In this document: positions 1-64,000 of the stretch, in pieces
How positions within the stretch are numbered: position 1 is the first letter of the stretch
How the letters are laid out: each line of letters begins with the position of its first letter
Origin: Candidatus Poribacteria bacterium
Lineage (GTDB): Bacteria > Poribacteria > WGA-4E > WGA-3G
DNA: 64,000 nucleotides
Direction: 5' to 3'
Assembly (NCBI GenBank): GCA_965232115.1
Contig: CBDDPD010000001.1
Location: forward strand, 16,626-80,625
Program-made: the position numbers and the translations under genes
The notes under the pieces: generated by a model
What the model saw: the letters and a program-made list of their open reading frames with translations, nothing else
Database searches by the model: none
Told to the model about the DNA's origin: nothing

Positions 1-325
1 ATCCAAATTTGCGTATCCGTCCCGCAGGCGTATCGGTATGCACACCGCCCAAAATCATCGTGGAGGCTTCGGACATATCTGCAAGTGTTGCACTTCTCAA
101 AGGCGTTGTGATGATGGGGTCACCGCCAATCTTCAGCCACGCGCTTTGGCTTGCAAAGTATCGGTATTCATATCCCACGCCAATCGCTGCTTCGGTTGTC
201 GTGCCGTCCGCTTTTTTGATGGTTGACGGTATGCCCGTTGTTATGGGTGTCTCAAAGCGTATCACATCATCGTCTTGTGGGTTGCTCGGTATGCTCGCAA
301 TCGCATTGATCAGGTATGTTGCCAT
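1..325 (-). CDS. Probable tail protein, runs off the window end (MATYLINAIASIP...)
   Basis: ATG at 325 with AGGAG RBS directly after the tape measure stop; frame open to the window edge. Confidence 0.6.
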   Translation of the reverse strand, partial: MATYLINAIASIPSNPQDDDVIRFETPITTGIPSTIKKADGTTTEAAIGVGYEYRYFASQSAWLKIGGDPIITTPLRSATLADMSEASTMILGGVHTDTPAGRIRKFG

Positions 326-334
326 TGGGTTCTC

Positions 335-3300
335 CTATATGAGTGTAGCGGCTTCCAATTGCGTTGTGCGGTTTCTTTGTGCCAAAAGGAAGTTGTCGCT
401 CGGTGGGTGTTGTGTTACTTCCACTTCCACGCGCTGCGGTCTGGGTTCTCCGTCTCCAAAGCCCCCGCCTCCAAAGCCTCCGCCACCCGCAACCGATACC
501 GATTGGGCATTAATATTCACCAGATCCACATGCAAGAGTTCTGGCACTCGCGGCACGTGAAATGCCTCCAATCGGTCATTGAGTCCAGAAAGTCCGGTCG
601 CAAAGTCTTGCAAACTTGAAGTAACTTCAGCGAAACCCTCTGAAATTTCGTTAAACCCTTCTATCGCTGTGGCAAAGTTTGCAATGTTTGCCGCTTCGTC
701 TGCCTGTAGCCTTTCCTGCATCTCTAAAAGTGTGGCTTCCGCAGTAAAATGGGTTTCCCACGTCTCTGTAATGCCTGACAGACGCGTGGCTATGTCGGAG
801 TACATAACAGCGTTTTCGCTCGCTTTCTGCGCTGTCTCGCTTTCGGTTTGTAGGTTTTCACCCGCTTTCTGCAGGTTTTGCTTCTCTGTTTCTATATTCT
901 GGGACGCTTTCTCTGTATTCTCGCGCGCCAATTCGGCGGTGGGTGAGGGTTCCTCTTGGTTCAACAGGGGTTCAAGGGCGGTCTGAATTGCGGTTGCGGT
1001 GGCTTCGGCTTGGGCGTTGATATCCGTTTCTCGCGCAGCGGTGCGACGTGTCAGGTCTGCTTGGGCGCGTTGTTGGCGGATGGCGGCGTTTTGTTGATCG
1101 AAGAATAGTTGTCTGCGGGCATCGTCGGAATCGTATTGGAATTCACGATTGATGTCTCCAAGTCTGCTGCGCGTACCTGTATCCAGATTGATACCCAACT
1201 GATCCAGAAGGGTGTCCACTCCGAAACCGGATTGAAGTCCACTGATCAGTCTGCCGTGTTGCTCGCCGCTTATCCCGACACCGCTTTCACGCAGTAAATC
1301 TTCAATATCTCGCTCGAGTTCAATACGTCTGTCAAGTGCGGATTCGGAGGCGGCGTTGCGGATGTCTTCAAGACGGCGTTGGTGATCCTCCTCTATCTTC
1401 TCTCTACGACGGGCTTCGTCTTCGTGGAGTTCCGTGATTTTCGCTTGACGATCCGCCTCGTTCTCAACCTGCTCGTCACGAAGGTCTTGGATTTCGTCTT
1501 GGAGGTCTTGTTCCAGTTTTAATCTTTCAGTGACGCTCTCGTGCATCTGCGGGATGGCTTCAAGGGCAATGTTTCTTTGGATATCGGCAACCGCCAGCAT
1601 ATTCTCTCGGTCGGTCTCCGACACGTCAAGCCCGTTAATAAAAGCGATCCGCTCGTCATAGAAGGTGTGGATCGCCGTAACAAGAGCCTCGCGTCGACTG
1701 GCAAATTCGGCTTCTGTGGCGTTGTCCAGCAGGAATTGTGCAGTATCGACAAGGCTATCGAGTTGTCCAAGTCCACGCTGTCCAAGTTGCTCCAGGGCTT
1801 CTCCCTCTTGGAAGTCCACTGCACGCATCTGCCGCGCCTTCTTTTCTTCCGTATCCGCGGACTCGCTTATCTTCTGACGTAGCAACGCGTGTTTATTTAG
1901 GAGTGCAGTTCGGAGTCTGGCAATGGCATCTGTAACACCCACGCGCGTTGTTTCGCTGTCGAGTTCCGCAAACAGCTGCGTTAACGCAAAGTCCACACCG
2001 CCCATCTGTTCCCCGATCTGTGTAAGCGTTACGCCGATGGCTCGGTCCTCAATACCTTTCAACGCAACCGCTTTGCCGAGTTCTAAACCCTCAAGGGCTT
2101 GGTTAAATTCCGCATCGCTCTCAAACGCGTCACGAAGGTCTTTCAACGCTTGAATCCGTCTATCAAAACGTTTCCCCGTCAATATCCGTATTGAAGCGAT
2201 AATCCTTTGCATTTCTGCCGGGTCGTCTGTGAGTTGCACTGCTAACTCCAGATTGTCGAGCGCACCCTCAATAAAGTCGACCTGTTTCTGTGCCGCAGCA
2301 GAGATCGCATCAAACTTTTCGGTGTCAAGGTTTGAAAGTGCCAACTGCTGACCGAGTGCCAGCCCTGTCAATGCCCTGTTGAAATCTTCATCTGATAAGG
2401 TGTCGCGGATGTCATGTAGCTCTTGGATCAGCACATCAAACCGCGAAGCCGTGAGAATCTGGATAGCCTCTAATATGTGCTGTGTTTCGACAGCGTCCTC
2501 GGTGAGTTGCAACGCCACTCGCAAGTTCTCAATCGTGGCGTTGATGGCTTCCACGTGACGCATCGCCGCTGCCGAAATCTCGTCAAACTTCTCCGTGTCA
2601 ATGTTAGAGAGGGCAACCTGTTCCCCGAGATTGATACCTCTCACAGCGCGGTTGTACGCTTCAGGATCCAGGCTGTCTTTGATGTTCTCCAGTTCCTCAC
2701 GTAAGACAGTAAATCTCGCAACTGTGAGAATCCTGATAGCGTCAAGAATCTGCTGTCTTTCCGTGGGGTTGTCTGTTAACTCAAGCGAGAGCCGGAGGTT
2801 CTCAATATCCGTATGGATGGCAGTGACTTGTTTCTCTGCCGCAGCAGAGATCGCCTCAAACTTTTCGGTGTCAAGGTTTGAAAGTGCCAACTGCTCGGAT
2901 AGGTTCAAACCTTCTAACGCTTGTTGGTACCGGTCATCGGTGAGTGTGTCCTTGAGTGTCTCTAATTCATCGCGCAGGGCACTGAAGCGTGCCGCGGTCA
3001 GCACCTGTATCGCGTCAAGCATCTGTTGTATTTCTTCGGGAGCGTCCGTCAACGCAAGCGAGAGCCGGAGGTTCTCGATAGAGCCGTTGATAAATGCAAC
3101 CTGTGCCTGTGCTTCGGCAGATATAGCGTTGAGTGCCTGTGTATCTATGCCGGCAAGGGCGCGGTTCTCTGCAGTCGTGAGTCCCAAGATCGCCGCGTCA
3201 AAAGCGGTTTGACTGATTTCCGCTGCTGCCAGTCGTTCATCCAGCCGTTCCCGCAGCCTGCTATATTTATCTGCTATCAGGATTCGGAGTGCCTCTAAAA

Positions 3301-5674
3301 AGCCTGCTATTGCTTGCGGGTCATCAGATTGCTCCACAGAAAACTGCAACGCTTCAATGTTCGCATCTATCAACGCCACATCGTCATCCATTGCTGAGAA
3401 TGTGTTTGCCAAAACAGCGTCAGCATGTCGCTCGGTTTCAGAGGCTTTGGAATTGTGTATTGCCGTCAGGCTGGTGTTATAGACATCCACGCTCATCTCA
3501 CCGGCAACGTATTTCTCATCTAACGCTTTTCGGAGCAGGCGGTATTTCTCAGTGATAAGCGCGGGGACTTGGTCGAGTAACCTCGCAATCTCTGCTGGGT
3601 CGTTTGATTGGTCAATTTGGGTTTCGAGTGCCGTCATCGAGGCGTTGATGCGTTGCGCGTCCTCGTCAATGATCCGTAGTGTGTTTGCTAAAACGGCATC
3701 CGAATGGCGTTCAACCTCCCGTGCTGCGTTGCTCTGAAGTTCGGACAACGCGGCGTTGAAAACGGATTCGGTGATTTCGCCTGCTCCAAAGCGAGCCTCT
3801 AACGCTTTTCGGAGCATCTCATACTTCTGGCGTATGAGGTCAGGCACTTGCGAAAGCAGGCGTGCAATTTCTTCAGGGTCCTTGGATTGGTCAATCCGAG
3901 TTTCTATTGAGAGGATCGCAGCATTGATTATCTCAATACCTGCGTTGATGCTCTCAATTACAGGCGCAATGGATTCCGCGGGCGTCGCAGCAGCGACTTC
4001 GGCAGCATAGGCTTCGGTGCCGTATTGGGCGCGGGCGATGGCTTCGGTGTTCTCTCGACCGCTGGCAAGGTCAATCGCGCCTCGCACTTGGCGATCTGCT
4101 ATGGTACTTCGGAGATTGAAGCGTTGGCTGCTCGGCACTGCTTCAAGTGCCAGTCGGCTCTCATTATTCAACGCGTTAAGGGTTCTGTTGAGTGCCTCAA
4201 TGTTACCGATTGCCCTGCCTGTGGCACGTCTCTGTAGGGTGTAGGAATCAATCTGTTGTTGATATAGGGCAGTGTTGGCTTGGATAACACGCTGAAGCGC
4301 GCCTTGCACATCACCTCCGGATTGCTTTGCGAAATCCAGATTGAATTGGGCTTGGTTTAATGCTTCCCGAAGTCCTTCCAAAACACCGTCGGTATACGAT
4401 TGGATTGTTTCGATCATCCGATCCGGGATCGTGGCAACTTCGTCAAGTGTGGTTTTACCTATGTGTGGGTCAAGTCCCTCAAGCAGTGCGCGGAGGTGTG
4501 GATCGTCGGTTAAGCCCGTTGCCCGCGAGAGGTGCCCACGTCCAAACGCCAGTAAGTCGGTGGGTATTCCAAACTCACCCCGTTCAAACGCGTCTCGGTT
4601 CGCTCTATCGAGGGCAGGCAGGCGTGCATCGGCGTGGCGTTGGTCAAATGTGAAAGCGTCGTGGAGTTGGAAGGGGAGCATCGCGATGGAAAGCGGGTTG
4701 CCGCTGGCGAGTCCGGCAATATCAAATTGACCGATTTTTGTTGTCAAGGATCCAATATCGCCTTCAAAGCGTGCAAGTTCTCCAATAACGCCCTCAATCG
4801 CCGATGCCATTTCACGGAGTTCTTGCGCGGTTTCTCTGGCGGCTTCCCTCTCGGTGCGTTCTGTCTCTTGGTCCTGCCTACCCGAAAGCCGATTGACATA
4901 ATCTCTACCCTGTTGCCCGGCGCGCTGTTGATCTTCCTCAATTGTTAATCCGATCGGGTTCTGTTGGAAATAGCGTTGCTCATTGAGCGCAGAGCGCTCA
5001 AGTGAACCCGCAACATCTGGTAGGCGGTTCCCAAGATAACTGCCTAACGCCTGAACGCCCGATAAAAGGTTCGCAACCGCGTCGGCTGAGCGTTCGGATT
5101 CATCGACAAGCGTTGATGAGAAATTTCGGTAAGCAATATCCGCATCTTCAATCGGTCTTGAAACCGCGGCAAGCACATCAATGTAAGGTTCAGCTTTTGC
5201 GCGGGCTTCGTCGAATGAAAGCCCCTGATCTTGCAGTCTATTCACAAGATCGACAAACGCATCACGAAGCCGCAAAACCTCGTCAACCGTACGGACCATC
5301 TGCCCCTCAAGACTTTCTATAGGTACCGTCAATTCCTGAACCACCGCGCGTTGTGCCGCTGATATCTGTTGAGAGGCACGAATTTGCTGTTGGGCGACAC
5401 GTTCGCGTTCGCGGGCCTCTCGCTGTGTTTGAGCGACCGCCTGTTTCTGAAGGTTCGCCTGCTCAATGCGACTTCGGATTGTGGCTTTTATCGCGTTGGT
5501 CTTCGCCATCTGCGCGCGGATATTTTTCTGCTCTTCTGCCGTAGCCCCGATAAGTCGGTCTTTTTGCTCGGCGAGCGTTTTATTCAGTTGCGCAAGCTTA
5601 CCGCGAAGAGTTTGGATCTCCCCCTGTGCTTGACGCGATTCTGCTCTGAAAATTATCCTTGCTTCTGCTGCCAT
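335..5674 (-). CDS. Tail tape measure protein
   Basis: 1779 aa, Ala/Leu/Glu-rich helical sequence with ~90-aa internal repeats; downstream of tail tube and chaperone genes. Confidence 0.8.
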   Translation of the reverse strand: MAAEARIIFRAESRQAQGEIQTLRGKLAQLNKTLAEQKDRLIGATAEEQKNIRAQMAKTNAIKATIRSRIEQANLQKQAVAQTQREARERERVAQQQIRASQQISAAQRAVVQELTVPIESLEGQMVRTVDEVLRLRDAFVDLVNRLQDQGLSFDEARAKAEPYIDVLAAVSRPIEDADIAYRNFSSTLVDESERSADAVANLLSGVQALGSYLGNRLPDVAGSLERSALNEQRYFQQNPIGLTIEEDQQRAGQQGRDYVNRLSGRQDQETERTEREAARETAQELREMASAIEGVIGELARFEGDIGSLTTKIGQFDIAGLASGNPLSIAMLPFQLHDAFTFDQRHADARLPALDRANRDAFERGEFGIPTDLLAFGRGHLSRATGLTDDPHLRALLEGLDPHIGKTTLDEVATIPDRMIETIQSYTDGVLEGLREALNQAQFNLDFAKQSGGDVQGALQRVIQANTALYQQQIDSYTLQRRATGRAIGNIEALNRTLNALNNESRLALEAVPSSQRFNLRSTIADRQVRGAIDLASGRENTEAIARAQYGTEAYAAEVAAATPAESIAPVIESINAGIEIINAAILSIETRIDQSKDPEEIARLLSQVPDLIRQKYEMLRKALEARFGAGEITESVFNAALSELQSNAAREVERHSDAVLANTLRIIDEDAQRINASMTALETQIDQSNDPAEIARLLDQVPALITEKYRLLRKALDEKYVAGEMSVDVYNTSLTAIHNSKASETERHADAVLANTFSAMDDDVALIDANIEALQFSVEQSDDPQAIAGFLEALRILIADKYSRLRERLDERLAAAEISQTAFDAAILGLTTAENRALAGIDTQALNAISAEAQAQVAFINGSIENLRLSLALTDAPEEIQQMLDAIQVLTAARFSALRDELETLKDTLTDDRYQQALEGLNLSEQLALSNLDTEKFEAISAAAEKQVTAIHTDIENLRLSLELTDNPTERQQILDAIRILTVARFTVLREELENIKDSLDPEAYNRAVRGINLGEQVALSNIDTEKFDEISAAAMRHVEAINATIENLRVALQLTEDAVETQHILEAIQILTASRFDVLIQELHDIRDTLSDEDFNRALTGLALGQQLALSNLDTEKFDAISAAAQKQVDFIEGALDNLELAVQLTDDPAEMQRIIASIRILTGKRFDRRIQALKDLRDAFESDAEFNQALEGLELGKAVALKGIEDRAIGVTLTQIGEQMGGVDFALTQLFAELDSETTRVGVTDAIARLRTALLNKHALLRQKISESADTEEKKARQMRAVDFQEGEALEQLGQRGLGQLDSLVDTAQFLLDNATEAEFASRREALVTAIHTFYDERIAFINGLDVSETDRENMLAVADIQRNIALEAIPQMHESVTERLKLEQDLQDEIQDLRDEQVENEADRQAKITELHEDEARRREKIEEDHQRRLEDIRNAASESALDRRIELERDIEDLLRESGVGISGEQHGRLISGLQSGFGVDTLLDQLGINLDTGTRSRLGDINREFQYDSDDARRQLFFDQQNAAIRQQRAQADLTRRTAARETDINAQAEATATAIQTALEPLLNQEEPSPTAELARENTEKASQNIETEKQNLQKAGENLQTESETAQKASENAVMYSDIATRLSGITETWETHFTAEATLLEMQERLQADEAANIANFATAIEGFNEISEGFAEVTSSLQDFATGLSGLNDRLEAFHVPRVPELLHVDLVNINAQSVSVAGGGGFGGGGFGDGEPRPQRVEVEVTQHPPSDNFLLAQRNRTTQLEAATLI

Positions 5675-5678
5675 TGTA

Positions 5679-6284
5679 CTATTCTTTCTGTTCTGATGCG
5701 GAAGTCACGCGATCACTATCATCGTGATGGCGTGCTTCCGCTTTCACTTCTTCCATTTCAGTTTGAAGCAACCACAAATCGTTTTCGATTTGGAGTTCGT
5801 CAATCGTGTCATTCATAATGTCTAACATGTTCGGATTCCGGCGTTTCAACCATTCAATCGTTACGCCTCTTGGCTTGATAATCGCCATCTGGAGTCGGCG
5901 ATAGAACCGTTCAACCGCGCCGTCATCATCGTTGTTGTCAGCAAGTTTATCCGCAACGATGTCCGTAATGTCCGATGTTTCCAATTCCTGTCCCTTCTCA
6001 GTCTTTTCAAGGAATACAGACACCAGCGACTGAACATCATTTTCCGATAGCCGTGACTGATGTAAAATCGCTTCCTCGTTAGAGGTCAACGCCCGAAGGT
6101 GAACATTTATCGGCTCATCAGGACTCTCAGGATCGTCAAAAGAGAGAATACGCTCAGCGCGTTTCATCTTCTTATCAAGTTGTTTCGCCGTCTTGAATTT
6201 GAAGTCCTTAAGGTCTACTTTACTGGGATCGTGGATGGTGACTTTCAAGGTTTCAGGTTCTTGAGATTGTACCGTTTCTGACAT
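5679..6284 (-). CDS. Putative tail assembly chaperone
   Basis: Acidic 201 aa protein immediately upstream of the tape measure gene; AGGAG RBS. Confidence 0.5.
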   Translation of the reverse strand: MSETVQSQEPETLKVTIHDPSKVDLKDFKFKTAKQLDKKMKRAERILSFDDPESPDEPINVHLRALTSNEEAILHQSRLSENDVQSLVSVFLEKTEKGQELETSDITDIVADKLADNNDDDGAVERFYRRLQMAIIKPRGVTIEWLKRRNPNMLDIMNDTIDELQIENDLWLLQTEMEEVKAEARHHDDSDRVTSASEQKE

Positions 6285-6733
6285 TAGATTCTCCTTTCTT
6301 TTATTGTCAGGACTACTTAGACCGTGCTATACTCTCCAAAAGGGACTATCTATCAATGAACATCTCGCTGGCAATCCGAAACCCAATAAACGCTACTTAG
6401 CCCGCCTTTTTCCCAATTCAGTATACCCGCCCTTAGCCTGCCAGCAGAACCGGATTCAACGCGCTGCTATGCCGATTTACAATACATTCGCAATATATTT
6501 ATTGGAAAAGCGGGTATAGGGAAGGATGTTGGGTAGGAATGGACTTCTAGGAGCGGTCTCCCGTTCACAGAGGTCGGTAACTTAGATCAAAAACGCTTAT
6601 CATCCTCGATCCAGAGGCGGAGAGCGAGTTGACTGATAATATTGCCATTATCACAGGCGTGATTTACAACGCCAAGCATGCTCGCTACAACGACACAATG
6701 GTGAAAGCGATTGAAACTTTCCACATTCTTTCC

Positions 6734-6762
6734 TTGACAAATAGCCTGAAAACCACTATACT
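6734..6762 (+). promoter_or_regulatory. Sigma70-type promoter
   Basis: TTGACA-17 bp-TATACT. Confidence 0.8.
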
Positions 6763-6769
6763 GTTCTCA

Positions 6770-6863
6770 ACGTAGTTGGTAGAGAATGCGATCCGCCTCG
6801 CTTGAGGCGGTCTCTACCGAAACTGAGTCGCATCAGGAACTACGTCGTTGAAGCTACGTGAAC
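6770..6863 (+). ncRNA. Structured leader RNA, copy A
   Basis: P1 ACGTAGTT/AACTACGT; P2 GGTAGAGA/TCTCTACC; P3 CCGCCTC/GAGGCGG; P4 CTGA/TCAG; kissing TGCGAT/GTCGCA; second P1' GCTACGT. Confidence 0.7.
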
Positions 6864-7134
6864 ACGCTACAAATTATACATTCCAGTTGGCTGGCACAGT
6901 AACAAACAGAAGTACATCACGAGACCTACAAGCGCATCTATAACGAGCGGATGTCAGATTTAACGGCACTCTGTAGCAAGTGCCACGAGGCAGCCCATAC
7001 CCGGACCCCCAAAAGCCGAAAGAGAAGCACTACTGGAGAAAGGTACCGAACCCGAAAACCTAAACAACGCAGATTTTATCGAAAACGCAAGCCGAAAACA
7101 AAACGCAATATGTAGTTTTGGAAAGGAGAAATGC

Positions 7135-7629
7135 GTGAAAATCAATATGTCTTTTTATCCTTGTCTGTGTGTTATCATTTTTTGTCTAAGTTTTGTGGGG
7201 TGTGGAAAAACGGATTACATTGTTCTGCGTGATGTCCCACAATCCCCTTCTTTTGTGGTAATTCCTGTTACTACTACTATTTCTGAAGTTAGTTACGCTA
7301 ATAGAGTCGAAAGAGCAATCATCGCTGCTGGCGTTACAGTGGTTCTTCGCCCAGCATTGAAAGAGGTAGAGGAAACTACAACAACTCCAACTAATAATGG
7401 GGACAGCACCACGATTTTGACTGAAAGATATTTTGAACTTGATGAGTTGACTGCGGATTACCTCGTTCAAACTTACGCAACTCCAGCACAAGTCAAAATT
7501 TCAAAACTATCAACCCGTGAAGTCCTCACAATCATAAATGTTGCACGTGTTTCTCGCGGTCAAGGTGTAGAACACCCTAATGATACAATGTTGAAAGTAT
7601 TATCCAAATTACTTGGAATGCAGAAGTAG
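7135..7629 (+). CDS. Putative lipoprotein (moron)
   Basis: Hydrophobic signal peptide with lipobox-like FVGC; AAGGAG RBS. Confidence 0.65.
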   Translation: MKINMSFYPCLCVIIFCLSFVGCGKTDYIVLRDVPQSPSFVVIPVTTTISEVSYANRVERAIIAAGVTVVLRPALKEVEETTTTPTNNGDSTTILTERYFELDELTADYLVQTYATPAQVKISKLSTREVLTIINVARVSRGQGVEHPNDTMLKVLSKLLGMQK

Positions 7630-7822
7630 ATTGATGCTCGTTACTAAAAGGAATTCCGTATCTGCTGTGGTAGAACCCACCGAAAAGTCAACAGGTAACG
7701 CTGAGAATGCCCAGTTGCTTGAATTGGCAGATAGACTTCAGAAACAGAACGAGGTTTTTATGTTACCACCGGAAACGCACACAAAGCCGACATGGTGGCA
7801 ACACTTGACAAGGAAGTAATAC

Positions 7823-8365
7823 ATGGAGAATATAGATTGGTCCGCTTGGATAGTGGCAGCTTCTGCATTCATAACAGCAGTTGCTACTGGTGTTCTCGCT
7901 ATCATTACACGACGATACGTCCGACTCACGCAGGAGATGTTAGAAAACTCCTACAGACCAGAAATTGACCTTCATCTATTAAACACAGGGAGAGTATACC
8001 CCAATCAAGTCGGTGTGGGAGTGGGGAAAGCCGCTTTACTTATCCTCAGTGCAAAAAATATAGGTCCAGGAGTTGCCCGTAAGATTGAGTTTAAAGGGCA
8101 TGATTCTTTCAATCCTGATCCTGATAACGTAGGCAGTTTTCCACTTCAGCACGTTTATTTCCTTGAGGAAAAAAGGGACCGCCTTCTTTCTGGGGATGAA
8201 CTAAAATCACAGGATAATCTTCTTGGGTATAAGTTTGATATGGCTTCAAGCGATCTAAATAAATTTCAGGTTACGATTACAGGGACTTGGGAAGATACAA
8301 AAGGAAAGAAATATTGCGATGATTTTCCTCTCAATTTTGCGGATCCTAATACATGGCGTAAATAA
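7823..8365 (+). CDS. Membrane-anchored hypothetical protein
   Basis: N-terminal transmembrane helix; 180 aa. Confidence 0.6.
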   Translation: MENIDWSAWIVAASAFITAVATGVLAIITRRYVRLTQEMLENSYRPEIDLHLLNTGRVYPNQVGVGVGKAALLILSAKNIGPGVARKIEFKGHDSFNPDPDNVGSFPLQHVYFLEEKRDRLLSGDELKSQDNLLGYKFDMASSDLNKFQVTITGTWEDTKGKKYCDDFPLNFADPNTWRK

Positions 8366-8618
8366 ATTGCTTTGAGAAGTTCCTCATCATAAATTTACAA
8401 ATTTGAGCCCACGCCCCGCCCACACTGCATCACCACACACAACCCACACTCTGCCTGTAAGACGCTTTGAACTCCTTGTCCTGTGGTCTCAGGGGCAAAG
8501 GATAGGGCGGGGATGTGTAAACATATTGACGAAGGGGTTGATATTATGTTTCTTAGACGCACCAGAGAAGAACGGCGAATCGCGACAGATTACACGGTAC
8601 ACAAAAAATAAAAGAATT

Positions 8619-8647
8619 TTGATGTAGCGTCTAAAATGTGGTAAAAT
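8619..8647 (+). promoter_or_regulatory. Sigma70-type promoter
   Basis: TTGATG-17 bp-TAAAAT with extended -10 TG. Confidence 0.6.
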
Positions 8648-8654
8648 GAATATA

Positions 8655-8746
8655 ACTTGCTGGACAGGGATTCCACCTCGGCGCGCTCCAAGTGCCGAGT
8701 CCTGTCCGTACCGCTGGAATGGTAGATAGGCAAGTGGCAAGCGAAC
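8655..8746 (+). ncRNA. Structured leader RNA, copy B
   Basis: P1 ACTTGC/GCAAGT; P2 GGACAGG/CCTGTCC; P3 CTCGGCGC/GTGCCGAG; P4 TACC/GGTA; kissing ATTCCA/TGGAAT; second P1' GGCAAGC. Confidence 0.7.
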
Positions 8747-8831
8747 CTCGAAAACATAAATTTTAATATTTAGTGTGATCTCGTTAATTGTGTGGGGGTC
8801 TCGTGTTTACCCTTTCACGCATTAATTCATA

Positions 8832-9002
8832 CTAAGCTTTGGACAATTTTTAGAGGGATACACATTTCGCCCCACTGGGGCTTGTCTGTGGTGTATCCGA
8901 GTTTCTTTTCGCGTGAGTTGGGTTGGTTTAAGAAACTCACAGAAAAACATATAAACTCTTGAAAGCTCAACTCACAGGCAACACCGATTGTCCAAACTTT
9001 AT
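8832..9002. mobile_element. MITE (~171 bp)
   Basis: Imperfect TIRs CTAAGCTTTGGACAAT / ATTGTCCAAACTTTAT flanked by direct repeat TAATTCATA (8823-8831, 9003-9011). Confidence 0.7.
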
Positions 9003-9026
9003 TAATTCATAGAAGGACTTATTTTT

Positions 9027-10289
9027 ATGTATAGAAAAGTAAATTACGCGGTGCTGAGTGTCTTGTTACTCATTTCCGCTGTATTTATTTATGATTTTGG
9101 GTACACACATCCTGGTAAAACGGACGCGAAAGGCGGACATTACAATCGGAAGACAGGCGAGTATCACTATCATGGTGGGGCAAAACCACGCCCTCCGGTT
9201 AATATTGCTCCGACAGCACCCAAAAATTTAGGGGATGCTGAGGTTGTCCCTGGTCCGACAGTAGCCCAAGGTGTTACTGGTAAGGTTTCGCGACGGTCTG
9301 AGTTGAAGTTAGCAGCTTGGAACATCCGCATTATGAGCAACAAGAGCCGAACAGATGCCGAGTTACACAAGATAGCGCAAACCCTTATTGACTATGATTT
9401 CATCGCAATCAGCGAGTTACGCGATGAAAGAGTTTTGAAGCGCGTCCAGAGAATCCTCTCGGAGTCGGGGGCGGAGTATGGTTATCTGATTAGCGATCCT
9501 GTCGGTCGGGAAGGTAGCCCGCACAAGGAGCGTTACGCGTTTCTCTACTACAAGGGACTGGTGAGTGTTGTCAAGGGTGGGGAACTCTATCCGGATGCAG
9601 CAGACGGCACAGACGACTTTGTCCGCGATCCGTATTGGGCGACCTTCCGCGCGGGCAGGTTTGATTTTTCAGTAATTGCTGTCCATGTCATTTGGGGGGA
9701 TAGGGTCGGACCCAGGAAAGCGGAAGTGAGGGCATTGGCAGATGTTTATCGGTATGTCCAAAAAGCGAATGGGGCTGAAGATGATGTTCTGCTCGTAGGG
9801 GATTTCAATCGGAACCCGAATGATACGGAAGCCTACAGTCGAATCATGTCAATCCCTTCGATGACGCGTCTATTTCAGTTACCACAGAAATCACATATAA
9901 GAGATTCAAGTCTTTACGACAACATTTTTTTTCAGAAGAATCATGTCACTGAGTACCTCGGTAGATCAGGGATCGACAAATTTGATGAAATGGATTTCGG
10001 GAACGATGACAAAGCCGCGAACCTCGCTGTCAGTGATCATCGCCCCGTCTGGGCAGTTTTTAGCATAACCCAAGATGACGATGGGAGCAATGCAGGCGGT
10101 TCTGAACCGGAACCCTTCCAACCGCCAGAAGATACTCCCATTGAGGATGTGTCGGTTTATGTCACTCGAACAGGTAAGAAGTATCATCTTGGCAGTTGTA
10201 GTTCATTGAGACGAAGTAAGATTGAAATTACGCTGGCGGAGGCGAAACAGAAGTATGGGGCGTGTTCAAGGTGTAATCCGCCACGGTAG
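9027..10289 (+). CDS. Secreted DNase I-like endonuclease/exonuclease/phosphatase with YHYH N-domain and C-terminal Cys/His metal-binding domain
   Basis: Signal peptide; HPG..GGH...EYHYH; AWNI, ERYAFLY, GDFN, SDHRPV motifs; VYVTRTGKKYH...C...CSRC. Confidence 0.85.
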   Translation: MYRKVNYAVLSVLLLISAVFIYDFGYTHPGKTDAKGGHYNRKTGEYHYHGGAKPRPPVNIAPTAPKNLGDAEVVPGPTVAQGVTGKVSRRSELKLAAWNIRIMSNKSRTDAELHKIAQTLIDYDFIAISELRDERVLKRVQRILSESGAEYGYLISDPVGREGSPHKERYAFLYYKGLVSVVKGGELYPDAADGTDDFVRDPYWATFRAGRFDFSVIAVHVIWGDRVGPRKAEVRALADVYRYVQKANGAEDDVLLVGDFNRNPNDTEAYSRIMSIPSMTRLFQLPQKSHIRDSSLYDNIFFQKNHVTEYLGRSGIDKFDEMDFGNDDKAANLAVSDHRPVWAVFSITQDDDGSNAGGSEPEPFQPPEDTPIEDVSVYVTRTGKKYHLGSCSSLRRSKIEITLAEAKQKYGACSRCNPPR

Positions 10290-10296
10290 GTGTATT

Positions 10297-10955
10297 ATGT
10301 TCCATTCACACCAAGACTAAGAACTGGTTACGGTGTGCTTCTTATTCTTGTTTGCTCATAATTCATATTCACATGGTGATCGATTGGCTGCAGATGGCTG
10401 ACACAACGATAATAAAAATGGCGGTCGCCATTGCCATGGGGGTAACAAGGGAAAAGATAATCAAGGTAAAGATAACAAGGTTGAGAATCTAAGACGGGAG
10501 GGAAATTCGTCACCACCTCATATTGGGGTTGAAGTCGAACTCGATGAAATTATAGACTGTGAAACGATAAGGCTTAAAGGGTTTGAATCGGATATTAAAC
10601 TTATCGGTATAAGCGTTCCTTGTGTAGGTCTCAACCAGAGGGAAGCGGTGAAATTCACATTACTGTCGAAAAATTGAAAGATGGAAGAGATGCGACAGAC
10701 GAATCTGGAAACCATTTAGCATACGTATTTGTAAAGGATGACGAATGCACGGTGTCGGTAAATTTGGCTGTGGTGTGGAATGTAAGAGGCGCGAAGATTG
10801 ATTCTGATATACGTTTCGAGTTCAACGAATTTTTTAGTTTGAGGAAATCAGACATATTGGAACATTTCTGCGACTTTAATTTGCTGTTAAATACTGAAGA
10901 TATACCCGTCGCAATCCAGACTTGGGGTGAATTAAAATCGGTTCTTATAGAGTAA
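10297..10955 (+). pseudogene. Disrupted YHYH + thermonuclease-like gene
   Basis: In-frame TAA (10318) and TGA (10399) plus a frameshift near 10650-10680; remnants HGD..G*H...HCH, IIDCETIRL, IKLIGI, HLAYVF; C-terminal TWGELK. Confidence 0.65.
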
Positions 10956-10982
10956 AAACATACGAATTTACTGCATTTTTTC

Positions 10983-11128
10983 TTGACAAAAAAGAGGGAA
11001 AATTGTAGAATAGTAAATGAAAGTGGGGAGGCGGTCACCTCCCCTACCAAAAACAATTAACCATAACGACTAAGCCAGGAATCTTGCTTCGGCATTTTAA
11101 TTATACCCTTTCCTAATTAGAATGTCAA
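10983..11128. promoter_or_regulatory. Convergent promoter pair with intervening hairpin (antisense module 1)
   Basis: + TTGACA-17-TAGAAT (10983-11011); - TTGACA-17-TATAAT (11128-11100); hairpin GGGGAGG-CGGTCA-CCTCCCC (11025-11044). Confidence 0.7.
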
Positions 11129-11157
11129 GCGGGTCCCCAAACCTATAGGAGCTTGAC

Positions 11158-12024
11158 ATGGGGTCTATCTACAAAATCACCAACACTCTCAACGGTAAAT
11201 CTTATATCGGTCAAACCCGCCATGATGCCGTGAAAACGAGAATACGCGATCATCTCAGGGGCAAGGGCAGTCAACCTGTCAAAGACGCTATTGAGAAGTA
11301 TGGACAAGATGCTTTCACCTTTGAAATTCTGCACGATGGCATCATTCCTGAATTTCTTGATGATCTTGAGAAAGAAGTGATTGCGAAGTTCAATACTGTG
11401 TCTCCACACGGCTATAATCTGACGGAAGGTGGTGAAGGTGGATCTCACTGTGAAATAACGCGTCAAAAGTTATCTGAAATCAATAAAGGTAAAAAACATT
11501 CTGAAGAAACTAAGCGCAAACTCTCCGAAGCACACCAGGGACAAATTCCATGGAACAAAGGCAAAACGCATTCAGAGGAAGCGAAACGGAAGATGTCCGA
11601 AAACAATCCAATGAAACGTCCTGAAGTTCGTCGGAAACTCTCTGAAGCAAATAAAGGTAAAAAGCGATCTCCTCTTTCAGAAGAACAGCGTCGGAAACTC
11701 TCTGAAGCAAATAAAGGTAAAGTTTTATCCGCAGAGACACGCCGGAAAATATCTAAAGCAAATAAAGGCAGAGTTTTATCCGCAGAGACACGCCGGAAAA
11801 TATCTAAAGCGCAGAAAAATATGTCTCATTCAGAAGAAGCCAAGCGTAAAATCTCTGAAGCGAAAAGAAGTCCTTACTATAAGGATGCACACTCTTTTTT
11901 TTCTTCCTTACCATCCGATATGTGTTTGAAGAAAAAAAGAAATCTGCTATATGAGAATTTTTCGGATGTCGTGGACACCCGTACAATCCGCCGTTGGATT
12001 CGCAAATGGAACTCTGAAGGATAA
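11158..12024 (+). CDS. Free-standing GIY-YIG homing endonuclease with NUMOD3 repeats
   Basis: SIYKITN...YIGQT motif, GYNLTEGG, repeated [12 protein letters not shown]. Confidence 0.9.
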
Positions 12025-12133
12025 CTACTTCCGTTTCTTGCGATGTTCCTCCATCTCCTCACAATATGCAGAAAAACAGATTTCATCGTATGTGAAGCGA
12101 AAATTCTGGTCAGTGCCGGGAGGACAGACGCGC

Positions 12134-13132
12134 TCACTTGGGAGTTTCCCCGCCGCCGTGCTGCTCACCCACAGGTTCGCCAGCCGCGTCCGCCCCTTCG
12201 GCGTCTGTGAGAGATCGAAAGTGACGCTGCAGAGACCTCAACCCTGCATCGGGAATATTTACAATTCTGTGAGCCTCAAAAAATGTTTGCATAACGCGTT
12301 CTGATAAGTATTCAACGGGATACGGATCCCCGTCCCCTATTTCGATGTCCGCGATTGCCTCTACATCCACCTCGCTTACGTCGACTTCTTTATACGAAAG
12401 CACCGGATCTAAAATCATTGAAGGGACCAGCACCTGACGCTCCGCCGTTTTCTGCGCCACAACCGCGGCGAGTTCGTCTTCCGACATATCCACATACTTC
12501 TTCGACTTCGTCCCTATGGGATACCACTCAAACGTATCGCCTAACACCGCAAACGCATCCGCCGGGACACCCCGCCGCACCTCGACTTGATAGATCGAAT
12601 CTTCCGTTGGGGTGTTCACCGAACCATAAGCGTTACAGAGTGCGTCAATCATGATCGAGGAACGCGCTTCGATCGGCGACCCTTCACCTTCACCCATATA
12701 GGAGAACGAGGGGCTATACATCAGTTTGCCAAGCAACAGATTCGCAACGGCACGATCCCGCTCGTCCATCGCCACACCCTCTTTTTCCTGACCCATATAT
12801 TGCTCAAGAATCTTTAAGTGCGCGATTTCGATATCCAACGATTTGCCGTCCCAGACTTTCACCGTCCACATCTGGTCGTCCCAAAACATCTCAACCGTCT
12901 TCACAGGCTTGCCCTTGGTTTTCAGCACTTCGACCGTCAACTTCGGGGCATCCGAGGCTTCCACCCGCCGCGCGGACATATCCTTGAAGTTCACTTCGCA
13001 AATTGCCGATGCCCGGTCGTCTTTTTTAAAGACATCGGATGTGAGCGCGGGTGCTTCTGAGTGTTCAACGACTTGCGAAACCCGTTTCTTTTGTATCTGC
13101 GCATCCAATTGTGCTTGGAGTTTAACGTCCAT
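12134..13132 (-). CDS. Tail assembly chaperone (probable +1 frameshift extension to 12025)
   Basis: Follows the tail tube gene; TTT CGA at 12220-12215 leads into a 64-codon open +1 frame. Confidence 0.6.
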   Translation of the reverse strand: MDVKLQAQLDAQIQKKRVSQVVEHSEAPALTSDVFKKDDRASAICEVNFKDMSARRVEASDAPKLTVEVLKTKGKPVKTVEMFWDDQMWTVKVWDGKSLDIEIAHLKILEQYMGQEKEGVAMDERDRAVANLLLGKLMYSPSFSYMGEGEGSPIEARSSIMIDALCNAYGSVNTPTEDSIYQVEVRRGVPADAFAVLGDTFEWYPIGTKSKKYVDMSEDELAAVVAQKTAERQVLVPSMILDPVLSYKEVDVSEVDVEAIADIEIGDGDPYPVEYLSERVMQTFFEAHRIVNIPDAGLRSLQRHFRSLTDAEGADAAGEPVGEQHGGGETPK

Positions 13133-13207
13133 TTTTCTCCTGTTTTTCTTGAAAGTTGTGAGGACTCTTAACTTAACTTATAACTTCTAACAAAAAACCA
13201 ACAACTC

Positions 13208-14986
13208 TTACACCCATCGGTCATCACTCACGATCATCACTTCGATCTCCCCATCGACCTGTCCTTCAGGCGGAAGGGCTTTGAGCTCCACGTCTACCGG
13301 AACAACACCGGGTCCCGTAGCCGGCACACGTACCGGCGATTGGATGTCGCAGTTTTTCATTCTGTAAGTGACTGACAATTGCCGCCCACTGCCCAACCAT
13401 TGGTACGTGCCGACGCGTACATTCACCTTTTCTCGGTTACGGTACTTCGTATCCCAGCGAATAAACGTATCTTCCTCTGCACTGCCCGACTCGTAGTTCG
13501 TGTTCACCGATGCCGTCGTTAAGCGTCGCTGCGTCGCATCTGTGTCTCGACGAAACATTCCCGGTACCTTCCCCTGCACGAAGTCGTAGTTGTGCTCGAT
13601 ACTCAATCCTACGGAGTTGCAGATAACCGCCTCACCCTCAATTTCTAAGAATCTGCCATGCCCCGAATAGAAACGCGGGGTGACCCGCTCAAAATCTCGA
13701 TCCCCAAGACTTGTTGGATGGTCTTCTCTATCTTGCAGCATCATCGACTTGAACTGCGGAGCGTCCCTTTCCTCAATCGTTTGGCGTTTGTCGACACGGT
13801 TGGAAAGCATATTATACGTCGCACCGATCGTATCTCCGATTTCAATCTCTCCACTGATCACAATTCCACGGTTCACCACCCGCGGTTCACCGCCGACATC
13901 CGCTTCAAACGTCAAACCCTCCGGGTCATCGTTCGCAACCTTTAACTTCGTCTCAAAACCCCCCGGCTCCGCGATGATCTCTATTGTGTGGGATCCTGTC
14001 AGCTTGGATACGTCAACAACCGTCCCATCGGCAGCCTTGCATTCGACCTTATTAATTTTGTGGAAATACTTACCCGTGAGAACATCCGAGCCGAGTACGA
14101 TCTCTTCTCTCAAGGGAAGCGTGTCCTTTGAAGCGAGTCCGACGCGCCGTACACCCCGAATCAGCAGCGTATGACCGGTGAGGGCACCCGTGTATTTCAC
14201 GCGGAGTTGTGCCGGACGCTCCCGTTCAGGGTTGCGAACGAGGTTCCCAGCAATCCCGGTCGTGATGTCAAATTTACCAGCACTCCAGCCTGTCGACCGG
14301 ACACGCGTCACCGTTGCACCTGCAGGAAGTGCCGCCGTCTGTGCGGTGGTTTTCGCAGAATCCGCGAAGGAAAGTGTCACCGTCTGTGTCTCGCCATCTG
14401 CGTCTGTGTAACTGATAACAACCGTTCCGGGTGTTGTCGATTGGGTTAATTTCGCCGCACTGCTCGGTGTAACCGTCAGCGTGAGTTTCTGCGGATACAT
14501 ACCCAAGTTGTCTGCGATCGTTTTATTGGCGTTACCGGAACCCGAAAGGCCCTGGTCATCAACGACTTTCACCGTCGCAGCTGCCGTGTCCGTGAAATAG
14601 GTCGCCGCGGCGATCGTCTTTAAATCCGTTCCCGCCGCAACAAGCGTTTTACTGGGGATCGCAACGCTCACAGGCTTCGGATCGTTCAGGAGTGCCTGCA
14701 TAAGATCAAGATACCCATCTTCTGAAGGGACCTGCGCAGAAAATGGACCCGACCCCCATAAAAAGTTAATTTCATCAGAAACACCCGCACGTCCCGGACT
14801 CAGTGCTTGATTCTCAAGAAGATCGGAATCCTCATCGTGCTCCCACGATGTCACAAGATATTCCCGTATCTTCCCATTCGCTTTTTTGACGAGTTCCTTC
14901 CTATCTGTAATGTCAGGCCCCCGCCCAAAAACCATAGACGTATTTTCGGCTTTTATTTGTCTTGTTGCCATTCTCCTGTCCTCCAA
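13208..14986 (-). CDS. Major tail (tube) protein with a large Thr/Ala-rich insertion
   Basis: Position in operon; C-terminal beta-strand pattern typical of tail tube proteins. Confidence 0.65.
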   Translation of the reverse strand: MEDRRMATRQIKAENTSMVFGRGPDITDRKELVKKANGKIREYLVTSWEHDEDSDLLENQALSPGRAGVSDEINFLWGSGPFSAQVPSEDGYLDLMQALLNDPKPVSVAIPSKTLVAAGTDLKTIAAATYFTDTAAATVKVVDDQGLSGSGNANKTIADNLGMYPQKLTLTVTPSSAAKLTQSTTPGTVVISYTDADGETQTVTLSFADSAKTTAQTAALPAGATVTRVRSTGWSAGKFDITTGIAGNLVRNPERERPAQLRVKYTGALTGHTLLIRGVRRVGLASKDTLPLREEIVLGSDVLTGKYFHKINKVECKAADGTVVDVSKLTGSHTIEIIAEPGGFETKLKVANDDPEGLTFEADVGGEPRVVNRGIVISGEIEIGDTIGATYNMLSNRVDKRQTIEERDAPQFKSMMLQDREDHPTSLGDRDFERVTPRFYSGHGRFLEIEGEAVICNSVGLSIEHNYDFVQGKVPGMFRRDTDATQRRLTTASVNTNYESGSAEEDTFIRWDTKYRNREKVNVRVGTYQWLGSGRQLSVTYRMKNCDIQSPVRVPATGPGVVPVDVELKALPPEGQVDGEIEVMIVSDDRWV

Positions 14987-15021
14987 ATTAATAGTTGTCA
15001 GTTATCAGTTTACTCACCCAT

Positions 15022-15678
15022 TTACACAGAGGCATTCGATGGATATACATGCGTCACGACAATGCGATGCCTCACAATTTCAAAGGGCGTACCCTGGAGG
15101 GCACTGATCCTGCCTGCACTCGTGTGTACCTCCGCGATTCGCGTCTGACACACACCCGCAACGTCCAAATCTGGCGTGCCTTTGATAATCCTTTCGATCG
15201 TATGTATAGCATCCGATACCTGATCCGTCATCGGTTTCGTCAAAAACGTTTTCAGCGTCTCGGATATACCCTTATACTTTGACGCGCCTATCTGGTCTAC
15301 AGACACCTCTTTCAGCACAACATCAAGGGCAATCGGGAGATATTCCTCTGTCTCGCCTAACGCCGCAAACTCCGCATTCGGACCCCCCTCGCGGTTGCGT
15401 AGCACCTCGTCAAAATTCAAAAGTAGGGCGGGCAGAGCCCCCTGACCCTCCAAAACTGTCCAATGCTGATAACGTTTTTGAACCGTTCGGACTCGCATAG
15501 GAAATTCCGAATCGTCGTAACGGGACTTTGAATCTTCCCTGAGCGGCTCAAATAGTTCATAAAGTGAATCAAGAATTTGCGCTCGGCGGTGCATTCTGGA
15601 CTTCCTTGAAATTTCTTTTTCTCTCGTGCTCTTGGGCCTTTTGTCGTACGGCGCGGGACGGGTGAACTCACCTCTCAA
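15022..15678 (-). CDS. Putative tail completion/terminator protein
   Basis: Position directly upstream of tail tube; size. Confidence 0.4.
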   Translation of the reverse strand: MRGEFTRPAPYDKRPKSTREKEISRKSRMHRRAQILDSLYELFEPLREDSKSRYDDSEFPMRVRTVQKRYQHWTVLEGQGALPALLLNFDEVLRNREGGPNAEFAALGETEEYLPIALDVVLKEVSVDQIGASKYKGISETLKTFLTKPMTDQVSDAIHTIERIIKGTPDLDVAGVCQTRIAEVHTSAGRISALQGTPFEIVRHRIVVTHVYPSNASV

Positions 15679-15758
15679 GCATACCGGTCGGCTCGTTGCT
15701 GGCGGCAGAGCGACAGGTTGCTTTTGACCCCGTCACCGCGACCCCGCACCCCCATGCC

Positions 15759-16475
15759 CTAAAATGGGTAGTCCACGCCGATGATCGTATCCGTCTGAAA
15801 CTCAAGGATGCGCGCAGCATCGGTGTCCTGATGAGACTGTACCGCGATCTTCACCTTTGCGGACCAACCCAGTCCACCCCACAGTTCACCCCCCGTGCCG
15901 ATGCCGATTTTCCCTTGATGTGTGGTGTTGTTTGGATCCAGAAGTGCCTTGCCCTCTATTTCAAAGTTTTTCACGTCATAGGCACCGGTAACAGAGATAC
16001 CCCACAGGTTGCCTTCCGGGATAGCGATGCCCGCGTCTTTGAGTTCAGCAGAGTTGGGATTCGATGGATCGGTCAGTTCATAAATCTCGTCAAACGGGTT
16101 GCCGTTCTGCCCGAACACCCCGACCGACACTTCATATTTCCCAAGAAACGGGAACACAACCGAACCCGTCATAACGTTTTGCCGTCCAATCCCCGCGAGC
16201 GTCGCACCTTGTAACTTGTTATCGGATGCAATGCGGATACGCTTGAAAGTCGCGGATACATCAACGTTGCCGACATACAGATCCCCCGTCTGCAACTGTG
16301 CCTCTACGTCGAAGTCAACGGGACCTACCTGTTTCTCAGAGTCTCCATAAACGCCGAGCGACGCATCATCGACCGCACGGGAATAACTGAAGCCCACTGT
16401 GTTGCTGAATGCAGGCGGCGCACACAAGAGCACCGCTACCATTGCTGCGAAAATCCAGAATCTCTTGAAAAACAT
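15759..16475 (-). CDS. Putative outer-membrane beta-barrel protein
   Basis: Start at ATG 16475 after AGGAG; signal peptide MFFKRFWIFAAMVAVLLCAPPAFS; amphipathic beta strands; C-terminal ...GVDYPF. Confidence 0.6.
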   Translation of the reverse strand: MFFKRFWIFAAMVAVLLCAPPAFSNTVGFSYSRAVDDASLGVYGDSEKQVGPVDFDVEAQLQTGDLYVGNVDVSATFKRIRIASDNKLQGATLAGIGRQNVMTGSVVFPFLGKYEVSVGVFGQNGNPFDEIYELTDPSNPNSAELKDAGIAIPEGNLWGISVTGAYDVKNFEIEGKALLDPNNTTHQGKIGIGTGGELWGGLGWSAKVKIAVQSHQDTDAARILEFQTDTIIGVDYPF

Positions 16476-16567
16476 TTGTGAAATTCTCCTTATTGTCGTT
16501 GCGTGAATTATCGTTTTTGTTATTATCGTTTTCACCCGAAAACACGAATAGACCCCACGTTCGCACC

Positions 16568-17158
16568 CTATGCGGAAAGGAGTTTGTATCCGTCCGGGCA
16601 TCGGATCGCCGTCAGCTCCGCATTCTCCAAATACCATTGAAGGTTACTGCGTTTGGCAGAGTTGCCCTGATTCCCGCCAAAGAGTTTCTGGCAGTTGTCC
16701 ACAACGACACCGACATGGCGGATCGGGAAGTCTGCATCTTCTTTGGGTTCAAAGACGCAGATTGCACCGTCCGTGAGGGTGTCTATTTCATATCCGAATG
16801 TCTTGAAACTTGTTGCCATCAGGTTCAATTCTGTGACATCGAAGCCAAGCGCCTCAAAGATTTTCAGCCAGAACCCTGCGCACCAAGACTTCCCGCCCTC
16901 TGCATCATTGGGATTGAAACCCAAGAAAGCCTGTAGCGCTTTCTGGTCTCGTGCCTCGTGTTTGCCGTTCCATTTCAGACCGCTCACAACCCAGTCGGCT
17001 TCCATACCCTTGACTTCTATAATGCCAGGCGTTGTTTCTATAACTTCATTCTGAGGTGGTGCTTCTCTGGGAGGATCCATCATTTCATTGAGACCTTCTA
17101 CCACGTGTAGCAACCCCGATTTTATTTTCACGAGTGCCTCTACATTTTCGGTTTTCAT
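16568..17158 (-). CDS. Putative endolysin, NlpC/P60-CHAP-like (TIGR02594-type) peptidase
   Basis: SWCAGF, HVGVV and GGNQGNS motifs. Confidence 0.7.
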   Translation of the reverse strand: MKTENVEALVKIKSGLLHVVEGLNEMMDPPREAPPQNEVIETTPGIIEVKGMEADWVVSGLKWNGKHEARDQKALQAFLGFNPNDAEGGKSWCAGFWLKIFEALGFDVTELNLMATSFKTFGYEIDTLTDGAICVFEPKEDADFPIRHVGVVVDNCQKLFGGNQGNSAKRSNLQWYLENAELTAIRCPDGYKLLSA

Positions 17159-17472
17159 CAGCGTGTCTCCTTTCCGTTTTGTGCTTCTGCTTGTGCTTTC
17201 TTCAAAAAATGGCTTTGCACCACGCTACTGGCGTACCCAGCGAAGTATGCAACAATCGCAAGTAAAAACGCTTGGGTTACATACGTGCCAGGCTCCTTGT
17301 TAAGAACGCCTATCGAATAGCCCTCTAATAAAAATACAAATATTAACAGACCCCCGAAGATTCCAAATATCCAATTGATGATCCGGCTTGCATCGTGATC
17401 CTTGGACCATTTGGCGATCTTGCGTTCTGTTTTCGCCTGCTGTATTTGCTCTTTTTGTTCTTTGTTGTTCAT
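17158..17472 (-). CDS. Two-TM holin-like protein
   Basis: Two hydrophobic segments; overlaps the endolysin start. Confidence 0.5.
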   Translation of the reverse strand: MNNKEQKEQIQQAKTERKIAKWSKDHDASRIINWIFGIFGGLLIFVFLLEGYSIGVLNKEPGTYVTQAFLLAIVAYFAGYASSVVQSHFLKKAQAEAQNGKETR

Positions 17473-17478
17473 GACCCG

Positions 17479-17859
17479 TCAATCCTCTCCAAGCAGCCGT
17501 CTGCGTATTTTCACACGTTCCGGCTCGGATATATCTGAATTTAGGAGCAACACCGCATACAGAATTTCACGCAGTGCAGCCCGCACCTGTTGGTCGTGCC
17601 GCGTACAGATCTCGATGATTTTTTCATGCGCTTGCCGCTCGCGTTCAGCATGCTCTTTGCGATACGCAGCCATTTCAGATTTATGCCGCTCTTGTGTTTT
17701 TTCCAAGGTTTCTTGACTCTGCTCGTAAAGCGAAGTGATGGCTTCTTGGTGTGCAGCTTCGCGTCTGGGCAGATACTTGACGACCATCCAGATCAGCAAC
17801 CCCGAAACGATACTTCCAAATCCAAGCTGCGCCCATTGCGTGATGAGTGTTAAATCCAT
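17479..17859 (-). CDS. Single-TM coiled-coil protein, BhlA/UviB-like holin candidate
   Basis: AQLGFGSIVSGLLIWMVVKY followed by RE and a coiled coil; lysis-cassette position. Confidence 0.45.
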   Translation of the reverse strand: MDLTLITQWAQLGFGSIVSGLLIWMVVKYLPRREAAHQEAITSLYEQSQETLEKTQERHKSEMAAYRKEHAERERQAHEKIIEICTRHDQQVRAALREILYAVLLLNSDISEPERVKIRRRLLGED

Positions 17860-18375
17860 TTATCTCAAACTCCTTTCCGCGGCAGCAATTGCCTCGCTCT
17901 GCCATTTCTCACCGAGTTGCGCCATCCGTTCCTCAAACCGTTCGCCCGCAACGATCAACGCATACACGGCGCGCGACGACAGATTCCCTTCCCCATGCCC
18001 CGATTCATGGATCGCTGGGTAATTCGCGCCAAAGTGAGACTCGAAATACGTGCCATCGACACCCAACACCATCTCGGTCGGTCCAAACTCAGCGAGGTTG
18101 CCCGGGTGGCTCAAGGACGTTGCCGCCTCAAAGTAGACATCACCGCGGCGAAGAATCCCTTTCCCGGGATGCGACACCGCTTTTCGCGCCGCATATAACG
18201 GATCTAAATGTGCCCACGCACCGCGACCGCCGGTTTCAAAAATATCGTCGATGTCGCCGACGGTGAACGGCATCACAAAGTCTGTCCAGAAAGGCGTGTA
18301 ATTCTGTAGACGTGCTCCGATCTTTTCAACGAGTGTCTCTGCTCGCAAAAGCGTCTCAAAATTTATGTCAACCAT
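17860..18375 (-). CDS. Virion morphogenesis protein (Mu gpG-like)
   Basis: FETGGRGAWAHL.P.YAARKA...PGKGILR and YPAIHE patterns. Confidence 0.65.
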   Translation of the reverse strand: MVDINFETLLRAETLVEKIGARLQNYTPFWTDFVMPFTVGDIDDIFETGGRGAWAHLDPLYAARKAVSHPGKGILRRGDVYFEAATSLSHPGNLAEFGPTEMVLGVDGTYFESHFGANYPAIHESGHGEGNLSSRAVYALIVAGERFEERMAQLGEKWQSEAIAAAERSLR

Positions 18376-18396
18376 ATTCCGCGTCCTCTTTTTTCC

Positions 18397-18425
18397 TTGA
18401 CATAAATAGTCAAGAATGCTATAAT
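18397..18425 (+). promoter_or_regulatory. Consensus sigma70 promoter antisense to the virion operon
   Basis: TTGACA-17 bp-TATAAT. Confidence 0.75.
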
Positions 18426-18521
18426 ATTGATGTATTGCTGGTAGGGATTACGACCCTCGTCGCAAGGAATTCCTCTCCAAAGACATTCCCGATACATCCA
18501 ACGCTGAACAGAAATACCTGT

Positions 18522-18614
18522 TAGGACTTACGCAAAATCACAGAATTACGCCTATGCCTACGCGGTAGGTGCGGTTTGAAACCGCACTCTACCAGGGGAA
18601 GTACGTAAGTCCTA
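18522..18614. mobile_element. MITE (93 bp) with internal REP-like hairpin
   Basis: TIR TAGGACTTACG/CGTAAGTCCTA; 6-bp target duplication ACCTGT; internal GTAGGTGCGGTTTGAAACCGCAC. Confidence 0.75.
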
Positions 18615-18654
18615 ACCTGTTTTCGTTGATGAAAACTTGTGTTCTCAGCAACTC

Positions 18655-18996
18655 CTAAGCTACCCCTCGATGTAAAAGTTGCAACTGCATGACATTGCTA
18701 CCTTTCATCGTCAGGACACCAACGATCCGCAATTCTGAGTCATCGGAACGCTTGACAAAATCGCCTTTCTTAATCGTTGGGTTCGGCACCTCCAGCAGTG
18801 CCGTCCAGTGCGACGCTTCTATCGGGACACCCGAATTCAACTCAACAGAATCCCGACGCGCATTCACAGAATCCGGCGGCGGCACAATCCTGCAGACAAC
18901 ATCTTCCGCAATCGTTTCCTCGCCATCACGCTCGAAAGACGACCGACGGATCACTGTCACCTCTTCCTTGCTTTCCGGCGGAATCCTGAATCTCAT
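18655..18996 (-). CDS. Head closure / head-tail joining protein
   Basis: 113 aa beta-rich protein; IKKGDFV...LRIVGV pattern; position. Confidence 0.55.
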   Translation of the reverse strand: MRFRIPPESKEEVTVIRRSSFERDGEETIAEDVVCRIVPPPDSVNARRDSVELNSGVPIEASHWTALLEVPNPTIKKGDFVKRSDDSELRIVGVLTMKGSNVMQLQLLHRGVA

Positions 18997-19036
18997 AACT
19001 CCCTATCCCTGTTCGGCACTGCTGAGGATTTACTTC

Positions 19037-19540
19037 TTAATCGTTATAGGTCGGTACACGCCGATATGGGTACCTCGGCACCCCAACCTCGCGTCGTTCC
19101 GTCCCAATAGCACCAAACGGGAGTTTCCGACGCGTGCCTTTCTTTGACGCACTATCGGACTTCGCGACGCTCTCCACAATGTCAGCGACCTTCTCTTCAA
19201 CTTTCGTCAAATGGAATGCTCGCTTCTCCTTCCAGTCGATTGCCTGCACCTCCGTGACAACCTGAAGTTGCGTCTGACGGATCATTTGTGGTGCAGTCAA
19301 ACACAACTCCGAGGCACATTGATGCATTATCGCGAGAAGCGCATCTTCTGCTGCATCACCCGTTAACGCGTCCACATCAATGCCCAGCGCATTCAGTCGT
19401 TTCCGTACCTGACGCTCGGCATCCGGGGCAAAGGGTTGCTGCGAGAGATAGTCATCGGAGATATGCACTGCAGTAACATCCGGCGCAATCAATCCACGAA
19501 CGGCATCGTAATGTTGGGAAGTCAATATCGTCGCAGGCAT
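19037..19540 (-). CDS. Head-tail adaptor protein
   Basis: Helical protein directly downstream of the capsid gene. Confidence 0.5.
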   Translation of the reverse strand: MPATILTSQHYDAVRGLIAPDVTAVHISDDYLSQQPFAPDAERQVRKRLNALGIDVDALTGDAAEDALLAIMHQCASELCLTAPQMIRQTQLQVVTEVQAIDWKEKRAFHLTKVEEKVADIVESVAKSDSASKKGTRRKLPFGAIGTERREVGVPRYPYRRVPTYND

Positions 19541-19661
19541 CTGAAACTCCGTTTTTAGGGGTTATCCGTTATAGGTACGTTCCGCTGCGCGGGAAGGGTT
19601 GTCGGTACGTTTCGCTTCGCTCCACTTTCGGTTATAAGTTATAAGTTAAAAGAGGCACGTG

Positions 19662-19758
19662 TTATAGTAGATTCCGTAATTACTTTTACACAGAACTCGG
19701 TGCGGTTGCAAACCGCACCTACCGACGGGTGTGCAGATATTTTCGGGTTTTACTATAA
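19662..19758 (+). mobile_element. 97-bp MITE family A, copy 1
   Basis: Ends TTATAGTA...TACTATAA; internal hairpin GGTGCGGTTGCAAACCGCACC; four other copies in the window. Confidence 0.8.
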
Positions 19759-19848
19759 ACAAAAACCTCTTAACCCAAAACTAAGAACCAAAAGCGAACG
19801 TAGTGAGCGAACCAACAACCGCAGTGAACGCAGTGAGCGAACCGACAC

Positions 19849-21210
19849 CTACTCCAAAACCTTCAGGGTCTTGTTACCCGTTTCGCCTATCACAACGATG
19901 TAGATCGCTTTCTTCGGCTGATAGGAAATCCAACCCCAGATCTCAGAGCAGACGATGTATTCGACCTGCTTGAGCATATCCCGCGTCGTCTCAATAATGT
20001 CCGTGTTCATCTGGGAAACGTACTCGACCGCTTTCCGCTTGTCATACACGACAAAAGCATTGTGCTTCGTCGCTGAGTTCCCAGACCCCGCCTGAATCCG
20101 GTTCTCACAGTAGTCATGCCAGCCGACCCGAATCCCCTGCGCCAACTGGTTCATCACAGAGAAATTCCCGCCATACCCGCTCATGACGGCGTTGGGACGC
20201 TCGTTCATGTTCACTAACATCACGTTCGTCCCGGCGACTTTCGCCAGCTGGAGATCCGTAACATCCTCGTCCGTGCCGATTGCAGAGGTCAACATATAAG
20301 AGCGTTTGAACTTTTTCTGGAGCGCGAGCCACGCTTTCGGGGTCAGGGTATCCGTCGCCGATGCATCCAATTCCTGAAGCCGGAGGATCGTGCCACCGAG
20401 GTTGTCGCCACCGGCACCATGAAACACCGTCTCAAGCCCTTCATCGACCTTCGCCATAATCCGCTGGACACCGATCTCCTCAACGTGTTCCATCGCTTTG
20501 TCAATGAACTCGACTTCCCGGAGGTGTTCATATGTGAACGGGATGGCCAGCATCCGCTTCTTCGGCTGGATGGGGCGTTCAGAGGTGTCGAAGGTCGCCA
20601 TCGGCGGATCCGCCCCAGGGGTCCGCTGTTCCTCACGGAAGGCATCTTCCTCATACTCCAGGATCGTGGCGCGGTAGTCCTTCTTACTCGTCTCCGCCAT
20701 ACGCGTCGTGAGTTCCTCAAGGGCGATGTCGACTTCTACGTCTTCGTCCCAATGCGCCATCGCATCGTAGTAAGGGGTAAGTGTGGAGCCGGGTGGGGTG
20801 TCGTGGACATCCTGGAACGTGCCAGCGCGTTCCCAACGCGCACGTCTTTCGGCTTTCCGTGCCGCCGCTTCGATCTGCGGGCGATACACCGTACTCCGAT
20901 ACGCGTTCAGACACATCTCTTTGAGTGCCAACTCTTTCCCCGGATCGCCAATCACGTCTTCAGTGCGAGTCGGCCAAATGCCCGCCGCAGGGTTACACTC
21001 CGTGGTCATTTCTAACGCATCAAGCACCACCTCAAATCCGGAACGCCGGTCGTCATCGGCACCCAACTCGCCGTCTTTTTCTGGATCGTATTGGGAATCG
21101 AGATACGCGGAAAACGGCATACCCGCATCCGCCGCTTGCTCGACAAGCCCGGCACGCTGCGATGCATTCCCATACCTTTCTACGACCTCTCGTGTCGTCA
21201 TTAAAGCCAT
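19849..21210 (-). CDS. Major capsid protein
   Basis: 453 aa; follows protease/scaffold and decoration genes; HK97-like C-terminal pattern. Confidence 0.8.
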   Translation of the reverse strand: MALMTTREVVERYGNASQRAGLVEQAADAGMPFSAYLDSQYDPEKDGELGADDDRRSGFEVVLDALEMTTECNPAAGIWPTRTEDVIGDPGKELALKEMCLNAYRSTVYRPQIEAAARKAERRARWERAGTFQDVHDTPPGSTLTPYYDAMAHWDEDVEVDIALEELTTRMAETSKKDYRATILEYEEDAFREEQRTPGADPPMATFDTSERPIQPKKRMLAIPFTYEHLREVEFIDKAMEHVEEIGVQRIMAKVDEGLETVFHGAGGDNLGGTILRLQELDASATDTLTPKAWLALQKKFKRSYMLTSAIGTDEDVTDLQLAKVAGTNVMLVNMNERPNAVMSGYGGNFSVMNQLAQGIRVGWHDYCENRIQAGSGNSATKHNAFVVYDKRKAVEYVSQMNTDIIETTRDMLKQVEYIVCSEIWGWISYQPKKAIYIVVIGETGNKTLKVLE

Positions 21211-21313
21211 TTTGTTTTTCTCCTTTTTTAAGGGTTCTTGGTTATTCGTTGTTGGTTATAAGGGGTTATCGGTTTTTCGTTCGTTCCGCGCAACCCGAAC
21301 CTACAACCAAGAA

Positions 21314-21847
21314 CTACCCTGGAAACGCCATAAGTGCATGCGTCGTGTCAAACTCCAGCACCGAGCCTTTGCCTTTCACAATATCCACCAAGTCACCAAC
21401 CGTTGCCGAAACACTGTTTATCTGGGTCCGCGCGGCGTTGTGGACTGTTAGCTTCTCCGCTTCCGTGTCGATATCCGCGGCTTCCAGGTTCGCAAGGTCC
21501 GTCGGTAAACCCGCAGGCGCACTCACGGCTTTCACATACCCTTTGGCATTGCTCGGTCCAAGCCCAGCCACAAGTTTATCGCCGCGCTTGACAGTCTTGT
21601 TACTCGCAATCGGGACCCGCAGCCCGCCGAACAGGTACGCCGCGGTGATCTGTGTGTCGTCTACAGCGATGATCACGCCATCGAATTCCTCGCCATCGGC
21701 GGGTAACTCGGCTTGCCCATCGTCGTTGATACGATAGACCCTCCCGACTGCCGTGCTACGGTTCTTCTTCGTTATGTCGTATTTGATGGTCGACTTATCA
21801 TGCGGGATGCTCGTCGTTACCACAAATGGGTGTTCTTTCAAAGCCAT
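21314..21847 (-). CDS. Capsid decoration/cement protein
   Basis: 177 aa between protease and capsid genes; VKRGDKLVAG...GYVKA. Confidence 0.55.
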   Translation of the reverse strand: MALKEHPFVVTTSIPHDKSTIKYDITKKNRSTAVGRVYRINDDGQAELPADGEEFDGVIIAVDDTQITAAYLFGGLRVPIASNKTVKRGDKLVAGLGPSNAKGYVKAVSAPAGLPTDLANLEAADIDTEAEKLTVHNAARTQINSVSATVGDLVDIVKGKGSVLEFDTTHALMAFPG

Positions 21848-21946
21848 TTCTCATTCCTCCATTTTAAGGTTATCAGTTGAGGGTTGTCGGTACGTTCCGC
21901 TCCGCTCCACTTTCGGTTATAAGTTATAAGTTAAAAGAGGCACGTG

Positions 21947-22043
21947 TTATAGTAGATTCCGTAATTACTTTTACACAGAACTCGGTGCGGTTGCAAACCG
22001 CACCTACCGACGGGTGCGCAGATATTTTCGGGTTTTACTATAA
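21947..22043 (+). mobile_element. 97-bp MITE family A, copy 2
   Basis: One mismatch to copy 1. Confidence 0.8.
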
Positions 22044-22075
22044 ACAAAAACCTCTTAACCAAAAACCAAGAACCA

Positions 22076-23407
22076 CTACCGCCATCTCCGTTTCCGTTGA
22101 CGCGGGGTCCGCTTCTTTCGCTCTGGGGGCGGTTCATGCTCATCACCCGTCGATCTGCCTGCCGGTAACGCCGCATCCCCTTTTTTCTTGTTCTGCGTGA
22201 TATGGTCTTCGAGTTTTTCCAGCGGCATGTCAGCGTAGTACTCGCGATGGTATGCCTCATCAAAGTCGTCGCCGTATGCCCGGTTGCCTTGCTTGATCGC
22301 CTCTTCAACGCGCGCCTCGCGATACGCCTGGCCGTCTTTGGCAGCTGCCTGTAGGTCGGCAATCTCGTCTTTCTGGGTTTCGACTTGACTGCGGAGACCC
22401 GTGACCTCTTCCGTCACGTTTTCTAAAACGGTATCCGGGTCATCTGTCGAGCGGACATCCTTGAGATCCAGTGCATCCCGCAACGTCGTAACGAACTGTT
22501 GACGCGCCGTATCCACATCCTGCGACGCTGTCGTGAGGTCAGCAATCTCGTCTCTCTGCGCTGAAATGGTGGTGCGAAGCCCCGCTACCTCGGTTTCGAG
22601 TGCCTTCACAACCGCATCGGGGTCATCCGTCGATTTCAGCGTCGGGACTTTGAGGGCATCCCGTAATTTATCCACCCACTCGCGATCTGTCATGCGTAAT
22701 TCCTCCATAAAACCTCGTAAAACGTTTTTCATAGGTGCTTCAGGTTCCCCTGAAACCGCTTCCAAAAAACGTTGTTTTTCTATCGAGGTGTATCGGTTAG
22801 ACCCAAACTCAACGAGTGAAATTTCTTTGAGCCGGGCATCATAGACGGTGTAGGTCGCCGTCTCCATCTTGCCGTCTTTATTTTTGTACTGTTTCCCCAT
22901 CTTGTGGGGACACTTCCCTTCATCGTCAGGTTCCCAATCCCAATAGGAATACCGTCGAATCGGATTCCCACATATATTACAAATTTCACGGGCATCGTAG
23001 AACCCAACAGACGCTTGGTTCACCAGCCCGTTTTCAATCGCACGAATTAACTGCTCGCTTGAACTGAAATGAAAACTGGATTCCTTGTTGTAATCCATGT
23101 CTTTGAGGATGAAAAAGTCGATGAACAACTCATTCGTGTCGGCGAGTTTTGCACCCACAGAACGCCCGTACCCGAAAGACCGAGAATAGCCGCCATGATG
23201 ATCCTTCAATGCCACCCCTAATTCCGATTTCGCGTCTGCCTCGAAATTCTTGAGGGTGGTCTTGGGGTCCATCATGGAGTTGTGTTTGTCCAATTCCGAA
23301 TTGCTCGCCAGGATCCGAATATAATATTTCTCGTCATCCTCTTCGGGCAGATCCGAATGCATCTCGCGCGTTCCGATCGTGACTGGCAACAGTCTTAGGT
23401 TTTCCAC
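22076..23407 (-). CDS. Prohead protease-scaffold fusion
   Basis: GTG start after AGGAG; DH, ASVGF, CxxC, EISLV protease-like motifs; C-terminal duplicated coiled coil. Confidence 0.75.
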   Translation of the reverse strand: MENLRLLPVTIGTREMHSDLPEEDDEKYYIRILASNSELDKHNSMMDPKTTLKNFEADAKSELGVALKDHHGGYSRSFGYGRSVGAKLADTNELFIDFFILKDMDYNKESSFHFSSSEQLIRAIENGLVNQASVGFYDAREICNICGNPIRRYSYWDWEPDDEGKCPHKMGKQYKNKDGKMETATYTVYDARLKEISLVEFGSNRYTSIEKQRFLEAVSGEPEAPMKNVLRGFMEELRMTDREWVDKLRDALKVPTLKSTDDPDAVVKALETEVAGLRTTISAQRDEIADLTTASQDVDTARQQFVTTLRDALDLKDVRSTDDPDTVLENVTEEVTGLRSQVETQKDEIADLQAAAKDGQAYREARVEEAIKQGNRAYGDDFDEAYHREYYADMPLEKLEDHITQNKKKGDAALPAGRSTGDEHEPPPERKKRTPRQRKRRWR

Positions 23408-23420
23408 TGTTATTCTCCTT

Positions 23421-24863
23421 TCATCCGCTTGATGGCATCGCGGGGTGTGCCGCCGCATCGCTCAGGAAAGCCCTTACCGATTCCGGATGACCGCCATATA
23501 CCCGAAGCCCCGCAGAATGCTTGCTCTTTTCGGATTTGTACTTCTCCACGGCATCCTCGTAAACGTCTGCCTCAATGCCGTCAATGTCTTGTAGCTCTTT
23601 TAACTTCTTAAGGTTGTCAATTTTGACACCCTCGGCTTCAGCAATGGCTTTGACATCCATGGGATCTGGGGTGTTCTCAAAATAGAAAGCCACCTTCCCT
23701 TGCCGTCCCTCAGCCCGTAGCACATACCCGAGGAGCGTTGAGAATACGCCTGCTACCGTAGATTGAATACTGGATATGTTGATCCTGTAATCTCGTCTCT
23801 GTTCGACCGCGTGCGTTTCAGATTGATTTTCATTACTGTGCTGCTTAATCGGCGTGGAACCCGTCCCCCGTCCGACCCGACGGTCGTATAACCGCATCAG
23901 CCCATCGACGAGCCCGAAGAACGAGGTCTGCATCTGACCCCCTTTCGGCATGTTCACCGTCACGAGGTCCAAGTGGCTATACCCTTCATTGGGTTTCAGA
24001 TTCGAGTACATCTGGTTGATGCCAATCAGGAAATCCTGGATAAACGCGTCTTCAGCGTCCACATCCCCGACAACCTCAGGCGGCATGAAGTCTTTGAGAC
24101 GCTCAGTGTCAACCTCAAAATCAGGGCGTGCCCACCCTTGGGACTCCAGTACCCTCCGAAAATCATTCATCACGCCGAGCATCCGAATCACGTCCAAGGG
24201 TGCCGATTCCAACATAGACCTGCCAAACGGTTCATTCGGTCCCGCATTGAACGGCACATACATCACCGTCGGATCGTCATGTAACGATACCCATTTCCCG
24301 TTCTGCCACTGACCCAAGTGCCAGTCATTTCCCATTCGGGTGAAACGCGCCACATACGGATCCATCACAGCGATGTCCATCGCCATGTCCGCCGTTTCGT
24401 TGAGTTCCAACTCCCAAAAGATCGCACCGCCTTTGTAAATGCCGGCAAAAACTCTATCAATCAACACATCCGGGTCATGGTGTTTCGCCTCAAGCCTCGA
24501 AAAGAAATCGTCAATGATCGGCGTGGCACCCTTCGGCTTCACCTGATACCCCCAAGATTCATTCGCAGTCCGCAGGAAGTCCGTGTAGGCTTTATTGACC
24601 TCCGGGCTAATACTCGTCACGACCTTCATGAACTGATCCACCGGTAGATGGAGCAGCGCCTCTTCTGTCCAGTTTTTCAACTGCCAGACACTTCGGGACC
24701 GCTCCGGGGGTGCCACATGGTACATCGTCTGCTGCCGATGCGGATCCTGCATCGAGACGCGTCCGCCAGCCAATGCCCGTGTGTTCCGTAACCGTGCGAC
24801 CGCTCTTGGATCCCTACCGAAAAGCCGTTTGTTGAAGGTGCTCAGTGTTCGCTGCAGGTTCAT
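23421..24863 (-). CDS. Portal protein
   Basis: 480 aa between terL and protease; PFGRSMLES motif. Confidence 0.75.
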   Translation of the reverse strand: MNLQRTLSTFNKRLFGRDPRAVARLRNTRALAGGRVSMQDPHRQQTMYHVAPPERSRSVWQLKNWTEEALLHLPVDQFMKVVTSISPEVNKAYTDFLRTANESWGYQVKPKGATPIIDDFFSRLEAKHHDPDVLIDRVFAGIYKGGAIFWELELNETADMAMDIAVMDPYVARFTRMGNDWHLGQWQNGKWVSLHDDPTVMYVPFNAGPNEPFGRSMLESAPLDVIRMLGVMNDFRRVLESQGWARPDFEVDTERLKDFMPPEVVGDVDAEDAFIQDFLIGINQMYSNLKPNEGYSHLDLVTVNMPKGGQMQTSFFGLVDGLMRLYDRRVGRGTGSTPIKQHSNENQSETHAVEQRRDYRINISSIQSTVAGVFSTLLGYVLRAEGRQGKVAFYFENTPDPMDVKAIAEAEGVKIDNLKKLKELQDIDGIEADVYEDAVEKYKSEKSKHSAGLRVYGGHPESVRAFLSDAAAHPAMPSSG

Positions 24864-24933
24864 GAGAAACTGTGATTAGTTCGTGTCCTTTTTCAGTCGT
24901 CGTTTGCAGTTGCTGTGATTTCATCTTTACCTC

Positions 24934-25043
24934 TTATAGTAAAACCCGAAAATATCTGCACACCCGTCGGTAGGTGCGGTGTTTTTGCTTGGGTGTTTCT
25001 CGCACTGAATTCTGTGTAAAAGTAATTACGGAATCTACTATAA
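24934..25043 (-). mobile_element. MITE family A, copy 3 (110-bp internal variant)
   Basis: Same termini; centre of the hairpin replaced by GTTTTTGCTTGGGTGTTTCT. Confidence 0.75.
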
Positions 25044-25124
25044 AGGGGAGTGGGTTCTGGGTCAGAGGCGTTTATCGACCAAAATCTCTTAACCGACACC
25101 CTACACCTTATAACTGACAACCCC

Positions 25125-26564
25125 TCACCGCATCTTCACCGAGCCATGGATAACCCGCCCGCTCCCAATGCCGCGCGCTCCCTTTAAACTCTGTACCAGA
25201 TAACTCATGCCATCCACACCGTGATTGTCACCGACAACCTCCTCATCGTCCCTGCGGGTTCCCTTCAACTTCTCGGCATAACTCAAACTCAAAAATTCAT
25301 CTGTAACCTCGACAGGGCGGTAATCGTCTTTCAGGTCCTCATCTGGCGGATGTACCAGCCGATCCCGTAAAAAGAAAATCGCGGGTTCACCGCTTGGGTC
25401 TTTCTTCAGCCGTTCCTTGACGCCATCAATCTGCGCAACTCTGTCCTTTTTCGGCTCCTTTACTCGGAAACCTGCTTGACGGAGCTGCTCAACACCGTCT
25501 TGGTCGGCAGCGTCTACCGCCGCATAGTGAATCCGATCATAACGACGATCACAGTTATCCTTGATGAGTTGTATCAACTCCGGTTTTGTTAACCGCGTCT
25601 TGTAAATCTCCTTATAGGCATAAAGCCGATCGTCAGGACTCAGTGCCCACCAGATAACGCTTGCAGGATTCCGAAACCCCCAGTCAACGCTCAGATACCG
25701 TTTCCAGTTCGGCATAATCGTCGTGTCAACGATGTGCGTTTCGGGTTCAAACTCTTCAAAGACTAACCCTTCACCCGATGCCCAGTGTCCGAGAAAGCCG
25801 CGCTTGAACCGTAAACCGTCAAGATTCTTGAGTTTCTCAACACGCCGTAAGCCCCCCTCGGTGAACAGATCTATGATCTTATCCAGCAACTTCGGATCTG
25901 GATTGTTCTCGAACGCAATTTTGAAATCCTTCAGTCGATCTGACCCCTGCTCGATAATTTCAGGGTTGTCCAGAAACGACATCCGGAAGTACTTCAGTTT
26001 GTCGTCCTTCGTCTGCTGACGGATCCAGTGATGTGGGGCGTTCGGGTTGCAATCGCCTACCAACATCGCAATCGGCATGACACCCGCACGTTCGCTCACA
26101 CGCGCCGTCAATTCGTCCCATGCCTCGAAAGGGAGCAGCTCACACTGGTTGACAAAGGCTGCATCAAAAAAGTCCGATAGCAGGTTCGATGGCTGATCCA
26201 GCCCGTTTACGTAGATGCGCGTGCCATTCAGATACTCAAAAAACTCAGGCTTTTCACCGCCATACCGAGTGACAAACGTCGGATTCGGAGCATCCCGACC
26301 CGTCGGTGTATAACCGAGATATTTCTCGTACGTCGGAATGATGTTTCTATAGACTCGGTTCAGACTCCGGTGCACAAACGTCATTCGCGCACCCGCATAC
26401 CTTTTTGCCAGCGTATGCATGTAAGCGCACAGACTATACGTCTTGCCAGCGTCGTACGTACCCCCAGCAACTTTCACGCTCGCCTGCGATGCCCACAACT
26501 CCCACATGCCGCCATAGACCCGAAAGCCTCCTTTTCTAAATCGGTTAACCGGTTTCCTTCGCAT
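25125..26564 (-). CDS. terL: Terminase large subunit
   Basis: Walker A-like GGTYDAGKT; CNP motif; RNase H-like SVDWGFRNP and NHGVDG. Confidence 0.9.
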   Translation of the reverse strand: MRRKPVNRFRKGGFRVYGGMWELWASQASVKVAGGTYDAGKTYSLCAYMHTLAKRYAGARMTFVHRSLNRVYRNIIPTYEKYLGYTPTGRDAPNPTFVTRYGGEKPEFFEYLNGTRIYVNGLDQPSNLLSDFFDAAFVNQCELLPFEAWDELTARVSERAGVMPIAMLVGDCNPNAPHHWIRQQTKDDKLKYFRMSFLDNPEIIEQGSDRLKDFKIAFENNPDPKLLDKIIDLFTEGGLRRVEKLKNLDGLRFKRGFLGHWASGEGLVFEEFEPETHIVDTTIMPNWKRYLSVDWGFRNPASVIWWALSPDDRLYAYKEIYKTRLTKPELIQLIKDNCDRRYDRIHYAAVDAADQDGVEQLRQAGFRVKEPKKDRVAQIDGVKERLKKDPSGEPAIFFLRDRLVHPPDEDLKDDYRPVEVTDEFLSLSYAEKLKGTRRDDEEVVGDNHGVDGMSYLVQSLKGARGIGSGRVIHGSVKMR

Positions 26565-26567
26565 ACA

Positions 26568-27203
26568 TCAAACAGCGACCTCTTTCTCTACGGCTTCCGG
26601 GAGCGACGCTAAAAGTTTATGCATCTCCACATCGTAATCTCCGACCACTTCCAACTGTTCCGCTGGCGGCAGACGCTCCAGGGCTTGCTGCTCTCGATGC
26701 TCCGTCTTTTGCTTCGCATCTTCTACCGCTTGACGCGTATTGTTGTCGTAACCCCGATGCACCAGATACCACCGCTTCATTAACTGATCGACCGTCGCAC
26801 CCAACCACCGTAGACTTTTGATCAGATTTATCGTCTCCTCTACTGTCGCCGCAGATAGCAAATCGCTTTTGATTTTGACCTTCAAATCGTCAAAGCATTC
26901 GTCAAAGAGATTTAACATCTTGTTAATTGTTTCTGTATTTTCAGCCTCTCCGCGCGAATTTTCCACCGCCGCCGGCATCTCTGGCACCCCGACTGCGGAC
27001 GCCGGTAAGGCATATAGACCCTGTTTTCTGCTAACGATCTTACCCGCTTCCTTGAGTTCCGAAAGGCACGTATCTATCGTCCTGTCCCCGCCTGAGACGG
27101 TATTCTTAATTGCAGCGGTTGTCTTTTCACCGCCTTCAAGGTACTTCAAAATATCTGCTTTGGTTTCGGGTTTTACTGTGCGTTTTGACATAGGTTTTTC
27201 CAA
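26568..27203 (-). CDS. Putative terminase small subunit with N-terminal winged HTH
   Basis: Directly upstream of terL; wHTH pattern (LSELKEAGKIVSRKQGLYAL). Confidence 0.55.
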   Translation of the reverse strand: MEKPMSKRTVKPETKADILKYLEGGEKTTAAIKNTVSGGDRTIDTCLSELKEAGKIVSRKQGLYALPASAVGVPEMPAAVENSRGEAENTETINKMLNLFDECFDDLKVKIKSDLLSAATVEETINLIKSLRWLGATVDQLMKRWYLVHRGYDNNTRQAVEDAKQKTEHREQQALERLPPAEQLEVVGDYDVEMHKLLASLPEAVEKEVAV

Positions 27204-27207
27204 ATTT

Positions 27208-27306
27208 GCAGAGGTTTCGCAAACGTTTTCGCAACGTTTTGCAGGGTTTTCGCAAGCGTTTCATAAGGGTTTCGCAAACGTTTTGCAGCGGTTTCGCAAA
27301 CGTTTT
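27208..27306. repeat. Nine tandem 11-bp repeats (consensus GCAAACGTTTY)
   Basis: Units start at 27208, 27219, ... 27296. Confidence 0.85.
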
Positions 27307-27617
27307 TATCGCTTTGTTAACTGGCGAAGCTTCGTCGGAACAATTGGTTCACCCGATGGATAGGTCTTTGATGAATAGTATATCTTGCCGAACGCAACCC
27401 CTTAAAGCACATTCAACACACCGAGATGCGGATTTACAATAAATAAACAATACAATCGGTGTGGGTACGGGTTTTCTTTCAAAGAGGGTGTGGGTACGGG
27501 TTGCGCGGAACGTACTGATAACTTCTTGAAATTATCTCTTACTTATGATAAACTAATGTTGTATAAAATCAGTAATTCATCATAACCCCCCGCTCTACCT
27601 ACGGAGAACACACACCC

Positions 27618-27896
27618 ATGCCAAAACTTGAACGAACAACATTTACGATTACCCCCTCCCAGATGGAGTGGATCGATGAACAGCACGAAAAAACCGGTTT
27701 GCTGAAATCTGAAATCGTCCGGCGTGCTCTCGACGAGTACGCAGAACGCGAAGCAGCCAAAGAGGAACGCAAACTTTTTACGCCGGAACAACTGAGAAAA
27801 ATCAGGGAAATGGCACGGGCAAAGGGGGCTTCCGTAAAAAATATTATCCGGCGCGCGGTTGATAGGCAGCTGGACTTATTCTTCCGAAAATATTGA
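27618..27896 (+). CDS. Tandem ribbon-helix-helix (CopG-like) regulator
   Basis: RTTFTIT...KSEIVRRALDEY and a second ...IIRRAVD unit. Confidence 0.75.
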   Translation: MPKLERTTFTITPSQMEWIDEQHEKTGLLKSEIVRRALDEYAEREAAKEERKLFTPEQLRKIREMARAKGASVKNIIRRAVDRQLDLFFRKY

Positions 27897-27940
27897 TGAG
27901 TGGTTGGTTGTAGGTGGTAGGTTCGGGTGCTACGCACCCT

Positions 27941-28037
27941 TTATAGTAAAACCCGAAAATATCTGCACATCCGTCGGTAGGTGCGGTTTGCAACCGCACC
28001 GAGTCCTGTGTAAAAGTAATTACGGAATCTACTATAA
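27941..28037 (-). mobile_element. MITE family A, copy 4
   Basis: Reverse complement of copy 1 with few mismatches. Confidence 0.8.
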
Positions 28038-28148
28038 GTGGTAGGTTGTTGGTGAAGATGCTCTTAACCTATAATCTCTTAACTTATAACTTATAACCAA
28101 AAGCGAACGCAGTGAGCGAACCAACTACCCTATAACGGAGGTATCAAA

Positions 28149-28439
28149 GTGGTTAAGAATAGAATGGGACTCCCCGAAGAATACGAACCTGTATTACCGG
28201 GGACAGTCGAAGCACATATCGCAAAGAAGCAAGCACACGCAAATAAAGACGCACGCCTCACCCAAACTGCCCTCGCTGTCGGGAACGTGATTGGGCAACT
28301 GAAACTTGAAAATCCTACCTCGCTGGAGACGTTTGATGTCCGAGATCTGACACCCGAGCAATTCCAAGAACTCAAATTCGCTTGCGTGAATCACCTTAGC
28401 CACCTCATTCCCGATATCGAGAAGGAAACAACACATTGA
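28149..28439 (+). CDS. Hypothetical protein
   Basis: GGAGG RBS; stop overlaps next start. Confidence 0.6.
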   Translation: MVKNRMGLPEEYEPVLPGTVEAHIAKKQAHANKDARLTQTALAVGNVIGQLKLENPTSLETFDVRDLTPEQFQELKFACVNHLSHLIPDIEKETTH

Positions 28440-29407
28440 ACGACTTACGCACACAACTGCCCGAATGCCCGCTTGAGTACCAGATCCCACACATCCGCAG
28501 TTCCCACACCGCACTCGTTATCGAGATCAACGCCGCTGACATCGATTGGCAGGAGAAGATGCTCCCTTGGACGCTCGCGGGTCTCATCAATAACACCGAT
28601 CTTATCATGAAGGGCGTGCATCTCTACGTCGTGTGTGAGGACGAGCTTCGCGACCGCATCAGAACTGCGCTCAAAAAATTCGATCTACCCCCAGGCACTA
28701 TCACCGTTAGAGACGAGGACAGAAAACCGCTGATTCTCTTTGGGACGTACGGTTACAGGTACGATTCCGTTTGCCTCCTTGACATCAACTACTGGGCGTT
28801 TCGCGGTATCGGTAAATCCCAAGGTGCCGACATCAAACTCCCCCTCGGACACGTCCTGCGACACACCTATAACTGGGCAGTCGCCGATTACAGTTTCCAG
28901 CCCACGAACAACATCCATTTAAAAGATACCTGGGTTCGGATGTCTGAGCCGTTACTTCCCTATTCTGACGATTCACCGAAAAAAATCAGAGAGTACCTTG
29001 TAGACGCATCCACACGCGCCAAATGGCTACACGACGCTAATACCGCCGTCTATGGTGAGGACTATCAGAAGCAGAACAAAAACGTCGCCGCTTACTTCTT
29101 CAATGAAGTTGAACCGAATTGGCACCTTGACACCTCCATCCTGCACTACAGTGCGCGTGAAGTGAATACTTATTTCGCGGCGTGGGCAGCGGAATGGCAG
29201 CACCTCGGCACCGAAGCACTCGTCGCCCTCTATCTGCTTAAGACCGAGCAGCACGCCCATAACCTCGGGGATTCCGTCATGATCGAGTCAAACTACATCC
29301 GGGCTGCGTCTCCTCGACTCTGTAATATGCAGTTCGGCACTAAAAAGGAATTCAACAGCGCAATGAATGAATTGAGGGGGGCGCAACTCAACATCAATAT
29401 GAACTGA
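28436..29407 (+). CDS. Hypothetical protein
   Basis: 323 aa ORF with AAGGA RBS. Confidence 0.65.
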   Translation: MNDLRTQLPECPLEYQIPHIRSSHTALVIEINAADIDWQEKMLPWTLAGLINNTDLIMKGVHLYVVCEDELRDRIRTALKKFDLPPGTITVRDEDRKPLILFGTYGYRYDSVCLLDINYWAFRGIGKSQGADIKLPLGHVLRHTYNWAVADYSFQPTNNIHLKDTWVRMSEPLLPYSDDSPKKIREYLVDASTRAKWLHDANTAVYGEDYQKQNKNVAAYFFNEVEPNWHLDTSILHYSAREVNTYFAAWAAEWQHLGTEALVALYLLKTEQHAHNLGDSVMIESNYIRAASPRLCNMQFGTKKEFNSAMNELRGAQLNINMN

Positions 29408-29410
29408 TAA

Positions 29411-29632
29411 ATGACAAACCTAACACCTCAGCAAATCCTACAGATCCGATTACAGGACGCTCGCCGATACGCCCAATTGCTCAGACAGAACGGAGGGCAT
29501 CCGGAAGCCGTCATCTTTGTAATTAGGGGCATTTGGGGTGATGAGGTTGCCAACATCGTTGAGAGCGTTCTTGACGATGCCGCTCCAGGAGAACAAAGTG
29601 CCGAGCGTTTACAACAAACGTCGTCCTCGTGA
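29411..29632 (+). CDS. Hypothetical protein
   Basis: Tightly coupled ORF. Confidence 0.45.
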   Translation: MTNLTPQQILQIRLQDARRYAQLLRQNGGHPEAVIFVIRGIWGDEVANIVESVLDDAAPGEQSAERLQQTSSS

Positions 29633-29648
29633 AATAAAGGAAAAGACA

Positions 29649-29834
29649 ATGAAGGTTCTTTTGAAAATTAAAGGGCTCTTCTATCTATTCTATTATCGGT
29701 TCACACGCTGGAGGACCCACGAGGTCTTTCTATCAAAAGACCCACACGGGCACCTCTATATCGGCGCAAGAAAACACGGGCAATCCCCTAAAAATCTGTT
29801 TCACCTCAATTTGAAAACCTTTGGGAAGGTGTGA
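29649..29834 (+). CDS. Hypothetical protein
   Basis: ATG after AAGGA. Confidence 0.4.
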   Translation: MKVLLKIKGLFYLFYYRFTRWRTHEVFLSKDPHGHLYIGARKHGQSPKNLFHLNLKTFGKV

Positions 29835-30077
29835 GTACTACAAAATAGATATGTATGCAAACTATAGATATCAACACCGACATGTATAAGAATCACCGAA
29901 AACTATACATGAACGGAAATCAGTGGGAGACAGAAAAAAAGAAAGGAAGCGGGTAAAGCGGTTAAAAAAGAAAGAAAACATGAAAGGAAACCAAGAAGGA
30001 CGGAAAAGAGACATAGACTCTGTTTAAAAGGAGTCGTTCTTAAACACTTCTATTCACCAAGAACTTCTTTAACTGAT

Positions 30078-30491
30078 ATGAATAAAATCCAACTCCGAAA
30101 CGAAAACAAATTCCGAACCCCCATCCACGGACGCAACTTCCAAAGCACGACAACCTTTGTCGGCGCGCTTTACCCGGAGGGCAATGTCCAAATCTACTGG
30201 ACCTGGAAATGGTTCGACTTCCAACGCCACGAAAACTACGAAATTCATGGCGGTTCCCGATACTGCGGCTTCCAATTCCAGAACATGGGACACCTCATCG
30301 GGATGTGGGATACTCGGGAAATTATCACCGGGCTGCCCTACGACTTTTCGCATCTCATCACGACACACTTCACTGAGTTTTACAAAAAGCATATAACACC
30401 CTTCAGGCTTTCTCAAAAAGAACGAGAAGCCCTCGGTATCTCCGAAGAAGCATCCATCCAAACTCATAAAGCCGTTTGGGGCGAAAGATAG
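30078..30491 (+). CDS. Hypothetical protein
   Basis: 137 aa ORF. Confidence 0.5.
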   Translation: MNKIQLRNENKFRTPIHGRNFQSTTTFVGALYPEGNVQIYWTWKWFDFQRHENYEIHGGSRYCGFQFQNMGHLIGMWDTREIITGLPYDFSHLITTHFTEFYKKHITPFRLSQKEREALGISEEASIQTHKAVWGER

Positions 30492-30499
30492 AAGGATCC

Positions 30500-30856
30500 A
30501 TGAAACACTACACGGCAGATATTTCCGTAAAGCGCGTCGGCATCATCACCGCCCCGAAAATCCCGCCTGACCACCCAAACGTCCGATTTTCAAGTTGCCT
30601 CCATCGCGAAGTCTTTCCAGCTTCCGACATTGCAGAAGCGCGGCAACACGCCATCACACTCGTCGAAAATCCCAATACTCCCGAATTCCTAAAATGCCTC
30701 GATTTCTACTTTGTTCCGTTCAAAATCCTCCAGTGGCAAGACTGGCAAGATCCGATCCAACGGGAAGGCGAAACACAGATCCATTCCTGCAGCAGCCAAC
30801 CCTTTCTCGTCGGCGTGTTCACATGGATTGTCACACTCCTGGTTTACGAGGAATAG
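30500..30856 (+). CDS. Hypothetical protein
   Basis: ATG after AAGGA. Confidence 0.5.
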   Translation: MKHYTADISVKRVGIITAPKIPPDHPNVRFSSCLHREVFPASDIAEARQHAITLVENPNTPEFLKCLDFYFVPFKILQWQDWQDPIQREGETQIHSCSSQPFLVGVFTWIVTLLVYEE

Positions 30857-30956
30857 TTATCAGTTGTCAGTACGTTCCGCTGCGCTCCACTTTAGGGTGT
30901 AGGTGCGTTCGCTACGCTCACTTTTGGTTCTGGGTACGCTTCGCTTTAGAAGATAA

Positions 30957-32340
30957 GACAGCGCAAGCGTTACAGGGACATCTCATCTCATTATCCGCTT
31001 GATGGCGTGGCGCAGTGGGTTGTGCCGCCGCATCACCCACACCGCCCGCCCGTCGCTACTACGCTCGGTCGACCTTTGGGCAGTCCGCTATGCTCGTGCC
31101 TGCACGGATGCTCGTCGCCGTCCGCTCCAAAAAGCTCCACTACCGGCACACTTCGCTAACCGTCGCTGTCAACTTCGCAGGCGGAACTTGCCCGGCGCGC
31201 ACCCTTCGCTTGCTTTACATCTAACGTCCCCTCACAAAAGAGAAAAGCAAAGACACGCCAAGCGTTAGAATCCGTGTCGCTTGGCAAAGCGGGTTGTGCC
31301 GCCGCATACCCGCATTGCCCGCACGCCCCTACTTTCGTGCAGTTGTGCTTCGGTAGTAACCTTGTCAACTGCACTCGCCCTAACAGAGACCCCCCATCAC
31401 AAATCACGCCGCACCCCCTATACATACGAATACACCCACCCGCTAACCCCTGTGCCTGTGCGCAACTGTCGGAATGCTGGCTTTTCCTTTCCATACAACA
31501 CATCTCTATCTTTCCGTTCCGGCAGGCGAGCGGTTCTTAGCAGGTCTGCTGTGTGCTGTGTCCTCGTCAGTCGAGCAAGGAAACGGCAGAGTGCGAGGTG
31601 GGCTTTGTTGTGACAGCGGGTGCGGCATGCCGTTGTCCCCTCCGTTTGCATATTGCCTGCAAGCAGGAAAGGCAAATTGCCGCTCTTCGGCGTGCAGAGC
31701 CACGCACGCACCCGCACGTCACAAGTCGCTCCACCTTGCCGCACATTGCCTCAAAAACGGTCGCTCGACGGACGAGCACAGGCACAGGCATACCGCAAAA
31801 ACCGATTACCCGCGCTGCCTACTCTCCGTTTTCGAGACACACACGCAAAACCTTACCCTCACCACGCCAGCAACTTTTGAAGATACGCGCACGCACAGCC
31901 TATCCCTCAATCTACAGCCTTACTCAAAAGAAACGTACTTAACACTACAATCGCTCTTGGTATTGCCCACCCACAACCCCCGTTGGCGTGTGCAGTCGCA
32001 GAGCGATCGGTTGCGGGCATCCACAAAACAACGCTTTTCGTTCCTCCCCGCTACGGCAGGCGCAGTCGTCCGGCGCAGGCGGGGGTGTCAGACTTGCGTG
32101 ATGCGCACGCACCCGTAAGTCACTTGCACTGCATTTCACTTGGCAATTGACAACGGTTGCGGTCATCACCCGGCGTCTGACCCTGTGCCGCTTCGCCTTT
32201 GTGCGCGCTGCCTTCGCTATGCATCTTCTCAAAATACCCAATTCGGTATCAGTACATGCCCGCAGATTTTCTATAAACGCACACGCCCCGCCTCCCTATA
32301 CACAATGCCATCGGTCGCTTAACTGTTGTCGCAGTTTTTA
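30957..32340 (+). ncRNA. Candidate large structured RNA (or structured ssDNA element)
   Basis: No convincing gene; nested long-range helices; G-U wobbles favour the + strand; boundaries approximate. Confidence 0.45.
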
Positions 32341-32878
32341 GCAGAATTGGTACGGGTTGGCGATTACGCCAAATCCGTTGGCAGAACATACACAAGCATA
32401 ACCGCAAGGTAACGTGTCTGCCTCCCATTAAGGCATTTCAGGCAGTTGGGTTGATTTTTGAGGTCAGCGATTCCGCGTAAATGTAGATATTGGAAAAGAG
32501 TTTAATCAAGTGTAGCACGTTTGGGGGTGGGCGGTTTTCGGTTCGGTCTCAGCTGGGTCTGGGTCATCGTCGGTTGGGCGCGTTCGCTTGCATGGGCTTC
32601 TGGTCGCCGCTCCACTATGTTACGCGGCGGTTTCCGGTTCAGTCTCAGCTGGGTTTGGGCATTGGGCGCGGAACAAAGTAGAAATTATCAGAATACGTCA
32701 AGTAATCCTTACACCTATAATCCGCCAGTTGCTTACCGTATCGCGCGTTTTCTGGCGATTTTTCCCGGAATTTGCCCTAATTTCCTTCTAATTTCACGGC
32801 TTTACTCAAAAAAAATTGAGTATTTTCCAAAAAAATTAGCGAATTTCGGCAAAAAATGTGCTTTTTTGCGTTTTTTAC

Positions 32879-33012
32879 TTGACAATAAATACAGGTATAT
32901 GTTAAACTATATAGAACAATATGAGGGGCACTGCAATGCCCCCCGAACCAAAATCCAAGGATCAACTCGGCTTGGTATTTAAATCCTACCGTGAAATGCC
33001 TGCCGTTGTCAA
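32879..33012. promoter_or_regulatory. Convergent promoter pair with hairpin (antisense module 2)
   Basis: + TTGACA-18-TAAACT; - TTGACA-18-TAGGAT (33012-32983); hairpin GGGGCA-CTGCAA-TGCCCC. Confidence 0.6.
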
Positions 33013-33030
33013 CCCAAAAAGGAATTTACA

Positions 33031-33600
33031 GTGAACGATAAAAAAGTTCCAACCGCTGAAAGGCTTGCGGAAGCGTGGCGGAAACACCCCGGATTTGGCG
33101 CGCCACACTGGCACGAAGGCAAATGGGTATGGCTCTCACCAAATGGTGATGCCTACACCAAATGCGGCTCACCGATCCCACCCCCAAAAGCGGACGAGGT
33201 CAAACCCCACGAACAGCAACTGTGGGAAAAGTGCTGGAAATGCAATACCATCCGTCCCTGGGGCGGATGTGGTAGTAAAACACCGGCACCGGAATGGGGA
33301 ATGTCCTGGACGGTTCCCGTCGACAAAACGCCGATAGAAAAACCGGAACCCGAACTCACAGAAGTTAACTTCCCTACCGCCATTCTCGTCGTCCTTGAAA
33401 AAATGACAGAATGCGCCACTTTCGGCGACTGGCTCACTGAAGATGAAATCGTCGTCGTTGCTACCCGGCACTTCAACTACAAAATCGACACCACGTCACT
33501 CCTCGATCTGCTCCGTCCGTTGTGGCACGCGGGACACATCGAACACAAGCGGAACCAATCCGGGCAGCATACCTTCCGCTTAAAAGGAAATATGCCATGA
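33031..33600 (+). CDS. Hypothetical protein with C-terminal winged-helix-like domain
   Basis: AAGGA RBS; C-terminal domain paralogous to 34477..34800. Confidence 0.6.
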   Translation: MNDKKVPTAERLAEAWRKHPGFGAPHWHEGKWVWLSPNGDAYTKCGSPIPPPKADEVKPHEQQLWEKCWKCNTIRPWGGCGSKTPAPEWGMSWTVPVDKTPIEKPEPELTEVNFPTAILVVLEKMTECATFGDWLTEDEIVVVATRHFNYKIDTTSLLDLLRPLWHAGHIEHKRNQSGQHTFRLKGNMP

Positions 33601-33860
33601 AAAAATCCTTTTTCCTCTATCCAACCACCGGCGGTGATATTGTGCTAAGTGGCTATCCCAGCTGGGTACGCCACTCCAATGTCTATCCGTTTCGGCTTTA
33701 TACTTTTCTCCTCGATGAACACTCCAGTCAGCGCATCGGAGAAAAATCTGTCACCCTCAATAGTGTCGAACTCCTGTCAGATGAAAGCACGGCTCCGAGG
33801 CTTCCGATCGACACACCCTCGGAACAACTCATACTCAACTTCACACCGTGGCGGCGATAA
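33597..33860 (+). CDS. Hypothetical protein
   Basis: ATGA overlap with previous stop. Confidence 0.5.
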   Translation: MKKSFFLYPTTGGDIVLSGYPSWVRHSNVYPFRLYTFLLDEHSSQRIGEKSVTLNSVELLSDESTAPRLPIDTPSEQLILNFTPWRR

Positions 33861-33881
33861 TCATGAGACGTGAGACATCCA

Positions 33882-34286
33882 ATGAAAAAGTATTATGTGT
33901 ATTTCATTACACCCGAAGCAGATAGCAAGTTTGTGACTTTCGGTAGAACCTTCAACTTGGGCAGTCGCTGGGTATCCTACAGAAATCAAACGCCAGACCC
34001 AAAAATTGTCGGTTTGATTGAATGTAAAAGCGAGAATGATATGTTGTCGCTTGAATACCAAATCAGGCATCATGACTTTCAAGGTGCGGCACACAGAGAC
34101 GAGTGGTTATATCATACCCCTGAAGTTAAGGCGTTTTACGAAGCACGAACCAACGTTAATATTGAGGAACATCTATCAGAACGAGGCAAAGAAGAAGCGA
34201 ACCTCATCATAGAAAAGGGTGGCTGCAACCACCCTTCCATCACACTAACCCCTAACAACCAAAAGGAGATTGTGCTATATATATAG
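33882..34286 (+). CDS. GIY-YIG (T5orf172-like) domain protein
   Basis: YVYFI...FGRT..L..R...LE..I.H......EW pattern. Confidence 0.6.
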   Translation: MKKYYVYFITPEADSKFVTFGRTFNLGSRWVSYRNQTPDPKIVGLIECKSENDMLSLEYQIRHHDFQGAAHRDEWLYHTPEVKAFYEARTNVNIEEHLSERGKEEANLIIEKGGCNHPSITLTPNNQKEIVLYI

Positions 34287-34318
34287 TTAGGATAGCACAA
34301 TGTATTTTAGAATGTCAA
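34215..34318 (-). promoter_or_regulatory. Antisense module 3
   Basis: - TTGACA-18-TATCCT (34318-34289); hairpin AAGGGTGG-CTGCAA-CCACCCTT. Confidence 0.55.
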
Positions 34319-34476
34319 GATTTTTGAAAAAAGTCACGGTCACCCTCCTCGGTGCCGGCGGCGAACGGCAGATCGAGATAAACGCACGTGGCGGATTTCC
34401 AAACCGCCATATCAAGTCCCCTCGCGAATCTGTTTCCTCCCGCTTCGCACGAGAAAAGCAGGTTACGAAACCCAAA

Positions 34477-34800
34477 ATGACTCGCAATCCGAGCTCCCTG
34501 AATACCGACACGGAACCTACTCTCTTCGAAGTCCTGAAGTGGATGGTAGCTTCGGAAGATCACACCGGTTGGCTCATTATCGACGAGATTCTGTTCGTCG
34601 CGACGGCACACTACAAAATGAAGTTCAACCATAATACACTGCTCGATGCGCTCCGGTTCCTCTACCAGCAAGGGTGTTTGGCGTATCGGCTGAACAGGTT
34701 CGATCAACACACCTTTCAACTCATTGAAAATCAGGAAAACCATCTGAAATCCCTACTTGTTGAAGTGGACGCAATCCTCAGCAAAGGTGGTGCATCATGA
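34477..34800 (+). CDS. Winged-helix-like hypothetical protein
   Basis: Aligns by eye with C-terminus of 33031..33600 (WL..DEI..VAT.H...LLD.LR.L...G...QHTF.L); start uncertain. Confidence 0.55.
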   Translation: MTRNPSSLNTDTEPTLFEVLKWMVASEDHTGWLIIDEILFVATAHYKMKFNHNTLLDALRFLYQQGCLAYRLNRFDQHTFQLIENQENHLKSLLVEVDAILSKGGAS

Positions 34801-35375
34801 GTAGACAACCGCTTTTCATGTATTACCGCGCACGAGAACAAGAACGGCAACATAAAATCAGAACCGCTTTCAACCTCAAATTCAATGATGAGAATTACGC
34901 CATCGCCACCCCAGAATTCTGGGACGCGTGGCGCGAGGAAGGGAAACGGGCAGAACTTCGTCGCCAGTACGCCCCAGCAAAATACCCTGCGGACCAACTC
35001 GGTCTGCAGGGTAAAAAACCCGTCTGGGTCGTTTTTGTAGATAAAGCCGCGAAGGAGCGTTTTGAAGCGAAACACGCCTCGCCGGAAGTCTCGAATGTAG
35101 GCGCAGATGGTGAGATTCACGGATTGGGATGGCAATCTTTACGGGTGAACAGCGGCATATTCCTCGACGAGCGCAACAAGACATACCGTTCGCAACGATG
35201 CCCCGTCGTCGCGTGGCTCAACTTCAATCAAGGTCGGTATTCTGTCAACATCGTTGATAGTGCCTTCACTCTTACCCGTCCGATCCCCAACGCTATTACC
35301 AATCTCGGTGATGCGGTGGAGTGGATCTATCAGAATTCGGCTTGGAAACTGAAACACACAGCGAGGGCATCATGA
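34797..35375 (+). CDS. Hypothetical protein
   Basis: ATGA-coupled ORF, 192 aa. Confidence 0.6.
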   Translation: MSRQPLFMYYRAREQERQHKIRTAFNLKFNDENYAIATPEFWDAWREEGKRAELRRQYAPAKYPADQLGLQGKKPVWVVFVDKAAKERFEAKHASPEVSNVGADGEIHGLGWQSLRVNSGIFLDERNKTYRSQRCPVVAWLNFNQGRYSVNIVDSAFTLTRPIPNAITNLGDAVEWIYQNSAWKLKHTARAS

Positions 35376-35647
35376 TCCTCAACTTTTACCTACGCAAATA
35401 CCCCTCCAAAGGAGAAATGCGCGCAGTGGAAAGACAGAACCTCGCGAAAGTCCGGCATCTACTCATAGCACAGGGCGTGAAGAACATATCCAAATTGGAG
35501 TATCAAGACGCGATCCAATTGTTAGCGAAACTTGTAGCATCAGAAGAATGTGGCGGACATTGCCTGCGCAAAGCCGCCACTGGGCACCGCCTGAACACGG
35601 CGGGCATTGCGGGCGATACCCGTAGCGAGAGGTTTTCGGTATCGTAG
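35372..35647 (+). CDS. Hypothetical protein
   Basis: ATGA-coupled ORF. Confidence 0.45.
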   Translation: MILNFYLRKYPSKGEMRAVERQNLAKVRHLLIAQGVKNISKLEYQDAIQLLAKLVASEECGGHCLRKAATGHRLNTAGIAGDTRSERFSVS

Positions 35648-35717
35648 CGAGCACAGCAGTAAGTGGGCGTTCCCAGAACTTTTACACTGATACGCCCACA
35701 CAAAAAAGGAATATCAG

Positions 35718-36053
35718 ATGTTAACATTCAAGCGAACAACACTCACCATCAATGACGAGGAAACCCAAGGCTACAGCGTGGAAGGATTAGACAACCGTAT
35801 CTTCAGAGGCTTGCAGGTTGTCTTGGTCAAACACAGTCAGAGATGGAATGCCTACGAAGCAACAACAGGGCTTTCGATAACCCCACCGAGTTGGGCAGGT
35901 GGATATAGTAACAAAACCCGCAAGGGTATTCTACAGATTGTGTCTCACTTTCTATCGAATGCCCCTCAATCTGGGTGGACGCGTATGCAAGAGCAGTTAG
36001 ACTACAAACTGCAGAAAAAAAGAAAGGAAGTAGCACATGCCAAAACGCAGTAA
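35718..36053 (+). CDS. Hypothetical protein
   Basis: AAGGA RBS. Confidence 0.55.
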   Translation: MLTFKRTTLTINDEETQGYSVEGLDNRIFRGLQVVLVKHSQRWNAYEATTGLSITPPSWAGGYSNKTRKGILQIVSHFLSNAPQSGWTRMQEQLDYKLQKKRKEVAHAKTQ

Positions 36054-36255
36054 AGCCGAGACAGACATTCTCGTCACCGTAGCCGCTGGACTCTTCGCAA
36101 CGCACACCCGCGACGCGAAAGAGATCGGCAAACTACTGAATACAAGCGAGCGGAACGTCCATCGATGGGCAGAACGTGAGAAGTGGGAAGAGGTTCTGAA
36201 AACCCTCAACTACGAGGGAGAGCGGAACTTCCGAGTCAAACCCCGACGGAGTTGA
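36037..36255 (+). CDS. Small HTH protein
   Basis: AKEIGKLLNTSERNVHRW. Confidence 0.6.
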   Translation: MPKRSKAETDILVTVAAGLFATHTRDAKEIGKLLNTSERNVHRWAEREKWEEVLKTLNYEGERNFRVKPRRS

Positions 36256-36340
36256 GAAAGTTGTAAGTTATAAGTTAAGAAGTTATAAGTTAAGAGGTTT
36301 CCCGTTACCAAACTTCTCTTCACCTACCACCTATAACCTT

Positions 36341-36452
36341 AAAAAAGAAAAGGCGGTGCGCCAACACCGCCAGTGACAACAAATCTACCCTAACGCTAAC
36401 TAAGGAGGATTGCGCCGTTTGCAATTATACCGCATCGGTGCATATAAGTCAA
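36341..36452 (-). promoter_or_regulatory. Antisense module 4 (promoter plus terminator-like hairpin)
   Basis: - TTGACT-17-TATAAT (36452-36424); hairpin GGCGGTG-CGCCAA-CACCGCC followed on the - strand by a U-run. Confidence 0.65.
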
Positions 36453-36454
36453 AA

Positions 36455-36625
36455 ATGCGGAAACTTCACATCAAACGTATCCCCGGTAGTCTACTTGAGC
36501 CTGCCAACCCATCAACCCCCACATCCCGCACCAATCCCAAAACCCCTGTGCTTGAAATCCTTGGCGAGATTGCTTGTCTCATCGCGAGCGGCATTGTCGG
36601 CTGGATCGCTTACGTCGTCTTTTAG
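36455..36625 (+). CDS. Small membrane protein
   Basis: C-terminal TM helix. Confidence 0.4.
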   Translation: MRKLHIKRIPGSLLEPANPSTPTSRTNPKTPVLEILGEIACLIASGIVGWIAYVVF

Positions 36626-36640
36626 GAGGGAACCCTTTCA

Positions 36641-36853
36641 ATGGAAACTCAGAAACAACAATGTTGTGTCCGCGAGTGCGACTCCCGCGACACACAGGAA
36701 TATCGAGGCGTAGGAACAGATAACCTCGGCAGACCCAGAACCTTCGTTGTTCAACTCTGCAAGCCGTGCAAGGACGGGATCCTGTCAAAGAAGGTCCACT
36801 ACACCTTCTATGAAGCCGGCAGTCTCGTTTTTGTGCGCGAACTCTATTCCTAA
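36641..36853 (+). CDS. Small Cys-rich (zinc-binding) protein
   Basis: AGGAGG RBS; CCVREC...LCKPC. Confidence 0.55.
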   Translation: METQKQQCCVRECDSRDTQEYRGVGTDNLGRPRTFVVQLCKPCKDGILSKKVHYTFYEAGSLVFVRELYS

Positions 36854-36891
36854 CATACTGAGGACGGGACGGGCGACCGTCCCGGAACACA

Positions 36892-37230
36892 ATGCGAATT
36901 AGAAACTTGACTCACACCCCTATCATCTTGACACTCGGAACGGAACGCCTATACCTCGAACCCACTCCTGAGCCTGCAATCGTGCGGTGGACGCAAAAAA
37001 GGATTGGAAGCCGACATATCGAATTCGGCACTTCTTACCAATGCTTGCAGGTCCCTATCCTCGAGGAGATTGCACACGTTGAGGGGATACCCGATCCAGA
37101 ACCCTTCACCCTTTTTCTCGTAGATCAGCACGTTTTCGATAACTCCGATCGCCGGGACGTTTTCACTTATAACGACGAGAAAGACGATGGCAATGGAAAC
37201 GTCATTATTGGGTATTTGGTTGGGAAGTGA
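36892..37230 (+). CDS. Hypothetical phage protein
   Basis: NLTHTPI...VEGIPDPEP.TLFLV pattern. Confidence 0.55.
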   Translation: MRIRNLTHTPIILTLGTERLYLEPTPEPAIVRWTQKRIGSRHIEFGTSYQCLQVPILEEIAHVEGIPDPEPFTLFLVDQHVFDNSDRRDVFTYNDEKDDGNGNVIIGYLVGK

Positions 37231-37244
37231 ATGGATTAGCAGCC

Positions 37245-37277
37245 AAAAGGGCGGGAAAACTAACTCCCGCCCTTTTT
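37245..37277. terminator. Bidirectional intrinsic terminator
   Basis: AAAA-GGGCGGGA-loop-TCCCGCCC-TTTT between convergent genes. Confidence 0.8.
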
Positions 37278-38203
37278 CACATCATCTCTATCAATGAAGC
37301 AACGAAATCTCTGCAAGACTGAGCATTGCGAGCATTAGGAAGCGGAACGAGTTTCGAGTTTGTTGCTCTTAGTTTTCTCGCTGTACCTTCAATACGTTCT
37401 AACTTCACTTGGCGAGTAGCTGGTTTAACCGAATAATAGAGCACAACAATAGGAAGTGTGCTTGAGTCGTTGGTAAAGCGATCCCTGAAATAAGAAAAAC
37501 TGTCGTATTTGTACGGGTCGCTTCGGTAATATTTTGAGAGGGTTTCATCGGAAATAGGAGCACCGATAGTGTCCTTCTTGAATTCGACAATCGCACGCGG
37601 TGTATAGTTAGAATCTACCAACACTAAATCCGCATCGCCTGGCAACATCGCATCTGTATTATGATACAAATAACAATCCAAGGCTGTTTGTCCATAATTT
37701 AACGTTTTTTTGGTAGAAAATGGTCCGCCTCTGAGTTGCCGGATGCGATCCTTTAAGTTAGGTAGATTAACTTTGCGAATATGTACAACAGTACCATTGC
37801 CATCAAATCCTACTTCTACAACATGCTCTCGGCGAGCGAATAAATGAAGGGATTCCTTGAATAAAAAATAATGGCAAGTAAAATTGTGTGTATGAGCGAA
37901 TCTGCAAAGCTGCCGAACCTTTTTTTCTCCGTCACATCGATATATTTCACTTGGGACATCACCGGCATTTTTCATGGGCCACGGCGTGTAATCGTTGTTT
38001 ACAATTCGCTTTATCCACAGTTCATTTGGGATTGAACGGTTATTCCAATCTACATAAAAATCAAATGTTAATCCGAAAAGGTTATAAGGCTTTAGGTAGG
38101 TATCCGCTAACCATTCCTCTGGATCACCACTTGATGGATGCTTCCTTGCTATAACACTTCGGTTATCGCATCTGGCTAATACCGGTTTACTAAGGCTAAG
38201 CAT
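37277..38203 (-). CDS. PD-(D/E)XK nuclease-like protein
   Basis: PGDADLVLVD...AIVEFKK. Confidence 0.55.
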   Translation of the reverse strand: MLSLSKPVLARCDNRSVIARKHPSSGDPEEWLADTYLKPYNLFGLTFDFYVDWNNRSIPNELWIKRIVNNDYTPWPMKNAGDVPSEIYRCDGEKKVRQLCRFAHTHNFTCHYFLFKESLHLFARREHVVEVGFDGNGTVVHIRKVNLPNLKDRIRQLRGGPFSTKKTLNYGQTALDCYLYHNTDAMLPGDADLVLVDSNYTPRAIVEFKKDTIGAPISDETLSKYYRSDPYKYDSFSYFRDRFTNDSSTLPIVVLYYSVKPATRQVKLERIEGTARKLRATNSKLVPLPNARNAQSCRDFVASLIEMM

Positions 38204-38266
38204 TATTGTGTTCCTTATAGGGCGTTTTGCAGAGGGATTTACGAGAAAACGTCGCTTCCTAGGTAA

Positions 38267-40843
38267 TTATTCGTCTCCGTTTATCTTGGCACCTACTTCT
38301 GGAAATTTCTCCTCGCTGAATACGAGATCGAAGACACCTTCGCGCGCTGTTCCATCATGTACCCGCATTGTGCCTGCGCTGTTGAATTTTTCTTCAAGGG
38401 TTTTCAAAACCTTTTCCTTATACTCGGTATCGGGGTTGCCTTCGAGCTGATCGCCTTTTGTGTCGAATAGTAACACACGTGTTATTCCTTTAACTTCATT
38501 TGTCATTGCGACGAAATCGGGGTAAATGCGTTGTTGTTTCCAGCCCTGGACGTAGTACTCACCGCGTTGACGTGCTGCGATTCGATGCCACCATTGCATT
38601 GCCTTCTGTTCGTCGAGATAATAGGCAAAGTTGGTTTCTAATTCGTTATCAAAGTGTTGTTCAAACACTGGTTCAAAGAGGCTAAGCTGCACGGATTTAC
38701 CATAATTTGCGAGCGGTTTATCGTTGGCTCGAACTTCGATTTCATAGCTCTCGCGAAGTTTGTAATTAGGTTCTTTCGCCTCTAAGTCGAATTTGATTTC
38801 ACCATACTTCAATTTGCTACGAAAGATCTGCTCTGCCTGGTGTTCAACTTCACGTTTTACATGTTCTCGTAATATGTGGACGAGATAAGAACGTCTATCG
38901 TAGATATTTTCTTCGGTTTTACCGTCTTGTTTAAGGTTCTCGCGCAACTGTGTTGCGATGCGAGCGGCTTGCCATGAATTGGGTAGAAGGTCTGAGAGAC
39001 GGCGTGCGAAATCTGAGATACTGGTTGTTTTGTTAATATAGGGTTGTTGGTCATCATGGTAAACGAGTGGCGCGTCCCCGATGTTAACTACCGCCGATTG
39101 CCAAATCATACTTTCGGCTGCGGAGGCATTCGGATTTGGAGCCTGGATCTCGGACCATTTTATATGCGGTAGGATATGTGCCTGATAATTGAGTTGGCTC
39201 CAGTCGTCTTCATTTTTATGGAGGACCATAGGTAAATAGATAACCTGAGATCGAAATTTATATCGGCGTTCCATGTCTTGTGTGCGGAGTTCCTCGGTTT
39301 CTGTTGTATCAGATGCGCCGATGACTTGATCATCTAAACCTGTGAGTCCTTCGGATTCTAGCCCATTTTTGATTTGCTTGACGGCGACAGCAACATCGGT
39401 ATTATTGCAATAGACATAACACTGATTGAGAGCTTCTCTATCTGTGAGTTGTGCGTGGGGTTGTCGCATGACGCGTCCTACAAGTTGTGTAAGGGCTTTT
39501 TGTGCCTGTGTATTGTCGAGCATGACCAACAAATAAGCGAAGGGGCAGTCCCATCCTTCCATGAGTGCGGATTTCGTGATGATCCAGCGGACCTGTGACG
39601 TTTTGGAAAGCAGGTTTTCTCCAGCGAGTTCATCGTTTTCGGCGGATTTGACCCGGATGGCCTCGGGTGGAACACCTAAGCGTTTAAGATAGTCACGGGC
39701 ATCTTCGGCGTGGATTCGTTCTTGATCTCTCTGATCGCTACCTGTTCGCTCAACTCGGACAACGGCGATAGGTCGAATGTAGCGGTCTGTCGTGCTTTCA
39801 AATGCCTTTGCCTCAGTATCAAGCCGATTGAGTTCATCAACAGCTTGCTGTAGTGTGTATTGCCAATTATCGCGCCATGTGGTTGATCCTGCGTTCTTCT
39901 GTTTGGAGGATCTCACTTGAATAGGCAACTTAATCATTTCTTCTTTTTTGAGGTCGATTCCGTCTATATCAACGAGCAGGTTGCTGATGCCGTGATTCGG
40001 GGTGGCGGAGAGTTCTATTACGGTTCGAGGGTTGAGTCGATTAATGGAGCGTGCGAATTCTTCATTGGATTCTCGTTTGCTGGCACCATAGGCTTTGTGT
40101 GCCTCGTCTAAAACGACTACAGGACGGAGCATTTTGAAGACGTTAAACAGGCTCTGCTTGACAAATCCAGTATTTTTATGACACTCCAGATCGGGATATT
40201 CATTTCGCATGCGTGCATCGCCAAGGACATCGTCGCTATCGGGGAAAAAACTGGGATACTTTCCGGTATCTCTAAACATTCGGAGGAATTCCTTGCCCTC
40301 TTGTCGATTCGCGGCGGGTAGCATGAGGAGCATGACGCAGAGGTAATTTGCTATATCGCCTCTGTTGAAGGTATCATCCTTTTCGAGCATTTTGACTTGC
40401 CCGGCACTTGCACGTTCTAACATTTTACGATAGGGATGTTGTTTGTCCCACAAAGCGGCTTTGGTCTGTGCGTAGATCGCTTTAGATGGAACGATCCACA
40501 GCGTTAGCCCGCGCTGCCGATGGAGCCGCTCCAAAGCGGATGCTGCGAGTAATGTTTTTCCACCACCTGTTGGCACCTTGAAACAGATATGTGGAATGGG
40601 GCGGTTTGCGTCATCGGTACGTGCGATATAATCGCCAGCACTTGGTGCGATACCTCCGGTTTGTTTCAAATTTTCCCATGCCTTTTTGGGAAAGTTCCGC
40701 AGATCGTCAGGAATATCATGAATTTCTGCTGCTCTCAGTGCCTTTATAGCGGTTTTTGCGGTATTCTTGGCTTTAGACAATTCTTCAAGCCAACGGGTGA
40801 AGGCATCGAGTGTGTTTTGTTGATATATTTTTAATTCCATCAT
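38267..40843 (-). CDS. res: Type III restriction endonuclease subunit
   Basis: VPTGGGKT, DEAH, SATP, EGWD helicase motifs; C-terminal YPDF...DTKG. Confidence 0.9.
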   Translation of the reverse strand: MMELKIYQQNTLDAFTRWLEELSKAKNTAKTAIKALRAAEIHDIPDDLRNFPKKAWENLKQTGGIAPSAGDYIARTDDANRPIPHICFKVPTGGGKTLLAASALERLHRQRGLTLWIVPSKAIYAQTKAALWDKQHPYRKMLERASAGQVKMLEKDDTFNRGDIANYLCVMLLMLPAANRQEGKEFLRMFRDTGKYPSFFPDSDDVLGDARMRNEYPDLECHKNTGFVKQSLFNVFKMLRPVVVLDEAHKAYGASKRESNEEFARSINRLNPRTVIELSATPNHGISNLLVDIDGIDLKKEEMIKLPIQVRSSKQKNAGSTTWRDNWQYTLQQAVDELNRLDTEAKAFESTTDRYIRPIAVVRVERTGSDQRDQERIHAEDARDYLKRLGVPPEAIRVKSAENDELAGENLLSKTSQVRWIITKSALMEGWDCPFAYLLVMLDNTQAQKALTQLVGRVMRQPHAQLTDREALNQCYVYCNNTDVAVAVKQIKNGLESEGLTGLDDQVIGASDTTETEELRTQDMERRYKFRSQVIYLPMVLHKNEDDWSQLNYQAHILPHIKWSEIQAPNPNASAAESMIWQSAVVNIGDAPLVYHDDQQPYINKTTSISDFARRLSDLLPNSWQAARIATQLRENLKQDGKTEENIYDRRSYLVHILREHVKREVEHQAEQIFRSKLKYGEIKFDLEAKEPNYKLRESYEIEVRANDKPLANYGKSVQLSLFEPVFEQHFDNELETNFAYYLDEQKAMQWWHRIAARQRGEYYVQGWKQQRIYPDFVAMTNEVKGITRVLLFDTKGDQLEGNPDTEYKEKVLKTLEEKFNSAGTMRVHDGTAREGVFDLVFSEEKFPEVGAKINGDE

Positions 40844-40855
40844 GGTGTCACCTCT

Positions 40856-42472
40856 TTATTTTTCAAGTAGTGCGTAGGGGAGTTGGGCAAAAGCGATTCC
40901 CATTTTTGTAAGTTCACGCTGTCCAATGTAATTACCTGCTGCATAGACGACTGCTTTTCTGCCGTTCTTGAAGCTGGCATCTCGGATGCGTTGGGCATGC
41001 TCTTGGGAGAGTATTGCAGCGTCGCTGGATAAAAACTCCAAATTGGGTTGGTAGAGCAAATAGTAATCGTTTTCGCTATCACCATAAAATAATCCATCAT
41101 CATTTTTCGGATTCAGTGTTGTATCACCAACAGACGCGCCTACGGCAGTAAATAACAAGTGTGCAGCCAAATCCGAATACGAGGGCAGAGATTCCCCTGT
41201 AAGCATGCCTTCTATTTCGATAGGTTTGCCCAGAGTGCAGTAGGTGAATGAACCGCCGAGACCCTTCTTCAACGTTTTATCTTTAGCATTCTCAACTCCA
41301 TTTATGACGCGTCGGACGCGTTCAGCAGTGATGCTATCGGCGTAGTCTTCGCATTCTACCAAGATAAACTTCCGATTGCCTCCATCCTCTTTGTTCAGGG
41401 CGAGGACGGCGTGGGCAGTAGTGCCACTGCCTGCGAAGGAGTCCAAGACGATGTCATTGGGTTGCGTCCCTATTTGTAAAATACGTTTTAGCAAAGTGTG
41501 TGGTTTAGGATTCGGGAAGGCAACCCCAATTTTATTCAGCCCTTGCGTTGCACTCTGGGTATGTCCTACATCCTCGTGTAACCATAGAGTTAGTGGCGTA
41601 ATCCCTTGTTTTACCTCCGATAGAAACCGCTTTATGCGAGGAACATTATTGCCATCTTCACCAAACCATATCCGATTATCATTCACTAATATATCAAACC
41701 TCTCTTTACTATATCTCCAACATGTATTTCTAGGCGGGCTCACAACTCTACCGGATGGAGTAGTAATAGGATAGTCATAATCTTCCTGATATGTTTTAAC
41801 ATCCAATCCACTTGAACTCCAAGATCCGCGTGGGTCGTTGTCAGGATTAGAATATCGCTTGTTGTGTTTTTCAGTTCGCGGTAGGAGAATTGGTCTCCAT
41901 ATTTCTTTATCTTTTGCGTAGCACAACACAAAATCGTGATTATCGGAAAAATACTTCGCATCATTTTGCGGACTAAATTTTTTCTGCCAAATTATGTTAG
42001 TTACAAAATTTTCTGTTCCAAAAATTTCATTCATCAGCATTCGCAAATGATGTTGCTCGTTGTCATCAATAGATATAAAAATTACACCGTCCTCAGCAAG
42101 CAATTCTTTTAGCAGGTGCAACCTGGGCCACATCATGCAGAGCCACTTATCATGGCGTTCCATATCTTCGCCGTCAACAGGACTATGCTTTTTGAACCAC
42201 TCCTGCATGGGCGGATTGTTTATATTGTCATTATAGATCCACCGCTCATTTCCAGTGTTGTAGGGCGGATCAATATAGATGCACTTAACACGATTTGCGT
42301 AGTAGGGGAGTAACGCCTTGAGAGCGTGTAGATTATCGCCCTGAATAATGAGGTTATCTTCATTACCCGATGGACTGCAGGACCGGCCTGCATCCTGTCT
42401 AAGTTGTCGGTAGGGGACGGAGAGATGATGTGCATAGATATAGTGTTTTCCTTTGAATTCGAGTACTGGCAT
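40856..42472 (-). CDS. mod: Type III adenine methyltransferase, copy 2
   Basis: DPPY followed by DSFAGSGTT (beta class). Confidence 0.92.
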   Translation of the reverse strand: MPVLEFKGKHYIYAHHLSVPYRQLRQDAGRSCSPSGNEDNLIIQGDNLHALKALLPYYANRVKCIYIDPPYNTGNERWIYNDNINNPPMQEWFKKHSPVDGEDMERHDKWLCMMWPRLHLLKELLAEDGVIFISIDDNEQHHLRMLMNEIFGTENFVTNIIWQKKFSPQNDAKYFSDNHDFVLCYAKDKEIWRPILLPRTEKHNKRYSNPDNDPRGSWSSSGLDVKTYQEDYDYPITTPSGRVVSPPRNTCWRYSKERFDILVNDNRIWFGEDGNNVPRIKRFLSEVKQGITPLTLWLHEDVGHTQSATQGLNKIGVAFPNPKPHTLLKRILQIGTQPNDIVLDSFAGSGTTAHAVLALNKEDGGNRKFILVECEDYADSITAERVRRVINGVENAKDKTLKKGLGGSFTYCTLGKPIEIEGMLTGESLPSYSDLAAHLLFTAVGASVGDTTLNPKNDDGLFYGDSENDYYLLYQPNLEFLSSDAAILSQEHAQRIRDASFKNGRKAVVYAAGNYIGQRELTKMGIAFAQLPYALLEK

Positions 42473-42520
42473 GTTGAAAATTCTCCTTGGATCTTCGTAA
42501 TCCAGCTAAGCGTCACCTCT

Positions 42521-44143
42521 TTACCTTTCGTGTAGTGCGTAGGGGAGTTGGGCAAAAGCGATTCCCATTTTTGTAAGTTCACGCTGTCCAATGTAATTAC
42601 CTGCTGCATAGACGACTGCTTTTCTGCCGTTCTTGAAGCTGGCATCTCGGATGCGTTGGGCATGCTCTTGGGAGAGTATTGCAGCGTCGCTGGATAAAAA
42701 CTCCAGATTGGGTTGGTAGAGCAGGTAGTAATCGTTTTTGTCATCGCTATAAAATAGTCCATCATCGTTTTTGTCATCCAGGGTCGTATCCCCAACAGAC
42801 CTACCAATAGCAGCAAATAACAAGTGTGCAGCGAGTGCTGAATATGATGGCAAAGATTCTCCTGTGAGCATCCCTTCTACTTCAGTAGGTTCTCCGAGTG
42901 TACAATAGGTGAATGAACCACCGAGACCTTCCTTTAACGTCTTATCTTTAGCATTCTCAACTCCATTTATGACGCGTCGGATGCGTTCGGCTGTGATGTC
43001 GTTGGCATAATTTTCACATTCTACCAAGATGAACTTCCGATTGCCTTCGTTCTCTTTGTTGAGCCCAAGAACAGCATGCGCTGTCGTCCCGCTGCCCGCA
43101 AATGAGTCCAAGATGATGTCATCGGGACCGGTAGTTAGTAATATTATATGTTGAATAAGCCCAACGGATTTCGGGGAGTTGAAAACGTTGCCTCCCATGA
43201 TGCTGTTTACTGCCTGGGTAGCGGATTGCGTGGAGCCAACCTCATCCGTTGTTAAAATAGAATTTGATACCATGCCCGACTTCACCTCAGAAAGGTACTT
43301 TTTAAGACGCGGGACGTTTTGGCCTTTCTTCCCGAAAAATAAATATCCTTCTTTGTAAAGGGACAACAGGCGGTCTTTTGTGAATTTAGGAAATGTTCCA
43401 CTCGGTGGGATCCAAGTCACACCGTTAGGAAACGTCACAGTATACACATCTTCAGGTCTACCACTTTTGGCTTGAAGTGCTACGCTCTGCCATGGACCAC
43501 GAGGATCGTTGTCAGGGTTCTTGTATCGCTGATTCGCCTTTTCGCTCCTCGGAAGCAGATTAAACTTTTGAAAGTCATCACTTTTACGGTAACAAACGAT
43601 GTATTCGTGATTAACTGATGCAAACTTTGCATCATTTTGGACAACATTTTTCTTATTCCATACGAACTGTGTTACGAAATTCTCCGCACCAAAAATTTCA
43701 TCCATAAGCATCCGCAGATGATGCAGTTCATTATCATCAATAGAGATGAAGATTACGCCATCATTGCTAAGAAATTCTTTTAGCAGGTGCAACCTGGGCC
43801 ACATCATGCAGAGCCACTTATCATGGCGTTCCATATCTTCGATGTCGATAGGACTATGCTTTTTGAACCACTCCTGCATGGGTGGATTATTTACATTGTC
43901 ATTATAGATCCACCCTTCATTACCGGTGTTATAGGGTGGGTCAATATAGATACATTTGACACGGTTCGCGTAGTAGGGGAGCAAAGCTTTGAGGGCGTGC
44001 AAGTTATCGCCGTGAATGATGAGATTATCTTCCCCATTGGATGGGTTGCAGGATCGGCTTTGGTCGGATTCAAGGGGGCGATACGGGACAGAGAGATGGT
44101 GGGCGTAGATATGGTGTTTTCCTTTGAATTCAAGTGTAGGCAT
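42521..44143 (-). CDS. mod: Type III adenine methyltransferase, copy 1
   Basis: DPPY and DSFAGSGTT; central region differs from copy 2. Confidence 0.92.
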   Translation of the reverse strand: MPTLEFKGKHHIYAHHLSVPYRPLESDQSRSCNPSNGEDNLIIHGDNLHALKALLPYYANRVKCIYIDPPYNTGNEGWIYNDNVNNPPMQEWFKKHSPIDIEDMERHDKWLCMMWPRLHLLKEFLSNDGVIFISIDDNELHHLRMLMDEIFGAENFVTQFVWNKKNVVQNDAKFASVNHEYIVCYRKSDDFQKFNLLPRSEKANQRYKNPDNDPRGPWQSVALQAKSGRPEDVYTVTFPNGVTWIPPSGTFPKFTKDRLLSLYKEGYLFFGKKGQNVPRLKKYLSEVKSGMVSNSILTTDEVGSTQSATQAVNSIMGGNVFNSPKSVGLIQHIILLTTGPDDIILDSFAGSGTTAHAVLGLNKENEGNRKFILVECENYANDITAERIRRVINGVENAKDKTLKEGLGGSFTYCTLGEPTEVEGMLTGESLPSYSALAAHLLFAAIGRSVGDTTLDDKNDDGLFYSDDKNDYYLLYQPNLEFLSSDAAILSQEHAQRIRDASFKNGRKAVVYAAGNYIGQRELTKMGIAFAQLPYALHER

Positions 44144-44280
44144 GTTGAAAATCCTCTCCTTTGTTTTTAAGGCAACTGAAGCAATATCAGCCCTTCTTCT
44201 TGCTCTGAATTTCGCCTTGTGGACGTGCTTAGGTATCGCGCCCGGTTAAAGTTACGCATTTCCCCTTAGAGCTTTCTATC

Positions 44281-44377
44281 TCAAGCGAGGCGGATCGCAT
44301 TCTCTACCAACTACGTTGAGAACAGTATAGCGGTTTATGGGCTTCTTATCAAGGAAAGAATGTGGAAAGTTTCAATC
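44281..44377 (-). promoter_or_regulatory. Duplicate of the copy A promoter and 5' half of its leader
   Basis: Matches ~6710-6806; TTGATA...TATACT; identity ends just past the P3 loop. Confidence 0.75.
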
Positions 44378-44501
44378 TAAAGAGGCTCAGTCCTACCAAC
44401 CATCTTCACCGTTATCCCTTCTCACCAAAGGGTTTTGATAGGATACCGGCTGCTGCACGGTCAGTTGTTTGGCTTCATTATCTCGTACCCTTTGAGTGTG
44501 T

Positions 44502-45167
44502 TCATTTTTTTAAATCTTCGCGCTCAACACCGAGTGTGTCTTTGAGTTCCCCAAGATTTTCAACGAGCATTGCCCCTTCAATGTTCGCTTCGACATGCCG
44601 CGTGATAATCACCGCACGTCCTTGCCTTAATGCATGGTTTGCGGTTGCAGACGAGCCCGATCGCTCTTTCGCCGCAATAATGATCGTCTTTTCGGAGAGC
44701 CCCGTGATAATCGCATCGCGACGCAGATAGTGACGACCAAATATTTCTGCGAGGTCGTCAGGATATTCCGAAAGGACAGTTCCATCCGCCGCAAAAATTT
44801 TCTCAGCGAGTTTTTTGGTATGTCCTCGGAGTGATTTCAGGCCACGCGGAACGACCCCAATCACGTTGCCACCTGCTGAAAGCGCACCCTCCGTCGCAGA
44901 AGTGTCGCACCCCTCGGCAAGCCCATCGACGATCGTATACCCGTGTTGGGCGAGCATCCTGCCGATTCTGTACGCGGCATCAAGTGCCTGTTGTGTTGTT
45001 TTTCGGCTTCCAGAGATCGCGATAATTTTCCTATGGGGTGGTAGGCTTCCACGGATGCGGATCGCTTTGGGTGGGTTTCTTATTGACTTTAGCAGTTCGG
45101 GATAGTTTCTATCGCTAATTTCAATTTCTCGCACTTCGGATTCGTCAAAATGTTCCACTTCAGACAT
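44502..45167 (-). CDS. DprA/Smf-like (SLOG/Rossmann) protein
   Basis: YPELLKSI.NPP, ISGSRK, GLAEGCD, LSEYP, RRDAIITGLS, SGSSATA. Confidence 0.85.
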   Translation of the reverse strand: MSEVEHFDESEVREIEISDRNYPELLKSIRNPPKAIRIRGSLPPHRKIIAISGSRKTTQQALDAAYRIGRMLAQHGYTIVDGLAEGCDTSATEGALSAGGNVIGVVPRGLKSLRGHTKKLAEKIFAADGTVLSEYPDDLAEIFGRHYLRRDAIITGLSEKTIIIAAKERSGSSATANHALRQGRAVIITRHVEANIEGAMLVENLGELKDTLGVEREDLKK

Positions 45168-45170
45168 ACT

Positions 45171-47141
45171 TTATCCATTTCTGTACCATTCCAAAGGTTT
45201 CCATATTTGCCGGATTTCCTCAATGAGTTTTTCGCTACGTGCGTCAATTTCATTGATGTCCCACTGTTCATGTTCTCGGATTTCCCTATTGAGTATTAGA
45301 TTGGAATCCTTTAGAGCCTCCTTCTTCTCGTCAAATGGTCGGTTCCCCAGTCTTGAGTTTAGGGCTTTGTTAACAAGTGTAAGATTTCCAATGCTTTCAA
45401 GGAGTGCATTTCTGGCGATTATTAAATTATAAGCACTGGTATAAGTCTCTTCGACTAATCCCTTATGTGAAGTATCGGTACTTGGATTTGAAAACAATTC
45501 GTGGTAAAGTTTGCGTTCACTTTGCACATTTGTATTTACAATGACCTTGTGTGCGTCCGGATCGAGCGAGACAGCTTTGGGGTTAATCGGTAAATCCCAT
45601 TTTTCCTGCCAAGTTTGTGGCATGACATGTTCTAAATCCAACTTTTCTTCAAAGACTATTTTTTCGCTATATTTGTTATCTCTCTGTTTTTCCATTTCTA
45701 TCCGATATAAAATATAGCGAATAAGTCTTCGTTTTATCGCACCCGCTGTTTGCTCCCAAAGCCCAGACAAAGCCGCTTTTATATACTGATTGTGTGGGAA
45801 AATGATAGTCTCTCTGTCGGGGAAGTTGAGAGGGTTAGGTTCAAAGCGTGTGTATAAAGCATCTCTGATCTGATGGTCTGTTGGGTAATTCGTCGTATCA
45901 GAAGTCTCGTCATCGAGGTATTGTATAAACCCGTCTAAACTAAACCCGCCTTGAAAATGTTTTATAACTCTGGCAAAGAATTTGTTATAATTTTTGAGGC
46001 CGCCTTTACCACTGCAGCATAACATACGCCGGAGCGTGTAAGATTCTAAAATATCAAAGACGCGTTCAAGTTCAGTGTTTCCTAGTTTGGCATCACAAAT
46101 GACAAACAACAAGAAAGGATGCAAGGTGGTCAAGTCAAATATTTTGTAGAATTCCATGCGGGTGGCGATGAAGGTATTTTCATCGCAGTTCGTCATTTCG
46201 CTATAAACATCGGAATACTCTTTTAATAGAATAAACTCATCTTCTACTGTTTTATCCTCCTGTTTAAGTTTATCCATATAATCGCGTTCATAGGTCGTAA
46301 ATTCAGGTTTTACATCTTCTGTTCCGAGATTTGCTATCAAGAAATGATGAAAGAACTGCTCATAGGAAGTGCCTATTTTTGTAATGCCCGGATCCCAATA
46401 ATTATCCTCAAAATGCTCCCAATATTTTTCATATAAATCATCTCTACTTGTGCGAGCTCGTAGGAATAGATTATTGCGGAGTTTATCAAATTCTAACAGC
46501 TCTTTGCCTCTGGCATTCAGCGATTCAAATATCTTTTCCGGTTTATCTGCTTCACTAATGCGGATTTGAACAAAGCCAAAGTTGTTTATAATAACCTCGT
46601 ACAAATTTTTGATTTTTTTCGGGTCTATATCAACGTGGTCCTCTACCTTATCACGAAAATAACTATACGCAGCATAAACCTGCCCGGTGCTATTGCTTCT
46701 GTTTCCATCAATGAGCGCAATAAAAGATGTTTTATTCCGTTTTGTCGGTATGATTTTATAACGCTCCTCTGGCTTGAGTTCAGCCTCCCCATTATTTCTT
46801 ATGTATTTACAAACCTCATTGGCAATCTCCGTATGTCCGTTTTGCATACATATATCTCTGATTGCGCAAAGCATGATTTGGAAAGTTGTCAGTCGCTGTT
46901 GTCCATCAATAATATCAAATATCTGAACACCGGGTGATGCTGGTTGTTGTTGGATAACAATAGTCCCCGTGAAATGACTTGTACTGCCTACCTTCATCTG
47001 CTGTGAAATATCAAGCCATAAAGGTTCCCACTGCTTTGTACGATCCCATACATAATGCCGTTGGAATAAAGGTATCCTAAATTGTACGGAAGGTTTAAAC
47101 ATATCGGATAAGGTTACTTGATCTACATTCATTCTATACAC
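45171..47141 (-). CDS. GmrSD-like DUF262 + DUF1524 (HNH) type IV restriction protein
   Basis: IPLFQRHYVW, DGQQRLTT, FESLNARG; EHVMPQ, IGNLTL...N. Confidence 0.88.
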   Translation of the reverse strand: MYRMNVDQVTLSDMFKPSVQFRIPLFQRHYVWDRTKQWEPLWLDISQQMKVGSTSHFTGTIVIQQQPASPGVQIFDIIDGQQRLTTFQIMLCAIRDICMQNGHTEIANEVCKYIRNNGEAELKPEERYKIIPTKRNKTSFIALIDGNRSNSTGQVYAAYSYFRDKVEDHVDIDPKKIKNLYEVIINNFGFVQIRISEADKPEKIFESLNARGKELLEFDKLRNNLFLRARTSRDDLYEKYWEHFEDNYWDPGITKIGTSYEQFFHHFLIANLGTEDVKPEFTTYERDYMDKLKQEDKTVEDEFILLKEYSDVYSEMTNCDENTFIATRMEFYKIFDLTTLHPFLLFVICDAKLGNTELERVFDILESYTLRRMLCCSGKGGLKNYNKFFARVIKHFQGGFSLDGFIQYLDDETSDTTNYPTDHQIRDALYTRFEPNPLNFPDRETIIFPHNQYIKAALSGLWEQTAGAIKRRLIRYILYRIEMEKQRDNKYSEKIVFEEKLDLEHVMPQTWQEKWDLPINPKAVSLDPDAHKVIVNTNVQSERKLYHELFSNPSTDTSHKGLVEETYTSAYNLIIARNALLESIGNLTLVNKALNSRLGNRPFDEKKEALKDSNLILNREIREHEQWDINEIDARSEKLIEEIRQIWKPLEWYRNG

Positions 47142-47178
47142 CTCTTTTACTTTTCTAAATTCCTAACACTATATTGGA

Positions 47179-47271
47179 TTTCCCAGTCCCAGTCCTTTAT
47201 CCAACTACCACGGTGGAAGGGTGGCAGAATCAGAGTGGGGTCCGATTCGTGGTAGTGCCACCCAAAACTGG
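47179..47271 (-). ncRNA. Structured leader RNA, copy C
   Basis: P1 CCAGTTTT/AGGACTGG; P2 GGGTGGCA/TGCCACCC; P3 GAATCGG/CTGATTC; P4 TCCA/TGGA; kissing CTACCAC/GTGGTAG; second P1' GACTGG; promoter TTGTAA-18-TATACT (47308-47279). Confidence 0.7.
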
Positions 47272-47348
47272 TTTGAACAGTATAATACAAAAAACGAAAA
47301 AATTACAAATTTCCTTCCTGAGGTCCTTTGTCTCTCCTCATTTCCTTG

Positions 47349-47906
47349 TCATGCAGTCAACTGCGCCCACGGATAGAGGTGCGTCCAATCTTTGCTGAAA
47401 ATCACCCGAACTGGTCGATACGCTTCCGCACACAACCGCAAGAAAACGGTATATACCAACGCCCGATGATTCCCATCTTCAAGGTAAAACCTGATTTTCG
47501 GGGAATGTGCGGGTTTCTCATAAGCAGCTAGGGGTCTCACCAACAATTCCCCCATCAAGCGCGGATCAAACCTCGCACTAATAAGAAAGCATCCCTCAAA
47601 CCACGGCTCATCCTCAGAGAGATGCTTAAAAACTTTGATGGGACTCTCGTACGGATATGCCTTCAGAATTCTGTCTACGACTTCTTTCAGCGTGCGCGAC
47701 TTGCCTTTCGGTGTTAGCGTGTCTACCAACTTCTGATTATCCGCCCACACATTGTTATTCGCTTCCATGAAAACGAGGTCATAGAAGTCTACCTCATCTA
47801 GCGTGAACGTTTCGTACACGGCACTCTCTATCCGATGTCGGATGGCTTCGTATTCAGATGGAGATGCTGATAACTGATGTGCATCCGCTAATAGGAGTTC
47901 TTTCAC
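47349..47906 (-). CDS. Hypothetical protein with ParB/Srx-like motif
   Basis: YLEDGNHRAL. Confidence 0.5.
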   Translation of the reverse strand: MKELLLADAHQLSASPSEYEAIRHRIESAVYETFTLDEVDFYDLVFMEANNNVWADNQKLVDTLTPKGKSRTLKEVVDRILKAYPYESPIKVFKHLSEDEPWFEGCFLISARFDPRLMGELLVRPLAAYEKPAHSPKIRFYLEDGNHRALVYTVFLRLCAEAYRPVRVIFSKDWTHLYPWAQLTA

Positions 47907-47908
47907 GT

Positions 47909-48898
47909 TTACCCCTGAAGTAAAGTTTCTTCATAGTACTGAGTAACCCTCAAGACAGGAAGAAAAACTTTGTTCAATGTCTCCAGATTTGTACAAAGCC
48001 ACTCAAATTGATTTAGCCAGTCATTAGGGTTCCTCATATCCGCCTCTTTTTTACAGCCTATGATAAACATCCTTCGACGATCATCCAAAAATAATAACTC
48101 ATCCTCAAAACATCTTTGAAAATACTCCTGTCCGGATTTTAACACCTCAAAAATTTTTTGCGTCTTGTCAACCTGCTTGTTCAAATTAAGGTTAGCACTA
48201 ATTGCAGGATCATTGAGGAAAGATATATTAAAATCAATATGAAACGGGTCAAAACTTTCCATACGAAAGTAGGAACTTCTTGGATTATTCTCTCGTCTTC
48301 CTAAAGGTATAGGTGATATACCTTTGGAAGTATAATATGCGTGGAATTTAGTCCAGTATTGCTGGTATAACTCACTGTCATCGTTCACAGACACTTCTTC
48401 AGGAAGGGTCTCTAAGGGTTGTTGCACGGCAGATTGCTGGTCAGATGGTACACGGGGCCGGTGTACTTTTTTATGACATTTCTCACATAACATTACCAAG
48501 TCAGAAAGAGGTTCCCTCCCGATATTGCCATAGGTTTTATGATGCATCTCAGTCGCCTGAGCCCCACAGACACATAGACTTTTATCACGTTCTCTTACCA
48601 AATCTCGTTTCCTATGCCATGCGGGTGATTTTTTATATTTCTCATAAGTCCCTAAGTCATCGTTTGGGTCCAATGACTTGAGTAAGCAGTGCCAGACCTC
48701 CTCGCGAAAGATAGAAGCCTCCGAAAAATCGGGGTAAAGATCAATTGCTTTGTTGAGGAGTTCTATCGCTATCTCACAGTCATCTGCTGCGGGATCCTGA
48801 AATAAATTGACAGCTGCAGCATAGTAGGTTCTGGCTCTCATTCTGTTATTCATAGTGGACTTCTTTTCAACTTGATACACAGATATTTCTTCTGACAT
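47909..48898 (-). CDS. TPR + HNH + DUF4268-like protein
   Basis: AIELLNKAIDLYPD; W..KR..V..RD..LCVCG...HHKTY...LCEKCH..VH; C-terminal QYWTKF...QFEWL...L.KVF. Confidence 0.7.
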   Translation of the reverse strand: MSEEISVYQVEKKSTMNNRMRARTYYAAAVNLFQDPAADDCEIAIELLNKAIDLYPDFSEASIFREEVWHCLLKSLDPNDDLGTYEKYKKSPAWHRKRDLVRERDKSLCVCGAQATEMHHKTYGNIGREPLSDLVMLCEKCHKKVHRPRVPSDQQSAVQQPLETLPEEVSVNDDSELYQQYWTKFHAYYTSKGISPIPLGRRENNPRSSYFRMESFDPFHIDFNISFLNDPAISANLNLNKQVDKTQKIFEVLKSGQEYFQRCFEDELLFLDDRRRMFIIGCKKEADMRNPNDWLNQFEWLCTNLETLNKVFLPVLRVTQYYEETLLQG

Positions 48899-48963
48899 AG
48901 CATTCTCCTCTTCAATCTCACAATCGAGTTCAAAGCACCACTATTGGAGGGGCAATAAGCATC

Positions 48964-49353
48964 TCATCCCGACAATTTTTCGGCAATCTTCGCGTCAATC
49001 TGCTTCCATTTCCACGGAATCACTTCACCGGCTCCGCGGACTTCACCCGCGGTTCGCTTCTGTGGACGAACCTGAAAAATTGGCTTCCCTAACTGATGTG
49101 TGACCGTTATCTCCTTTTCAACCCCCGGGGCATTGTGTGTATCCTCTCCGACCACAACGATAACGATGTCCGAAAGAGCAATCTGCTTGCGCGCTTTATT
49201 TAACCATTGTGCATCGGGATGATACTGCTCATTCAGGGAATAATCCATAATTTCATATTTTGAGTGGCACTTTGCCTGTGAGTAGAAGTTGTAGTGCAGT
49301 TCATTATCTTTACCGAACTCAAAACTCAAAAATACACGAACCTTTTCCTCCAT
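48964..49353 (-). CDS. TIR domain protein (MTH538/DUF1863, ThsB-like)
   Basis: RVFLSF, SDIVIVVVGEDT, VEKEI (putative catalytic Glu), GKPI. Confidence 0.85.
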   Translation of the reverse strand: MEEKVRVFLSFEFGKDNELHYNFYSQAKCHSKYEIMDYSLNEQYHPDAQWLNKARKQIALSDIVIVVVGEDTHNAPGVEKEITVTHQLGKPIFQVRPQKRTAGEVRGAGEVIPWKWKQIDAKIAEKLSG

Positions 49354-49454
49354 ATCAGCCCTCATCAAAGTTTGATGGACATCCTTATCCCCTTGTGCTG
49401 TGAAATAACAATCTACGCAACGCTTTCCGAACAATTCGCAAGCATAATGTTCAA

Positions 49455-49553
49455 CAAGGCTTCCCTTGGCAACTCAGCATTCAACCCGTATCACGGGGTT
49501 GGATAGGCCTCGACGCGGAGGCGCGCCGAGGTGATACTCCTATCCGCCAAGTT
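49455..49553 (-). ncRNA. Structured leader RNA, copy D
   Basis: P1 AACTTGGC/GCTGAGTT; P2 GGATAGG/CCTATCC; P3 CCTCGGCGCG/CGCGTCGAGG; P4 CAACCC/GGGTTG; kissing GTATCAC/GTGATAC; second P1' GCCAAG; promoter TTGTAA-18-TATACT (49590-49561). Confidence 0.72.
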
Positions 49554-49733
49554 AATGAAAAGTATAGCACAAAATACAAAAAAATTACAAACAAGCGAGT
49601 CCGAATCTACTCCCGAATCATGATAGTCTCCGCATCCTCATAGCCATCAACGTCGACCCTATAAAACCCTCCTCAAAACGGTAGCGGGCTCCAAAGTTTT
49701 TCTCTGCCTCAAAAATCGTTCATGCGTCTACTC

Positions 49734-50030
49734 CTACTTCCGCTTAAACACGATTTGGTTATCATCGCGTTCGATTAATTTGTATTTCCGGAACTTATTC
49801 AAGATTCCCACACCGCCTCCGGTTAACGCAATTGTAATAGCGGCAGTAGTGGCTGGCCAACCAAGAATGCCCACAGCTGGTGCGGCAGCGAGTGCTGCAC
49901 CAGGTAGTGTACCTGGCGAAAATAGAGGCATACTCCCTGAGGCAAATATTAACGCTACCGCCGCTGCAATTCCGCCAATCGCTACTATCCACGCAACCCT
50001 TCCTATAAGGTTGCATAAAATGGAATACGC
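49734..50030 (-). pseudogene. Probable 5'-truncated membrane protein gene
   Basis: Gly/Ala-rich TM frame without a clear start, beside MITE insertions. Confidence 0.3.
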
Positions 50031-50085
50031 ATAAATCTTACAAAGCCAAAAGCAGACCCATACAATGACCGCGGTGTCTTGGTTA

Positions 50086-50202
50086 TATAGTAAAGCCCAT
50101 AATTACTTGGACATTAATAGTGGGCGAGGTTAGAAACCTCGCCAGCGAAAGAGTGGGATTCGCGTTTTCTACAGTGTTCACTTATATTCGGGCTTTACTA
50201 TA
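50086..50202. mobile_element. 117-bp MITE related to family A
   Basis: Perfect TIR TATAGTAAAGCCC/GGGCTTTACTATA; internal hairpin GGCGAGGTTAGAAACCTCGCC. Confidence 0.75.
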
Positions 50203-50334
50203 AAGACTGCAGTTTTGAGCGGATTTCGTGCAAAAAATGAAAAGCAGTTGGTTATAAAGACACATTTTTGGGCAAAAAACGTGCAAAATGTAAAAAAAAA
50301 TGAACAATCTGAACATTTAGCAGATTGCTCACTT

Positions 50335-50431
50335 TTATAGTAGATTCCGTAATTACTTTTACACAGAACTCGGTGCGGTTGCAAACCGCACCTACCGACG
50401 GGTGTGCAGATATTTTCGGGTTTTACTATAA
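50335..50431 (+). mobile_element. MITE family A, copy 5
   Basis: Identical to copy 1 by eye. Confidence 0.8.
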
Positions 50432-50545
50432 TGTATCATTGAAAATCAGAATTCTGTGTATAGGTGAGATAGATTTTGGTCTTTTACCGCTCGACCTAAC
50501 CCACGTGTACAGTTCAACTCATATCAATTCCAGCACTACTATGCT

Positions 50546-50860
50546 TCATCTGATGATGGTAACCTCACTCTCATAGTCATACCTGACCTCCGACACCGCC
50601 TTCCGTTCATACTCCCAGACCTCCGATATAAATTCCCATGCCGGCGGAACCAACCACCCATGCCGCTGTTCGACAGCCACCGCGGGATTCTCAGACGGCA
50701 CCGGGAATTCCGGATCCTCATAGATGAACTCGATCTTCTTGAGGTGCCACTGCTCCTGCTCGGCATCCCATTCCTCATAGATCCGCTTGAGGACCGTCCG
50801 GAATAGATCGTCTTCGTCGCGATACAGCGACCGAATTTCACTGATGACCCTTTTGCTCAT
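50546..50860 (-). CDS. Hypothetical protein
   Basis: Acidic ORF following the membrane protein gene; start at MSKRV. Confidence 0.5.
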   Translation of the reverse strand: MSKRVISEIRSLYRDEDDLFRTVLKRIYEEWDAEQEQWHLKKIEFIYEDPEFPVPSENPAVAVEQRHGWLVPPAWEFISEVWEYERKAVSEVRYDYESEVTIIR

Positions 50861-50864
50861 ACGT

Positions 50865-51263
50865 CTAAAGGTCCAGATGTGGAAATACAAACAGATAGTA
50901 GGAAGCAGAACTCAGAGCACTTCCGACAGCACAGCCGATGACCGCTGCTTGAAGCCGTCGCCGTTGGGCGTTCTGCTGGTAGACTTGCGTGTACGCGTCA
51001 ACATACGCCGGCGATTTTCCCAGTAACGCCCCGACCGGTATCTCTGGCTTCGCTAAGTATGCGTAAACAGGCGCGATACACCCACAGACGAAACCCGCAG
51101 CCCCCCAAGCAAAGGGCGAGACGTTGAGTTCTGCATCTCTACGGGCATCTGCGGTCGCCTGTTCCACTTCCGAAATCTGTTGTGCATTGGCGATTTGAGA
51201 CACAACAAACAGAAACAAAATGATAAAAATAACGAATATGTGAAAAACCTTATTGATTTTCAT
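50865..51263 (-). CDS. Secreted/membrane hypothetical protein
   Basis: Signal peptide and two hydrophobic segments; AAGGAG RBS. Confidence 0.65.
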   Translation of the reverse strand: MKINKVFHIFVIFIILFLFVVSQIANAQQISEVEQATADARRDAELNVSPFAWGAAGFVCGCIAPVYAYLAKPEIPVGALLGKSPAYVDAYTQVYQQNAQRRRLQAAVIGCAVGSALSSASYYLFVFPHLDL

Positions 51264-51503
51264 TGAAGTTTTCTCCTTAGATTCTTTCTTTATTTTATCT
51301 TCATGGGGTCCAGCGACCGAATTTCAACTGACTACCATAATCAAACTTCCCTTCCAGCACCCTCCAGCTCTCCTGAAAACCCTCTAACTTACCTAATCCC
51401 ATTGGAGAACCAGAGGCTTCTTAAAATCCGTGACAATCCGCACAATCCGCGAGAATCCGCGATTTGCGGCGTACTCGCCCAAATGCGACGTGCATTCAGA
51501 CAA

Positions 51504-52808
51504 TTACCCAACTTCCCCCATAATCCTCGCCTTCTCATCGTCATACGCCGCATCCACGGGTGCCAGCAACTCCTGACAGAACTCTGCGGCGAGAATGCTA
51601 TCAATGTCTGCTTTCACCATGCCGCCCTTCTGATATGCCGACATCGCCGACGCGTGTTCATCAAGCCGTTGACGGACGATGTAGGATTGGACCCTTTCCG
51701 CCGCAGCTTCCACGAGTTCCGGTTTCGCATGGATGAGTTGACGGATAATGGTATCTCGCTTGACTTTGAACTCTGCCTGCAAGTCCTCAAGTTCCTTTTC
51801 CCTAACTTTCTCGGCTCGCATCTGACGCTCTTTCTGCACACGTTCGTCCTGATAGTTGTCGCGGATCGCCTCAATGATATAACCCGCACGATTCTGCACA
51901 CCTACCGCATCCAGCGACATCTCAATCTTTTCAGAAATATACGCCAGGAAATCTGGGTACGCGCCAGACAGCGGCATCTTTTCAGGATTCACGAAATCCC
52001 ACTCCTGTGCTGCGATCTTCAAGGCAACGTTCCGCTCAATCCTCGCTTGGACGAGTTCAACGGCAACAGGGGGGAGGTTCTCTATATCCGGGAACAACGA
52101 CTCCTGGACCGGGAACTCCTTGACCCTCATGATACGGAACTTCAACTCAGCGATCCGACGCCCCGCGCGTTTCTGCTCAACCTCTACAAGATAGTCCGTC
52201 TCTTTATTGATCTCCTTGACTGCAGGCTTGATAACGGCACGGTTGAAGATACTAAACGCCGGATACTCATCGCTTTCTATCCCGAGAAGCTGTCTAAACG
52301 TCCCAAGTGGAATGAAGGGCGTTTCGCCTTGGTCACGCTCAGTATCAAAATAGTCGAAACACAACTCCCACAAGACCAACGCATACTGCTTTTTGAACCG
52401 GTTTTGCAGACGGAGATTCAACTTGGCGTAGACACGTGGGTTATAGAGCTTCAGACGCAGATGCGGCGCAAAGGCATACGTACAGACACCATCTTCGATT
52501 TCAACGGAAGCCAATAGACCTGCCACACCCCACTTCTGCTTGTTGTCTTTTTCCAAGAGGTTCCATTCAACCTCACACGCACGGAGTTCCCTTAACACCT
52601 CTTTTAGATACTCCTCGTTCTTACTACCGAAACCTAATTTCGCCGCCAATTCCACCATACTCACATGATGAATTTCCTGATTCGGGAGTTCATTGTACGC
52701 ATTGGCGAGTAGCACGTTCCACGCTCGACGTTGCAGTAGCGAAATTTTGCTCTGAATCTGTATCGCTGGACTCGCCTTGACGAATTCGTTGATCTTCGCT
52801 AAATTCAT
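51504..52808 (-). CDS. Plasmid replication initiator (Rep_3/RepB family)
   Basis: ISLLQRRAWNVLL, YAKLNL...FKKQYALVLWEL, FRQLLG...Y...FNRAVIKPAVKEIN; adjacent iterons. Confidence 0.88.
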   Translation of the reverse strand: MNLAKINEFVKASPAIQIQSKISLLQRRAWNVLLANAYNELPNQEIHHVSMVELAAKLGFGSKNEEYLKEVLRELRACEVEWNLLEKDNKQKWGVAGLLASVEIEDGVCTYAFAPHLRLKLYNPRVYAKLNLRLQNRFKKQYALVLWELCFDYFDTERDQGETPFIPLGTFRQLLGIESDEYPAFSIFNRAVIKPAVKEINKETDYLVEVEQKRAGRRIAELKFRIMRVKEFPVQESLFPDIENLPPVAVELVQARIERNVALKIAAQEWDFVNPEKMPLSGAYPDFLAYISEKIEMSLDAVGVQNRAGYIIEAIRDNYQDERVQKERQMRAEKVREKELEDLQAEFKVKRDTIIRQLIHAKPELVEAAAERVQSYIVRQRLDEHASAMSAYQKGGMVKADIDSILAAEFCQELLAPVDAAYDDEKARIMGEVG

Positions 52809-52932
52809 TTTTTAATTATTCCTTGCGGTTCGGTGAGATGGGTTGAATAACCAACGCTCCTCTCCGTATACCTGGGGGAAACACCCCAGCAAAAACCCTG
52901 CGCCTGCTTCGCAGTGAGAATGCAGGCTACGG
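52809..52932 (-). repeat. Shared leader repeat upstream of rep
   Basis: Inverted copy of 60551-60674; ends ACCGAACCGCAAGGAATAATTAAAAA-ATG. Confidence 0.8.
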
Positions 52933-53080
52933 GCTTTGTGTCTATAGTCAAGAGGAAACCTTCCGTTAGCGAAGGGCTCTTGTAACTAACAACCGACAAC
53001 TGAAAGGATTTTCGCAGAAAATCCGTACTGATAACCATTCTACAATTAATATGAACATCTATCAAGGTAATTTTTCATAT

Positions 53081-53640
53081 TTAACCCCATAAACGTTCAC
53101 TTTAAAGTCAAAACGCCTGAATTATCCTCCAGATACAAGCAGGAATCTACAGGCTTCACCACCGGCTTTTACCTCATTCCGTTGTGTAGTACTTACAGAA
53201 ATCGTAGATTTCCTGTCTGACTTCCTGCTTCGTCGTTTCGTGACTCTCAACGAGGTATTACAGAAACTCCACAGGCGTTTTACGTCTCCTCGCAACTCGT
53301 GGCGAAGGGTTAAGGTTTAAGTTGGACACAGGTTAATAGCAGCATTTAGGTCTCGGAATTCTACAGATTTTCTCGGACTGCACAGGAACTTCCAGAATCC
53401 GCGCCAATCCGCGATTCAGACTTCCCCACAGATGTTCATATTAAGGTTTTTTCTTCATTGTCAAGCTCGCTGAGGATATAGGCGCATTGATTATATTTCC
53501 CCACAAACGTTCATATTAAGGTTTTTTCTTCCCCATAAACGTTCATGTTTAACCCCATAAACGTTCATGTTTAACCCCATAAACGTTCACTTTAATCCCC
53601 ATAAACGTTCATGTTTAACCCCATAAACGTTCATGTTTAA
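53081..53640. repeat. Iterons of the plasmid origin
   Basis: Five tandem 22-bp units CCCCATAAACGTTCATGTTTAA (53531-53640), plus variants at 53085, 53424, 53499; AT-rich tract follows. Confidence 0.9.
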
Positions 53641-53991
53641 GTCTGGGAAGTCAGGTGTGGCGTGGTCGCGTGGCACCCTTAAACATATTAAACAAGAATT
53701 AAAAATATTAAAATCGTTAAACAACATACACCAAAACGATGATTTCCTGAACCCAGGAGCCTCCGATCTTCTGTTGTTTAACCAATTTAAAATTTATTTA
53801 AAACAGGAAAAACGGGCAGGAATTGTGCGGAAAGGTATAAAACTTACTTGTTATATATGTAAAAATTCATTTAAAAGGAGAATTCGATAAAAAAGTGTTG
53901 CATAACTAACTTATCGTGAATATACTATTTCAGGACACTTAAAAATTGCACTGAGCCATTCAAAAAAACTTGTGGTATTTTTTTTTCTGCG

Positions 53992-54525
53992 TTGATGGCA
54001 GTGCATTTATACCTTGCTCGCGTGCTTACCACGCGCGCACGTTTTGTGTGTTATACACTGTACATCAACAAAAAGGTTATTATGCTCACATACTTTTGCC
54101 TCCCGTCTTACGTGCTTGTCTTGTTAAAAGGGAAGCCTTATGTATTACACGTACTCTCCGTGCTCTGTGCACACCGCAGCACCAAGACAAATAATTCCTA
54201 CCTTATGTCGATCCCGAAGATCGCCAAGATCGTGGGGATTTCAATACGAAAAGCCTATGATTGCATAGACGAACTGATGGAACTTAACCTCATTGAGGAA
54301 TTCTCAAATCACAGAGGTGAGAAGATGTTTCACCTCCTCTTCCTGGATACCCGCCGCCAACCCACCGACTCACAAGATCGTCAGGCACTTGAAGCGGAAT
54401 GGGCGGAATTTATGAGGGAAATGGAAGAATGTGATGTTCTTCCGGACAAGCAGGAAACCTCCGAAACCGACACGGAAGACCTCTCTCTCAAGCAGCAACT
54501 AAAGGAGATGGACAACGATGGATAA
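53992..54525 (+). CDS. HTH protein (start uncertain)
   Basis: SIPKIAKIVGISIRKAYDCIDELMELNLIE. Confidence 0.55.
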   Translation: MMAVHLYLARVLTTRARFVCYTLYINKKVIMLTYFCLPSYVLVLLKGKPYVLHVLSVLCAHRSTKTNNSYLMSIPKIAKIVGISIRKAYDCIDELMELNLIEEFSNHRGEKMFHLLFLDTRRQPTDSQDRQALEAEWAEFMREMEECDVLPDKQETSETDTEDLSLKQQLKEMDNDG

Positions 54526-55195
54526 AGCAACGGATAAAGCAACCCTTTATGCAGAAACCTTTTATGGGGGCGACATCCCAATTTCGCAAGCCATCCCTAT
54601 CAAACAGTCTATCATGCAACTGGTGATGGTCCTTCAGAATGACATCCGGAATAAAGTCCGGAACATTACGCCGCAGTCACTCGAAAAAGCAGTTCTCGCT
54701 GGACTTCATGCCATGCACGAACATGGTGCAAGGCACCCGAACATCCATCGCACCGACAACGGCATCTACCTCAAAGGCTTTCAGATCGCACTCGCAAAAA
54801 CGCGAGAGCTCAAGTCAATGGCGCAGGCGAATGCTGAAAAACGTAAGCAGGAGCAGAAGATTGCCCAGCGCATGGCACCGCACGACCAAAAGGCGGCCGC
54901 GCTTTATGATCTCTACAGCCGCTATAAAGAACACTACGTAAAAGAGGGCGTGGACACACCGAAGATCGCTGCCTATAGAGCCTTGCTGCAAGCGATGCAA
55001 GCGAAAGGGCTCGATTTGGAAGGCTACGCCTATTATGTGGTTACCATGAAAATCCCTACGGAAGAGGGGATTCTTTACGACGATGCGGTCGTTAAGATCT
55101 TCAACGACCACCCCAGAATACATAACATGGAATTTGGGGGTCCGAGAATGGAAGTCAACGGTGAGAAAGTCACAGGAAACCACCTCCTTCATTAA
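54518..55195 (+). CDS. Hypothetical protein
   Basis: 225 aa ORF overlapping previous stop. Confidence 0.65.
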   Translation: MDKATDKATLYAETFYGGDIPISQAIPIKQSIMQLVMVLQNDIRNKVRNITPQSLEKAVLAGLHAMHEHGARHPNIHRTDNGIYLKGFQIALAKTRELKSMAQANAEKRKQEQKIAQRMAPHDQKAAALYDLYSRYKEHYVKEGVDTPKIAAYRALLQAMQAKGLDLEGYAYYVVTMKIPTEEGILYDDAVVKIFNDHPRIHNMEFGGPRMEVNGEKVTGNHLLH

Positions 55196-55200
55196 AATTG

Positions 55201-55393
55201 AGCATCTTGCACCCCATGCAAGCATCTTGCACCCCATGCAAGCACCTTGCACCCCATGCAAGCACCTTGCACCCCATGCAAGATGTCCAGAATTTGAACA
55301 GCCACGCGCCTACGTGTGACGTGGCTTCCGGGCAAACCCTGTTTTCCTTAATTAATTCTTTAATTAATTTTAAATTAATTCTTAAGGGCTTAA
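55201..55393. repeat. Four tandem 20-bp repeats plus AT-rich tract (second origin-like site)
   Basis: AGCAYCTTGCACCCCATGCA x4 (55201-55280); TTAATTAATT tract at 55347-55393. Confidence 0.75.
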
Positions 55394-55534
55394 GGGGTGG
55401 AGGTGTCGAAGAAATTGACAAGTAAAAAGCCTAAGGGTGGCATGAGAGAAGCCTTCAGCGGTGAACACAATTGCGAAAATTTCTAACAGGTACACAACGC
55501 GTCCTGTTCAACTGTATTCGACAAAGGAAAATTT

Positions 55535-56659
55535 ATGTTTTTTATACAGCGGCATTCTGAGGATATGCCGGCAGTCAATGGGTTTTTCTATTATGGAACG
55601 CAGCTTCCGAAAAATCACTGTGATTCTATTGTTAACTGGACACATCCAGTGGATATAGCAGGATTCACTGAAGAGATACATGCCGATATGTTTACAGGGG
55701 ATCCAAGATGGAAACCGCAACGACATCGGGCAACACGCTTGCAGGTATTGGCAGACCTGAAACTCTGCCTATATGATATGTTCCCAGATTGCAAATCGCC
55801 ACTGCTTATAAATCGGGATATACTTCGTGCTCTGCGGAACGTTGACCTTGAATTCGAGACTTTGCCGAGTACCGATAAAACGGTATGGTTCCTGCAGAAG
55901 CGTGAATACTACGATCATCAAGGTGAACAGAAGACGAAATGGGTTCGTATGACCGAGGCGGTCGTCTTTGAAGCGATCGAGTCTGGCGATATTATACTCG
56001 GCGAGGCTGTACGGAACGTGGCGCGCACGGTTTTCGGGAAAAAAGGAGCTGACTGGATAGCTTTTGAGATCCATCAGAAGAAGGTATTGACAGAAGGCAG
56101 TCAGATGGTTCCAGGGTTTCGGTTTGAACTTTACACCCCTACAGACCCTGGACGGCTTGTGTCGATTGCATGGACGGATGAGGTTTCTCGGTCCGCGGAT
56201 CCCTGCGATCTCAGCGTGTTGTGCGATAATTTCAATGGATCTATCTCTAAGATGCCGCCGCCTGATACGGATCCTAACGGAGAACCCATAGATATGCTGC
56301 GAGCGAACTGGAGGAATAAGGTTCGGCTTGATTGGCGAACCTATTACCCGCTCTACTTGAAATCGGCAGAATGGTATCTTGTGCGTCAGGTGTTTTTCAT
56401 AGTGTCGCTTGGGAAACCCTGTGCCAATATTGGATGTGATACAGAAGCAACGCAAATCCACCATCTGTCTTATAGGACCGTCGGTTGTGAGAGATTTGTG
56501 GACTTGATACCCCTGTGCCAGCGGTGCCATGCCTATTTCCACCAGCGCGTGAAGGTACTTGGAAAGTCGGATGTAGAGGGAATACAAAGGCTACATGAGA
56601 ACCGAGCAGTTTCCCCAGAGCCGTTGCAGCCACTACAGGTGAGATTGAGGCTTAATTGA
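55535..56659 (+). CDS. Protein with C-terminal HNH domain
   Basis: YLKSAEW...C...C...HHLSY...LCQRCH...H. Confidence 0.7.
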   Translation: MFFIQRHSEDMPAVNGFFYYGTQLPKNHCDSIVNWTHPVDIAGFTEEIHADMFTGDPRWKPQRHRATRLQVLADLKLCLYDMFPDCKSPLLINRDILRALRNVDLEFETLPSTDKTVWFLQKREYYDHQGEQKTKWVRMTEAVVFEAIESGDIILGEAVRNVARTVFGKKGADWIAFEIHQKKVLTEGSQMVPGFRFELYTPTDPGRLVSIAWTDEVSRSADPCDLSVLCDNFNGSISKMPPPDTDPNGEPIDMLRANWRNKVRLDWRTYYPLYLKSAEWYLVRQVFFIVSLGKPCANIGCDTEATQIHHLSYRTVGCERFVDLIPLCQRCHAYFHQRVKVLGKSDVEGIQRLHENRAVSPEPLQPLQVRLRLN

Positions 56660-56719
56660 AATGACCCAGATGGCACTAAGGCAGCCTTTGATCATCTGAT
56701 CTCTGCTGTGCAGATTTGA

Positions 56720-57030
56720 AACTGTGCAGATGTGAAAGCGTGCAGGTGTGCACACCTGCAGAATATCAAAAGTAGTAGTAGGCACGCTCCGTCGTGCCGT
56801 CCACTCAGGAGGAACCCTTGAAAATTACCAAAGAGAGGTTCCACGACCTCATCCAAATTGAGCGAGAAGCCCAACTGTGCAGATGTGAAAGCGTGCAGGT
56901 GTGCACACCTGCAGAATATCAATATTAAAAGTAGTAGGCACGCTCCGTCGTGCCGTCCACTCAGGAGGAACCCTTGAAAATTACCAAAGAGAGGTTCCAC
57001 GACCTCATCCAAATTGAGCGAGACGCCCAA
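56720..57030. repeat. Tandem duplication of ~153 bp containing phased octamers and a gene start
   Basis: 56720-56872 vs 56873-57030. Confidence 0.85.
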
Positions 57031-57113
57031 GACGAGAAGTGGGGCGAACAGCGACACAGTGATGAAAAGTGGTTAGCCATCCTACAACATCCAAGACGCT
57101 CAAAGGAAGATCC

Positions 57114-57398
57114 ATGGCGAGACACGAAATTCTAAACTATCTCCATCAGCAAGAACCTGATGCGATTATCGGGCTCACCCTCTTCATTGAAGTTCAACAG
57201 TGTTTTTCCGATTGGTGCTTAGACCTCGCGGAAGAACTGGAAATTGAGGACGCTATTGATGTTGCGAATGCCATCGATGAACTGGAAAGAGCCAATATCT
57301 TATCTCTAAATATGGCAGACCTTGAAGATGACTACATCTGCAATGTCGAGTTTCGGCAACCGTTCAACCCCAATCAACTTCTGATAAAATTTGGATAG
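57114..57398 (+). CDS. Hypothetical protein
   Basis: AAGGA RBS; acidic. Confidence 0.5.
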   Translation: MARHEILNYLHQQEPDAIIGLTLFIEVQQCFSDWCLDLAEELEIEDAIDVANAIDELERANILSLNMADLEDDYICNVEFRQPFNPNQLLIKFG

Positions 57399-57454
57399 AG
57401 GTACGACTTATCCTGTAAATCCCTAAATCCTGATTCAGACAAAGGAGAAACCCT

Positions 57455-57649
57455 GTGTCACAAACGATAACAATGGCGGATGTTCGACGCGGCTGGATTG
57501 ACTGCCAAACCTGCGGAGATACCCTGCGCATTTTCTACCACCAGCGCTGTCCGACATGTCACACGGAATTCACACTGCCCGAAAAGCCGCCGACACAACG
57601 GAAGGAACGAGATAGCACACCTGAAAACAACCTGCAAGCTCGCACATGA
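57455..57649 (+). CDS. Small zinc-ribbon protein
   Basis: AAGGAG RBS; CQTC...CPTC. Confidence 0.5.
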   Translation: MSQTITMADVRRGWIDCQTCGDTLRIFYHQRCPTCHTEFTLPEKPPTQRKERDSTPENNLQART

Positions 57650-57867
57650 ACAGACGTGCAGGTGTGAAGGTGTGCACACTCTCACAATTCGGGCAAAAGA
57701 CATCGCAGATGAAGGCGTGGCTGGAGCGGATCGCTGACAACCCATAGAAGTGAGCGAACCAAAAACCATCCACTTTAGGTTGGATGTATGGATTGCGAGA
57801 AAAAACGCTCAAAACTCAGAACACGATTTGAAATCAAAAAACGCATGGAGGCGATAAAAGCGACCTC

Positions 57868-58782
57868 ATGAACACACCCCTTTCCAAAAGACTCAAGAAA
57901 CTGCGCCTCGGCGTAGGACTCACACAAAAACAACTCGGTGAGGCACTACACCTCTCGAGTCTCTACAAATCACCACCGGGCAAGATTGTAGCCGACTACG
58001 AAAGCGGACTGCGCATACCTACGAAGGAGGTCATTTCAGGATACGCCAATTATTTTATGCTTCATCCGAATCACCTTGAGACACTTCGGCGAAAATCCAT
58101 TGAGCAGCGACAGGAGAAAAGGTTGAAAGGGTGTAAAACCGCATTGAGTCGGATACTGAAAAAGGCGCGTCTTGATGCGGGTTTGACGATGAAGGAAACC
58201 GCATTGAAATTAAGGTTGGGTGATTTCTATCCACCGATAGCGAGAAACCCGGGTGCCGTGAAGGCTCGGATGTCTTTTTGGGAAGCCGGCAGGCGGTGTC
58301 CTGCAGAGGAAGTGCTACGACGGTACACCGATGTTTTTGGGATCTCGGTTCCTGTGGATGAAAAAACGGAAGTATCGGTGAATGGGGGCGGGATGCCGCA
58401 TTTACAGGATGAGGTCTCCGAGATCGCGCTTCCACCGCAAACGTTGCCCGCGGCATCAAGGCACAACGGAAACCGGGAACTGCAATCCTCGTCGGAAAAT
58501 CGGGCATCTGCAGGGTTTCAGCCCGCAGATGGTAACGGTCTTACTCACAGACAGAGGGATGCGCAACGAAGTGGGGAGGCAAGAAGCCTTCTTGGAGACC
58601 CCCCACCTTCGCCCCGATTTTCCGAAGAAACCATCTATTACCACTGCACCCGGCGGAGTCGGTGCGGGATGCCTATAGAGATCACGCGACACCACTATGA
58701 TGCAGACGGAGAACTGATACGGATTGAGAGTGTCAGTGTGAGTTGTCCTGAAGAAAGTAGGCGTGTGCTACATGCAAACTGA
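57868..58782 (+). CDS. Tandem XRE-family HTH regulator
   Basis: Two units LKKLR...GLTQKQL...YESG.R.P and LKKAR...GLT...WEAG.R.P. Confidence 0.75.
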   Translation: MNTPLSKRLKKLRLGVGLTQKQLGEALHLSSLYKSPPGKIVADYESGLRIPTKEVISGYANYFMLHPNHLETLRRKSIEQRQEKRLKGCKTALSRILKKARLDAGLTMKETALKLRLGDFYPPIARNPGAVKARMSFWEAGRRCPAEEVLRRYTDVFGISVPVDEKTEVSVNGGGMPHLQDEVSEIALPPQTLPAASRHNGNRELQSSSENRASAGFQPADGNGLTHRQRDAQRSGEARSLLGDPPPSPRFSEETIYYHCTRRSRCGMPIEITRHHYDADGELIRIESVSVSCPEESRRVLHAN

Positions 58783-58988
58783 AATTGCGATAACTGATGG
58801 GTTATAAGTTATAAGTGCGTTCCGCTTCGCTCCACTTTTGGTGGTAGGTGGTTAGTTGTAGGACTCTTAACTCTTAACCAATAACCTAAAGCGAATGTAG
58901 TGAGCGCACCTACAACTCATCTCATAAAGGAGAATTCAACGTAACCGCTCTTGCAAATCCAACGTTTTTATTTCCATGTGCAGAACAT

Positions 58989-59040
58989 CACATCTGCACA
59001 GTATCACATCTGCATACCTGCAGGTGTGCACACTTGCACA
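58989..59040. promoter_or_regulatory. Phased octamer array, candidate par operator/centromere
   Basis: CACATCTG CACAGTAT CACATCTG CATACCTG CAGGTGTG CACACTTG upstream of parA. Confidence 0.55.
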
Positions 59041-59224
59041 AAGTCCTCTTCTGTAGGAGCAGCGAAAGGCACACGATCAGAATCATCGTGAGGGTGTGCT
59101 TTCGCAGAGTTCCACTCGCGATTTTGACCAAAGGCATAGCCTGCAACAACGGCGCAGGCGATTCTACGGGATGGACGGAGGAGGTCCTAATCCACCTGAC
59201 CGAACCGCAAGGAATAATTAAAAT

Positions 59225-59845
59225 ATGAAGACACTCGCAATCTTGAGCAGGAAAGGCGGGACCGGCAAAACAACCCTCGCGACACACCTATCCGTCGCCG
59301 CGGAACGTGCCGGACACACGACCGCCTTAATAGATTTGGATCCGCAGTCTTCTGCGGCGAAATGGCGTGACAATCGCGATGGCGATACCCCCGCAGTTAT
59401 TTCAACACACTCAGAACGCTTACAACAGATCCTTCAACTCGCAGCGGAAAACGGCGCAACGTTCGCGATTCTGGATACCGCCCCGCATACCGAAGTCGCC
59501 GCACTCGATGCCGCACGTGCTTCAGATATGGCACTCGTGCCTTGCAAACCCTCATTGATTGACCTACAGGCGATCGGCTCCACCATCGATGTTGTCAACC
59601 TCGCAAAAGTGCCGGCACACATCGTTTTGAACGCCGTGCCACCCCGCGGGGATCTCGCCGAACAAGCGCGAGAAGCCGTAGAGGTGTACGATGTCCCCTG
59701 TGCTCCATGCGAAATCGGGCATCGGATCGGTTTCGTCCATGCCTACAACGCAGGGCTGACCGTCCAAGAGTTTGAACCGAGCGGTAAAGCCAGTAACGAG
59801 ATCAATGCACTTTACGCATACATCGCAAATGAGATGGGGGTATAA
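59225..59845 (+). CDS. parA: Type Ib partition ATPase
   Basis: KGGTGKTT, IDLDPQ, LDTAP; short form without N-terminal HTH. Confidence 0.92.
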   Translation: MKTLAILSRKGGTGKTTLATHLSVAAERAGHTTALIDLDPQSSAAKWRDNRDGDTPAVISTHSERLQQILQLAAENGATFAILDTAPHTEVAALDAARASDMALVPCKPSLIDLQAIGSTIDVVNLAKVPAHIVLNAVPPRGDLAEQAREAVEVYDVPCAPCEIGHRIGFVHAYNAGLTVQEFEPSGKASNEINALYAYIANEMGV

Positions 59846-59846
59846 T

Positions 59847-60128
59847 ATGGGAACTGGAAAGAAAGTCAATCTCGCAGAAGTTTTTAGACAGAACGAGGAA
59901 CCCCAGAAACCGGAACTGGAAGTCGTTGAATCTGAACAGTCTGTAGGGGCGAGGTCCCCTCGCCCGCCCTCTCGCGAGAAGAAAAAGCATATCGGCGGCT
60001 ATTTCGACGAAGCCGTCTACCGACAAATGAAACACATCGGTGTCGAGAAGGGAATGACCACGCAAGAGATATTAGCAGACGCGTTGAACGGATTCTTTCA
60101 GCGTAACGATAAACCACCGATTGCCTGA
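59847..60128 (+). CDS. Ribbon-helix-helix partition protein (ParG-like)
   Basis: Follows parA; KKHIGGYFDEAVYRQMK...TQEILADALN. Confidence 0.75.
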   Translation: MGTGKKVNLAEVFRQNEEPQKPELEVVESEQSVGARSPRPPSREKKKHIGGYFDEAVYRQMKHIGVEKGMTTQEILADALNGFFQRNDKPPIA

Positions 60129-60340
60129 GAGGCATTCACGCCTGATAAGCAAAATTACAGGGACACCTGACGGCTGACGGTTAATCGCTGACTGCCGATA
60201 CCCAACACACAGGGCAGAGGCTTGGAAGGGGCTTGTAGGCGATTCTCGACAGGATTTTTTTCAGGGTTATTGGTTATAAGTGGTTATAGGTTTTTAGTTC
60301 GTTCCGCGCAACCCGAACCTACAACCCTACAACGAAAACA

Positions 60341-60550
60341 ATGCTTTCCGATTTACACTTCAATATTTTAGACACTGCCAACCGCGAGGTATCGCGCCGT
60401 TTTGCGAAACTCCGTAAAGCACGCGCCAGTCGCGATCCGAACGGTATCAAACGGGCTGAGATGGCGTATTACCACTCGTTGCAGCACCTTTACGCCGCCG
60501 TGCAAGATGCCGTTGCCGACGGAAGCCCCCCTTCACCTGTAGGAGAATAG
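60341..60550 (+). CDS. Hypothetical protein
   Basis: 69 aa ORF. Confidence 0.4.
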   Translation: MLSDLHFNILDTANREVSRRFAKLRKARASRDPNGIKRAEMAYYHSLQHLYAAVQDAVADGSPPSPVGE

Positions 60551-60674
60551 CCGTAGCCTGCATTCTCACTGCGAAGCAGGCGCAGGGTTTTTGCTGGGGT
60601 GTTTCCCCCAGATATACGTCGATTCACCTTATTTACCTGACCCGCCTGACCGAACCGCAAGGAATAATTAAAAA

Positions 60675-61451
60675 ATGAAAGGCACAAGACCCCTTGACAA
60701 CACAGAAATCCGACTTGTTTCCGCCTGCTTCGACGGCACGTTCGAGGCACGCAACCGCGGGCTCTTCATGCTCGGTGTGAGCACAGGCGGCAGAATAAGC
60801 GAGCTGCTAAGCCTGACGATCGGCGATGTCTATCAGAATCGTGCCGCGGTAACTGACTTGCTTTTTGATAAATCGATTGTCAAGGGGGGGGAAGTCTCCA
60901 GGGCGGTGCCGGTGAACGTCGATGGCAGGCAGGCAATCGAAAATCTTGTCAGTTGGCACCGGGAGCAATACAAGACGCTTGCACCGTCCCGACCGTTATT
61001 CCCTTCGAGAAACAGGAACGGATCTGTGGCGATGAACAGACAAACCGCTCACGAGATGCTCAAGAAAGCGTTTCAAGCCGCGGGACTCAACGGCAAGTTG
61101 GCAACACACAGTCTGCGGAAAAGTTTTGCACAACGTGTTTATGAGGAAAGTGGCGACATCTATTTAGTGCAGGAGCTGTTGGGGCATCGGAACGTCTCGA
61201 CAACCCAGAAGTATATCGGTGTGAATTACGCCACGGCACGGGAGGCAGTCGAAGCGATGGCGTTGGATGCGAAAGCGGCATCTTCTGAACGTGACAGAAC
61301 GGCACTTTTGTCGGGTTCATTCCAGTTTTTAGGTGGAGAACTTAAGCAAACCGCAGACGAAACGCTGTTTCTTGAGTTGGCTCTCCGCGGGTACGACCTC
61401 TCCAAATTGCGGGATGAGCCGACGACTGCGGAGATTATTGAAATCGCATAA
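60675..61451 (+). CDS. Tyrosine recombinase, catalytic domain only (resolvase/invertase-like)
   Basis: TGGRISE, HSLRK, LGHRN..TT.KY; no N-terminal core-binding domain. Confidence 0.9.
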   Translation: MKGTRPLDNTEIRLVSACFDGTFEARNRGLFMLGVSTGGRISELLSLTIGDVYQNRAAVTDLLFDKSIVKGGEVSRAVPVNVDGRQAIENLVSWHREQYKTLAPSRPLFPSRNRNGSVAMNRQTAHEMLKKAFQAAGLNGKLATHSLRKSFAQRVYEESGDIYLVQELLGHRNVSTTQKYIGVNYATAREAVEAMALDAKAASSERDRTALLSGSFQFLGGELKQTADETLFLELALRGYDLSKLRDEPTTAEIIEIA

Positions 61452-61493
61452 GATTCAATTTGTATTTTTTTGCTTTTTGTGATATACTCATAG

Positions 61494-61592
61494 AACTTGG
61501 CGGATAGGAGTATCAGCTCGGCGCGCCCCAGCGTCGAGTCCTATCCAACCTTCTGATACGGGTTGAACGCCAATTGCCAAGGGAAACCTTGT
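61494..61592 (+). ncRNA. Structured leader RNA, copy E
   Basis: P1 5' AACTTGGC with GCCAATT and GCCAAG; P2 GGATAGGA/TCCTATCC; P3 CTCGGCGC/GCGTCGAG; P4 AACC/GGTT; kissing GTATCAG/CTGATAC; promoter TTGTAT-17-TATACT (61460-61488). Confidence 0.72.
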
Positions 61593-61675
61593 TAACATTA
61601 ATTTTTTAATTTTCTGCCTGTGATCGTTTTTTGATCTGCTGCAACGGTGATGGTTCTCAACGTAGGTAAAATATT

Positions 61676-62707
61676 ATGATTAAAGCGATTGATTTCTTCT
61701 GTGGAGCAGGTGGTTTAACAAGAGGTTTGTTAAATGCCGGAATAGAAGTGTTAGCAGGAGTCGATAATGATAAAAGTCTGCGAGAAACCTATACACATAA
61801 CAATAAACCAATCCGTTTCATCAATAAAGACATCAATACAATCGACATCCATAAACTACGAAAAGAACTCAAAATTCAAAACGAAGATACAACACTTTAT
61901 GCTGCTTGTACACCCTGTCAGCCGTTCTCTACTCTTAGCAGACAGAATTGGAAAGATGATGACCGAAAAATATTGCTTCTAACTTTCGCTGAGATCGTGG
62001 AAGAATCTCCACCTGATTTTATTCTCGTTGAAAATGTGCCTGGTCTGAACAACGGTCCCGGGAAGGAAATTTACGACAGATTTCTGGAGATTCTGGAAGA
62101 TTGCGAGTTTTCAGATCCGGCAGCAGCTCTACTTGATGCTAAACACTTTGGGGTACCTCAAACACGACAACGGTTCATCCTTTTGGCATCCAAAAAAGGT
62201 TCAATCTCACTTCCTACCCCGATGACCGATCCAAGCCAGTTTGTGACAGTTAGAGAGTGCATTGGGGAGTACCCAGAGATTGCTGATGGAGCGGAATCAG
62301 AAGAGTATCTAAACCATAAGGCTAGAGAACTTAAATCTCATCATAAACGCATTGTTGAAGCAGTGCCGAAAAATGGGGGTAGTCGGGGAGACATAACTAA
62401 CACATCTATCCTGCTAAAGTGTCATCAAGAGAGACCAGATGCTCATAGAGATGTGTTTGGACGGATGGCATGGAATAAGCCTGCGCCAACGTTGACTTCT
62501 CGTTGTACGGATGTTTACTCTGGTCGCTTTATACATCCCGAACAGAATAGAGGCATTTCATTGCGTGAAGCCGCTGCTTTGCAGACTTTTAGCGATGATT
62601 ACGAATTTTTCGGGAGCTCCATTACCGGAATAGCTCGACAAATAGGTAACGCTGTCCCTGTCAAACTCGCTGAAAAATTAGGAGAATCAATTATTGACTC
62701 GTGTTGA
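61676..62707 (+). CDS. DNA (cytosine-5) methyltransferase
   Basis: DFFCGAGG, PCQPFS, ENV, Q.R.R, IGNAVP motifs. Confidence 0.93.
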   Translation: MIKAIDFFCGAGGLTRGLLNAGIEVLAGVDNDKSLRETYTHNNKPIRFINKDINTIDIHKLRKELKIQNEDTTLYAACTPCQPFSTLSRQNWKDDDRKILLLTFAEIVEESPPDFILVENVPGLNNGPGKEIYDRFLEILEDCEFSDPAAALLDAKHFGVPQTRQRFILLASKKGSISLPTPMTDPSQFVTVRECIGEYPEIADGAESEEYLNHKARELKSHHKRIVEAVPKNGGSRGDITNTSILLKCHQERPDAHRDVFGRMAWNKPAPTLTSRCTDVYSGRFIHPEQNRGISLREAAALQTFSDDYEFFGSSITGIARQIGNAVPVKLAEKLGESIIDSC

Positions 62708-62723
62708 TTAGAAGGAGACACTG

Positions 62724-64000
62724 ATGAATCATGACGAATCTGTACCAGAGAATTCCTATGAAATGAAATTTGATATTGGAACTATCAAACATCTTGGTTT
62801 GCAGATGTACTCAACACTACCTCCAGTAATTGGAGAATTGGTCGCGAACGCTTGGGATGCAAACGCAACTCGAGTTGATATTACGATACCGGACACACCT
62901 ATTGACCAAAAACGTTCAGAAATTACCATTGAAGACAATGGCATTGGTATGTCAGACAAGGACGTACGAGAAAGATACCTTATTATAGGTCGTGATCGTC
63001 GGGAACGTGAGGGGTCTGACAGAACGCCAGAACCTCTTAAACGTAGAATCATGGGTAGAAAAGGGATTGGTAAGTTTTCTGCTTTTGGAATCGCTAAGGA
63101 AATAGACGTAGAAAGTGTACAAAAAGGCAAAATTAGTCATTTTCTAATGAATTACGATGATCTGTTGGAGAAAGAGCACGAAAGGATTATTCATTTGCCT
63201 CAGTTAGATCCTACAGGCACTATTTCTAACGGAACAAAGATAATTCTTAGAAATATTATAAGATTCAAAAATCGTAGTATTTCAATTGGAAGACTACGCC
63301 GAGGACTCGCTAGAAGATTTGCTGTCATTGGGCAGAACGACTTTAAGGTTGTCATTAACGGCAAGCCAATAACACTAGAAGAGCGGGACTTGCAAAGCAA
63401 GCTTGCAAAGGACGAGGATGGAAACCCGTATTTATGGGAATATTCTGGAATAGAGATAAAAGAGGGGACTGGCTGGACAGTGACAGGTTGGATCGGTGCC
63501 CTGGATCGAGCAAGACAAGATGAGGATGAGATAGACAAAGATAAGAAAGACAATATAGATACTGGTATTGTTCTCATGGCAAGAGATAAACTGGTACAAG
63601 AACCTTTTGTTTTTGAGGCAGATGTCGGTCAACAGTTTGCCCTTTCTTATCTCACTGGTGAACTTCACGTTGAATTTACTGACGAAGTAGAAGATACGAT
63701 CGCTACTACCCGAAATTCATTAGTGTGGGACGCAGAACCGAATGAAGCTCTCAAAGAGTGGGGGCGAAAAGAAGTTAATAAAATAGCGTCTGAGTGGGCT
63801 GATAAACGCCGTGAAGATAATGAACGCAAGTTGCAAGGACATCCGATATATATTAAATTCAAAGAAGAGGCAGGGAAAATAGACAAAAAACTTGAATTTA
63901 AACGGGCAGACCAATTAATCCAACAATTAATACTGAAATCGCTTGATAAGAGTCCTAATGCTGAAATTGAGGACTTTGAACCGTTGGTTGATATGTTTAT
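62724..64000 (+). CDS. MORC-like GHKL ATPase, partial (likely restriction partner)
   Basis: AAGGAG RBS; ELVANAWDA, EDNGIGM, GRKGIGK; frame appears open to window end. Confidence 0.85.
   Translation, partial: MNHDESVPENSYEMKFDIGTIKHLGLQMYSTLPPVIGELVANAWDANATRVDITIPDTPIDQKRSEITIEDNGIGMSDKDVRERYLIIGRDRREREGSDRTPEPLKRRIMGRKGIGKFSAFGIAKEIDVESVQKGKISHFLMNYDDLLEKEHERIIHLPQLDPTGTISNGTKIILRNIIRFKNRSISIGRLRRGLARRFAVIGQNDFKVVINGKPITLEERDLQSKLAKDEDGNPYLWEYSGIEIKEGTGWTVTGWIGALDRARQDEDEIDKDKKDNIDTGIVLMARDKLVQEPFVFEADVGQQFALSYLTGELHVEFTDEVEDTIATTRNSLVWDAEPNEALKEWGRKEVNKIASEWADKRREDNERKLQGHPIYIKFKEEAGKIDKKLEFKRADQLIQQLILKSLDKSPNAEIEDFEPLVDMF

Follow-up and report, generated by a model that had tools for sequence, protein, structure and literature searches.

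A previously uncatalogued pseudoknotted leader RNA family at the head of accessory cassettes and TnpB genes in Candidatus Poribacteria

The window, the whole 64,000-nucleotide stretch of DNA analysed, sits on an 84-kb phage-like replicon of a Candidatus Poribacteria bacterium, on which five accessory cassettes are each headed by a leader element (e1 to e5) that begins a few nucleotides downstream of a sigma70-type promoter. On the forward strand, the promoter of e1 (6734-6762; TTGACA-17-TATACT, 11/12 consensus matches) precedes leader e1 (6767-6866, type C) and an ORF with a lipobox-like FVGC; that of e2 (8619-8647; TTGATG-17-TAAAAT, with TG) precedes leader e2 (8652-8759, type D) and a gene with a signal/anchor and a weak Exo_endo_phos match; and that of e5 (61460-61488; TTGTAT-17-TATACT, with TG) precedes leader e5 (61491-61600, type D), a C5 methyltransferase and then HATPase_c_3. 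On the reverse strand, the promoter of e3 (47279-47308; TTGTAA-18-TATACT) is followed by leader e3 (47164-47275, type B), GmrSD and DprA/SLOG, with a Shine-Dalgarno-like AAGAGG, read in the sequence, before the e3 gene, and the promoter of e4 (49561-49590; TTGTAA-18-TATACT, with TG) by leader e4 (49445-49556, type D), a ThsB-like TIR and HNH+DUF4268. The promoters of e1 to e4 came from a promoter scan and that of e5, outside the scan, was read directly. An earlier note on this DNA had placed a sigma70 -10 box before each element, had listed essentially these downstream genes and had seen no copy ahead of core phage genes; all this agrees with our reading, in which no full leader copy within the window precedes any core phage gene.

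Two incomplete copies, both on the forward strand, accompany the five. The first (18397-18498) is a degenerate sixth copy, with a TTGACA-17-TATAAT promoter and a leader remnant that keeps P1 and the 5' half of P2/K/P3, has lost the 3' half and folds no better than shuffles (z -1.08). The second (32369-32464) lacks a promoter and retains only P2/P3 of a TnpB-type (type A) leader, with no stable fold; together with a TnpB C-terminus and guide-RNA-like relic at 53178-53366, it makes up insertion-sequence debris in the window. In contigs of related sequences, e4 is retained as far as 49445 and other cargo follows (joints 47411, 47910, 48842 to 49445); these contigs were placed at 85% likeness, so the evidence for cargo switching is weak.

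All five elements share the helix order P1-P2-K-P3-P2'-P4(K')-P1', and the fold, K/K' pairs and P2 strands given in the earlier note read as described. P1 is the closing helix, P2 stacks on hairpin P3 across K, a 7-nt one-sided bulge, and the loop K' of the second hairpin, P4, pairs with K to form a pseudoknot; in e1, P1 joins 6770-6777 with 6838-6845, K lies at 6787-6792 and K' at 6827-6832. From e1 to e5 the K/K' pairs are TGCGAT/GTCGCA, ATTCCA/TGGAAT, CTACCAC/GTGGTAG, GTATCAC/GTGATAC and GTATCAG/CTGATAC, the last two differing by a single compensatory change, C-G to G-C. The elements extend ~15 nt further 3' than first described, and the extra part is a feature newly noticed here: every leader carries the P1 3' strand in two tandem copies (X'a and X'b), with the second at 6853-6859 in e1 and the pair reading GGCAAGT/GGCAAGC in e2 and GGACTG GGACTG in e3. 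In e2, e4 and e5 this extra part also takes in P5, a small hairpin made from X'b (CAAGG-GAAG-CCTTG plus an AACAT tail in e4). Folding single sequences gave the same nested architecture in 5/5, with z-scores of -3.65, -2.11, -2.25, -4.35 and -3.81 for e1 to e5, and conservation across leader types extends to only a few unpaired positions. The comparison with Rfam proposed earlier yielded no match to any Rfam 15 family, ribozymes included, even when those around the elements were admitted as far as E 10, and the family is on this basis previously uncatalogued.

Model searches and covariation show that the five elements are genuine copies of one ~100-nt pseudoknotted RNA family, predicted to head transcripts. 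Trained on e2, e4 and e5 only, covariance model R1 ranked e3 (29.9 bits, E 6e-6) and then e1 (24.5 bits, E 2e-4) next across both strands of the whole window and found nothing else, the following match having E ~1. Conversely, a model built from 15 chromosomal TnpB copies only (R2) recovered all five window elements (e1, 34.5 bits, E 1e-7; e2, 22.5 bits; e3, 29.5 bits; e4, 16.9 bits, E 0.02; e5, 25.8 bits) and the fragment at 32369-32464 (22.4 bits). With a structure descriptor applied to the 84-kb contig, the five scored 34-38 and all else 31 or less; first-order Markov simulation gave 3 scores of at least 34 in 2 Mb, or ~0.13 expected on that contig. Every helix and the K/K' pseudoknot are backed by covariation, as the earlier note had held, and as evidenced by: 1) 17 MAFFT-aligned copies, in which 90.6% of cells are paired vs. 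76.3% when shuffled and 37-44% with the partner slid, the pseudoknot being 95.8% paired with both sides changed in 6/7 pairs; 2) 29 copies of all types, with the nested part but not the pseudoknot fitted to the model, in which 87.4% are paired vs. 59.0% in shuffles and both sides changed in 33/34 pairs; and 3) the excess of G-U over A-C in the paired columns of alignment A6 (41 vs. 16), which fits a sense-strand fold. Both P1 3' strands covary with the 5' strand (P1a 84.9% and P1b 86.8% paired), alignment column 11 taking CG, AU, GC and UA with both partners, and the two states are near iso-energetic, with a mean difference of 2.4 kcal/mol and P1b the more stable in 5/29 copies.

The host chromosome holds ~30 further copies, most of them inside TnpB insertion sequences, so that the leader is neither a phage innovation nor a hallmark of defence operons. 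A leader lies upstream of 18/19 TNB-domain genes and 19/20 TnpB loci found by tblastn, across divergent TnpB subfamilies, in the order left-end hairpin, consensus promoter, leader and Shine-Dalgarno-less tnpB start, the AUG coming 2-6 nt past X'b; in this genome a Shine-Dalgarno-like motif precedes about half of the long ORFs. Promoter and leader belong to the insertion sequence itself, since two identical copies share ~120 nt upstream of the start. Other copies head restriction-modification, HU, sulfotransferase, FGE-sulfatase and protease genes and a Rieske/cytochrome b operon, and type-D copies in relatives precede NotI-like, MTase-HNH, HSDR_N-like, ParE-like and UvrD-like genes. The earlier proposal of a module for accessory genes therefore holds insofar as the leader heads accessory and defence cassettes in the window and in relatives, but not as a restriction to them, given the host genes. 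At corresponding places in several species, the HU-linked copies keep P1 and P5 while K/K' and P3 are entirely different, which argues that the fold is maintained at this host gene. The family was found in 56/56 sampled genomes of the genus and 89/99 of the family (f1).

In 19/26 scored copies P1 starts 4-7 nt past the -10 hexamer and, with the usual spacing between -10 box and start site, its onset falls at the expected start site. We surmise from promoter geometry alone that the leaders form the first bases of their transcripts; one assembled contig from a single RNA run, consisting of assembled contigs only, extends upstream of the e4 promoter and so marks neither a start site nor the predicted transcription of the leader. 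The distance from leader to gene ranges from the 2-6 nt of tnpB up to ~270-560 nt, and this variability, along with the diversity of the cargo, argues that the leader serves transcripts in general rather than particular genes. We favor, at a probability of roughly 40%, the reading that the leader is an autonomous 5'-terminal stabiliser and insulator. The 5' end of the mRNA would be hidden within P1 (in the P5-bearing type, within a P1/P5 coaxial stack) and the core locked by the pseudoknot, and the sequestered end would shield the transcript from 5'-end-dependent decay, for which the host has matches to RNase J_C and RNase_E_G. By insulating the message from its context, the leader together with its promoter may give mobile and accessory genes an expression module that is portable and independent of context, and homology among copies may provide recombination handles for cargo swapping.

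A plain 5' hairpin suffices for known 5' stabilisers, an observation that counts against this reading, and the elaborate, strictly conserved pseudoknotted fold suggests a more specific partner, be it a protein, RNA polymerase or the ribosome. RNA polymerase would be that partner in put-like processive antitermination or an anti-Rho activity, in which the nascent leader stays on the enzyme, terminators are read through and transcription is carried over poorly translated or untranslated stretches, such as the long HU and Rieske 5' UTRs, long foreign defence operons and the Shine-Dalgarno-less tnpB as far as the guide RNA at its 3' end. The leader is indeed always promoter-proximal and in cis, Rho is among the host matches, and many copies precede Shine-Dalgarno-less tnpB or long untranslated stretches (~230-560 nt at C1:78589, C1:3797851 and C1:2213459; ~270 nt after e2); put itself acts on intrinsic and Rho-dependent terminators just past an early promoter (PMC9378689). 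We nevertheless consider this possibility doubtful, as it fails on architecture (four helices and a pseudoknot in ~100 nt vs. two stem-loops), no sequence likeness to put was found as far as the two are comparable, and terminator-like sites on the sense strand are absent from the leaders and the e3 and e4 operons and, save one weak GC hairpin at 8869, from the stretches between e1 or e2 and their genes; Rho sites are not predictable by the sequence tools used.

That X'a and X'b both covary with the 5' strand, in near iso-energetic states, looks like a switch and speaks against the stabiliser reading, which accounts for the duplication only in the P5-bearing type. X (the 5' strand) would pair with one or the other, as dictated by a protein, a small molecule, temperature or the ribosome, and so toggle access to the start region or a partner; in the TnpB copies P1b would cover the ribosome landing site and P1a free it, such that translation is throttled and RNA remains plentiful for the guide. 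Few conserved unpaired bases across types leave no obvious ligand pocket, however, and no terminator/antiterminator pair was found. Moreover, the first ORF lies far downstream in the five window copies and the HU and Rieske copies, and the e3 gene has its own AAGAGG, so that a translational switch cannot be the general role; we regard a regulatory switch as unlikely.

The tight link to TnpB (18/19) could instead mean a transposon-specific function, such as setting TnpB vs. guide RNA dosage or transposon control, in which case the defence and host copies would be left-end remnants, co-opted and important chiefly for their strong promoters. The subfamily breadth of the link, the placement of promoter and leader inside the insertion sequence and the debris in the window are consistent with this. 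Against it, the five window copies retain the complete fold through compensatory changes, so that the RNA itself is under selection there, and have no left-end hairpin upstream (0 matches by nhmmer); the HU-linked fold is maintained; and K/K' 7-mers reappear within the guide-RNA region of their own element in 0/14 cases, with no leader-guide pairing found. This reading seems to us distinctly improbable. A small self-cleaving ribozyme trimming the 5' leader off the message is very unlikely indeed, since, for all the compact pseudoknotted fold and the association with mobile genes that several ribozyme classes share, known small ribozymes have invariant cores whereas the leader has few conserved unpaired positions and no Rfam match.

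Among known systems, HK022 put (putL/putR) is a protein-independent antiterminator of ~70 nt with two stem-loops that precedes terminators; like the leader, it is a structured RNA that acts in cis within the nascent transcript, close behind a mobile-element promoter, its copies varying in sequence with stems kept (PMC9378689). The leader differs in its bulge-loop pseudoknot, extra helices, length and duplicated 3' strand, in having no sense-strand terminators found downstream, and in being chiefly an element of TnpB transposons and the host. The ompA 5' UTR and the ermC and aprE leaders are simple 5'-terminal stabiliser stem-loops, whose helix includes the first transcribed bases, which work with any downstream message and which serve highly expressed genes; the leader is instead a large family of multi-helix pseudoknotted folds, and its stabilising role is a proposal. 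In flaviviral and plant-viral xrRNA, of which we know no bacterial counterpart, a pseudoknot threads the 5' end through a ring. The leader shares with xrRNA a compact junction with a pseudoknot, few conserved bases and a presumed action by shape, but its K/K' pairing connects a hairpin loop with an internal bulge, and its 5' end lies in P1. The TnpB guide RNA (omegaRNA/reRNA) is a structured RNA from the same insertion sequences, located at the tnpB 3' end and running into the flank (one tnpB, L011, has a weak Rfam HgcC-like match there, E 0.015), whereas the leader starts from the promoter at the 5' end and carries no guide. Lastly, in IS200 a simple left-end stem-loop hides the tnpA Shine-Dalgarno, and the leader is likewise a structured 5' UTR in the left end of an IS200/IS605-superfamily element, adjoining the start codon; unlike IS200, it has no Shine-Dalgarno, its gene is tnpB, its arrangement is three-way and pseudoknotted, and it occurs outside insertion sequences as well.

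The five leader copies of the window (e1, 6770-6863, e2, 8655-8746, and e5, 61494-61592, on the plus strand; e3, 47179-47271, and e4, 49455-49553, on the minus strand) were present as an earlier note had described them from sequence, each stretch matching it, and each copy folded singly gave the same nested architecture, with z-scores of -2.1 to -4.4. P1 is the closing helix; P2 runs on into the hairpin P3, with a 7-nt bulge (K) between them on the 5' side only, and the P4 hairpin comes after P3 and the 3' strand of P2, its loop (K') being complementary to K, for a total of four helices and a K/K' pseudoknot within about 100 nt. The promoters proposed ahead of the elements were recovered by a scan as promoter-like sites before e1-e4, that of e5 being read directly from the sequence, and the genes behind the copies agreed with the earlier assignments (a lipoprotein, a secreted nuclease, GmrSD-DprA, TIR-HNH and MTase-MORC). 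P1 starts 4-7 nt past the -10 box in 19 of 26 scored copies, with the start site predicted from this geometry. Our own structure descriptor, which demands P2, the bulge, P3, P4, K/K' and P1 together, scored the five elements at 34-38 and every other place on the 84-kb contig at 31 or less, and found three matches of at least 34 in 2 Mb of Markov-simulated sequence. The same replicon (C2) also carries, outside the window, an additional full copy (C2:5300-5427, minus strand), in which P3 is enlarged and which is preceded by a promoter. At 18397-18498 (plus strand) of the window, a consensus promoter precedes a truncated leader remnant that sits opposite in strand to the surrounding head/tail gene block; with the 152-aa ORF after it, which has no Pfam family, this degenerate copy looks like a decayed moron.

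As MAFFT misaligned e1 and e3 with the rest, covariance models were built from alignable subsets instead. Model R1, made from e2, e4 and e5 only (alignment A3) and run over the whole window with filters off, returned as next-best matches after its training copies e3 (29.9 bits, E 6e-6) and e1 (24.5 bits, E 2e-4), everything beyond the five elements having an E of about 1 or worse. Model R2, comprising only 15 chromosomal TnpB-type copies (A7), retrieved all five window elements (e1 34.5, e3 29.5, e5 25.8, e2 22.5 and e4 16.9 bits, the last at E 0.02) and also matched a promoter-less fragment at 32369-32464. Among 17 MAFFT-aligned copies, 90.6% of cells paired vs. 76.3% in shuffles and 37-44% with slid partners; the K/K' helix was 95.8% paired, with 6 of 7 pairs altered on both sides, and the outermost P4 pair swapped between A-U and U-A. 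With 29 copies of all sequence types (A9), 87.4% of cells were paired vs. 59.0% when shuffled, and 33 of 34 pairs were altered on both sides; the nested part of this alignment was fitted to the model, and the pseudoknot, though outside the model, paired at 73%. Given that the copies are paralogues and relatives, the shuffle controls overstate independence, but this kinship leaves the slid controls and the large number of pair types unaffected. G-U exceeded A-C in paired columns by 41 to 16 in the 17-copy alignment, favoring a fold of the sense strand, an argument rendered modest by the ratio of merely 62 to 45 in the mixed A9 alignment. The helices vary freely among the 29 copies, and the conserved unpaired positions are few (the U before P2, the A opening K, the ends of the P4 loop and AA(A) in J4/1). 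A DNA-level repeat or protein operator is ruled against by this modest G-U excess and by repeated strands that differ from copy to copy and change in step, and hence do not constitute a common protein site.

Missed by the earlier note was a duplication of the 3' strand of P1, present in tandem (X'a and X'b) in every copy, with X'a and X'b each covarying with the P1 5' strand; folds constrained to the two P1 states had a mean difference of only 2.4 kcal/mol. In copies of the e2/e4/e5 type and in those linked to HU or Rieske genes, X'b and the segment downstream form an extra hairpin with a GNRA-like loop, P5, whose predicted stacking on P1 would leave the 5' end buried. In the TnpB copies, the tnpB AUG lies 2-6 nt past X'b.

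The window belongs to the 84,083-bp second contig of a 5.5-Mb genome, where an R1 search found chromosomal leader copies; about 30 further copies came from the descriptor and an nhmmer profile, each after the consensus promoter TTGACA-17-(TG)TATAAT. A TnpB ORF or TnpB fragment follows within about 10 nt at 19 of the 39 leader places listed in the genome, and one further place retains just the first tnpB codons. TnpB identity is supported by the Pfam families OrfB_IS605, Cas12f1-like_TNB and HTH_OrfB_IS605, and a Pfam search of the genome placed the leader upstream of 18 of 19 TNB-domain loci, the exception being a fragment. Two identical insertion-sequence copies have about 120 nt upstream of the start in common, left-end hairpin included, indicating that promoter and leader lie inside the insertion sequence. 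The Shine-Dalgarno motif, present at about half of the long ORFs in the genome, is absent at tnpB starts, and a conserved region separate from the leader occupies the 3' end of the TnpB elements. The genome has just two full Y1 (TnpA) transposase genes, and one of them, at 2312051-2312395 (plus strand) of the chromosome (C1), is about 400 nt upstream of a leader heading a small secreted ORF; the TnpB elements, which are many, appear to be non-autonomous. The non-TnpB places precede a Dam-type methyltransferase with a partner ORF, an N6_N4 methyltransferase-HNH fusion, a sulfotransferase, an FGE-sulfatase, a cupin with an enoyl-CoA hydratase, a secreted metalloprotease, ORFs of no assigned function, HU (about 560 nt downstream) and a Rieske/cytochrome b operon beyond a conserved stretch of about 230 nt. 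Long complementary segments mark this stretch, which is found after the leader at C1:78300-78490 and C1:3797500-3797730 (both minus strand), one of them ahead of the Rieske/cytochrome b operon; it had no Rfam match at E up to 1 and may be a second structured RNA.

Two more specific ties to TnpB elements were rejected. Pairing between leader and guide RNA within the same insertion sequence was not borne out, with K or K' 7-mers in the 3' region of 0 of 14 elements. Nor do the window copies represent left ends of cargo-carrying IS200/IS605-like transposons, as 17 chromosomal left-end regions, searched with nhmmer at E up to 0.01, had no match on the 84-kb contig. Right-end and guide queries matched a single relic on this contig (53178-53366, minus strand), where a TnpB C-terminus (..NAAINL) is followed by guide-RNA/right-end-like sequence with no intact tnpB adjoining; in nhmmer it matches six TnpB elements of the chromosome at their 3' ends (lowest E 5e-22).

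The leader is widespread among relatives. Model R3, built from 29 copies and used for the genome survey, matched in 56/56 genomes of the same genus, 89/99 of the same family, 12/26 of a second family and 1/10 of a third, with none in the 15 genomes of six further families of the phylum; overall, more than 1,300 leader matches fell in 103 of 151 sampled genomes. An earlier draw from the genus had a match in all 36 genomes, ranging from a few to at least 61 matches per genome, which are not copy numbers, and of 40 other genomes from the genus, 31 had the e2/e4/e5 type (R1). Downstream genes were sampled at one locus per genome (n=29), and 20 proteins from 19 loci were scanned: they included a UvrD-type helicase, a NotI-like endonuclease, a methyltransferase-HNH fusion, an HSDR_N-like protein and a ParE-like toxin, further matches being an FRG-TPR protein, DUF6884, DUF805, a weak DUF7382 and HU, while 10 of the 20 were without a Pfam match. 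At equivalent positions in several species, the copies linked to HU retain P1 and P5, with K/K' and P3 wholly different yet complementary.

On the 84-kb contig, genes for a terminase large subunit, portal, head protease and major head protein, together with replication-initiator-like and repressor-like proteins, point to a phage-like extrachromosomal replicon; megablast of 38267-44143 against a phage collection gave no match. In the e3 operon, GmrSD-DprA is followed at 37277-44143 (minus strand) by a ResIII/DEAD helicase and a pair of paralogous N6_N4 DNA methyltransferases (538 and 540 aa), whose genes share, on the opposite strand, a hairpin sequence of 24 nt (40878, 42543). Two repeat arrays (53531-53640, 55201-55282), one of a 22-nt unit (CCCCATAAACGTTCATGTTTAA) occurring five times and one of a 20-nt unit that has internal dyad symmetry and occurs four times, lie between the replication-initiator-like gene (51504-52808, minus strand) and an HNH-like gene and may be iterons or an origin. 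A GIY-YIG/NUMOD3 homing-endonuclease gene (11158-12024, plus strand) is found downstream of the e2 cassette. In four public sequence runs, taken as contigs at 85% likeness, several contigs retain leader e4 to its 3' edge at 49445 and then jump to 47411, 47910 or 48842 or run on into 487 other letters, and depth heaps up on two leaders, as a repeat would give; at that likeness, there is only a hint that relatives may have different cargo behind the same leader. In a single RNA run, with assembled contigs over a small share of the stretch, one contig passes beyond the e4 promoter; such contigs cannot reveal transcript starts or ends.

We surmise, at a probability of roughly 0.4, that the leader would serve as a 5'-end-sequestering stabilizer or insulator, promoter and leader together forming a portable expression module. 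This reading appears best in light of the generic traits of the leader (always at the 5' end, with P1 opening where the transcript is predicted to start, variable cargo and spacing, few conserved unpaired bases, no terminator and a pseudoknot-locked core) and the RNase J and RNase E/G homologues encoded by the host. One main rival is a put-like antitermination or anti-Rho action, as had been entertained earlier, given that Rho is present in the host and that behind many copies lie long stretches of RNA with little or no translation; however, the architecture is unlike put and no terminators were found, the e3 and e4 operons having no sense-strand terminator-like sites (Rho-dependent ones lie beyond prediction) and the terminator scan showing one weak hairpin at 8869 after e2. 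HK022 put lies after the promoter and before the terminators it suppresses, binding the zinc-binding domain of the RNA polymerase beta' subunit to modify elongation. Also a main rival is a transposon-specific role, with the TnpB loci on its side and, on the opposite one, the full fold kept by the window copies and by the HU-linked copies. A further rival, a two-state switch on the duplicated P1 strand, could throttle TnpB translation. Riboswitches have an expression platform of mutually exclusive structures; in the leader, the two alternative P1 helices covary and are near iso-energetic, and no terminator or Shine-Dalgarno-sequestering helix was found. An independent small-RNA gene was rejected, with no terminator-like site after the leaders and an AUG within a few bases in the TnpB copies.

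A bolder and improbable reading is that the leader is a new bacterial RNA class acting by shape on the expression machinery, either as an RNA-polymerase license or as the first bacterial counterpart of viral exonuclease-resistant RNAs. As a license, it would pass RNA polymerase through Rho and terminators on selfish and foreign genes independently of protein, allowing TnpB transposons to produce the 3' guide RNA off an mRNA that is hardly translated. Under either option, the tandem P1 3' strands would be a built-in two-state device, and phages and defense islands would have adopted the module as a plug-in expression cassette.

Cas12 descends from TnpB transposons, which are under development as compact genome editors. 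The conserved pseudoknotted 5' leader, at nearly every TnpB locus here (18/19 TNB-domain loci in this genome) and in most sampled genomes of the bacterial family, is an unrecognized part of their anatomy and could set the amounts of nuclease and guide RNA. It also heads restriction-modification, GmrSD, TIR and MORC-type cassettes on the replicon and defense-type genes in relatives, and this sharing points to a natural, portable promoter-plus-leader part exchanged by mobile elements. For RNA biology, it adds a large new family with unusually clean covariation, a bulge-loop pseudoknot and a duplicated helix strand.

A strong match to a characterized family, which would have removed this novelty, did not emerge from Rfam 15: at the gathering threshold the whole window had 0 hits (the only scan covering e5), and at E up to 10 the stretches 6700-8800 and 47100-49650 had chance matches only, the sole one overlapping an element being KCNQ1OT1_1 (6.0 bits, E 10) on the opposite strand of e2. 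Six chromosomal full TnpB loci gave, at E up to 1, just a weak HgcC match 3' of one tnpB. Identity with a known riboswitch, ribozyme, leader or sRNA family of Rfam 15 was thus rejected; none of 4227 families scanned matched, nor therefore did Poribacteria-1 if it is one of them, and that motif is absent from the main texts of PMC2864571 and PMC5737381. Literature searches on TnpB left ends, promoters and structured or untranslated RNA yielded no account of the leader, which does not prove that there is none. A ribozyme is unlikely, since, compared with the small self-cleaving ribozymes (hammerhead, twister, twister-sister, hatchet, pistol, HDV-like), the leader has no family match and no invariant core, nor was the CUGANGA/GAAA core seen in e1-e5. 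In contrast to riboswitches, it has no ligand pocket of conserved unpaired nucleotides. Unlike the TnpB guide RNA (omegaRNA/reRNA), which lies at the 3' end across the right end and in which a guide comes after the scaffold, it is 5' of tnpB, right after the promoter. HK022 put RNA is about 70 nt with two stem-loops (PMC9378689); the leader is promoter-proximal and differs from this architecture in its four helices and pseudoknot. 5'-terminal mRNA stabilizers carry a helix on the terminal bases and prolong mRNA half-life in dependence on the enzymes of 5'-end decay; P1 of the leader would fit the former geometrically, given the predicted start site. We rate the leader as a new RNA family within a broadly known kind, that of structured leaders close to promoters; its tie to TnpB elements is without description in the literature searched, and its closing helix has two registers.

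Follow-up and report, generated by a model that had tools for sequence, protein, structure and literature searches.

A previously unlisted 5'-terminal leader RNA of Poribacteria with its closing strand written in tandem

The stretch of DNA analysed here (the window) comprises 64,000 nucleotides of a Candidatus Poribacteria contig. The bases at 8729-8745 read GGCAAGT GGCAAGC GAA and represent the tandem 3' strands, X'1 and X'2, of a leader (copy B), followed by GAA. The window contains five copies of this leader, each about 110 nt long and beginning at +1 of a sigma70-type promoter; A, B and E lie on the plus strand, and C and D on the minus strand. The flagged bases are part of a 5'-terminal leader RNA of Poribacteria, previously unlisted as judged from Rfam 15 and the literature searched (see below). 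Copy B has the following parts, where P1 to P5 are helices and PK is a pseudoknot.

8619-8647, plus strand: promoter as read from the sequence (TTGATG, 17-nt spacer, TAAAAT)
~8654, plus strand: predicted transcription start, 7 nt past the end of the promoter -10
8654-8661, plus strand: X (AACTTGCT), the P1 5' strand at the predicted 5' end of the transcript
8662-8724, plus strand: core
8662-8668 with 8701-8707, plus strand: P2
8670-8675, plus strand: PK 5' strand
8677-8682 with 8694-8699, plus strand: P3
8709-8712 with 8721-8724, plus strand: P4
8715-8720, plus strand: PK 3' strand, which is the P4 loop
8729-8735, plus strand: X'1 (GGCAAGT), first 3' strand, forming P1a in the predicted minimum-energy fold
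8736-8742, plus strand: X'2 (GGCAAGC), second 3' strand, the alternative partner in P1b and, family-wide, also the 5' arm of P5
8743-8760, plus strand: GAA, then CCTCG and AAAACAT, corresponding to the GANA-type loop, a degenerate X2 and the AACAT box of the family

The order of parts is common to the five copies: X, P2, an internal-loop strand of 6-8 nt, the P3 hairpin, the P2 return strand, the P4 hairpin with a loop complementary to the internal-loop strand, a short junction, X'1, X'2 and GA-N. The stretch of the 5' strand of copy B that matches both repeats is AACTTGC, and the corresponding features of the other copies are listed below.

6734-6866, plus strand: copy A including its promoter, the leader itself at about 6769-6866
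6734-6739 and 6757-6762, plus strand: copy A promoter, TTGACA and TATACT
6770-6777, plus strand: copy A X, 5' strand ACGTAGTT matching both repeats
6838-6845, plus strand: copy A X'1 (AACTACGT), with the spacer cgttgaa next to it
6853-6859, plus strand: copy A X'2 (GCTACGT)
6860-6866, plus strand: copy A GAA (6860-6862), GAAC loop (6860-6863) and X2 (ACG, 6864-6866)
47175-47308, minus strand: copy C including its promoter, leader at 47273-47175
47308-47303 and 47284-47279, minus strand: copy C promoter, TTGTAA and TATACT
47273-47266, minus strand: copy C X, 5' strand AACCAGTT matching both repeats
47195-47189, minus strand: copy C X'1 (GGACTGG)
47188-47183, minus strand: copy C X'2 (GACTGG)
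47182-47175, minus strand: copy C GAA (47182-47180), GAAAT loop (47182-47178) and X2 (CCA, 47177-47175)
49446-49590, minus strand: copy D including its promoter, leader at 49553-49446
49590-49585, minus strand: copy D promoter, TTGTAA, with the -10 ending at 49561
49553-49546, minus strand: copy D X, 5' strand AACTTGGC matching both repeats
49478-49471, minus strand: copy D X'1 (GCTGAGTT)
49470-49464, minus strand: copy D X'2 (GCCAAGG)
49463-49446, minus strand: copy D GAAG loop (49463-49460), X2 (CCTTG, 49459-49455) and AACATT box (49451-49446)
61460-61599, plus strand: copy E including its promoter, leader at 61494-61599
61460-61465 and 61480-61488, plus strand: copy E promoter, TTGTAT and TG-n-TATACT
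61494-61501, plus strand: copy E X, 5' strand AACTTGGC matching both repeats, as in D
61569-61575, plus strand: copy E X'1 (GCCAATT)
61576-61582, plus strand: copy E X'2 (GCCAAGG)
61583-61599, plus strand: copy E GAAA loop (61583-61586), X2 (CCTTG, 61587-61591) and AACATT box (61594-61599)

The genes behind the five copies are diverse, and copies C, D and E head three defence operons.

Downstream of A: small ORFs without matches
Downstream of B: a 420-aa protein with a weak Exo_endo_phos match
Downstream of C: GmrSD, a ShosA/DprA-like gene, two type III methyltransferases and a type III restriction enzyme
Downstream of D: a ThsB-like TIR protein and an HNH/DUF4268 protein
Downstream of E: a C5 methyltransferase and a type II restriction enzyme

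The first-pass annotation had described the P1 3' strand as occurring twice in tandem in every copy, followed by GAA. The tandem strand is indeed present in all five copies, with the strings as quoted, while the trailing triplet proved to be GA-N: among 97 distinct aligned leaders, the second copy is followed by G in 79 and A in 83, and the third base is A in just 39. The GAA is the start of a GANA-type loop that caps the hairpin P5. The five window leaders are predicted to fold more stably than their dinucleotide shuffles, with z-scores of -2.2 to -4.4. A candidate internal promoter within D (TTGCCA-17-CATTAT), absent in E and, by eye, in other types, was rejected.

We built a covariance model (R1) from copies B, D and E, in which the second copy serves as the partner of X. 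An unfiltered search of the window with R1 picked up A at 23.0 bits (E 6.9e-4) and C at 24.5 bits (E 2.5e-4) besides the seeds, and the next match had an E of 2. The family is real, since a model built from B, D and E alone finds A and C as well as matches in relatives. In the window's own genome, the search at E up to 0.1 returned the three seeds and one chromosomal copy, and raising the limit to E 10 added nothing credible. At E up to 0.01, R1 matched 42 of 101 related genomes, yielding about 140 further copies, and in a phylum-wide sample of 151 genomes it had matches in 65. The latter include 62 of the 99 genomes in the window's family, 1/10 and 1/26 in two other families and 0/15 in six more; some genomes have up to 27 matches. 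All matches in the 42 genomes together with A and C gave a set of 145 leaders (137 distinct), of which the alignment to R1 comprises 103 rows (97 distinct). A promoter-like site was found at 109 of the 137 leaders, and in 97 of these 109 the -10 ends 6-7 nt before the first leader base, which places X at the very 5' end of the transcript.

Known RNA families did not account for the leader. The whole window had no match in Rfam 15 at the gathering score, and at E up to 10 the segment 8300-9100 gave only a chance GRIK4 match outside the leader, with nothing on the leader at the loci of D, E, B and the chromosomal copy. ARAGORN found no tRNA genes in the window and recognised no cloverleaf there that would liken the leader to a tRNA-like structure; the program detects true tRNAs only, so looser mimicry may remain. 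Weinberg et al. 2017 reportedly described a Poribacteria-1 RNA motif, and the leader resembles it in being a structured RNA candidate from the same phylum. The main text of PMC5737381 contains neither 'Poribacteria' nor 'sponge', and its supplements may describe the Poribacteria-1 motif. A literature search matched no paper on Poribacteria with an RNA motif or Poribacteria-1, and none of the papers retrieved for Poribacteria with defence systems, phage-plasmid, riboswitch, noncoding or small RNA, RNA structure or leaders concerns this RNA. The leader adds a new and well-supported structured RNA family, absent from Rfam 15, for an uncultured phylum of sponge symbionts, with at least 140 copies and covariation in every helix.

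As judged from covariation, the leader fold is a three-way junction (P1, P2-P3 and P4) locked by a covarying pseudoknot, in which the P4 loop pairs with the internal loop between P2 and P3. In the alignment of 103 rows, 95.1% of the 2982 cells in P1b (X:X'2), P2, P3, PK and P4 are paired, although these cell counts overstate the number of independent events because the sequences are related and mostly from one bacterial family. None of 500 shuffles reached this value, and sliding the partners by 1-3 columns reduced it to 37-45%. The paired fraction is 98.5% for P2, 97.9% for P3, 94.0% for PK and 88.7% for P4. PK and P4 are paired even though they lie outside model R1, and changes on both sides were observed in 5 of 7 pairs of PK and 4 of 4 pairs of P4. 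The 5' strand of PK varies clearly, reading ATTCCA, GTATCAC, CTACCACG or ATGCGA. The MAFFT alignments were out of structural register for X'1 or P5; P1a (X:X'1) and P5 were therefore tested free of any alignment, and P1a also in two fixed registers.

In its three helices at a junction and its long-range covarying loop contact, the leader resembles the purine riboswitch and the hammerhead ribozyme, both three-way-junction RNAs with a distal tertiary contact. It differs from them in having no Rfam match, short and non-conserved junction strands and no hammerhead core. Among the 97 distinct rows, no unpaired column is conserved at 90% or more, the best being a U between P3 and P2 (85 of 97), which argues against a small-molecule pocket, with the proviso that this is a weak test in a sample drawn mostly from one bacterial family. 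Two other contacts were considered and dropped. A contact of the loop of P5, 'ACC', to the 3' strand of P4 was rejected, since by eye it does not track the changes of P4 in A, C, L032 and L085. A helix between the junction strand and the AACAT box was not adopted; by eye, only some subtypes support it, and the 3' part mostly folds into P5.

To test how general the duplication of the closing strand is, each leader was compared with its own 5' strand: within its final 40 nt we looked for two non-overlapping runs able to pair, G-U included, with its first 9 nt, and required a score of 5 or more for both runs. Both runs were found in 105 of the 137 distinct leaders, compared with 4.9% for shuffled X. 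Many of the 32 misses have a weaker first or second copy, or a second copy past the 40-nt tail; about eight are truncated leaders, and two (L082 and L144) have one X' only. At least ten different cores of X occur (CTTGGC, CTTGC, GCTCGT, GTTCGT, GCACTT, GACACTT, CACACT, CATGC, GCCTGT, CCAGTT and ACGTAG), and both copies follow the core each time. In the alignment, which was fitted to P1b, 91.9% of X:X'2 cells are paired, with changes on both sides in 6 of 6 pairs. On the same R1 alignment, not fitted to X'1, the two registers of P1a gave 71.4% and 66.0% of cells paired. These results bear out the proposal of the first-pass annotation that the second copy tracks the 5' strand of each leader under apparent selection, and in the expanded alignment both copies vary with that strand.

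The composition of the pairs locates this signal at the level of RNA. The first copy has 198 G-U pairs (24%) and 60 mismatches in 837 cells, and the second has 95 G-U pairs and 104 mismatched cells. Since G-U pairs exist only in RNA and on one strand, the pairing is RNA-level and strand-specific. This bears on the possibility that the tandem repeat is a feature of DNA: a mobile promoter cassette would have it as its target-site duplication, or as a site for a recombinase or transposase. Near-identical D/E-type cassettes do occur before different genes in many genomes, and a tyrosine recombinase gene lies just upstream of E. However, the repeats are adjacent rather than flanking an insert, the helices carry compensatory changes, and the share of G-U pairs in the first copy also speaks against this explanation, which we consider highly improbable. 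A link to the recombinase was rejected, as 0 of 21 loci that encode relatives of this protein contain a leader. Like promoter-bearing MITEs such as Correia elements, the leaders are dispersed, carry a promoter and stand upstream of unrelated genes. MITE and Correia elements are characterised by terminal inverted repeats, a flanking target-site duplication and near-identical copies; in contrast, the leader copies appear to lack terminal inverted repeats around the unit and diverge by compensatory changes, and their tandem repeat is internal and pairs at the RNA level.

The spacing of the repeats is relevant to another early suggestion, a triple helix of X with X'1 and X'2, for which there are three matching strands and nothing beyond them. 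In 68 of the 105 leaders of the first pass the two runs are separated by 0-2 nt, and direct repeats of the same polarity at this distance would have no room to fold back along X'1, so X'2 could not lie along the P1 helix. Moreover, X'2 has a partner of its own, X2, and neither the pyrimidine nor the purine rule for triplexes accommodates a strand identical to the Watson-Crick partner. On such geometry a triplex is practically impossible.

The partner X2 was found in the hairpin P5. The first-pass annotation had noted that the second copies of D and E can form CAAGG-GAAR-CCTTG; this hairpin is present, and its like is general in the family. P5, made of X'2 and X2, scores at least 4 in 84 of 105 leaders, compared with 34% when the 22 nt behind X'2 are shuffled. 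X2 is a partial copy of X, sharing at least 4 consecutive bases with it in 77 of the 105 leaders, versus 22% in the control. The P5 loop has the form N-GA-N-AC or GAAA, with TGAGAC (13 leaders), CGATAC (12), TGATAC (7), GAAA (6) and CGACAC (6), and an AACAT box follows P5 in 47 of 137 leaders versus 4% in shuffles. Copy B has a weak P5 of only about 3 bp. One helix sequence is therefore written four times in the leader, as X, X'1, X'2 and X2; to our knowledge, no bacterial leader with this property has been described.

We compared the four possible pairings of these strands over 778 cells. X:X'2 is paired in 648, X:X'1 in 640, X2:X'2 in 545 and X2:X'1 in 494. X and X2 disagree in 397 cells; of these, X'2 suits X alone in 179, X2 alone in 76 and both in 105. 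Among the cells in which X'1 and X'2 disagree, X2 suits X'2 alone in 114 and X'1 alone in 63. Judged from these counts, X'2 complements X beyond the needs of P5. Because P1 and P5 stay alike through many changes of X, at least one cross-pairing (X:X'2 or X'1:X2) would be under selection, and the sequence data lean to X:X'2.

The predicted energies are nearest-neighbour values with the pseudoknot left out. In the minimum-energy folds of the 105 leaders, P1a with P5 appears in 53, P1b in 23, P1a alone in 13 and other arrangements in 16. The predicted cost of blocking the first copy has a median of 4.0 kcal/mol, and that of blocking the second 3.8 kcal/mol, so there is little predicted energy difference between the two states. 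For copy A, X'2 is the strand used in the minimum-energy fold, whereas X'1 is used in the centroid. In copy B, blocking the first copy costs a predicted 1.4 kcal/mol and blocking the second costs 0; the second copy thus adds nothing to the predicted energy of copy B.

The reading that we prefer, and to which we give just short of an even chance, is that the four interchangeable strands form a built-in toggle between P1a with P5 on one side and P1b on the other, which would set the shape of the transcript start. Two exclusive registers of P1, one of the interpretations offered by the first-pass annotation, are compatible with the data; that both of them are populated, and what they control, is a step that we infer. 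The sequences of X, X'1, X'2 and X2 permit mutually exclusive helices from shared strands, which would form in the following way. The RNA starts at the predicted transcription start and folds into the three-way junction, locked by pairing of the P4 loop with the internal loop. In the ground state, X and X'1 would form P1a, and X'2 and X2 the short hairpin P5 with its GANA-type loop. In the alternative state, X would pair with X'2 as P1b and P5 would melt, pushing X'1 into the junction and releasing X2 and the A-rich tract behind it. The output would most likely be generic, namely transcript stability or processing, or read-through in the subgroup with a U-tract. Since the ground state is predicted to be P1a with P5, it may be that P1b is never populated. 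Replication slippage of a tandem repeat could also maintain the resemblance of X'2 to X'1.

The main competitor of the toggle is a static fold, in which P1a and P5 would be permanent and stacked through the continuous X'1-X'2 strand, burying the 5' end and making the leader a compact stabiliser of that end. In that case P5 would resemble P1 as a by-product of history, through a local duplication kept uniform by slippage, with no switch involved. The prevalence of P1a with P5 among the minimum-energy folds is in line with this explanation, as is the start of X at the predicted +1, and a generic stabiliser would fit a leader that precedes unrelated coding and non-coding transcripts; the GANA-type loop of P5 could dock on the core. 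However, a static P5 would be free in sequence, yet X'2 and X2 follow X through at least ten cores, and X'2 fits X at positions unused by P5 (the 179 versus 76 cells given above). Slippage could renew X'2 from X'1 but not X2. We regard a static fold as somewhat unlikely.

Known 5' stabilisers and exonuclease-resistant RNAs include the ompA 5' hairpin, the B. subtilis aprE leader and the flavivirus xrRNA, and those known from bacteria are simple hairpins. The leader is similar to this group in that its first nucleotides (nt 1-8) are predicted to be base-paired, and, as modelled, many unrelated transcripts begin with its compact fold of a three-way junction and a pseudoknot. We know of no 5' stabiliser or xrRNA with a duplicated closing strand and a decoy of the 5' end. 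Even if the leader were only a static 5' cap-like fold, it would still be a candidate for a new kind of bacterial mRNA stabiliser.

The four strands could also be combined differently, as a permuted attenuator. The alternative helix would then be formed by X'1 and X2 around a loop containing X'2, and the junction strand would lengthen it by pairing with the AACAT box; the U-tract behind this helix in the D/E type would make it a terminator, and P1a with P5 would be the anti-terminator. Consistent with such an arrangement, X2 and X'1 are paired in the 494 cells mentioned above, and in TAGCACTT-type leaders X2 (CACTC) fits X'1 (GAGTG) better than X'2 (AAGTG). Of the 40 CTTGG-type leaders, 19 have a T-run within 60 nt of the second copy, for the most part 15-23 nt past X'2, and one fold (L009) was predicted to have such a long hairpin. 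In contrast, T-runs are rare outside the CTTGG type (3 of 31 CTTGC and 0 of 11 GCACT leaders), and a simple terminator scan at D and E detected no terminator-like site. The 3' part folded alone mostly gives P5 rather than the long hairpin, the junction strand, as judged by eye, pairs with the box weakly and inconsistently, and where the two copies differ, X2 fits X'2 more often than X'1 (the 114 versus 63 cells). A permuted attenuator is distinctly unlikely in our estimate, and a terminator output is possible for the D/E type only; no output element common to the whole family was found, which also counts against the toggle.

The segments of the trp leader attenuator pair as 1:2, 2:3 and 3:4. 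The leader shares with attenuators and riboswitch expression platforms its position in cis directly behind the promoter, short segments that can pair in mutually exclusive ways and sequence repeats forced by shared partners. It differs from them in its permuted order (1:2 plus 3:4 versus 1:3), in having no leader peptide, general terminator or link to a ribosome-binding site, in having no conserved unpaired nucleotides and in its unrelated downstream genes.

Pairing in trans would follow the same logic of interchangeable strands. X'2 or X2 of one molecule would bind X or X'1 in another, and strand-swapped dimers or oligomers would result, or X'1 or X'2 would pair with short abortive transcripts, whose sequence is that of X. 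This logic is the only point for oligomers, and X does comprise the first 6-8 nt made at a strong promoter; however, the intramolecular partners are always closer, and we consider trans pairing very unlikely. Because X cores differ between loci of one genome, any oligomers would be homo-oligomers. Type III toxin-antitoxin RNAs of the ToxI kind consist of a tandem array of whole repeat units before a toxin gene, whereas the leader duplicates only a strand of 6-8 nt and occurs once per promoter.

A bolder form of the preferred reading, the toggle, is a natural RNA strand-exchange device serving as a generic transcript header, in which X would hop between two tandem partners while X2 holds the unused one. 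We consider it unlikely. If true, the header would be a two-state latch set co-transcriptionally or by molecules with the sequence of X, such as abortive transcripts, and it could determine what becomes of the sequences behind it, among them the defence cassettes of a phage-plasmid. Strand exchange, if it does take place, would make the leader a compact natural model of RNA branch migration in control, and the leader could also supply a ready-made part for RNA engineering.

The content of the downstream regions argues for a generic role. Elsewhere, the defence-like genes behind the leader encode UvrD-type helicases, HEPN proteins, NotI, Mrr-STAND and reverse transcriptases, and further genes encode ribosomal protein L21, NifU, OmpA, a sigma-54 activator, TnpB and an integrase. 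Behind many leaders lies a conserved non-coding RNA of about 300 nt, for which the Rfam scans gave no family, and one leader is located 285 nt upstream of a T-box leader. The first ORF begins at a variable distance from the leader, between 2 and about 680 nt. Given these unrelated downstream genes, the leader is probably a generic transcript module rather than a metabolite riboswitch. Neither of the features sought for a metabolite riboswitch was found, there being no coherent downstream gene set and no highly conserved unpaired nucleotides (a weak test in a sample drawn largely from one family). We regard a gene-specific response to a metabolite as unlikely.

The antitermination RNAs putL and putR of HK022, which consist of two stem-loops, are likewise structured RNAs right behind promoters of a temperate mobile element and head its operons. 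The leader differs from them in being a junction with a pseudoknot, and since it also precedes a T-box leader and single short genes, blanket antitermination would make little sense.

In metatranscriptome data, three runs contained 5-7% of the sampled words, and contigs compared to 46900-49700 span the D leader (49446-49554). The RNA-library contigs at D also run into the promoter, and such contigs cannot show transcript ends.

A plasmid collection contained no near match for 44000-50000. The contig, 84 kb in length, encodes a terminase large subunit, portal, head protease, major head protein and baseplate-like protein, together with a ParA-like partition protein, a repressor-like regulator and a tyrosine recombinase, and is probably a Candidatus Poribacteria phage-plasmid. 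Five of the six leaders detected in this genome are located on this phage-plasmid-like contig, where they head accessory cassettes.

Four leader copies fetched from related Poribacteria genomes depart from the usual architecture (coordinates within each locus):

1301-1389, minus strand: single-copy leader variant at locus L082
1301-1387, minus strand: single-copy leader variant at locus L144
1301-1391, minus strand: interrupted leader at locus L110
1301-1390, minus strand: interrupted leader at locus L151

In the single-copy variants, only one X' (the 3' strand complementary to the leader 5' strand, X) is present, followed by a loop and X2, the partial copy of X. The P1 helix (X:X') and the P5 hairpin (X':X2) would exclude each other in these RNAs. 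The interrupted leaders end within the return strand of the P2 helix (..CCTAT) and are followed by GTGCG, the motif with which group II introns usually start. In L110, the next ORF carries RVT_N and RVT_1 domains. Both loci look like leaders with an inserted group II intron.

Within the window, leader D contains a promoter-like site made up of the second 3' strand, X'2, and the AACAT box, a short motif 3' of X2:

49472-49444, minus strand: promoter-like TTGCCA-17-CATTAT

The same site was searched for in leader E and was not found.

Other RNA elements lie downstream of several leaders. A T-box leader (L031:937-1216, minus strand; RF00230, 103.8 bits) shares its strand with a leader copy and lies 285 nt 3' of it. 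In many Poribacteria loci (L114, L121, L068, L071, L078, L123, L138, L139, L090, L135, and L124), a conserved multi-copy RNA-like element of ~300 nt follows the leader. Its hairpins covary (e.g., CCC-nnnnC-TTTA-Gnnnn-GTGGG), its 3' terminus is ..TATCAC, and an Rfam search of 16 loci with E-values up to 0.1 returned no match to it. An alignment of nine copies, taken from two genomes, places the start of the repeat unit ~100 nt 5' of the promoter, where it opens with a duplicate of the element's own terminal hairpin.

The contig carrying the window looks like a phage-plasmid and encodes the following proteins in two regions (16568-27203, minus strand, and 57868-61451, plus strand):

16568-17158, minus strand: baseplate/lysozyme-like protein
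19849-21210, minus strand: major head protein
22076-23458, minus strand: head protease
23421-24863, minus strand: portal
25125-26564, minus strand: terminase large subunit
57868-58782, plus strand: repressor-like regulator
59225-59845, plus strand: ParA-like partition protein
60675-61451, plus strand: small tyrosine recombinase

Two further ORFs were noted in the window, the longer of which had no match in Pfam, PADLOC, or PHROGs:

335-5674, minus strand: 1779-aa ORF
11158-12024, plus strand: GIY-YIG/NUMOD3 homing-endonuclease-like ORF, 288 aa

None of the loci encoding relatives of the 258-aa tyrosine recombinase that adjoins leader E (L034-L050) has a leader within 1.5 kb. These relatives are multi-copy per Poribacteria MAG, with six such loci in one MAG.

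Follow-up and report, generated by a model that had tools for sequence, protein, structure and literature searches.

The window analysed here, 64,000 nt of DNA, belongs to an 84-kb phage-plasmid (C2) of Candidatus Poribacteria, which are uncultured sponge symbionts. The early (+ strand) region of this element contains a GC-rich, non-coding module at 30942-32375, placed between a + strand operon at 28.4-30.9 kb and a downstream operon that begins at 33031. An earlier note on this DNA had described a gene-free region of about 1.4 kb with extensive nested pairing and had proposed a giant non-coding RNA. The non-coding stretch is in fact wider, about 30857-33030, and its edges consist of dispersed host-type repeats and a promoter region. 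The features of the stretch, together with those elsewhere on the element that bear on it, are as follows.

23423-23459, + strand: incomplete copy of hairpin i, comprising its 5' arm, its loop and the beginning of its 3' arm, where the portal gene ends (3' end)
30852-30941, + strand: members of fam1, an intergenic repeat family dispersed in Poribacteria, directly 3' of the stop codon of gene 30476-30856
30942-32375, + strand: hairpin-rich conserved module with no coding signal and no Rfam family
30942-31322, + strand: block A, better conserved than any other part of the module
31001-31054, + strand: hairpin i, three stacked helices with a CGCC loop, paralogue of hairpin ii
31252-31285, + strand: interleaved helices of 6 bp and 8 bp around an 8-nt loop, read from the sequence
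31283-31319, + strand: hairpin ii, second copy of the GGGTTGTGC-CGCC-GCAT-ACCC hairpin
31337-31374, + strand: hairpin iii, inside a 72-nt segment (31322-31393) that is missing from the relative L009
31443-31973, + strand: 531-nt segment with the rod, missing from L009 in a global alignment
31547-31797, strand unspecified: the rod, imperfectly paired over 250 nt (about 89 bp), with A-rich internal loops and a three-way tip
32050-32215, + strand: domain 2, a hairpin of 165 nt; strains differ in having or lacking its tip (about 32081-32188)
32189-32375, + strand: right conserved block, the 3' base of domain 2 plus a linker
32320-32450, + strand: orphan copy of the promoter plus leader found ahead of tnpB (IS605 OrfB-type) genes in chromosomes of the genus
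32520-32665, + strand: two copies of a second dispersed intergenic repeat (fam3), with a direct repeat 32530-63/32626-59 that is 91% identical
32879-32908, + strand: predicted sigma-70-like promoter, TTGACA, 18 nt, TG-n-TAAACT, with A/T tracts on its 5' side
51504-52808: Rep_3 initiator gene, outside the module
53531-53640: five 22-nt iterons, outside the module

No coding signal was detected in the module. None of its 20 stop-to-stop frames matched Pfam at E <= 0.01, and its ORFs, which reach 214 aa, matched neither Pfam nor PHROG; the overlapping frames yielded no conserved protein. Differences from L009, the one contiguous relative, show no three-base periodicity, and indels of 100 nt and 1 nt disrupt the reading frames. 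An unrecognised or decayed protein gene, such as the ORF at 31474-32118 (214 aa), would at least account for the presence of that ORF, which gene callers also predict elsewhere, and for two further indels relative to L009, 72 and 531 nt, that are multiples of three. We nevertheless consider such a gene extremely improbable. When translated, the ORF gives low-complexity junk spanning the two arms of the rod, it has no family match, and only two near-identical clusters (96% and 91% amino acid identity) were found among 5.8 billion proteins. Furthermore, the frame is broken by the two other indels, and the deletion in domain 2 appears as a frameshifted tail in P0002. A type I toxin was rejected as well, since no small hydrophobic ORF preceded by a Shine-Dalgarno sequence was found in the module.

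The module folds better than shuffled sequence, with z -5.22 on the + strand and -3.02 on the - strand and no equal among 24 shuffles on either strand. When 150-nt windows inside it were folded on the + strand, 5 of 18 reached z <= -2 and 12 of 18 lay at about 0 or above. The pairing therefore consists of five discrete hairpins and not of one continuous nested fold; the helices described earlier are real, but folding in the intervening linkers is at chance level, and the hairpins (single-hairpin z range -2.6 to -5.4) are the source of the folding excess of the module. The GC content of the module is 55-60%, compared to 48% for the contig. The linkers are G-poor; per 150 nt they reach only -13 to -20 kcal/mol when folded as the + strand, compared to -36 to -44 as the - strand.

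The hairpin GGGTTGTGC-CGCC-GCAT..ACCC that had been said to recur was found at 31017 and 31291. Hairpin i folds with -33.1 kcal/mol and z -3.66 (0 of 200 shuffles as good) and hairpin ii with z -2.70 (31240-31330); the two are 22-bp quasi-palindromes 274 bp apart. Between them, 2 of 15 pairs are changed on both sides (G-C/A-U and U-A/C-G). The pairing of the duplicated hairpin thus appears to be kept through two double changes, in a comparison of three distinct sequences and with a count that 61 of 500 shuffles also reach. All three distinct copies share a G-U pair on the + strand that would be C-A on the other strand. The crossing helices reported at 31252-31285 can be read directly in the sequence as GACACG/CGTGTC (31252-57/31273-78) and GCCAAGCG/CGCTTGGC (31257-64/31278-85), and could be alternative hairpins or a strained pseudoknot. 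Differences at 31266, 31268 and 31269 (relative to L009 and to runs X7, X8 and X13) all fall in the 8-nt loop and leave both helices untouched. The fold of hairpin iii, at -16.8 kcal/mol and z -1.19, is not significant.

The helices given earlier for the two larger hairpins were all recovered, three in each, both in the sequence and in minimum-free-energy folds. In domain 2 these are 32055-64/32202-12, 32071-79/32182-90 and 32087-93/32175-81, and its z is -2.64 on the + strand, where 2 of 200 shuffles did as well, and -1.51 on the - strand, where 16 of 200 did. The sequence of the basal helix is retained while the tip varies: 100 nt are missing from L009, and run X8 contains both the long form and a form in which 32081-32185 is replaced by 4 letters. 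The rod is formed by 31563-31576/31763-31776, 31585-31601/31731-50 and 31608-24/31707-24, and the interval 31500-31800 gave z -5.36 on the + strand and -5.16 on the - strand (0 of 100 shuffles as good). Its inverted-repeat score of 154 ranks fourth among 529 merged loci scoring at least 80 in the 5.5-Mb genome, in a ranking of 22,135 windows whose 99.9th percentile is 129.7, and at 61% GC it is the only GC-rich one of the 12 top-scoring windows inspected. No further copy of the rod was found in its own genome, in 64 further genomes of the genus or in IMG/VR.

The earlier observation that several wobbles are G-U on the + strand holds outside the rod, where the small hairpins and domain 2 together have 9 such pairs on the + strand and 0 on the - strand, domain 2 contributing 5 and 0. 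The rod itself has 5 G-U pairs on each strand and no strand preference. Translations of P0001 and P0002 point to one change in the rod that would be tolerated only on the - strand and one only on the + strand.

A search of the 64-kb window with 4227 Rfam models gave no match at the gathering score, and at E up to 5 the interval 30700-33100 returned two chance-level matches (a miRNA and an OppA thermometer), both far under the cut-off. This library presumably includes models for GOLLD and ROOL, large ornate RNAs that are often borne by phages or prophages, and the search agrees with the earlier failure to match them. Like these RNAs, the module is non-coding, of kilobase scale and rich in helices, lies on a phage-type element and exceeds its genome in GC content. 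In contrast to them, it consists of five separate hairpins and unstructured linkers and not of a compact multi-junction fold, three of its hairpins are dispensable, and it has neither an Rfam match nor a family of relatives. Similarly, the rod resembles 6S RNA as a long, imperfect double-stranded rod with internal loops and of roughly similar length order. Its largest internal loop, however, is about 8 x 12 nt, unlike the large central bubble of 6S RNA that mimics an open promoter; no Rfam match and no promoter of its own was seen for it, and the rod is missing in L009.

Likewise, no match could be made to the single-stranded DNA elements Frpo and ssi. Under that explanation, the rod in incoming or displaced single-stranded DNA would recruit RNA polymerase or the primosome as a promoter or priming site. 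The likeness is one of shape and of size, both being imperfect, rod-like hairpins, a few hundred nucleotides long, in non-coding plasmid DNA, and G-T wobbles are tolerated in single-stranded DNA too. We regard this as very improbable, because a scan of 30400-33200 found no -35/-10 pair within the rod (31547-31797), its 61% GC stem has no TATAAT-like box, and L009 has no rod at all. No relaxase or type IV secretion family was recognised among the scanned ORFs of the window, and Rep_3 plasmids replicate in theta mode. A match to TraN at E 0.008, below the cut-off, was the sole transfer-type match among these ORFs.

L009 was found through its terminase rather than through the module. Its core blocks are 95.8% (block A, 380 nt) and 96.8% (right conserved block, 187 nt) identical to those of the window, compared to 80.6% for the left flanking gene and about 84% for the other flank; about 39% of the third codon positions of gene 33031-33600 differ. 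Recent horizontal spread, and not constraint, could also explain such high identity. In a global alignment, clean deletions have removed hairpin iii, the rod and the domain 2 tip from L009, the indels being 72, 531, 100 and 1 nt long. The long hairpins are accessory and can be lost while the core persists. Substitutions in stems that L009 retains (31018, 31051 and 32055) break pairs and are uncompensated. Furthermore, the best-conserved 180 nt of the module (31060-31240) have no significant fold (z +0.4 and +0.5). A perfect 17-nt inverted repeat (30702-18/32669-85) that might have closed the region was dropped as a candidate, as only 11 of its 17 positions are complementary in L009, with no compensation.

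A more distant relative, L002, is 71% identical but keeps short islands perfectly, among them a 20/20 island, CCGCTCCAAAAAGCTCCACT, in block A, which contains the direct repeat GCTCCA-N4-GCTCCA. L002 has a long rod of its own (z -5.2/-6.1) and no Rfam match. The two rods are not alignable (local score 23, compared to a shuffled mean of 22.2), and the MAFFT/RNAalifold alignment was poor. Near-identical copies of the module in X7, X8 and X13 were picked by the module's own words and are thus not an unbiased sample. The substitutions placed on the stems are the best-supported differences of these copies, which have 232 further ones besides. Sequence data from roughly 10 studies contain the module; among the runs on record for 30900-32400, none is of RNA. 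Contigs of these three cover the 531-nt segment without gaps. In X7 and X8, contigs with loose ends join a flank of the L009 type exactly at 30942; these flank contigs do not bridge to the module, and those of X7, X8 and X13 may therefore derive from other related phages.

Of 175 other genomes of the phylum, 2 were found to contain the module, and none of the other 8 relatives identified by terminase shows a GC-rich gap of this kind. Exact-pattern scans returned 77 stretches in viral contigs, of which the sole real one was the L009 contig, 23 in genome contigs (1 real) and 29 in metagenome contigs (0 real). ORF translations compared with viral contigs gave 0 loci and 1 locus, the latter again the L009 contig, and phage and plasmid collections contained no match to the module. 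Those parts of the literature on Poribacteria phages and plasmids and on large phage non-coding RNAs (GOLLD, ROOL) that were available to us describe no such element.

A third, partial copy of the duplicated hairpin lies at 23423-23459. A 42-nt stretch there matches 30993-31034 at 81% (E 7e-5 within C2), and the 17-mer of the hairpin occurs at the portal copy with 1 mismatch, as one of 4 window matches when 0.13 are expected. The copy supplies the stop codon of the portal gene and ends 4 nt from the GGAG that precedes the GTG of the next gene. The portal end of L009 has no such segment. Because the copy lies on the + strand, it is antisense to the late (- strand) portal/scaffold mRNA.

These observations bear on whether the module is selfish or relic DNA, a gap that gathered palindromic insertions, host repeats and the relic of an insertion sequence, and whose identity between relatives would reflect recent spread and not function. 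The borders of the gap are suggestive in this respect. The fam1 copies, with a 31-nt period repeated 2.3 times, form the left edge of the non-coding stretch outside the conserved module; fam1 has about 51 BLAST matches in the chromosome and 6 in C2, occurs in many genomes of the genus and has no significant fold (z +1.6 and +0.8). On the right, the sequence at 32320-32450 aligns with 9 chromosomal copies that have TTGACA-N17-TATAAT followed by a conserved hairpin leader. The ORFs 3' of these leaders (371-427 aa long in all of the 9 copies but that of L115, where the ORF has 179 aa) we take to be TnpB-like from a C-terminal zinc-finger/RuvC motif recognised by eye. No tnpB-type ORF follows the copy in the window and no similarity at a right end was found, so it does not qualify as a member of IS200/IS605. 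Copies of fam3 occur in chromosomes of the genus, for example between atpH and atpA in L104. In all, three dispersed repeat families and the orphan tnpB leader border the gap.

The same explanation gains from the sharp junction at 30942, where left flanks in different backbones are unrelated, and from the three hairpins that come and go as clean indels. Imperfect direct repeats of about 20 nt, ACACCCACCCGCTAACCCCTGT and TGCCCACCCACAACCCCCGTT, flank the 531-nt segment and would fit either an old duplication or a repeat-mediated deletion in L009; no terminal inverted repeat was seen on reading the sequence of the segment. Part of hairpin i has also come to lie where the portal gene ends, the stem changes in L009 are uncompensated, the rods of the window and L002 do not align, and few genomes of the phylum have the module. 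Gain and loss of hairpin segments as units, with dispersed host repeats at the flanks, also recalls REP/BIME, MITE and PATE elements. Unlike those, however, the rod, domain 2 and hairpins i and ii are not dispersed in the chromosome or in the 64 further genus genomes, and the core module occupies a single place in its own genome, in contrast to the many copies typical of REP or MITE elements. The hairpin motif, with up to 3 mismatches allowed, occurs in 9 of 65 genus genomes including that of the window; outside this genome and G066 it gives a single match per genome and is no commoner than a reversed-pattern control. The CGCTCCAC motif is not enriched in the chromosome. Furthermore, the GC content is 10 points above that of the genome, opposite to what is usual for decaying spacer DNA, islands are perfectly retained in a relative at 71% identity, and packaging limits on phage genomes purge useless DNA. 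The compensatory changes and the one-strand G-U bias likewise argue against passenger DNA. We view this explanation as somewhat less likely than the RNA reading given below, but as a serious rival to it.

The module could instead act as DNA in cis, as a second (lytic) origin, a recombination site or a platform for binding proteins. Its hairpins would then form cruciforms or fold while the DNA is single-stranded, and proteins would bind at the conserved islands. That the best-conserved parts are islands of primary sequence with no RNA structure, such as GCTCCA-N4-GCTCCA, fits this explanation, as do the spaced quasi-palindromes of hairpins i and ii and a rod that is equally good on both strands; phage-plasmids may also have a separate lytic origin. 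On the other hand, the minimum of cumulative GC skew lies at about 52-55 kb, together with the Rep_3 gene and the iterons (51.5-55.3 kb overall), and the module was accordingly dropped as a candidate for the plasmid origin. A repeat scan of 30942-32375 found no tandem repeats or iterons, so the module does not resemble an iteron-type origin, and with 55-60% GC it has no AT-rich unwinding stretch. No neighbouring gene could be assigned to replication or recombination in Pfam/PHROG scans of the ORFs or with the ESM Atlas, whose best scores for the neighbour proteins 30476-30856 and 33031-33600 (0.81 and 0.86) were under the 0.9 line and gave no usable lead. In addition, a G-U bias on one strand is not expected from duplex-DNA sites, and the helices at 31252-31285 are interleaved, not palindromic. 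A DNA-level element is unlikely, but it too is a serious rival of the RNA reading.

Based on these results, our preferred reading, which we hold tentatively and at somewhat short of an even chance, is that 30942-32375 is a lineage-specific non-coding module read as a + strand RNA. It draws on the strong hairpins, the lack of a coding signal, a core better conserved in L009 than the neighbouring genes, the two double changes in the duplicated hairpin and the + strand wobble bias. Set against it are the unstructured 180 nt at the best-conserved place, the uncompensated changes in L009 stems, the strand-neutral rod, the empty Rfam search, the L009 portal end with no target copy, and the absence of a promoter or terminator that would delimit a transcript. 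In the scan of 30400-33200, no sigma-70-like promoter was found at the left end of the module and no convincing terminator at the right end; the promoter at 32879-32908, a pattern match with 10 of 12 consensus positions, is predicted to serve the operon from 33031. A promoter-like site on the - strand, at 33012-32983, would predict a - strand transcript that starts near 32975. Since no terminator or promoter separates the module from the operon at 28.4-30.9 kb, we infer read-through from that operon. Thus the earlier proposal of a giant non-coding RNA is partly supported, insofar as the region is non-coding, conserved, biased in its wobbles and folded beyond shuffles. A giant ornate RNA, however, agrees poorly with an unstructured conserved core, hairpins lost in L009 and a transcript with no delimiting signals.

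According to the RNA reading, read-through of the upstream operon would produce a long untranslated RNA across the module, with five independent hairpin domains (i, ii, iii, the 250-nt rod and domain 2) joined by barely folding linkers. The hairpins would then allow control at the RNA level, for instance as sites of processing or of stability. Most plausibly, the stems would undergo RNase III-type processing, since double-stranded RNA with internal loops can serve as its substrate. The RNase III sites of the T7 early region and of lambda sib are comparable, being long imperfect hairpins between operons on an early polycistronic transcript, but they measure about 50-60 nt and are tightly intergenic, whereas the module is 1.4 kb long with a 250-nt rod. 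The duplicated hairpin may also pair in trans with the complementary 42-nt copy on the late portal/scaffold mRNA.

The last step recalls c4 of P1 and P7 and the CI RNA of P4, trans-acting immunity RNAs of phage-plasmids and satellites. These likewise have repeated short hairpins on an untranslated early transcript (predicted here) in a phage-plasmid host, with a complementary copy by the ribosome-binding site of the target, which would correspond here to hairpins i and ii and 23423-23459. However, the module has no sequence or Rfam similarity to them, and L009 has no target copy. A stronger form of the RNA reading, which we consider improbable, is a new phage-plasmid regulatory RNA whose hairpins would hold the late structural genes off in trans while the rod would titrate, as decoy or sink, some RNA-binding factor of the host, for instance RNase III, RNA polymerase or a defence protein that senses RNA. 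The wobble bias to the + strand and the compensatory changes are consistent with this form, as are the antisense copy at 23423-23459 and the exceptionally high rank of the rod.

If the module does act as RNA, phage-plasmids would gain a new large non-coding RNA, and the portal/scaffold junction would be its concrete target. As mere passenger DNA, it would illustrate that GC-rich palindromes of great length can survive and that phage backbones can exchange them. Almost nothing is known of the regulation of mobile elements in Poribacteria, and the direct reach of either outcome beyond this lineage is limited by the presence of the module in so few genomes of the phylum.

A link between the module and CRISPR was rejected, as none of the 86 spacers of the array in the window's own genome matches C2 beyond one 14-nt chance match. 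Separately, three CRISPR repeats adjoin the module copy in L002, and the window's own genome has an 88-repeat array of the same family, with an ordinary leader and with cas4-, cas1- and cas2-like genes, recognised by eye, nearby.

We conclude that the module at window positions 30942-32375 is a genuine non-coding island, both unusual and unexplained. The window corresponds to positions 16626-80625 of the 84,083-bp contig C2 (GC 48.6%), which was binned with the 5.45-Mb chromosome C1 of Candidatus Poribacteria, an uncultured sponge symbiont. C2 is a phage-plasmid, since phage genes, a Rep_3/iteron module, ParA and a tyrosine recombinase are found on one contig.

Phage and plasmid features of C2 (window coordinates)
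19849-21210, - strand, major head protein
23421-24863, - strand, portal
25125-26564, - strand, large terminase
51504-52808, - strand, Rep_3 initiator
53531-53640, iterons, five copies of 22 nt
55201-55282, 20-nt repeats, four copies, 98% identity
59225-59845, ParA
60675-61451, tyrosine recombinase

The cumulative GC-skew minimum of C2 falls at window ~54-55 kb, within the replication module (51504-55282), and the plasmid origin lies ~22 kb from the hairpin-rich module. C2 also carries a block of defence-type genes at 38267-49434, comprising a ResIII/DEAD helicase (858 aa), two N6/N4 methylases, a DprA/SLOG protein, GmrSD, HNH-DUF4268 and a ThsB-like TIR protein. A GIY-YIG + NUMOD3 homing-endonuclease gene (11158-12024, with an internal 51-nt repeat at 11692-11810) lies among the structural genes, and a 156-nt unit is repeated twice in tandem at 56720-57030 (96% identity), overlapping the ORF 56692-57057 (- strand).

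The outer parts of the 2.2-kb non-coding stretch proved ordinary for the genus, and its unique core matches the coordinates of the earlier note. No second copy of this core was found in the organism's own genome.

Outer parts of the non-coding stretch
30852-30941, dispersed repeat copies with ~51 matches in the own chromosome
32320-32450, orphan promoter-plus-leader module, preceding tnpB-like genes in genus chromosomes
32520-32665, two copies of an intergenic repeat found elsewhere, for example, between atpH and atpA
32700-33030, AT-rich promoter region of the following operon

No tnpB-like gene follows the leader copy in the window. In many genus genomes the unit comprises a terminator-like hairpin, the promoter TTGACA-N17-TATAAT and a ~60-nt leader with a GCAA-capped hairpin. 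Among nine chromosomal copies (loci L106-L108, L115, L116, L118 and L120-L122, each around position 1500), a TnpB-like ORF of 371-427 aa follows in eight and one of 179 aa in L115. The unit has no match in Rfam; it may represent either a tnpB 5' leader RNA not described before or an IS left end. Two facing promoter-like sites, identified as pattern matches only (TTGACA/TAAACT at 32879-32908, + strand; TTGACA/TAGGAT at 33012-32983, - strand), have inferred starts ~60 nt apart; the layout is reminiscent of coliphage 186, whose switch promoters lie face to face. A 17-nt perfect inverted repeat bracketing the non-coding stretch (30702-30718/32669-32685) was rejected as a helix closing the region; only 11 of its 17 positions are complementary in the viral contig relative L009, and it is probably chance or recent.

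The claim that the region is gene-free was upheld by ORF translations, family searches and the differences and indels relative to L009. ORFs of up to 214 aa are present, and the longest (31474-32118) matched only two near-identical clusters, at 96% and 91% amino acid identity, among 5.8 billion proteins. A hidden gene is nonetheless the least probable explanation. The translations are noise-like and cross both rod arms, one of the two clusters contains a deletion that appears as a frameshifted tail, and neither the called ORFs (Pfam, PHROG) nor 20 stop-to-stop frames (Pfam, E <= 0.01) gave a match. Between the window and L009, differences are in excess at third positions in both genes that flank the stretch (30476-30856 and 33031-33600) and show no periodicity anywhere across ~30857-33030, where 100-nt and 1-nt indels disrupt all frames.

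All helices described earlier were recovered, both in the sequence and in energy-minimised folds, and none of 24 shuffles equalled the whole module on either strand.

Folding z-scores against shuffles
30942-32340, whole module, -5.22 on +, -3.02 on -
31001-31054, hairpin i, -3.66 on +
31240-31330, hairpin ii and interleaved helices, -2.70 on +
31547-31797, rod of ~89 pairs, -5.36 on +, -5.16 on -
32030-32230, domain 2, -2.64 on +, -1.51 on -

The strong hairpins are thus real, but the proposed extensive pairing reduces to discrete hairpins, which account for the whole fold excess, because most 150-nt + strand windows inside the module are not below chance (z <= -2 in 5 of 18, about zero or positive in 12). 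The linkers are G-poor and fold, per 150 nt, at -13 to -20 kcal/mol on + and -36 to -44 on -. All 22,135 overlapping 500-nt genome windows were compared, each with its reverse complement; the one holding the rod reached a score of 154 (99.9th percentile, 129.7) and ranked fourth of 529 merged loci. The rod is therefore exceptional at genome scale, and it is the sole GC-rich member (61%) among the 12 top-scoring windows inspected.

Of 175 further genomes in the phylum, two matched the core, both of the same genus, as did one of nine IMG/VR contigs whose terminase is related; scanning three collections (viral, genome and metagenome contigs) by pattern gave no further relatives. Variants of the module are present in about 10 public studies. 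L009 (viral contigs), L136 (genome contigs) and the match in G066 are evidently one 51,973-nt contig and were counted as one relative. L009 offers the only unbiased comparison, since it was found via its terminase and not via the module.

Identity of the window to L009
Gene on the left, 80.6%
30942-31321, block A, 95.8%
31394-31442, 95.9%
31974-32088, 85.2%
32189-32375, right block, 96.8%
32185-33863, right-hand stretch, about 84%

On this sequence comparison the two core blocks match the non-synonymous sites of neighbouring proteins in conservation, because their identity stands against a third-position divergence of ~39% in the gene 33031-33600 (39 of about 100 in 33085-33384). Three segments are absent from L009, each taking out one hairpin: 72 nt containing hairpin iii, 531 nt containing the rod (31443-31973, with imperfect ~20-nt direct repeats at its ends) and 100 nt at the domain 2 tip. 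L009 also has ~2 kb of additional genes left of position 30942.

Contigs from four coded sequencing runs, of four studies, were aligned to the region. Those of X7, X8 and X13 cover it without gaps from 30942 to 31726-31983 and differ from the window at 13 of 785, 21 of 983 and 29 of 1042 positions, respectively, a high identity that is partly selection, because runs were chosen by words common to the module. Flank contigs of these runs are 84-87% identical and do not bridge to the module. In X7 and X8 an L009-type left flank is joined exactly at 30942, and X8 contains domain 2 in long and short form together. These contigs show that another backbone also carries the rod-bearing form, that the junction at the left end is fixed and that the domain 2 tip is polymorphic. 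The sharp junction, hairpins that behave as clean indels, the rarity of the module and its junkyard setting of repeats would suit relic or selfish DNA, as would the L009 substitutions at 31018, 31051 and 32055, which break pairs without compensation. We consider this explanation somewhat less likely than an RNA role, given the high GC of the module (55-60% versus 48% for the contig), a wobble bias to one strand and the lack of other copies found.

That bias is seen in the predicted helices outside the rod, where nine G-U pairs fall on + and none on -; the rod has five on each. Hairpins i and ii (31283-31319) are paralogues, and 11 of 15 pairs are invariant across three distinct copies. Two pairs differ in both partners (G-C to A-U; U-A to C-G), and one G-U is invariant in all three where the opposite strand would give C-A. 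Selection to keep this pairing is only suggested, because the sequences are so few (three distinct) and 61 of 500 shuffles equal the double-change count. The clustered differences at 31266, 31268 and 31269 all lie in the loop flanked by the interleaved helices, and the two visible paired-position changes in the rod, deduced from protein clusters P0001 and P0002, favour opposite strands.

The distant relative L002, at the start of a G030 contig, is 71% identical over 180 nt of block A, with perfectly kept islands, one of 20/20 (CCGCTCCAAAAAGCTCCACT). L002 also carries a long rod of its own (z -5.2/-6.1), which could not be aligned with that of the window. Conserved islands without structure and a strand-neutral rod would be expected of a DNA-level element, an unlikely explanation since the origin, iterons and skew switch are located elsewhere and the module has no AT-rich stretch. 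After the module relative, L002 (G030:C56, 1590-1783) carries a mini CRISPR array (three repeats, two spacers), whose repeat family is that of the 88-repeat array at G000:C1:3889486-3896021 in the chromosome binned with C2. None of the 86 spacers of that chromosome matches the phage-plasmid.

The earlier proposal of a giant non-coding RNA is possible but has partial support only: it agrees with the non-coding nature, strong hairpins, conservation in L009 and wobble bias, but not with the absence of an Rfam family or a fold made of discrete hairpins. Its resemblance to GOLLD and ROOL is limited to size and phage carriage. The module was also rejected as an iteron origin, a 6S-type RNA, a dispersed REP/MITE element and an Frpo-type promoter, and a single-stranded DNA promoter of the last type is very improbable. 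We tentatively infer that the module acts as an untranslated + strand RNA of hairpin domains, with transcription, direction and function all presumed. Read-through from the upstream + strand operon is proposed because the stretch just past the upstream gene (30850-30945) does not fold like a terminator (z +1.6) and a consensus scan found no promoter-like site at the left end of the module. Such read-through would yield an untranslated RNA of independent hairpins and G-poor linkers, whose long stems may serve as double-strand-specific nuclease sites or protein-binding rods, while the duplicated hairpin might act in trans on late mRNA. Its closest counterparts in possible mode of action would be RNase III sites on the early transcripts of phages and the immunity RNAs with which P1 and P4 act in trans.

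A partial third copy of hairpin i, consisting of the 5' arm, loop and start of the 3' arm, was identified at 23423-23459 (81% identity to 30993-31034 over 42 nt, with two perfect 14-nt runs), and the 17-mer core of the hairpin occurs four times in the window versus 0.13 expected. This 36-42-nt homologous segment supplies the portal gene with its final 12 codons and its stop, and the copy ends 4 nt short of the GGAG preceding the GTG of the next gene. The copy is on the + strand and late genes are on the - strand, so that a + strand RNA of the module would be complementary to late mRNA there. This link is not general, because the L009 portal lacks the segment and ends ~30 nt earlier, and the copy may record a mere small insertion. 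Separately, ~4 copies of a 22-nt repeat, GTTTCGCAACGGTTTCGCAAAC, at 27214-27306 occupy the divergent gap between a small gene (26568-27203, - strand, upstream of the terminase) and the + strand early genes, and are candidate operator or packaging sites.
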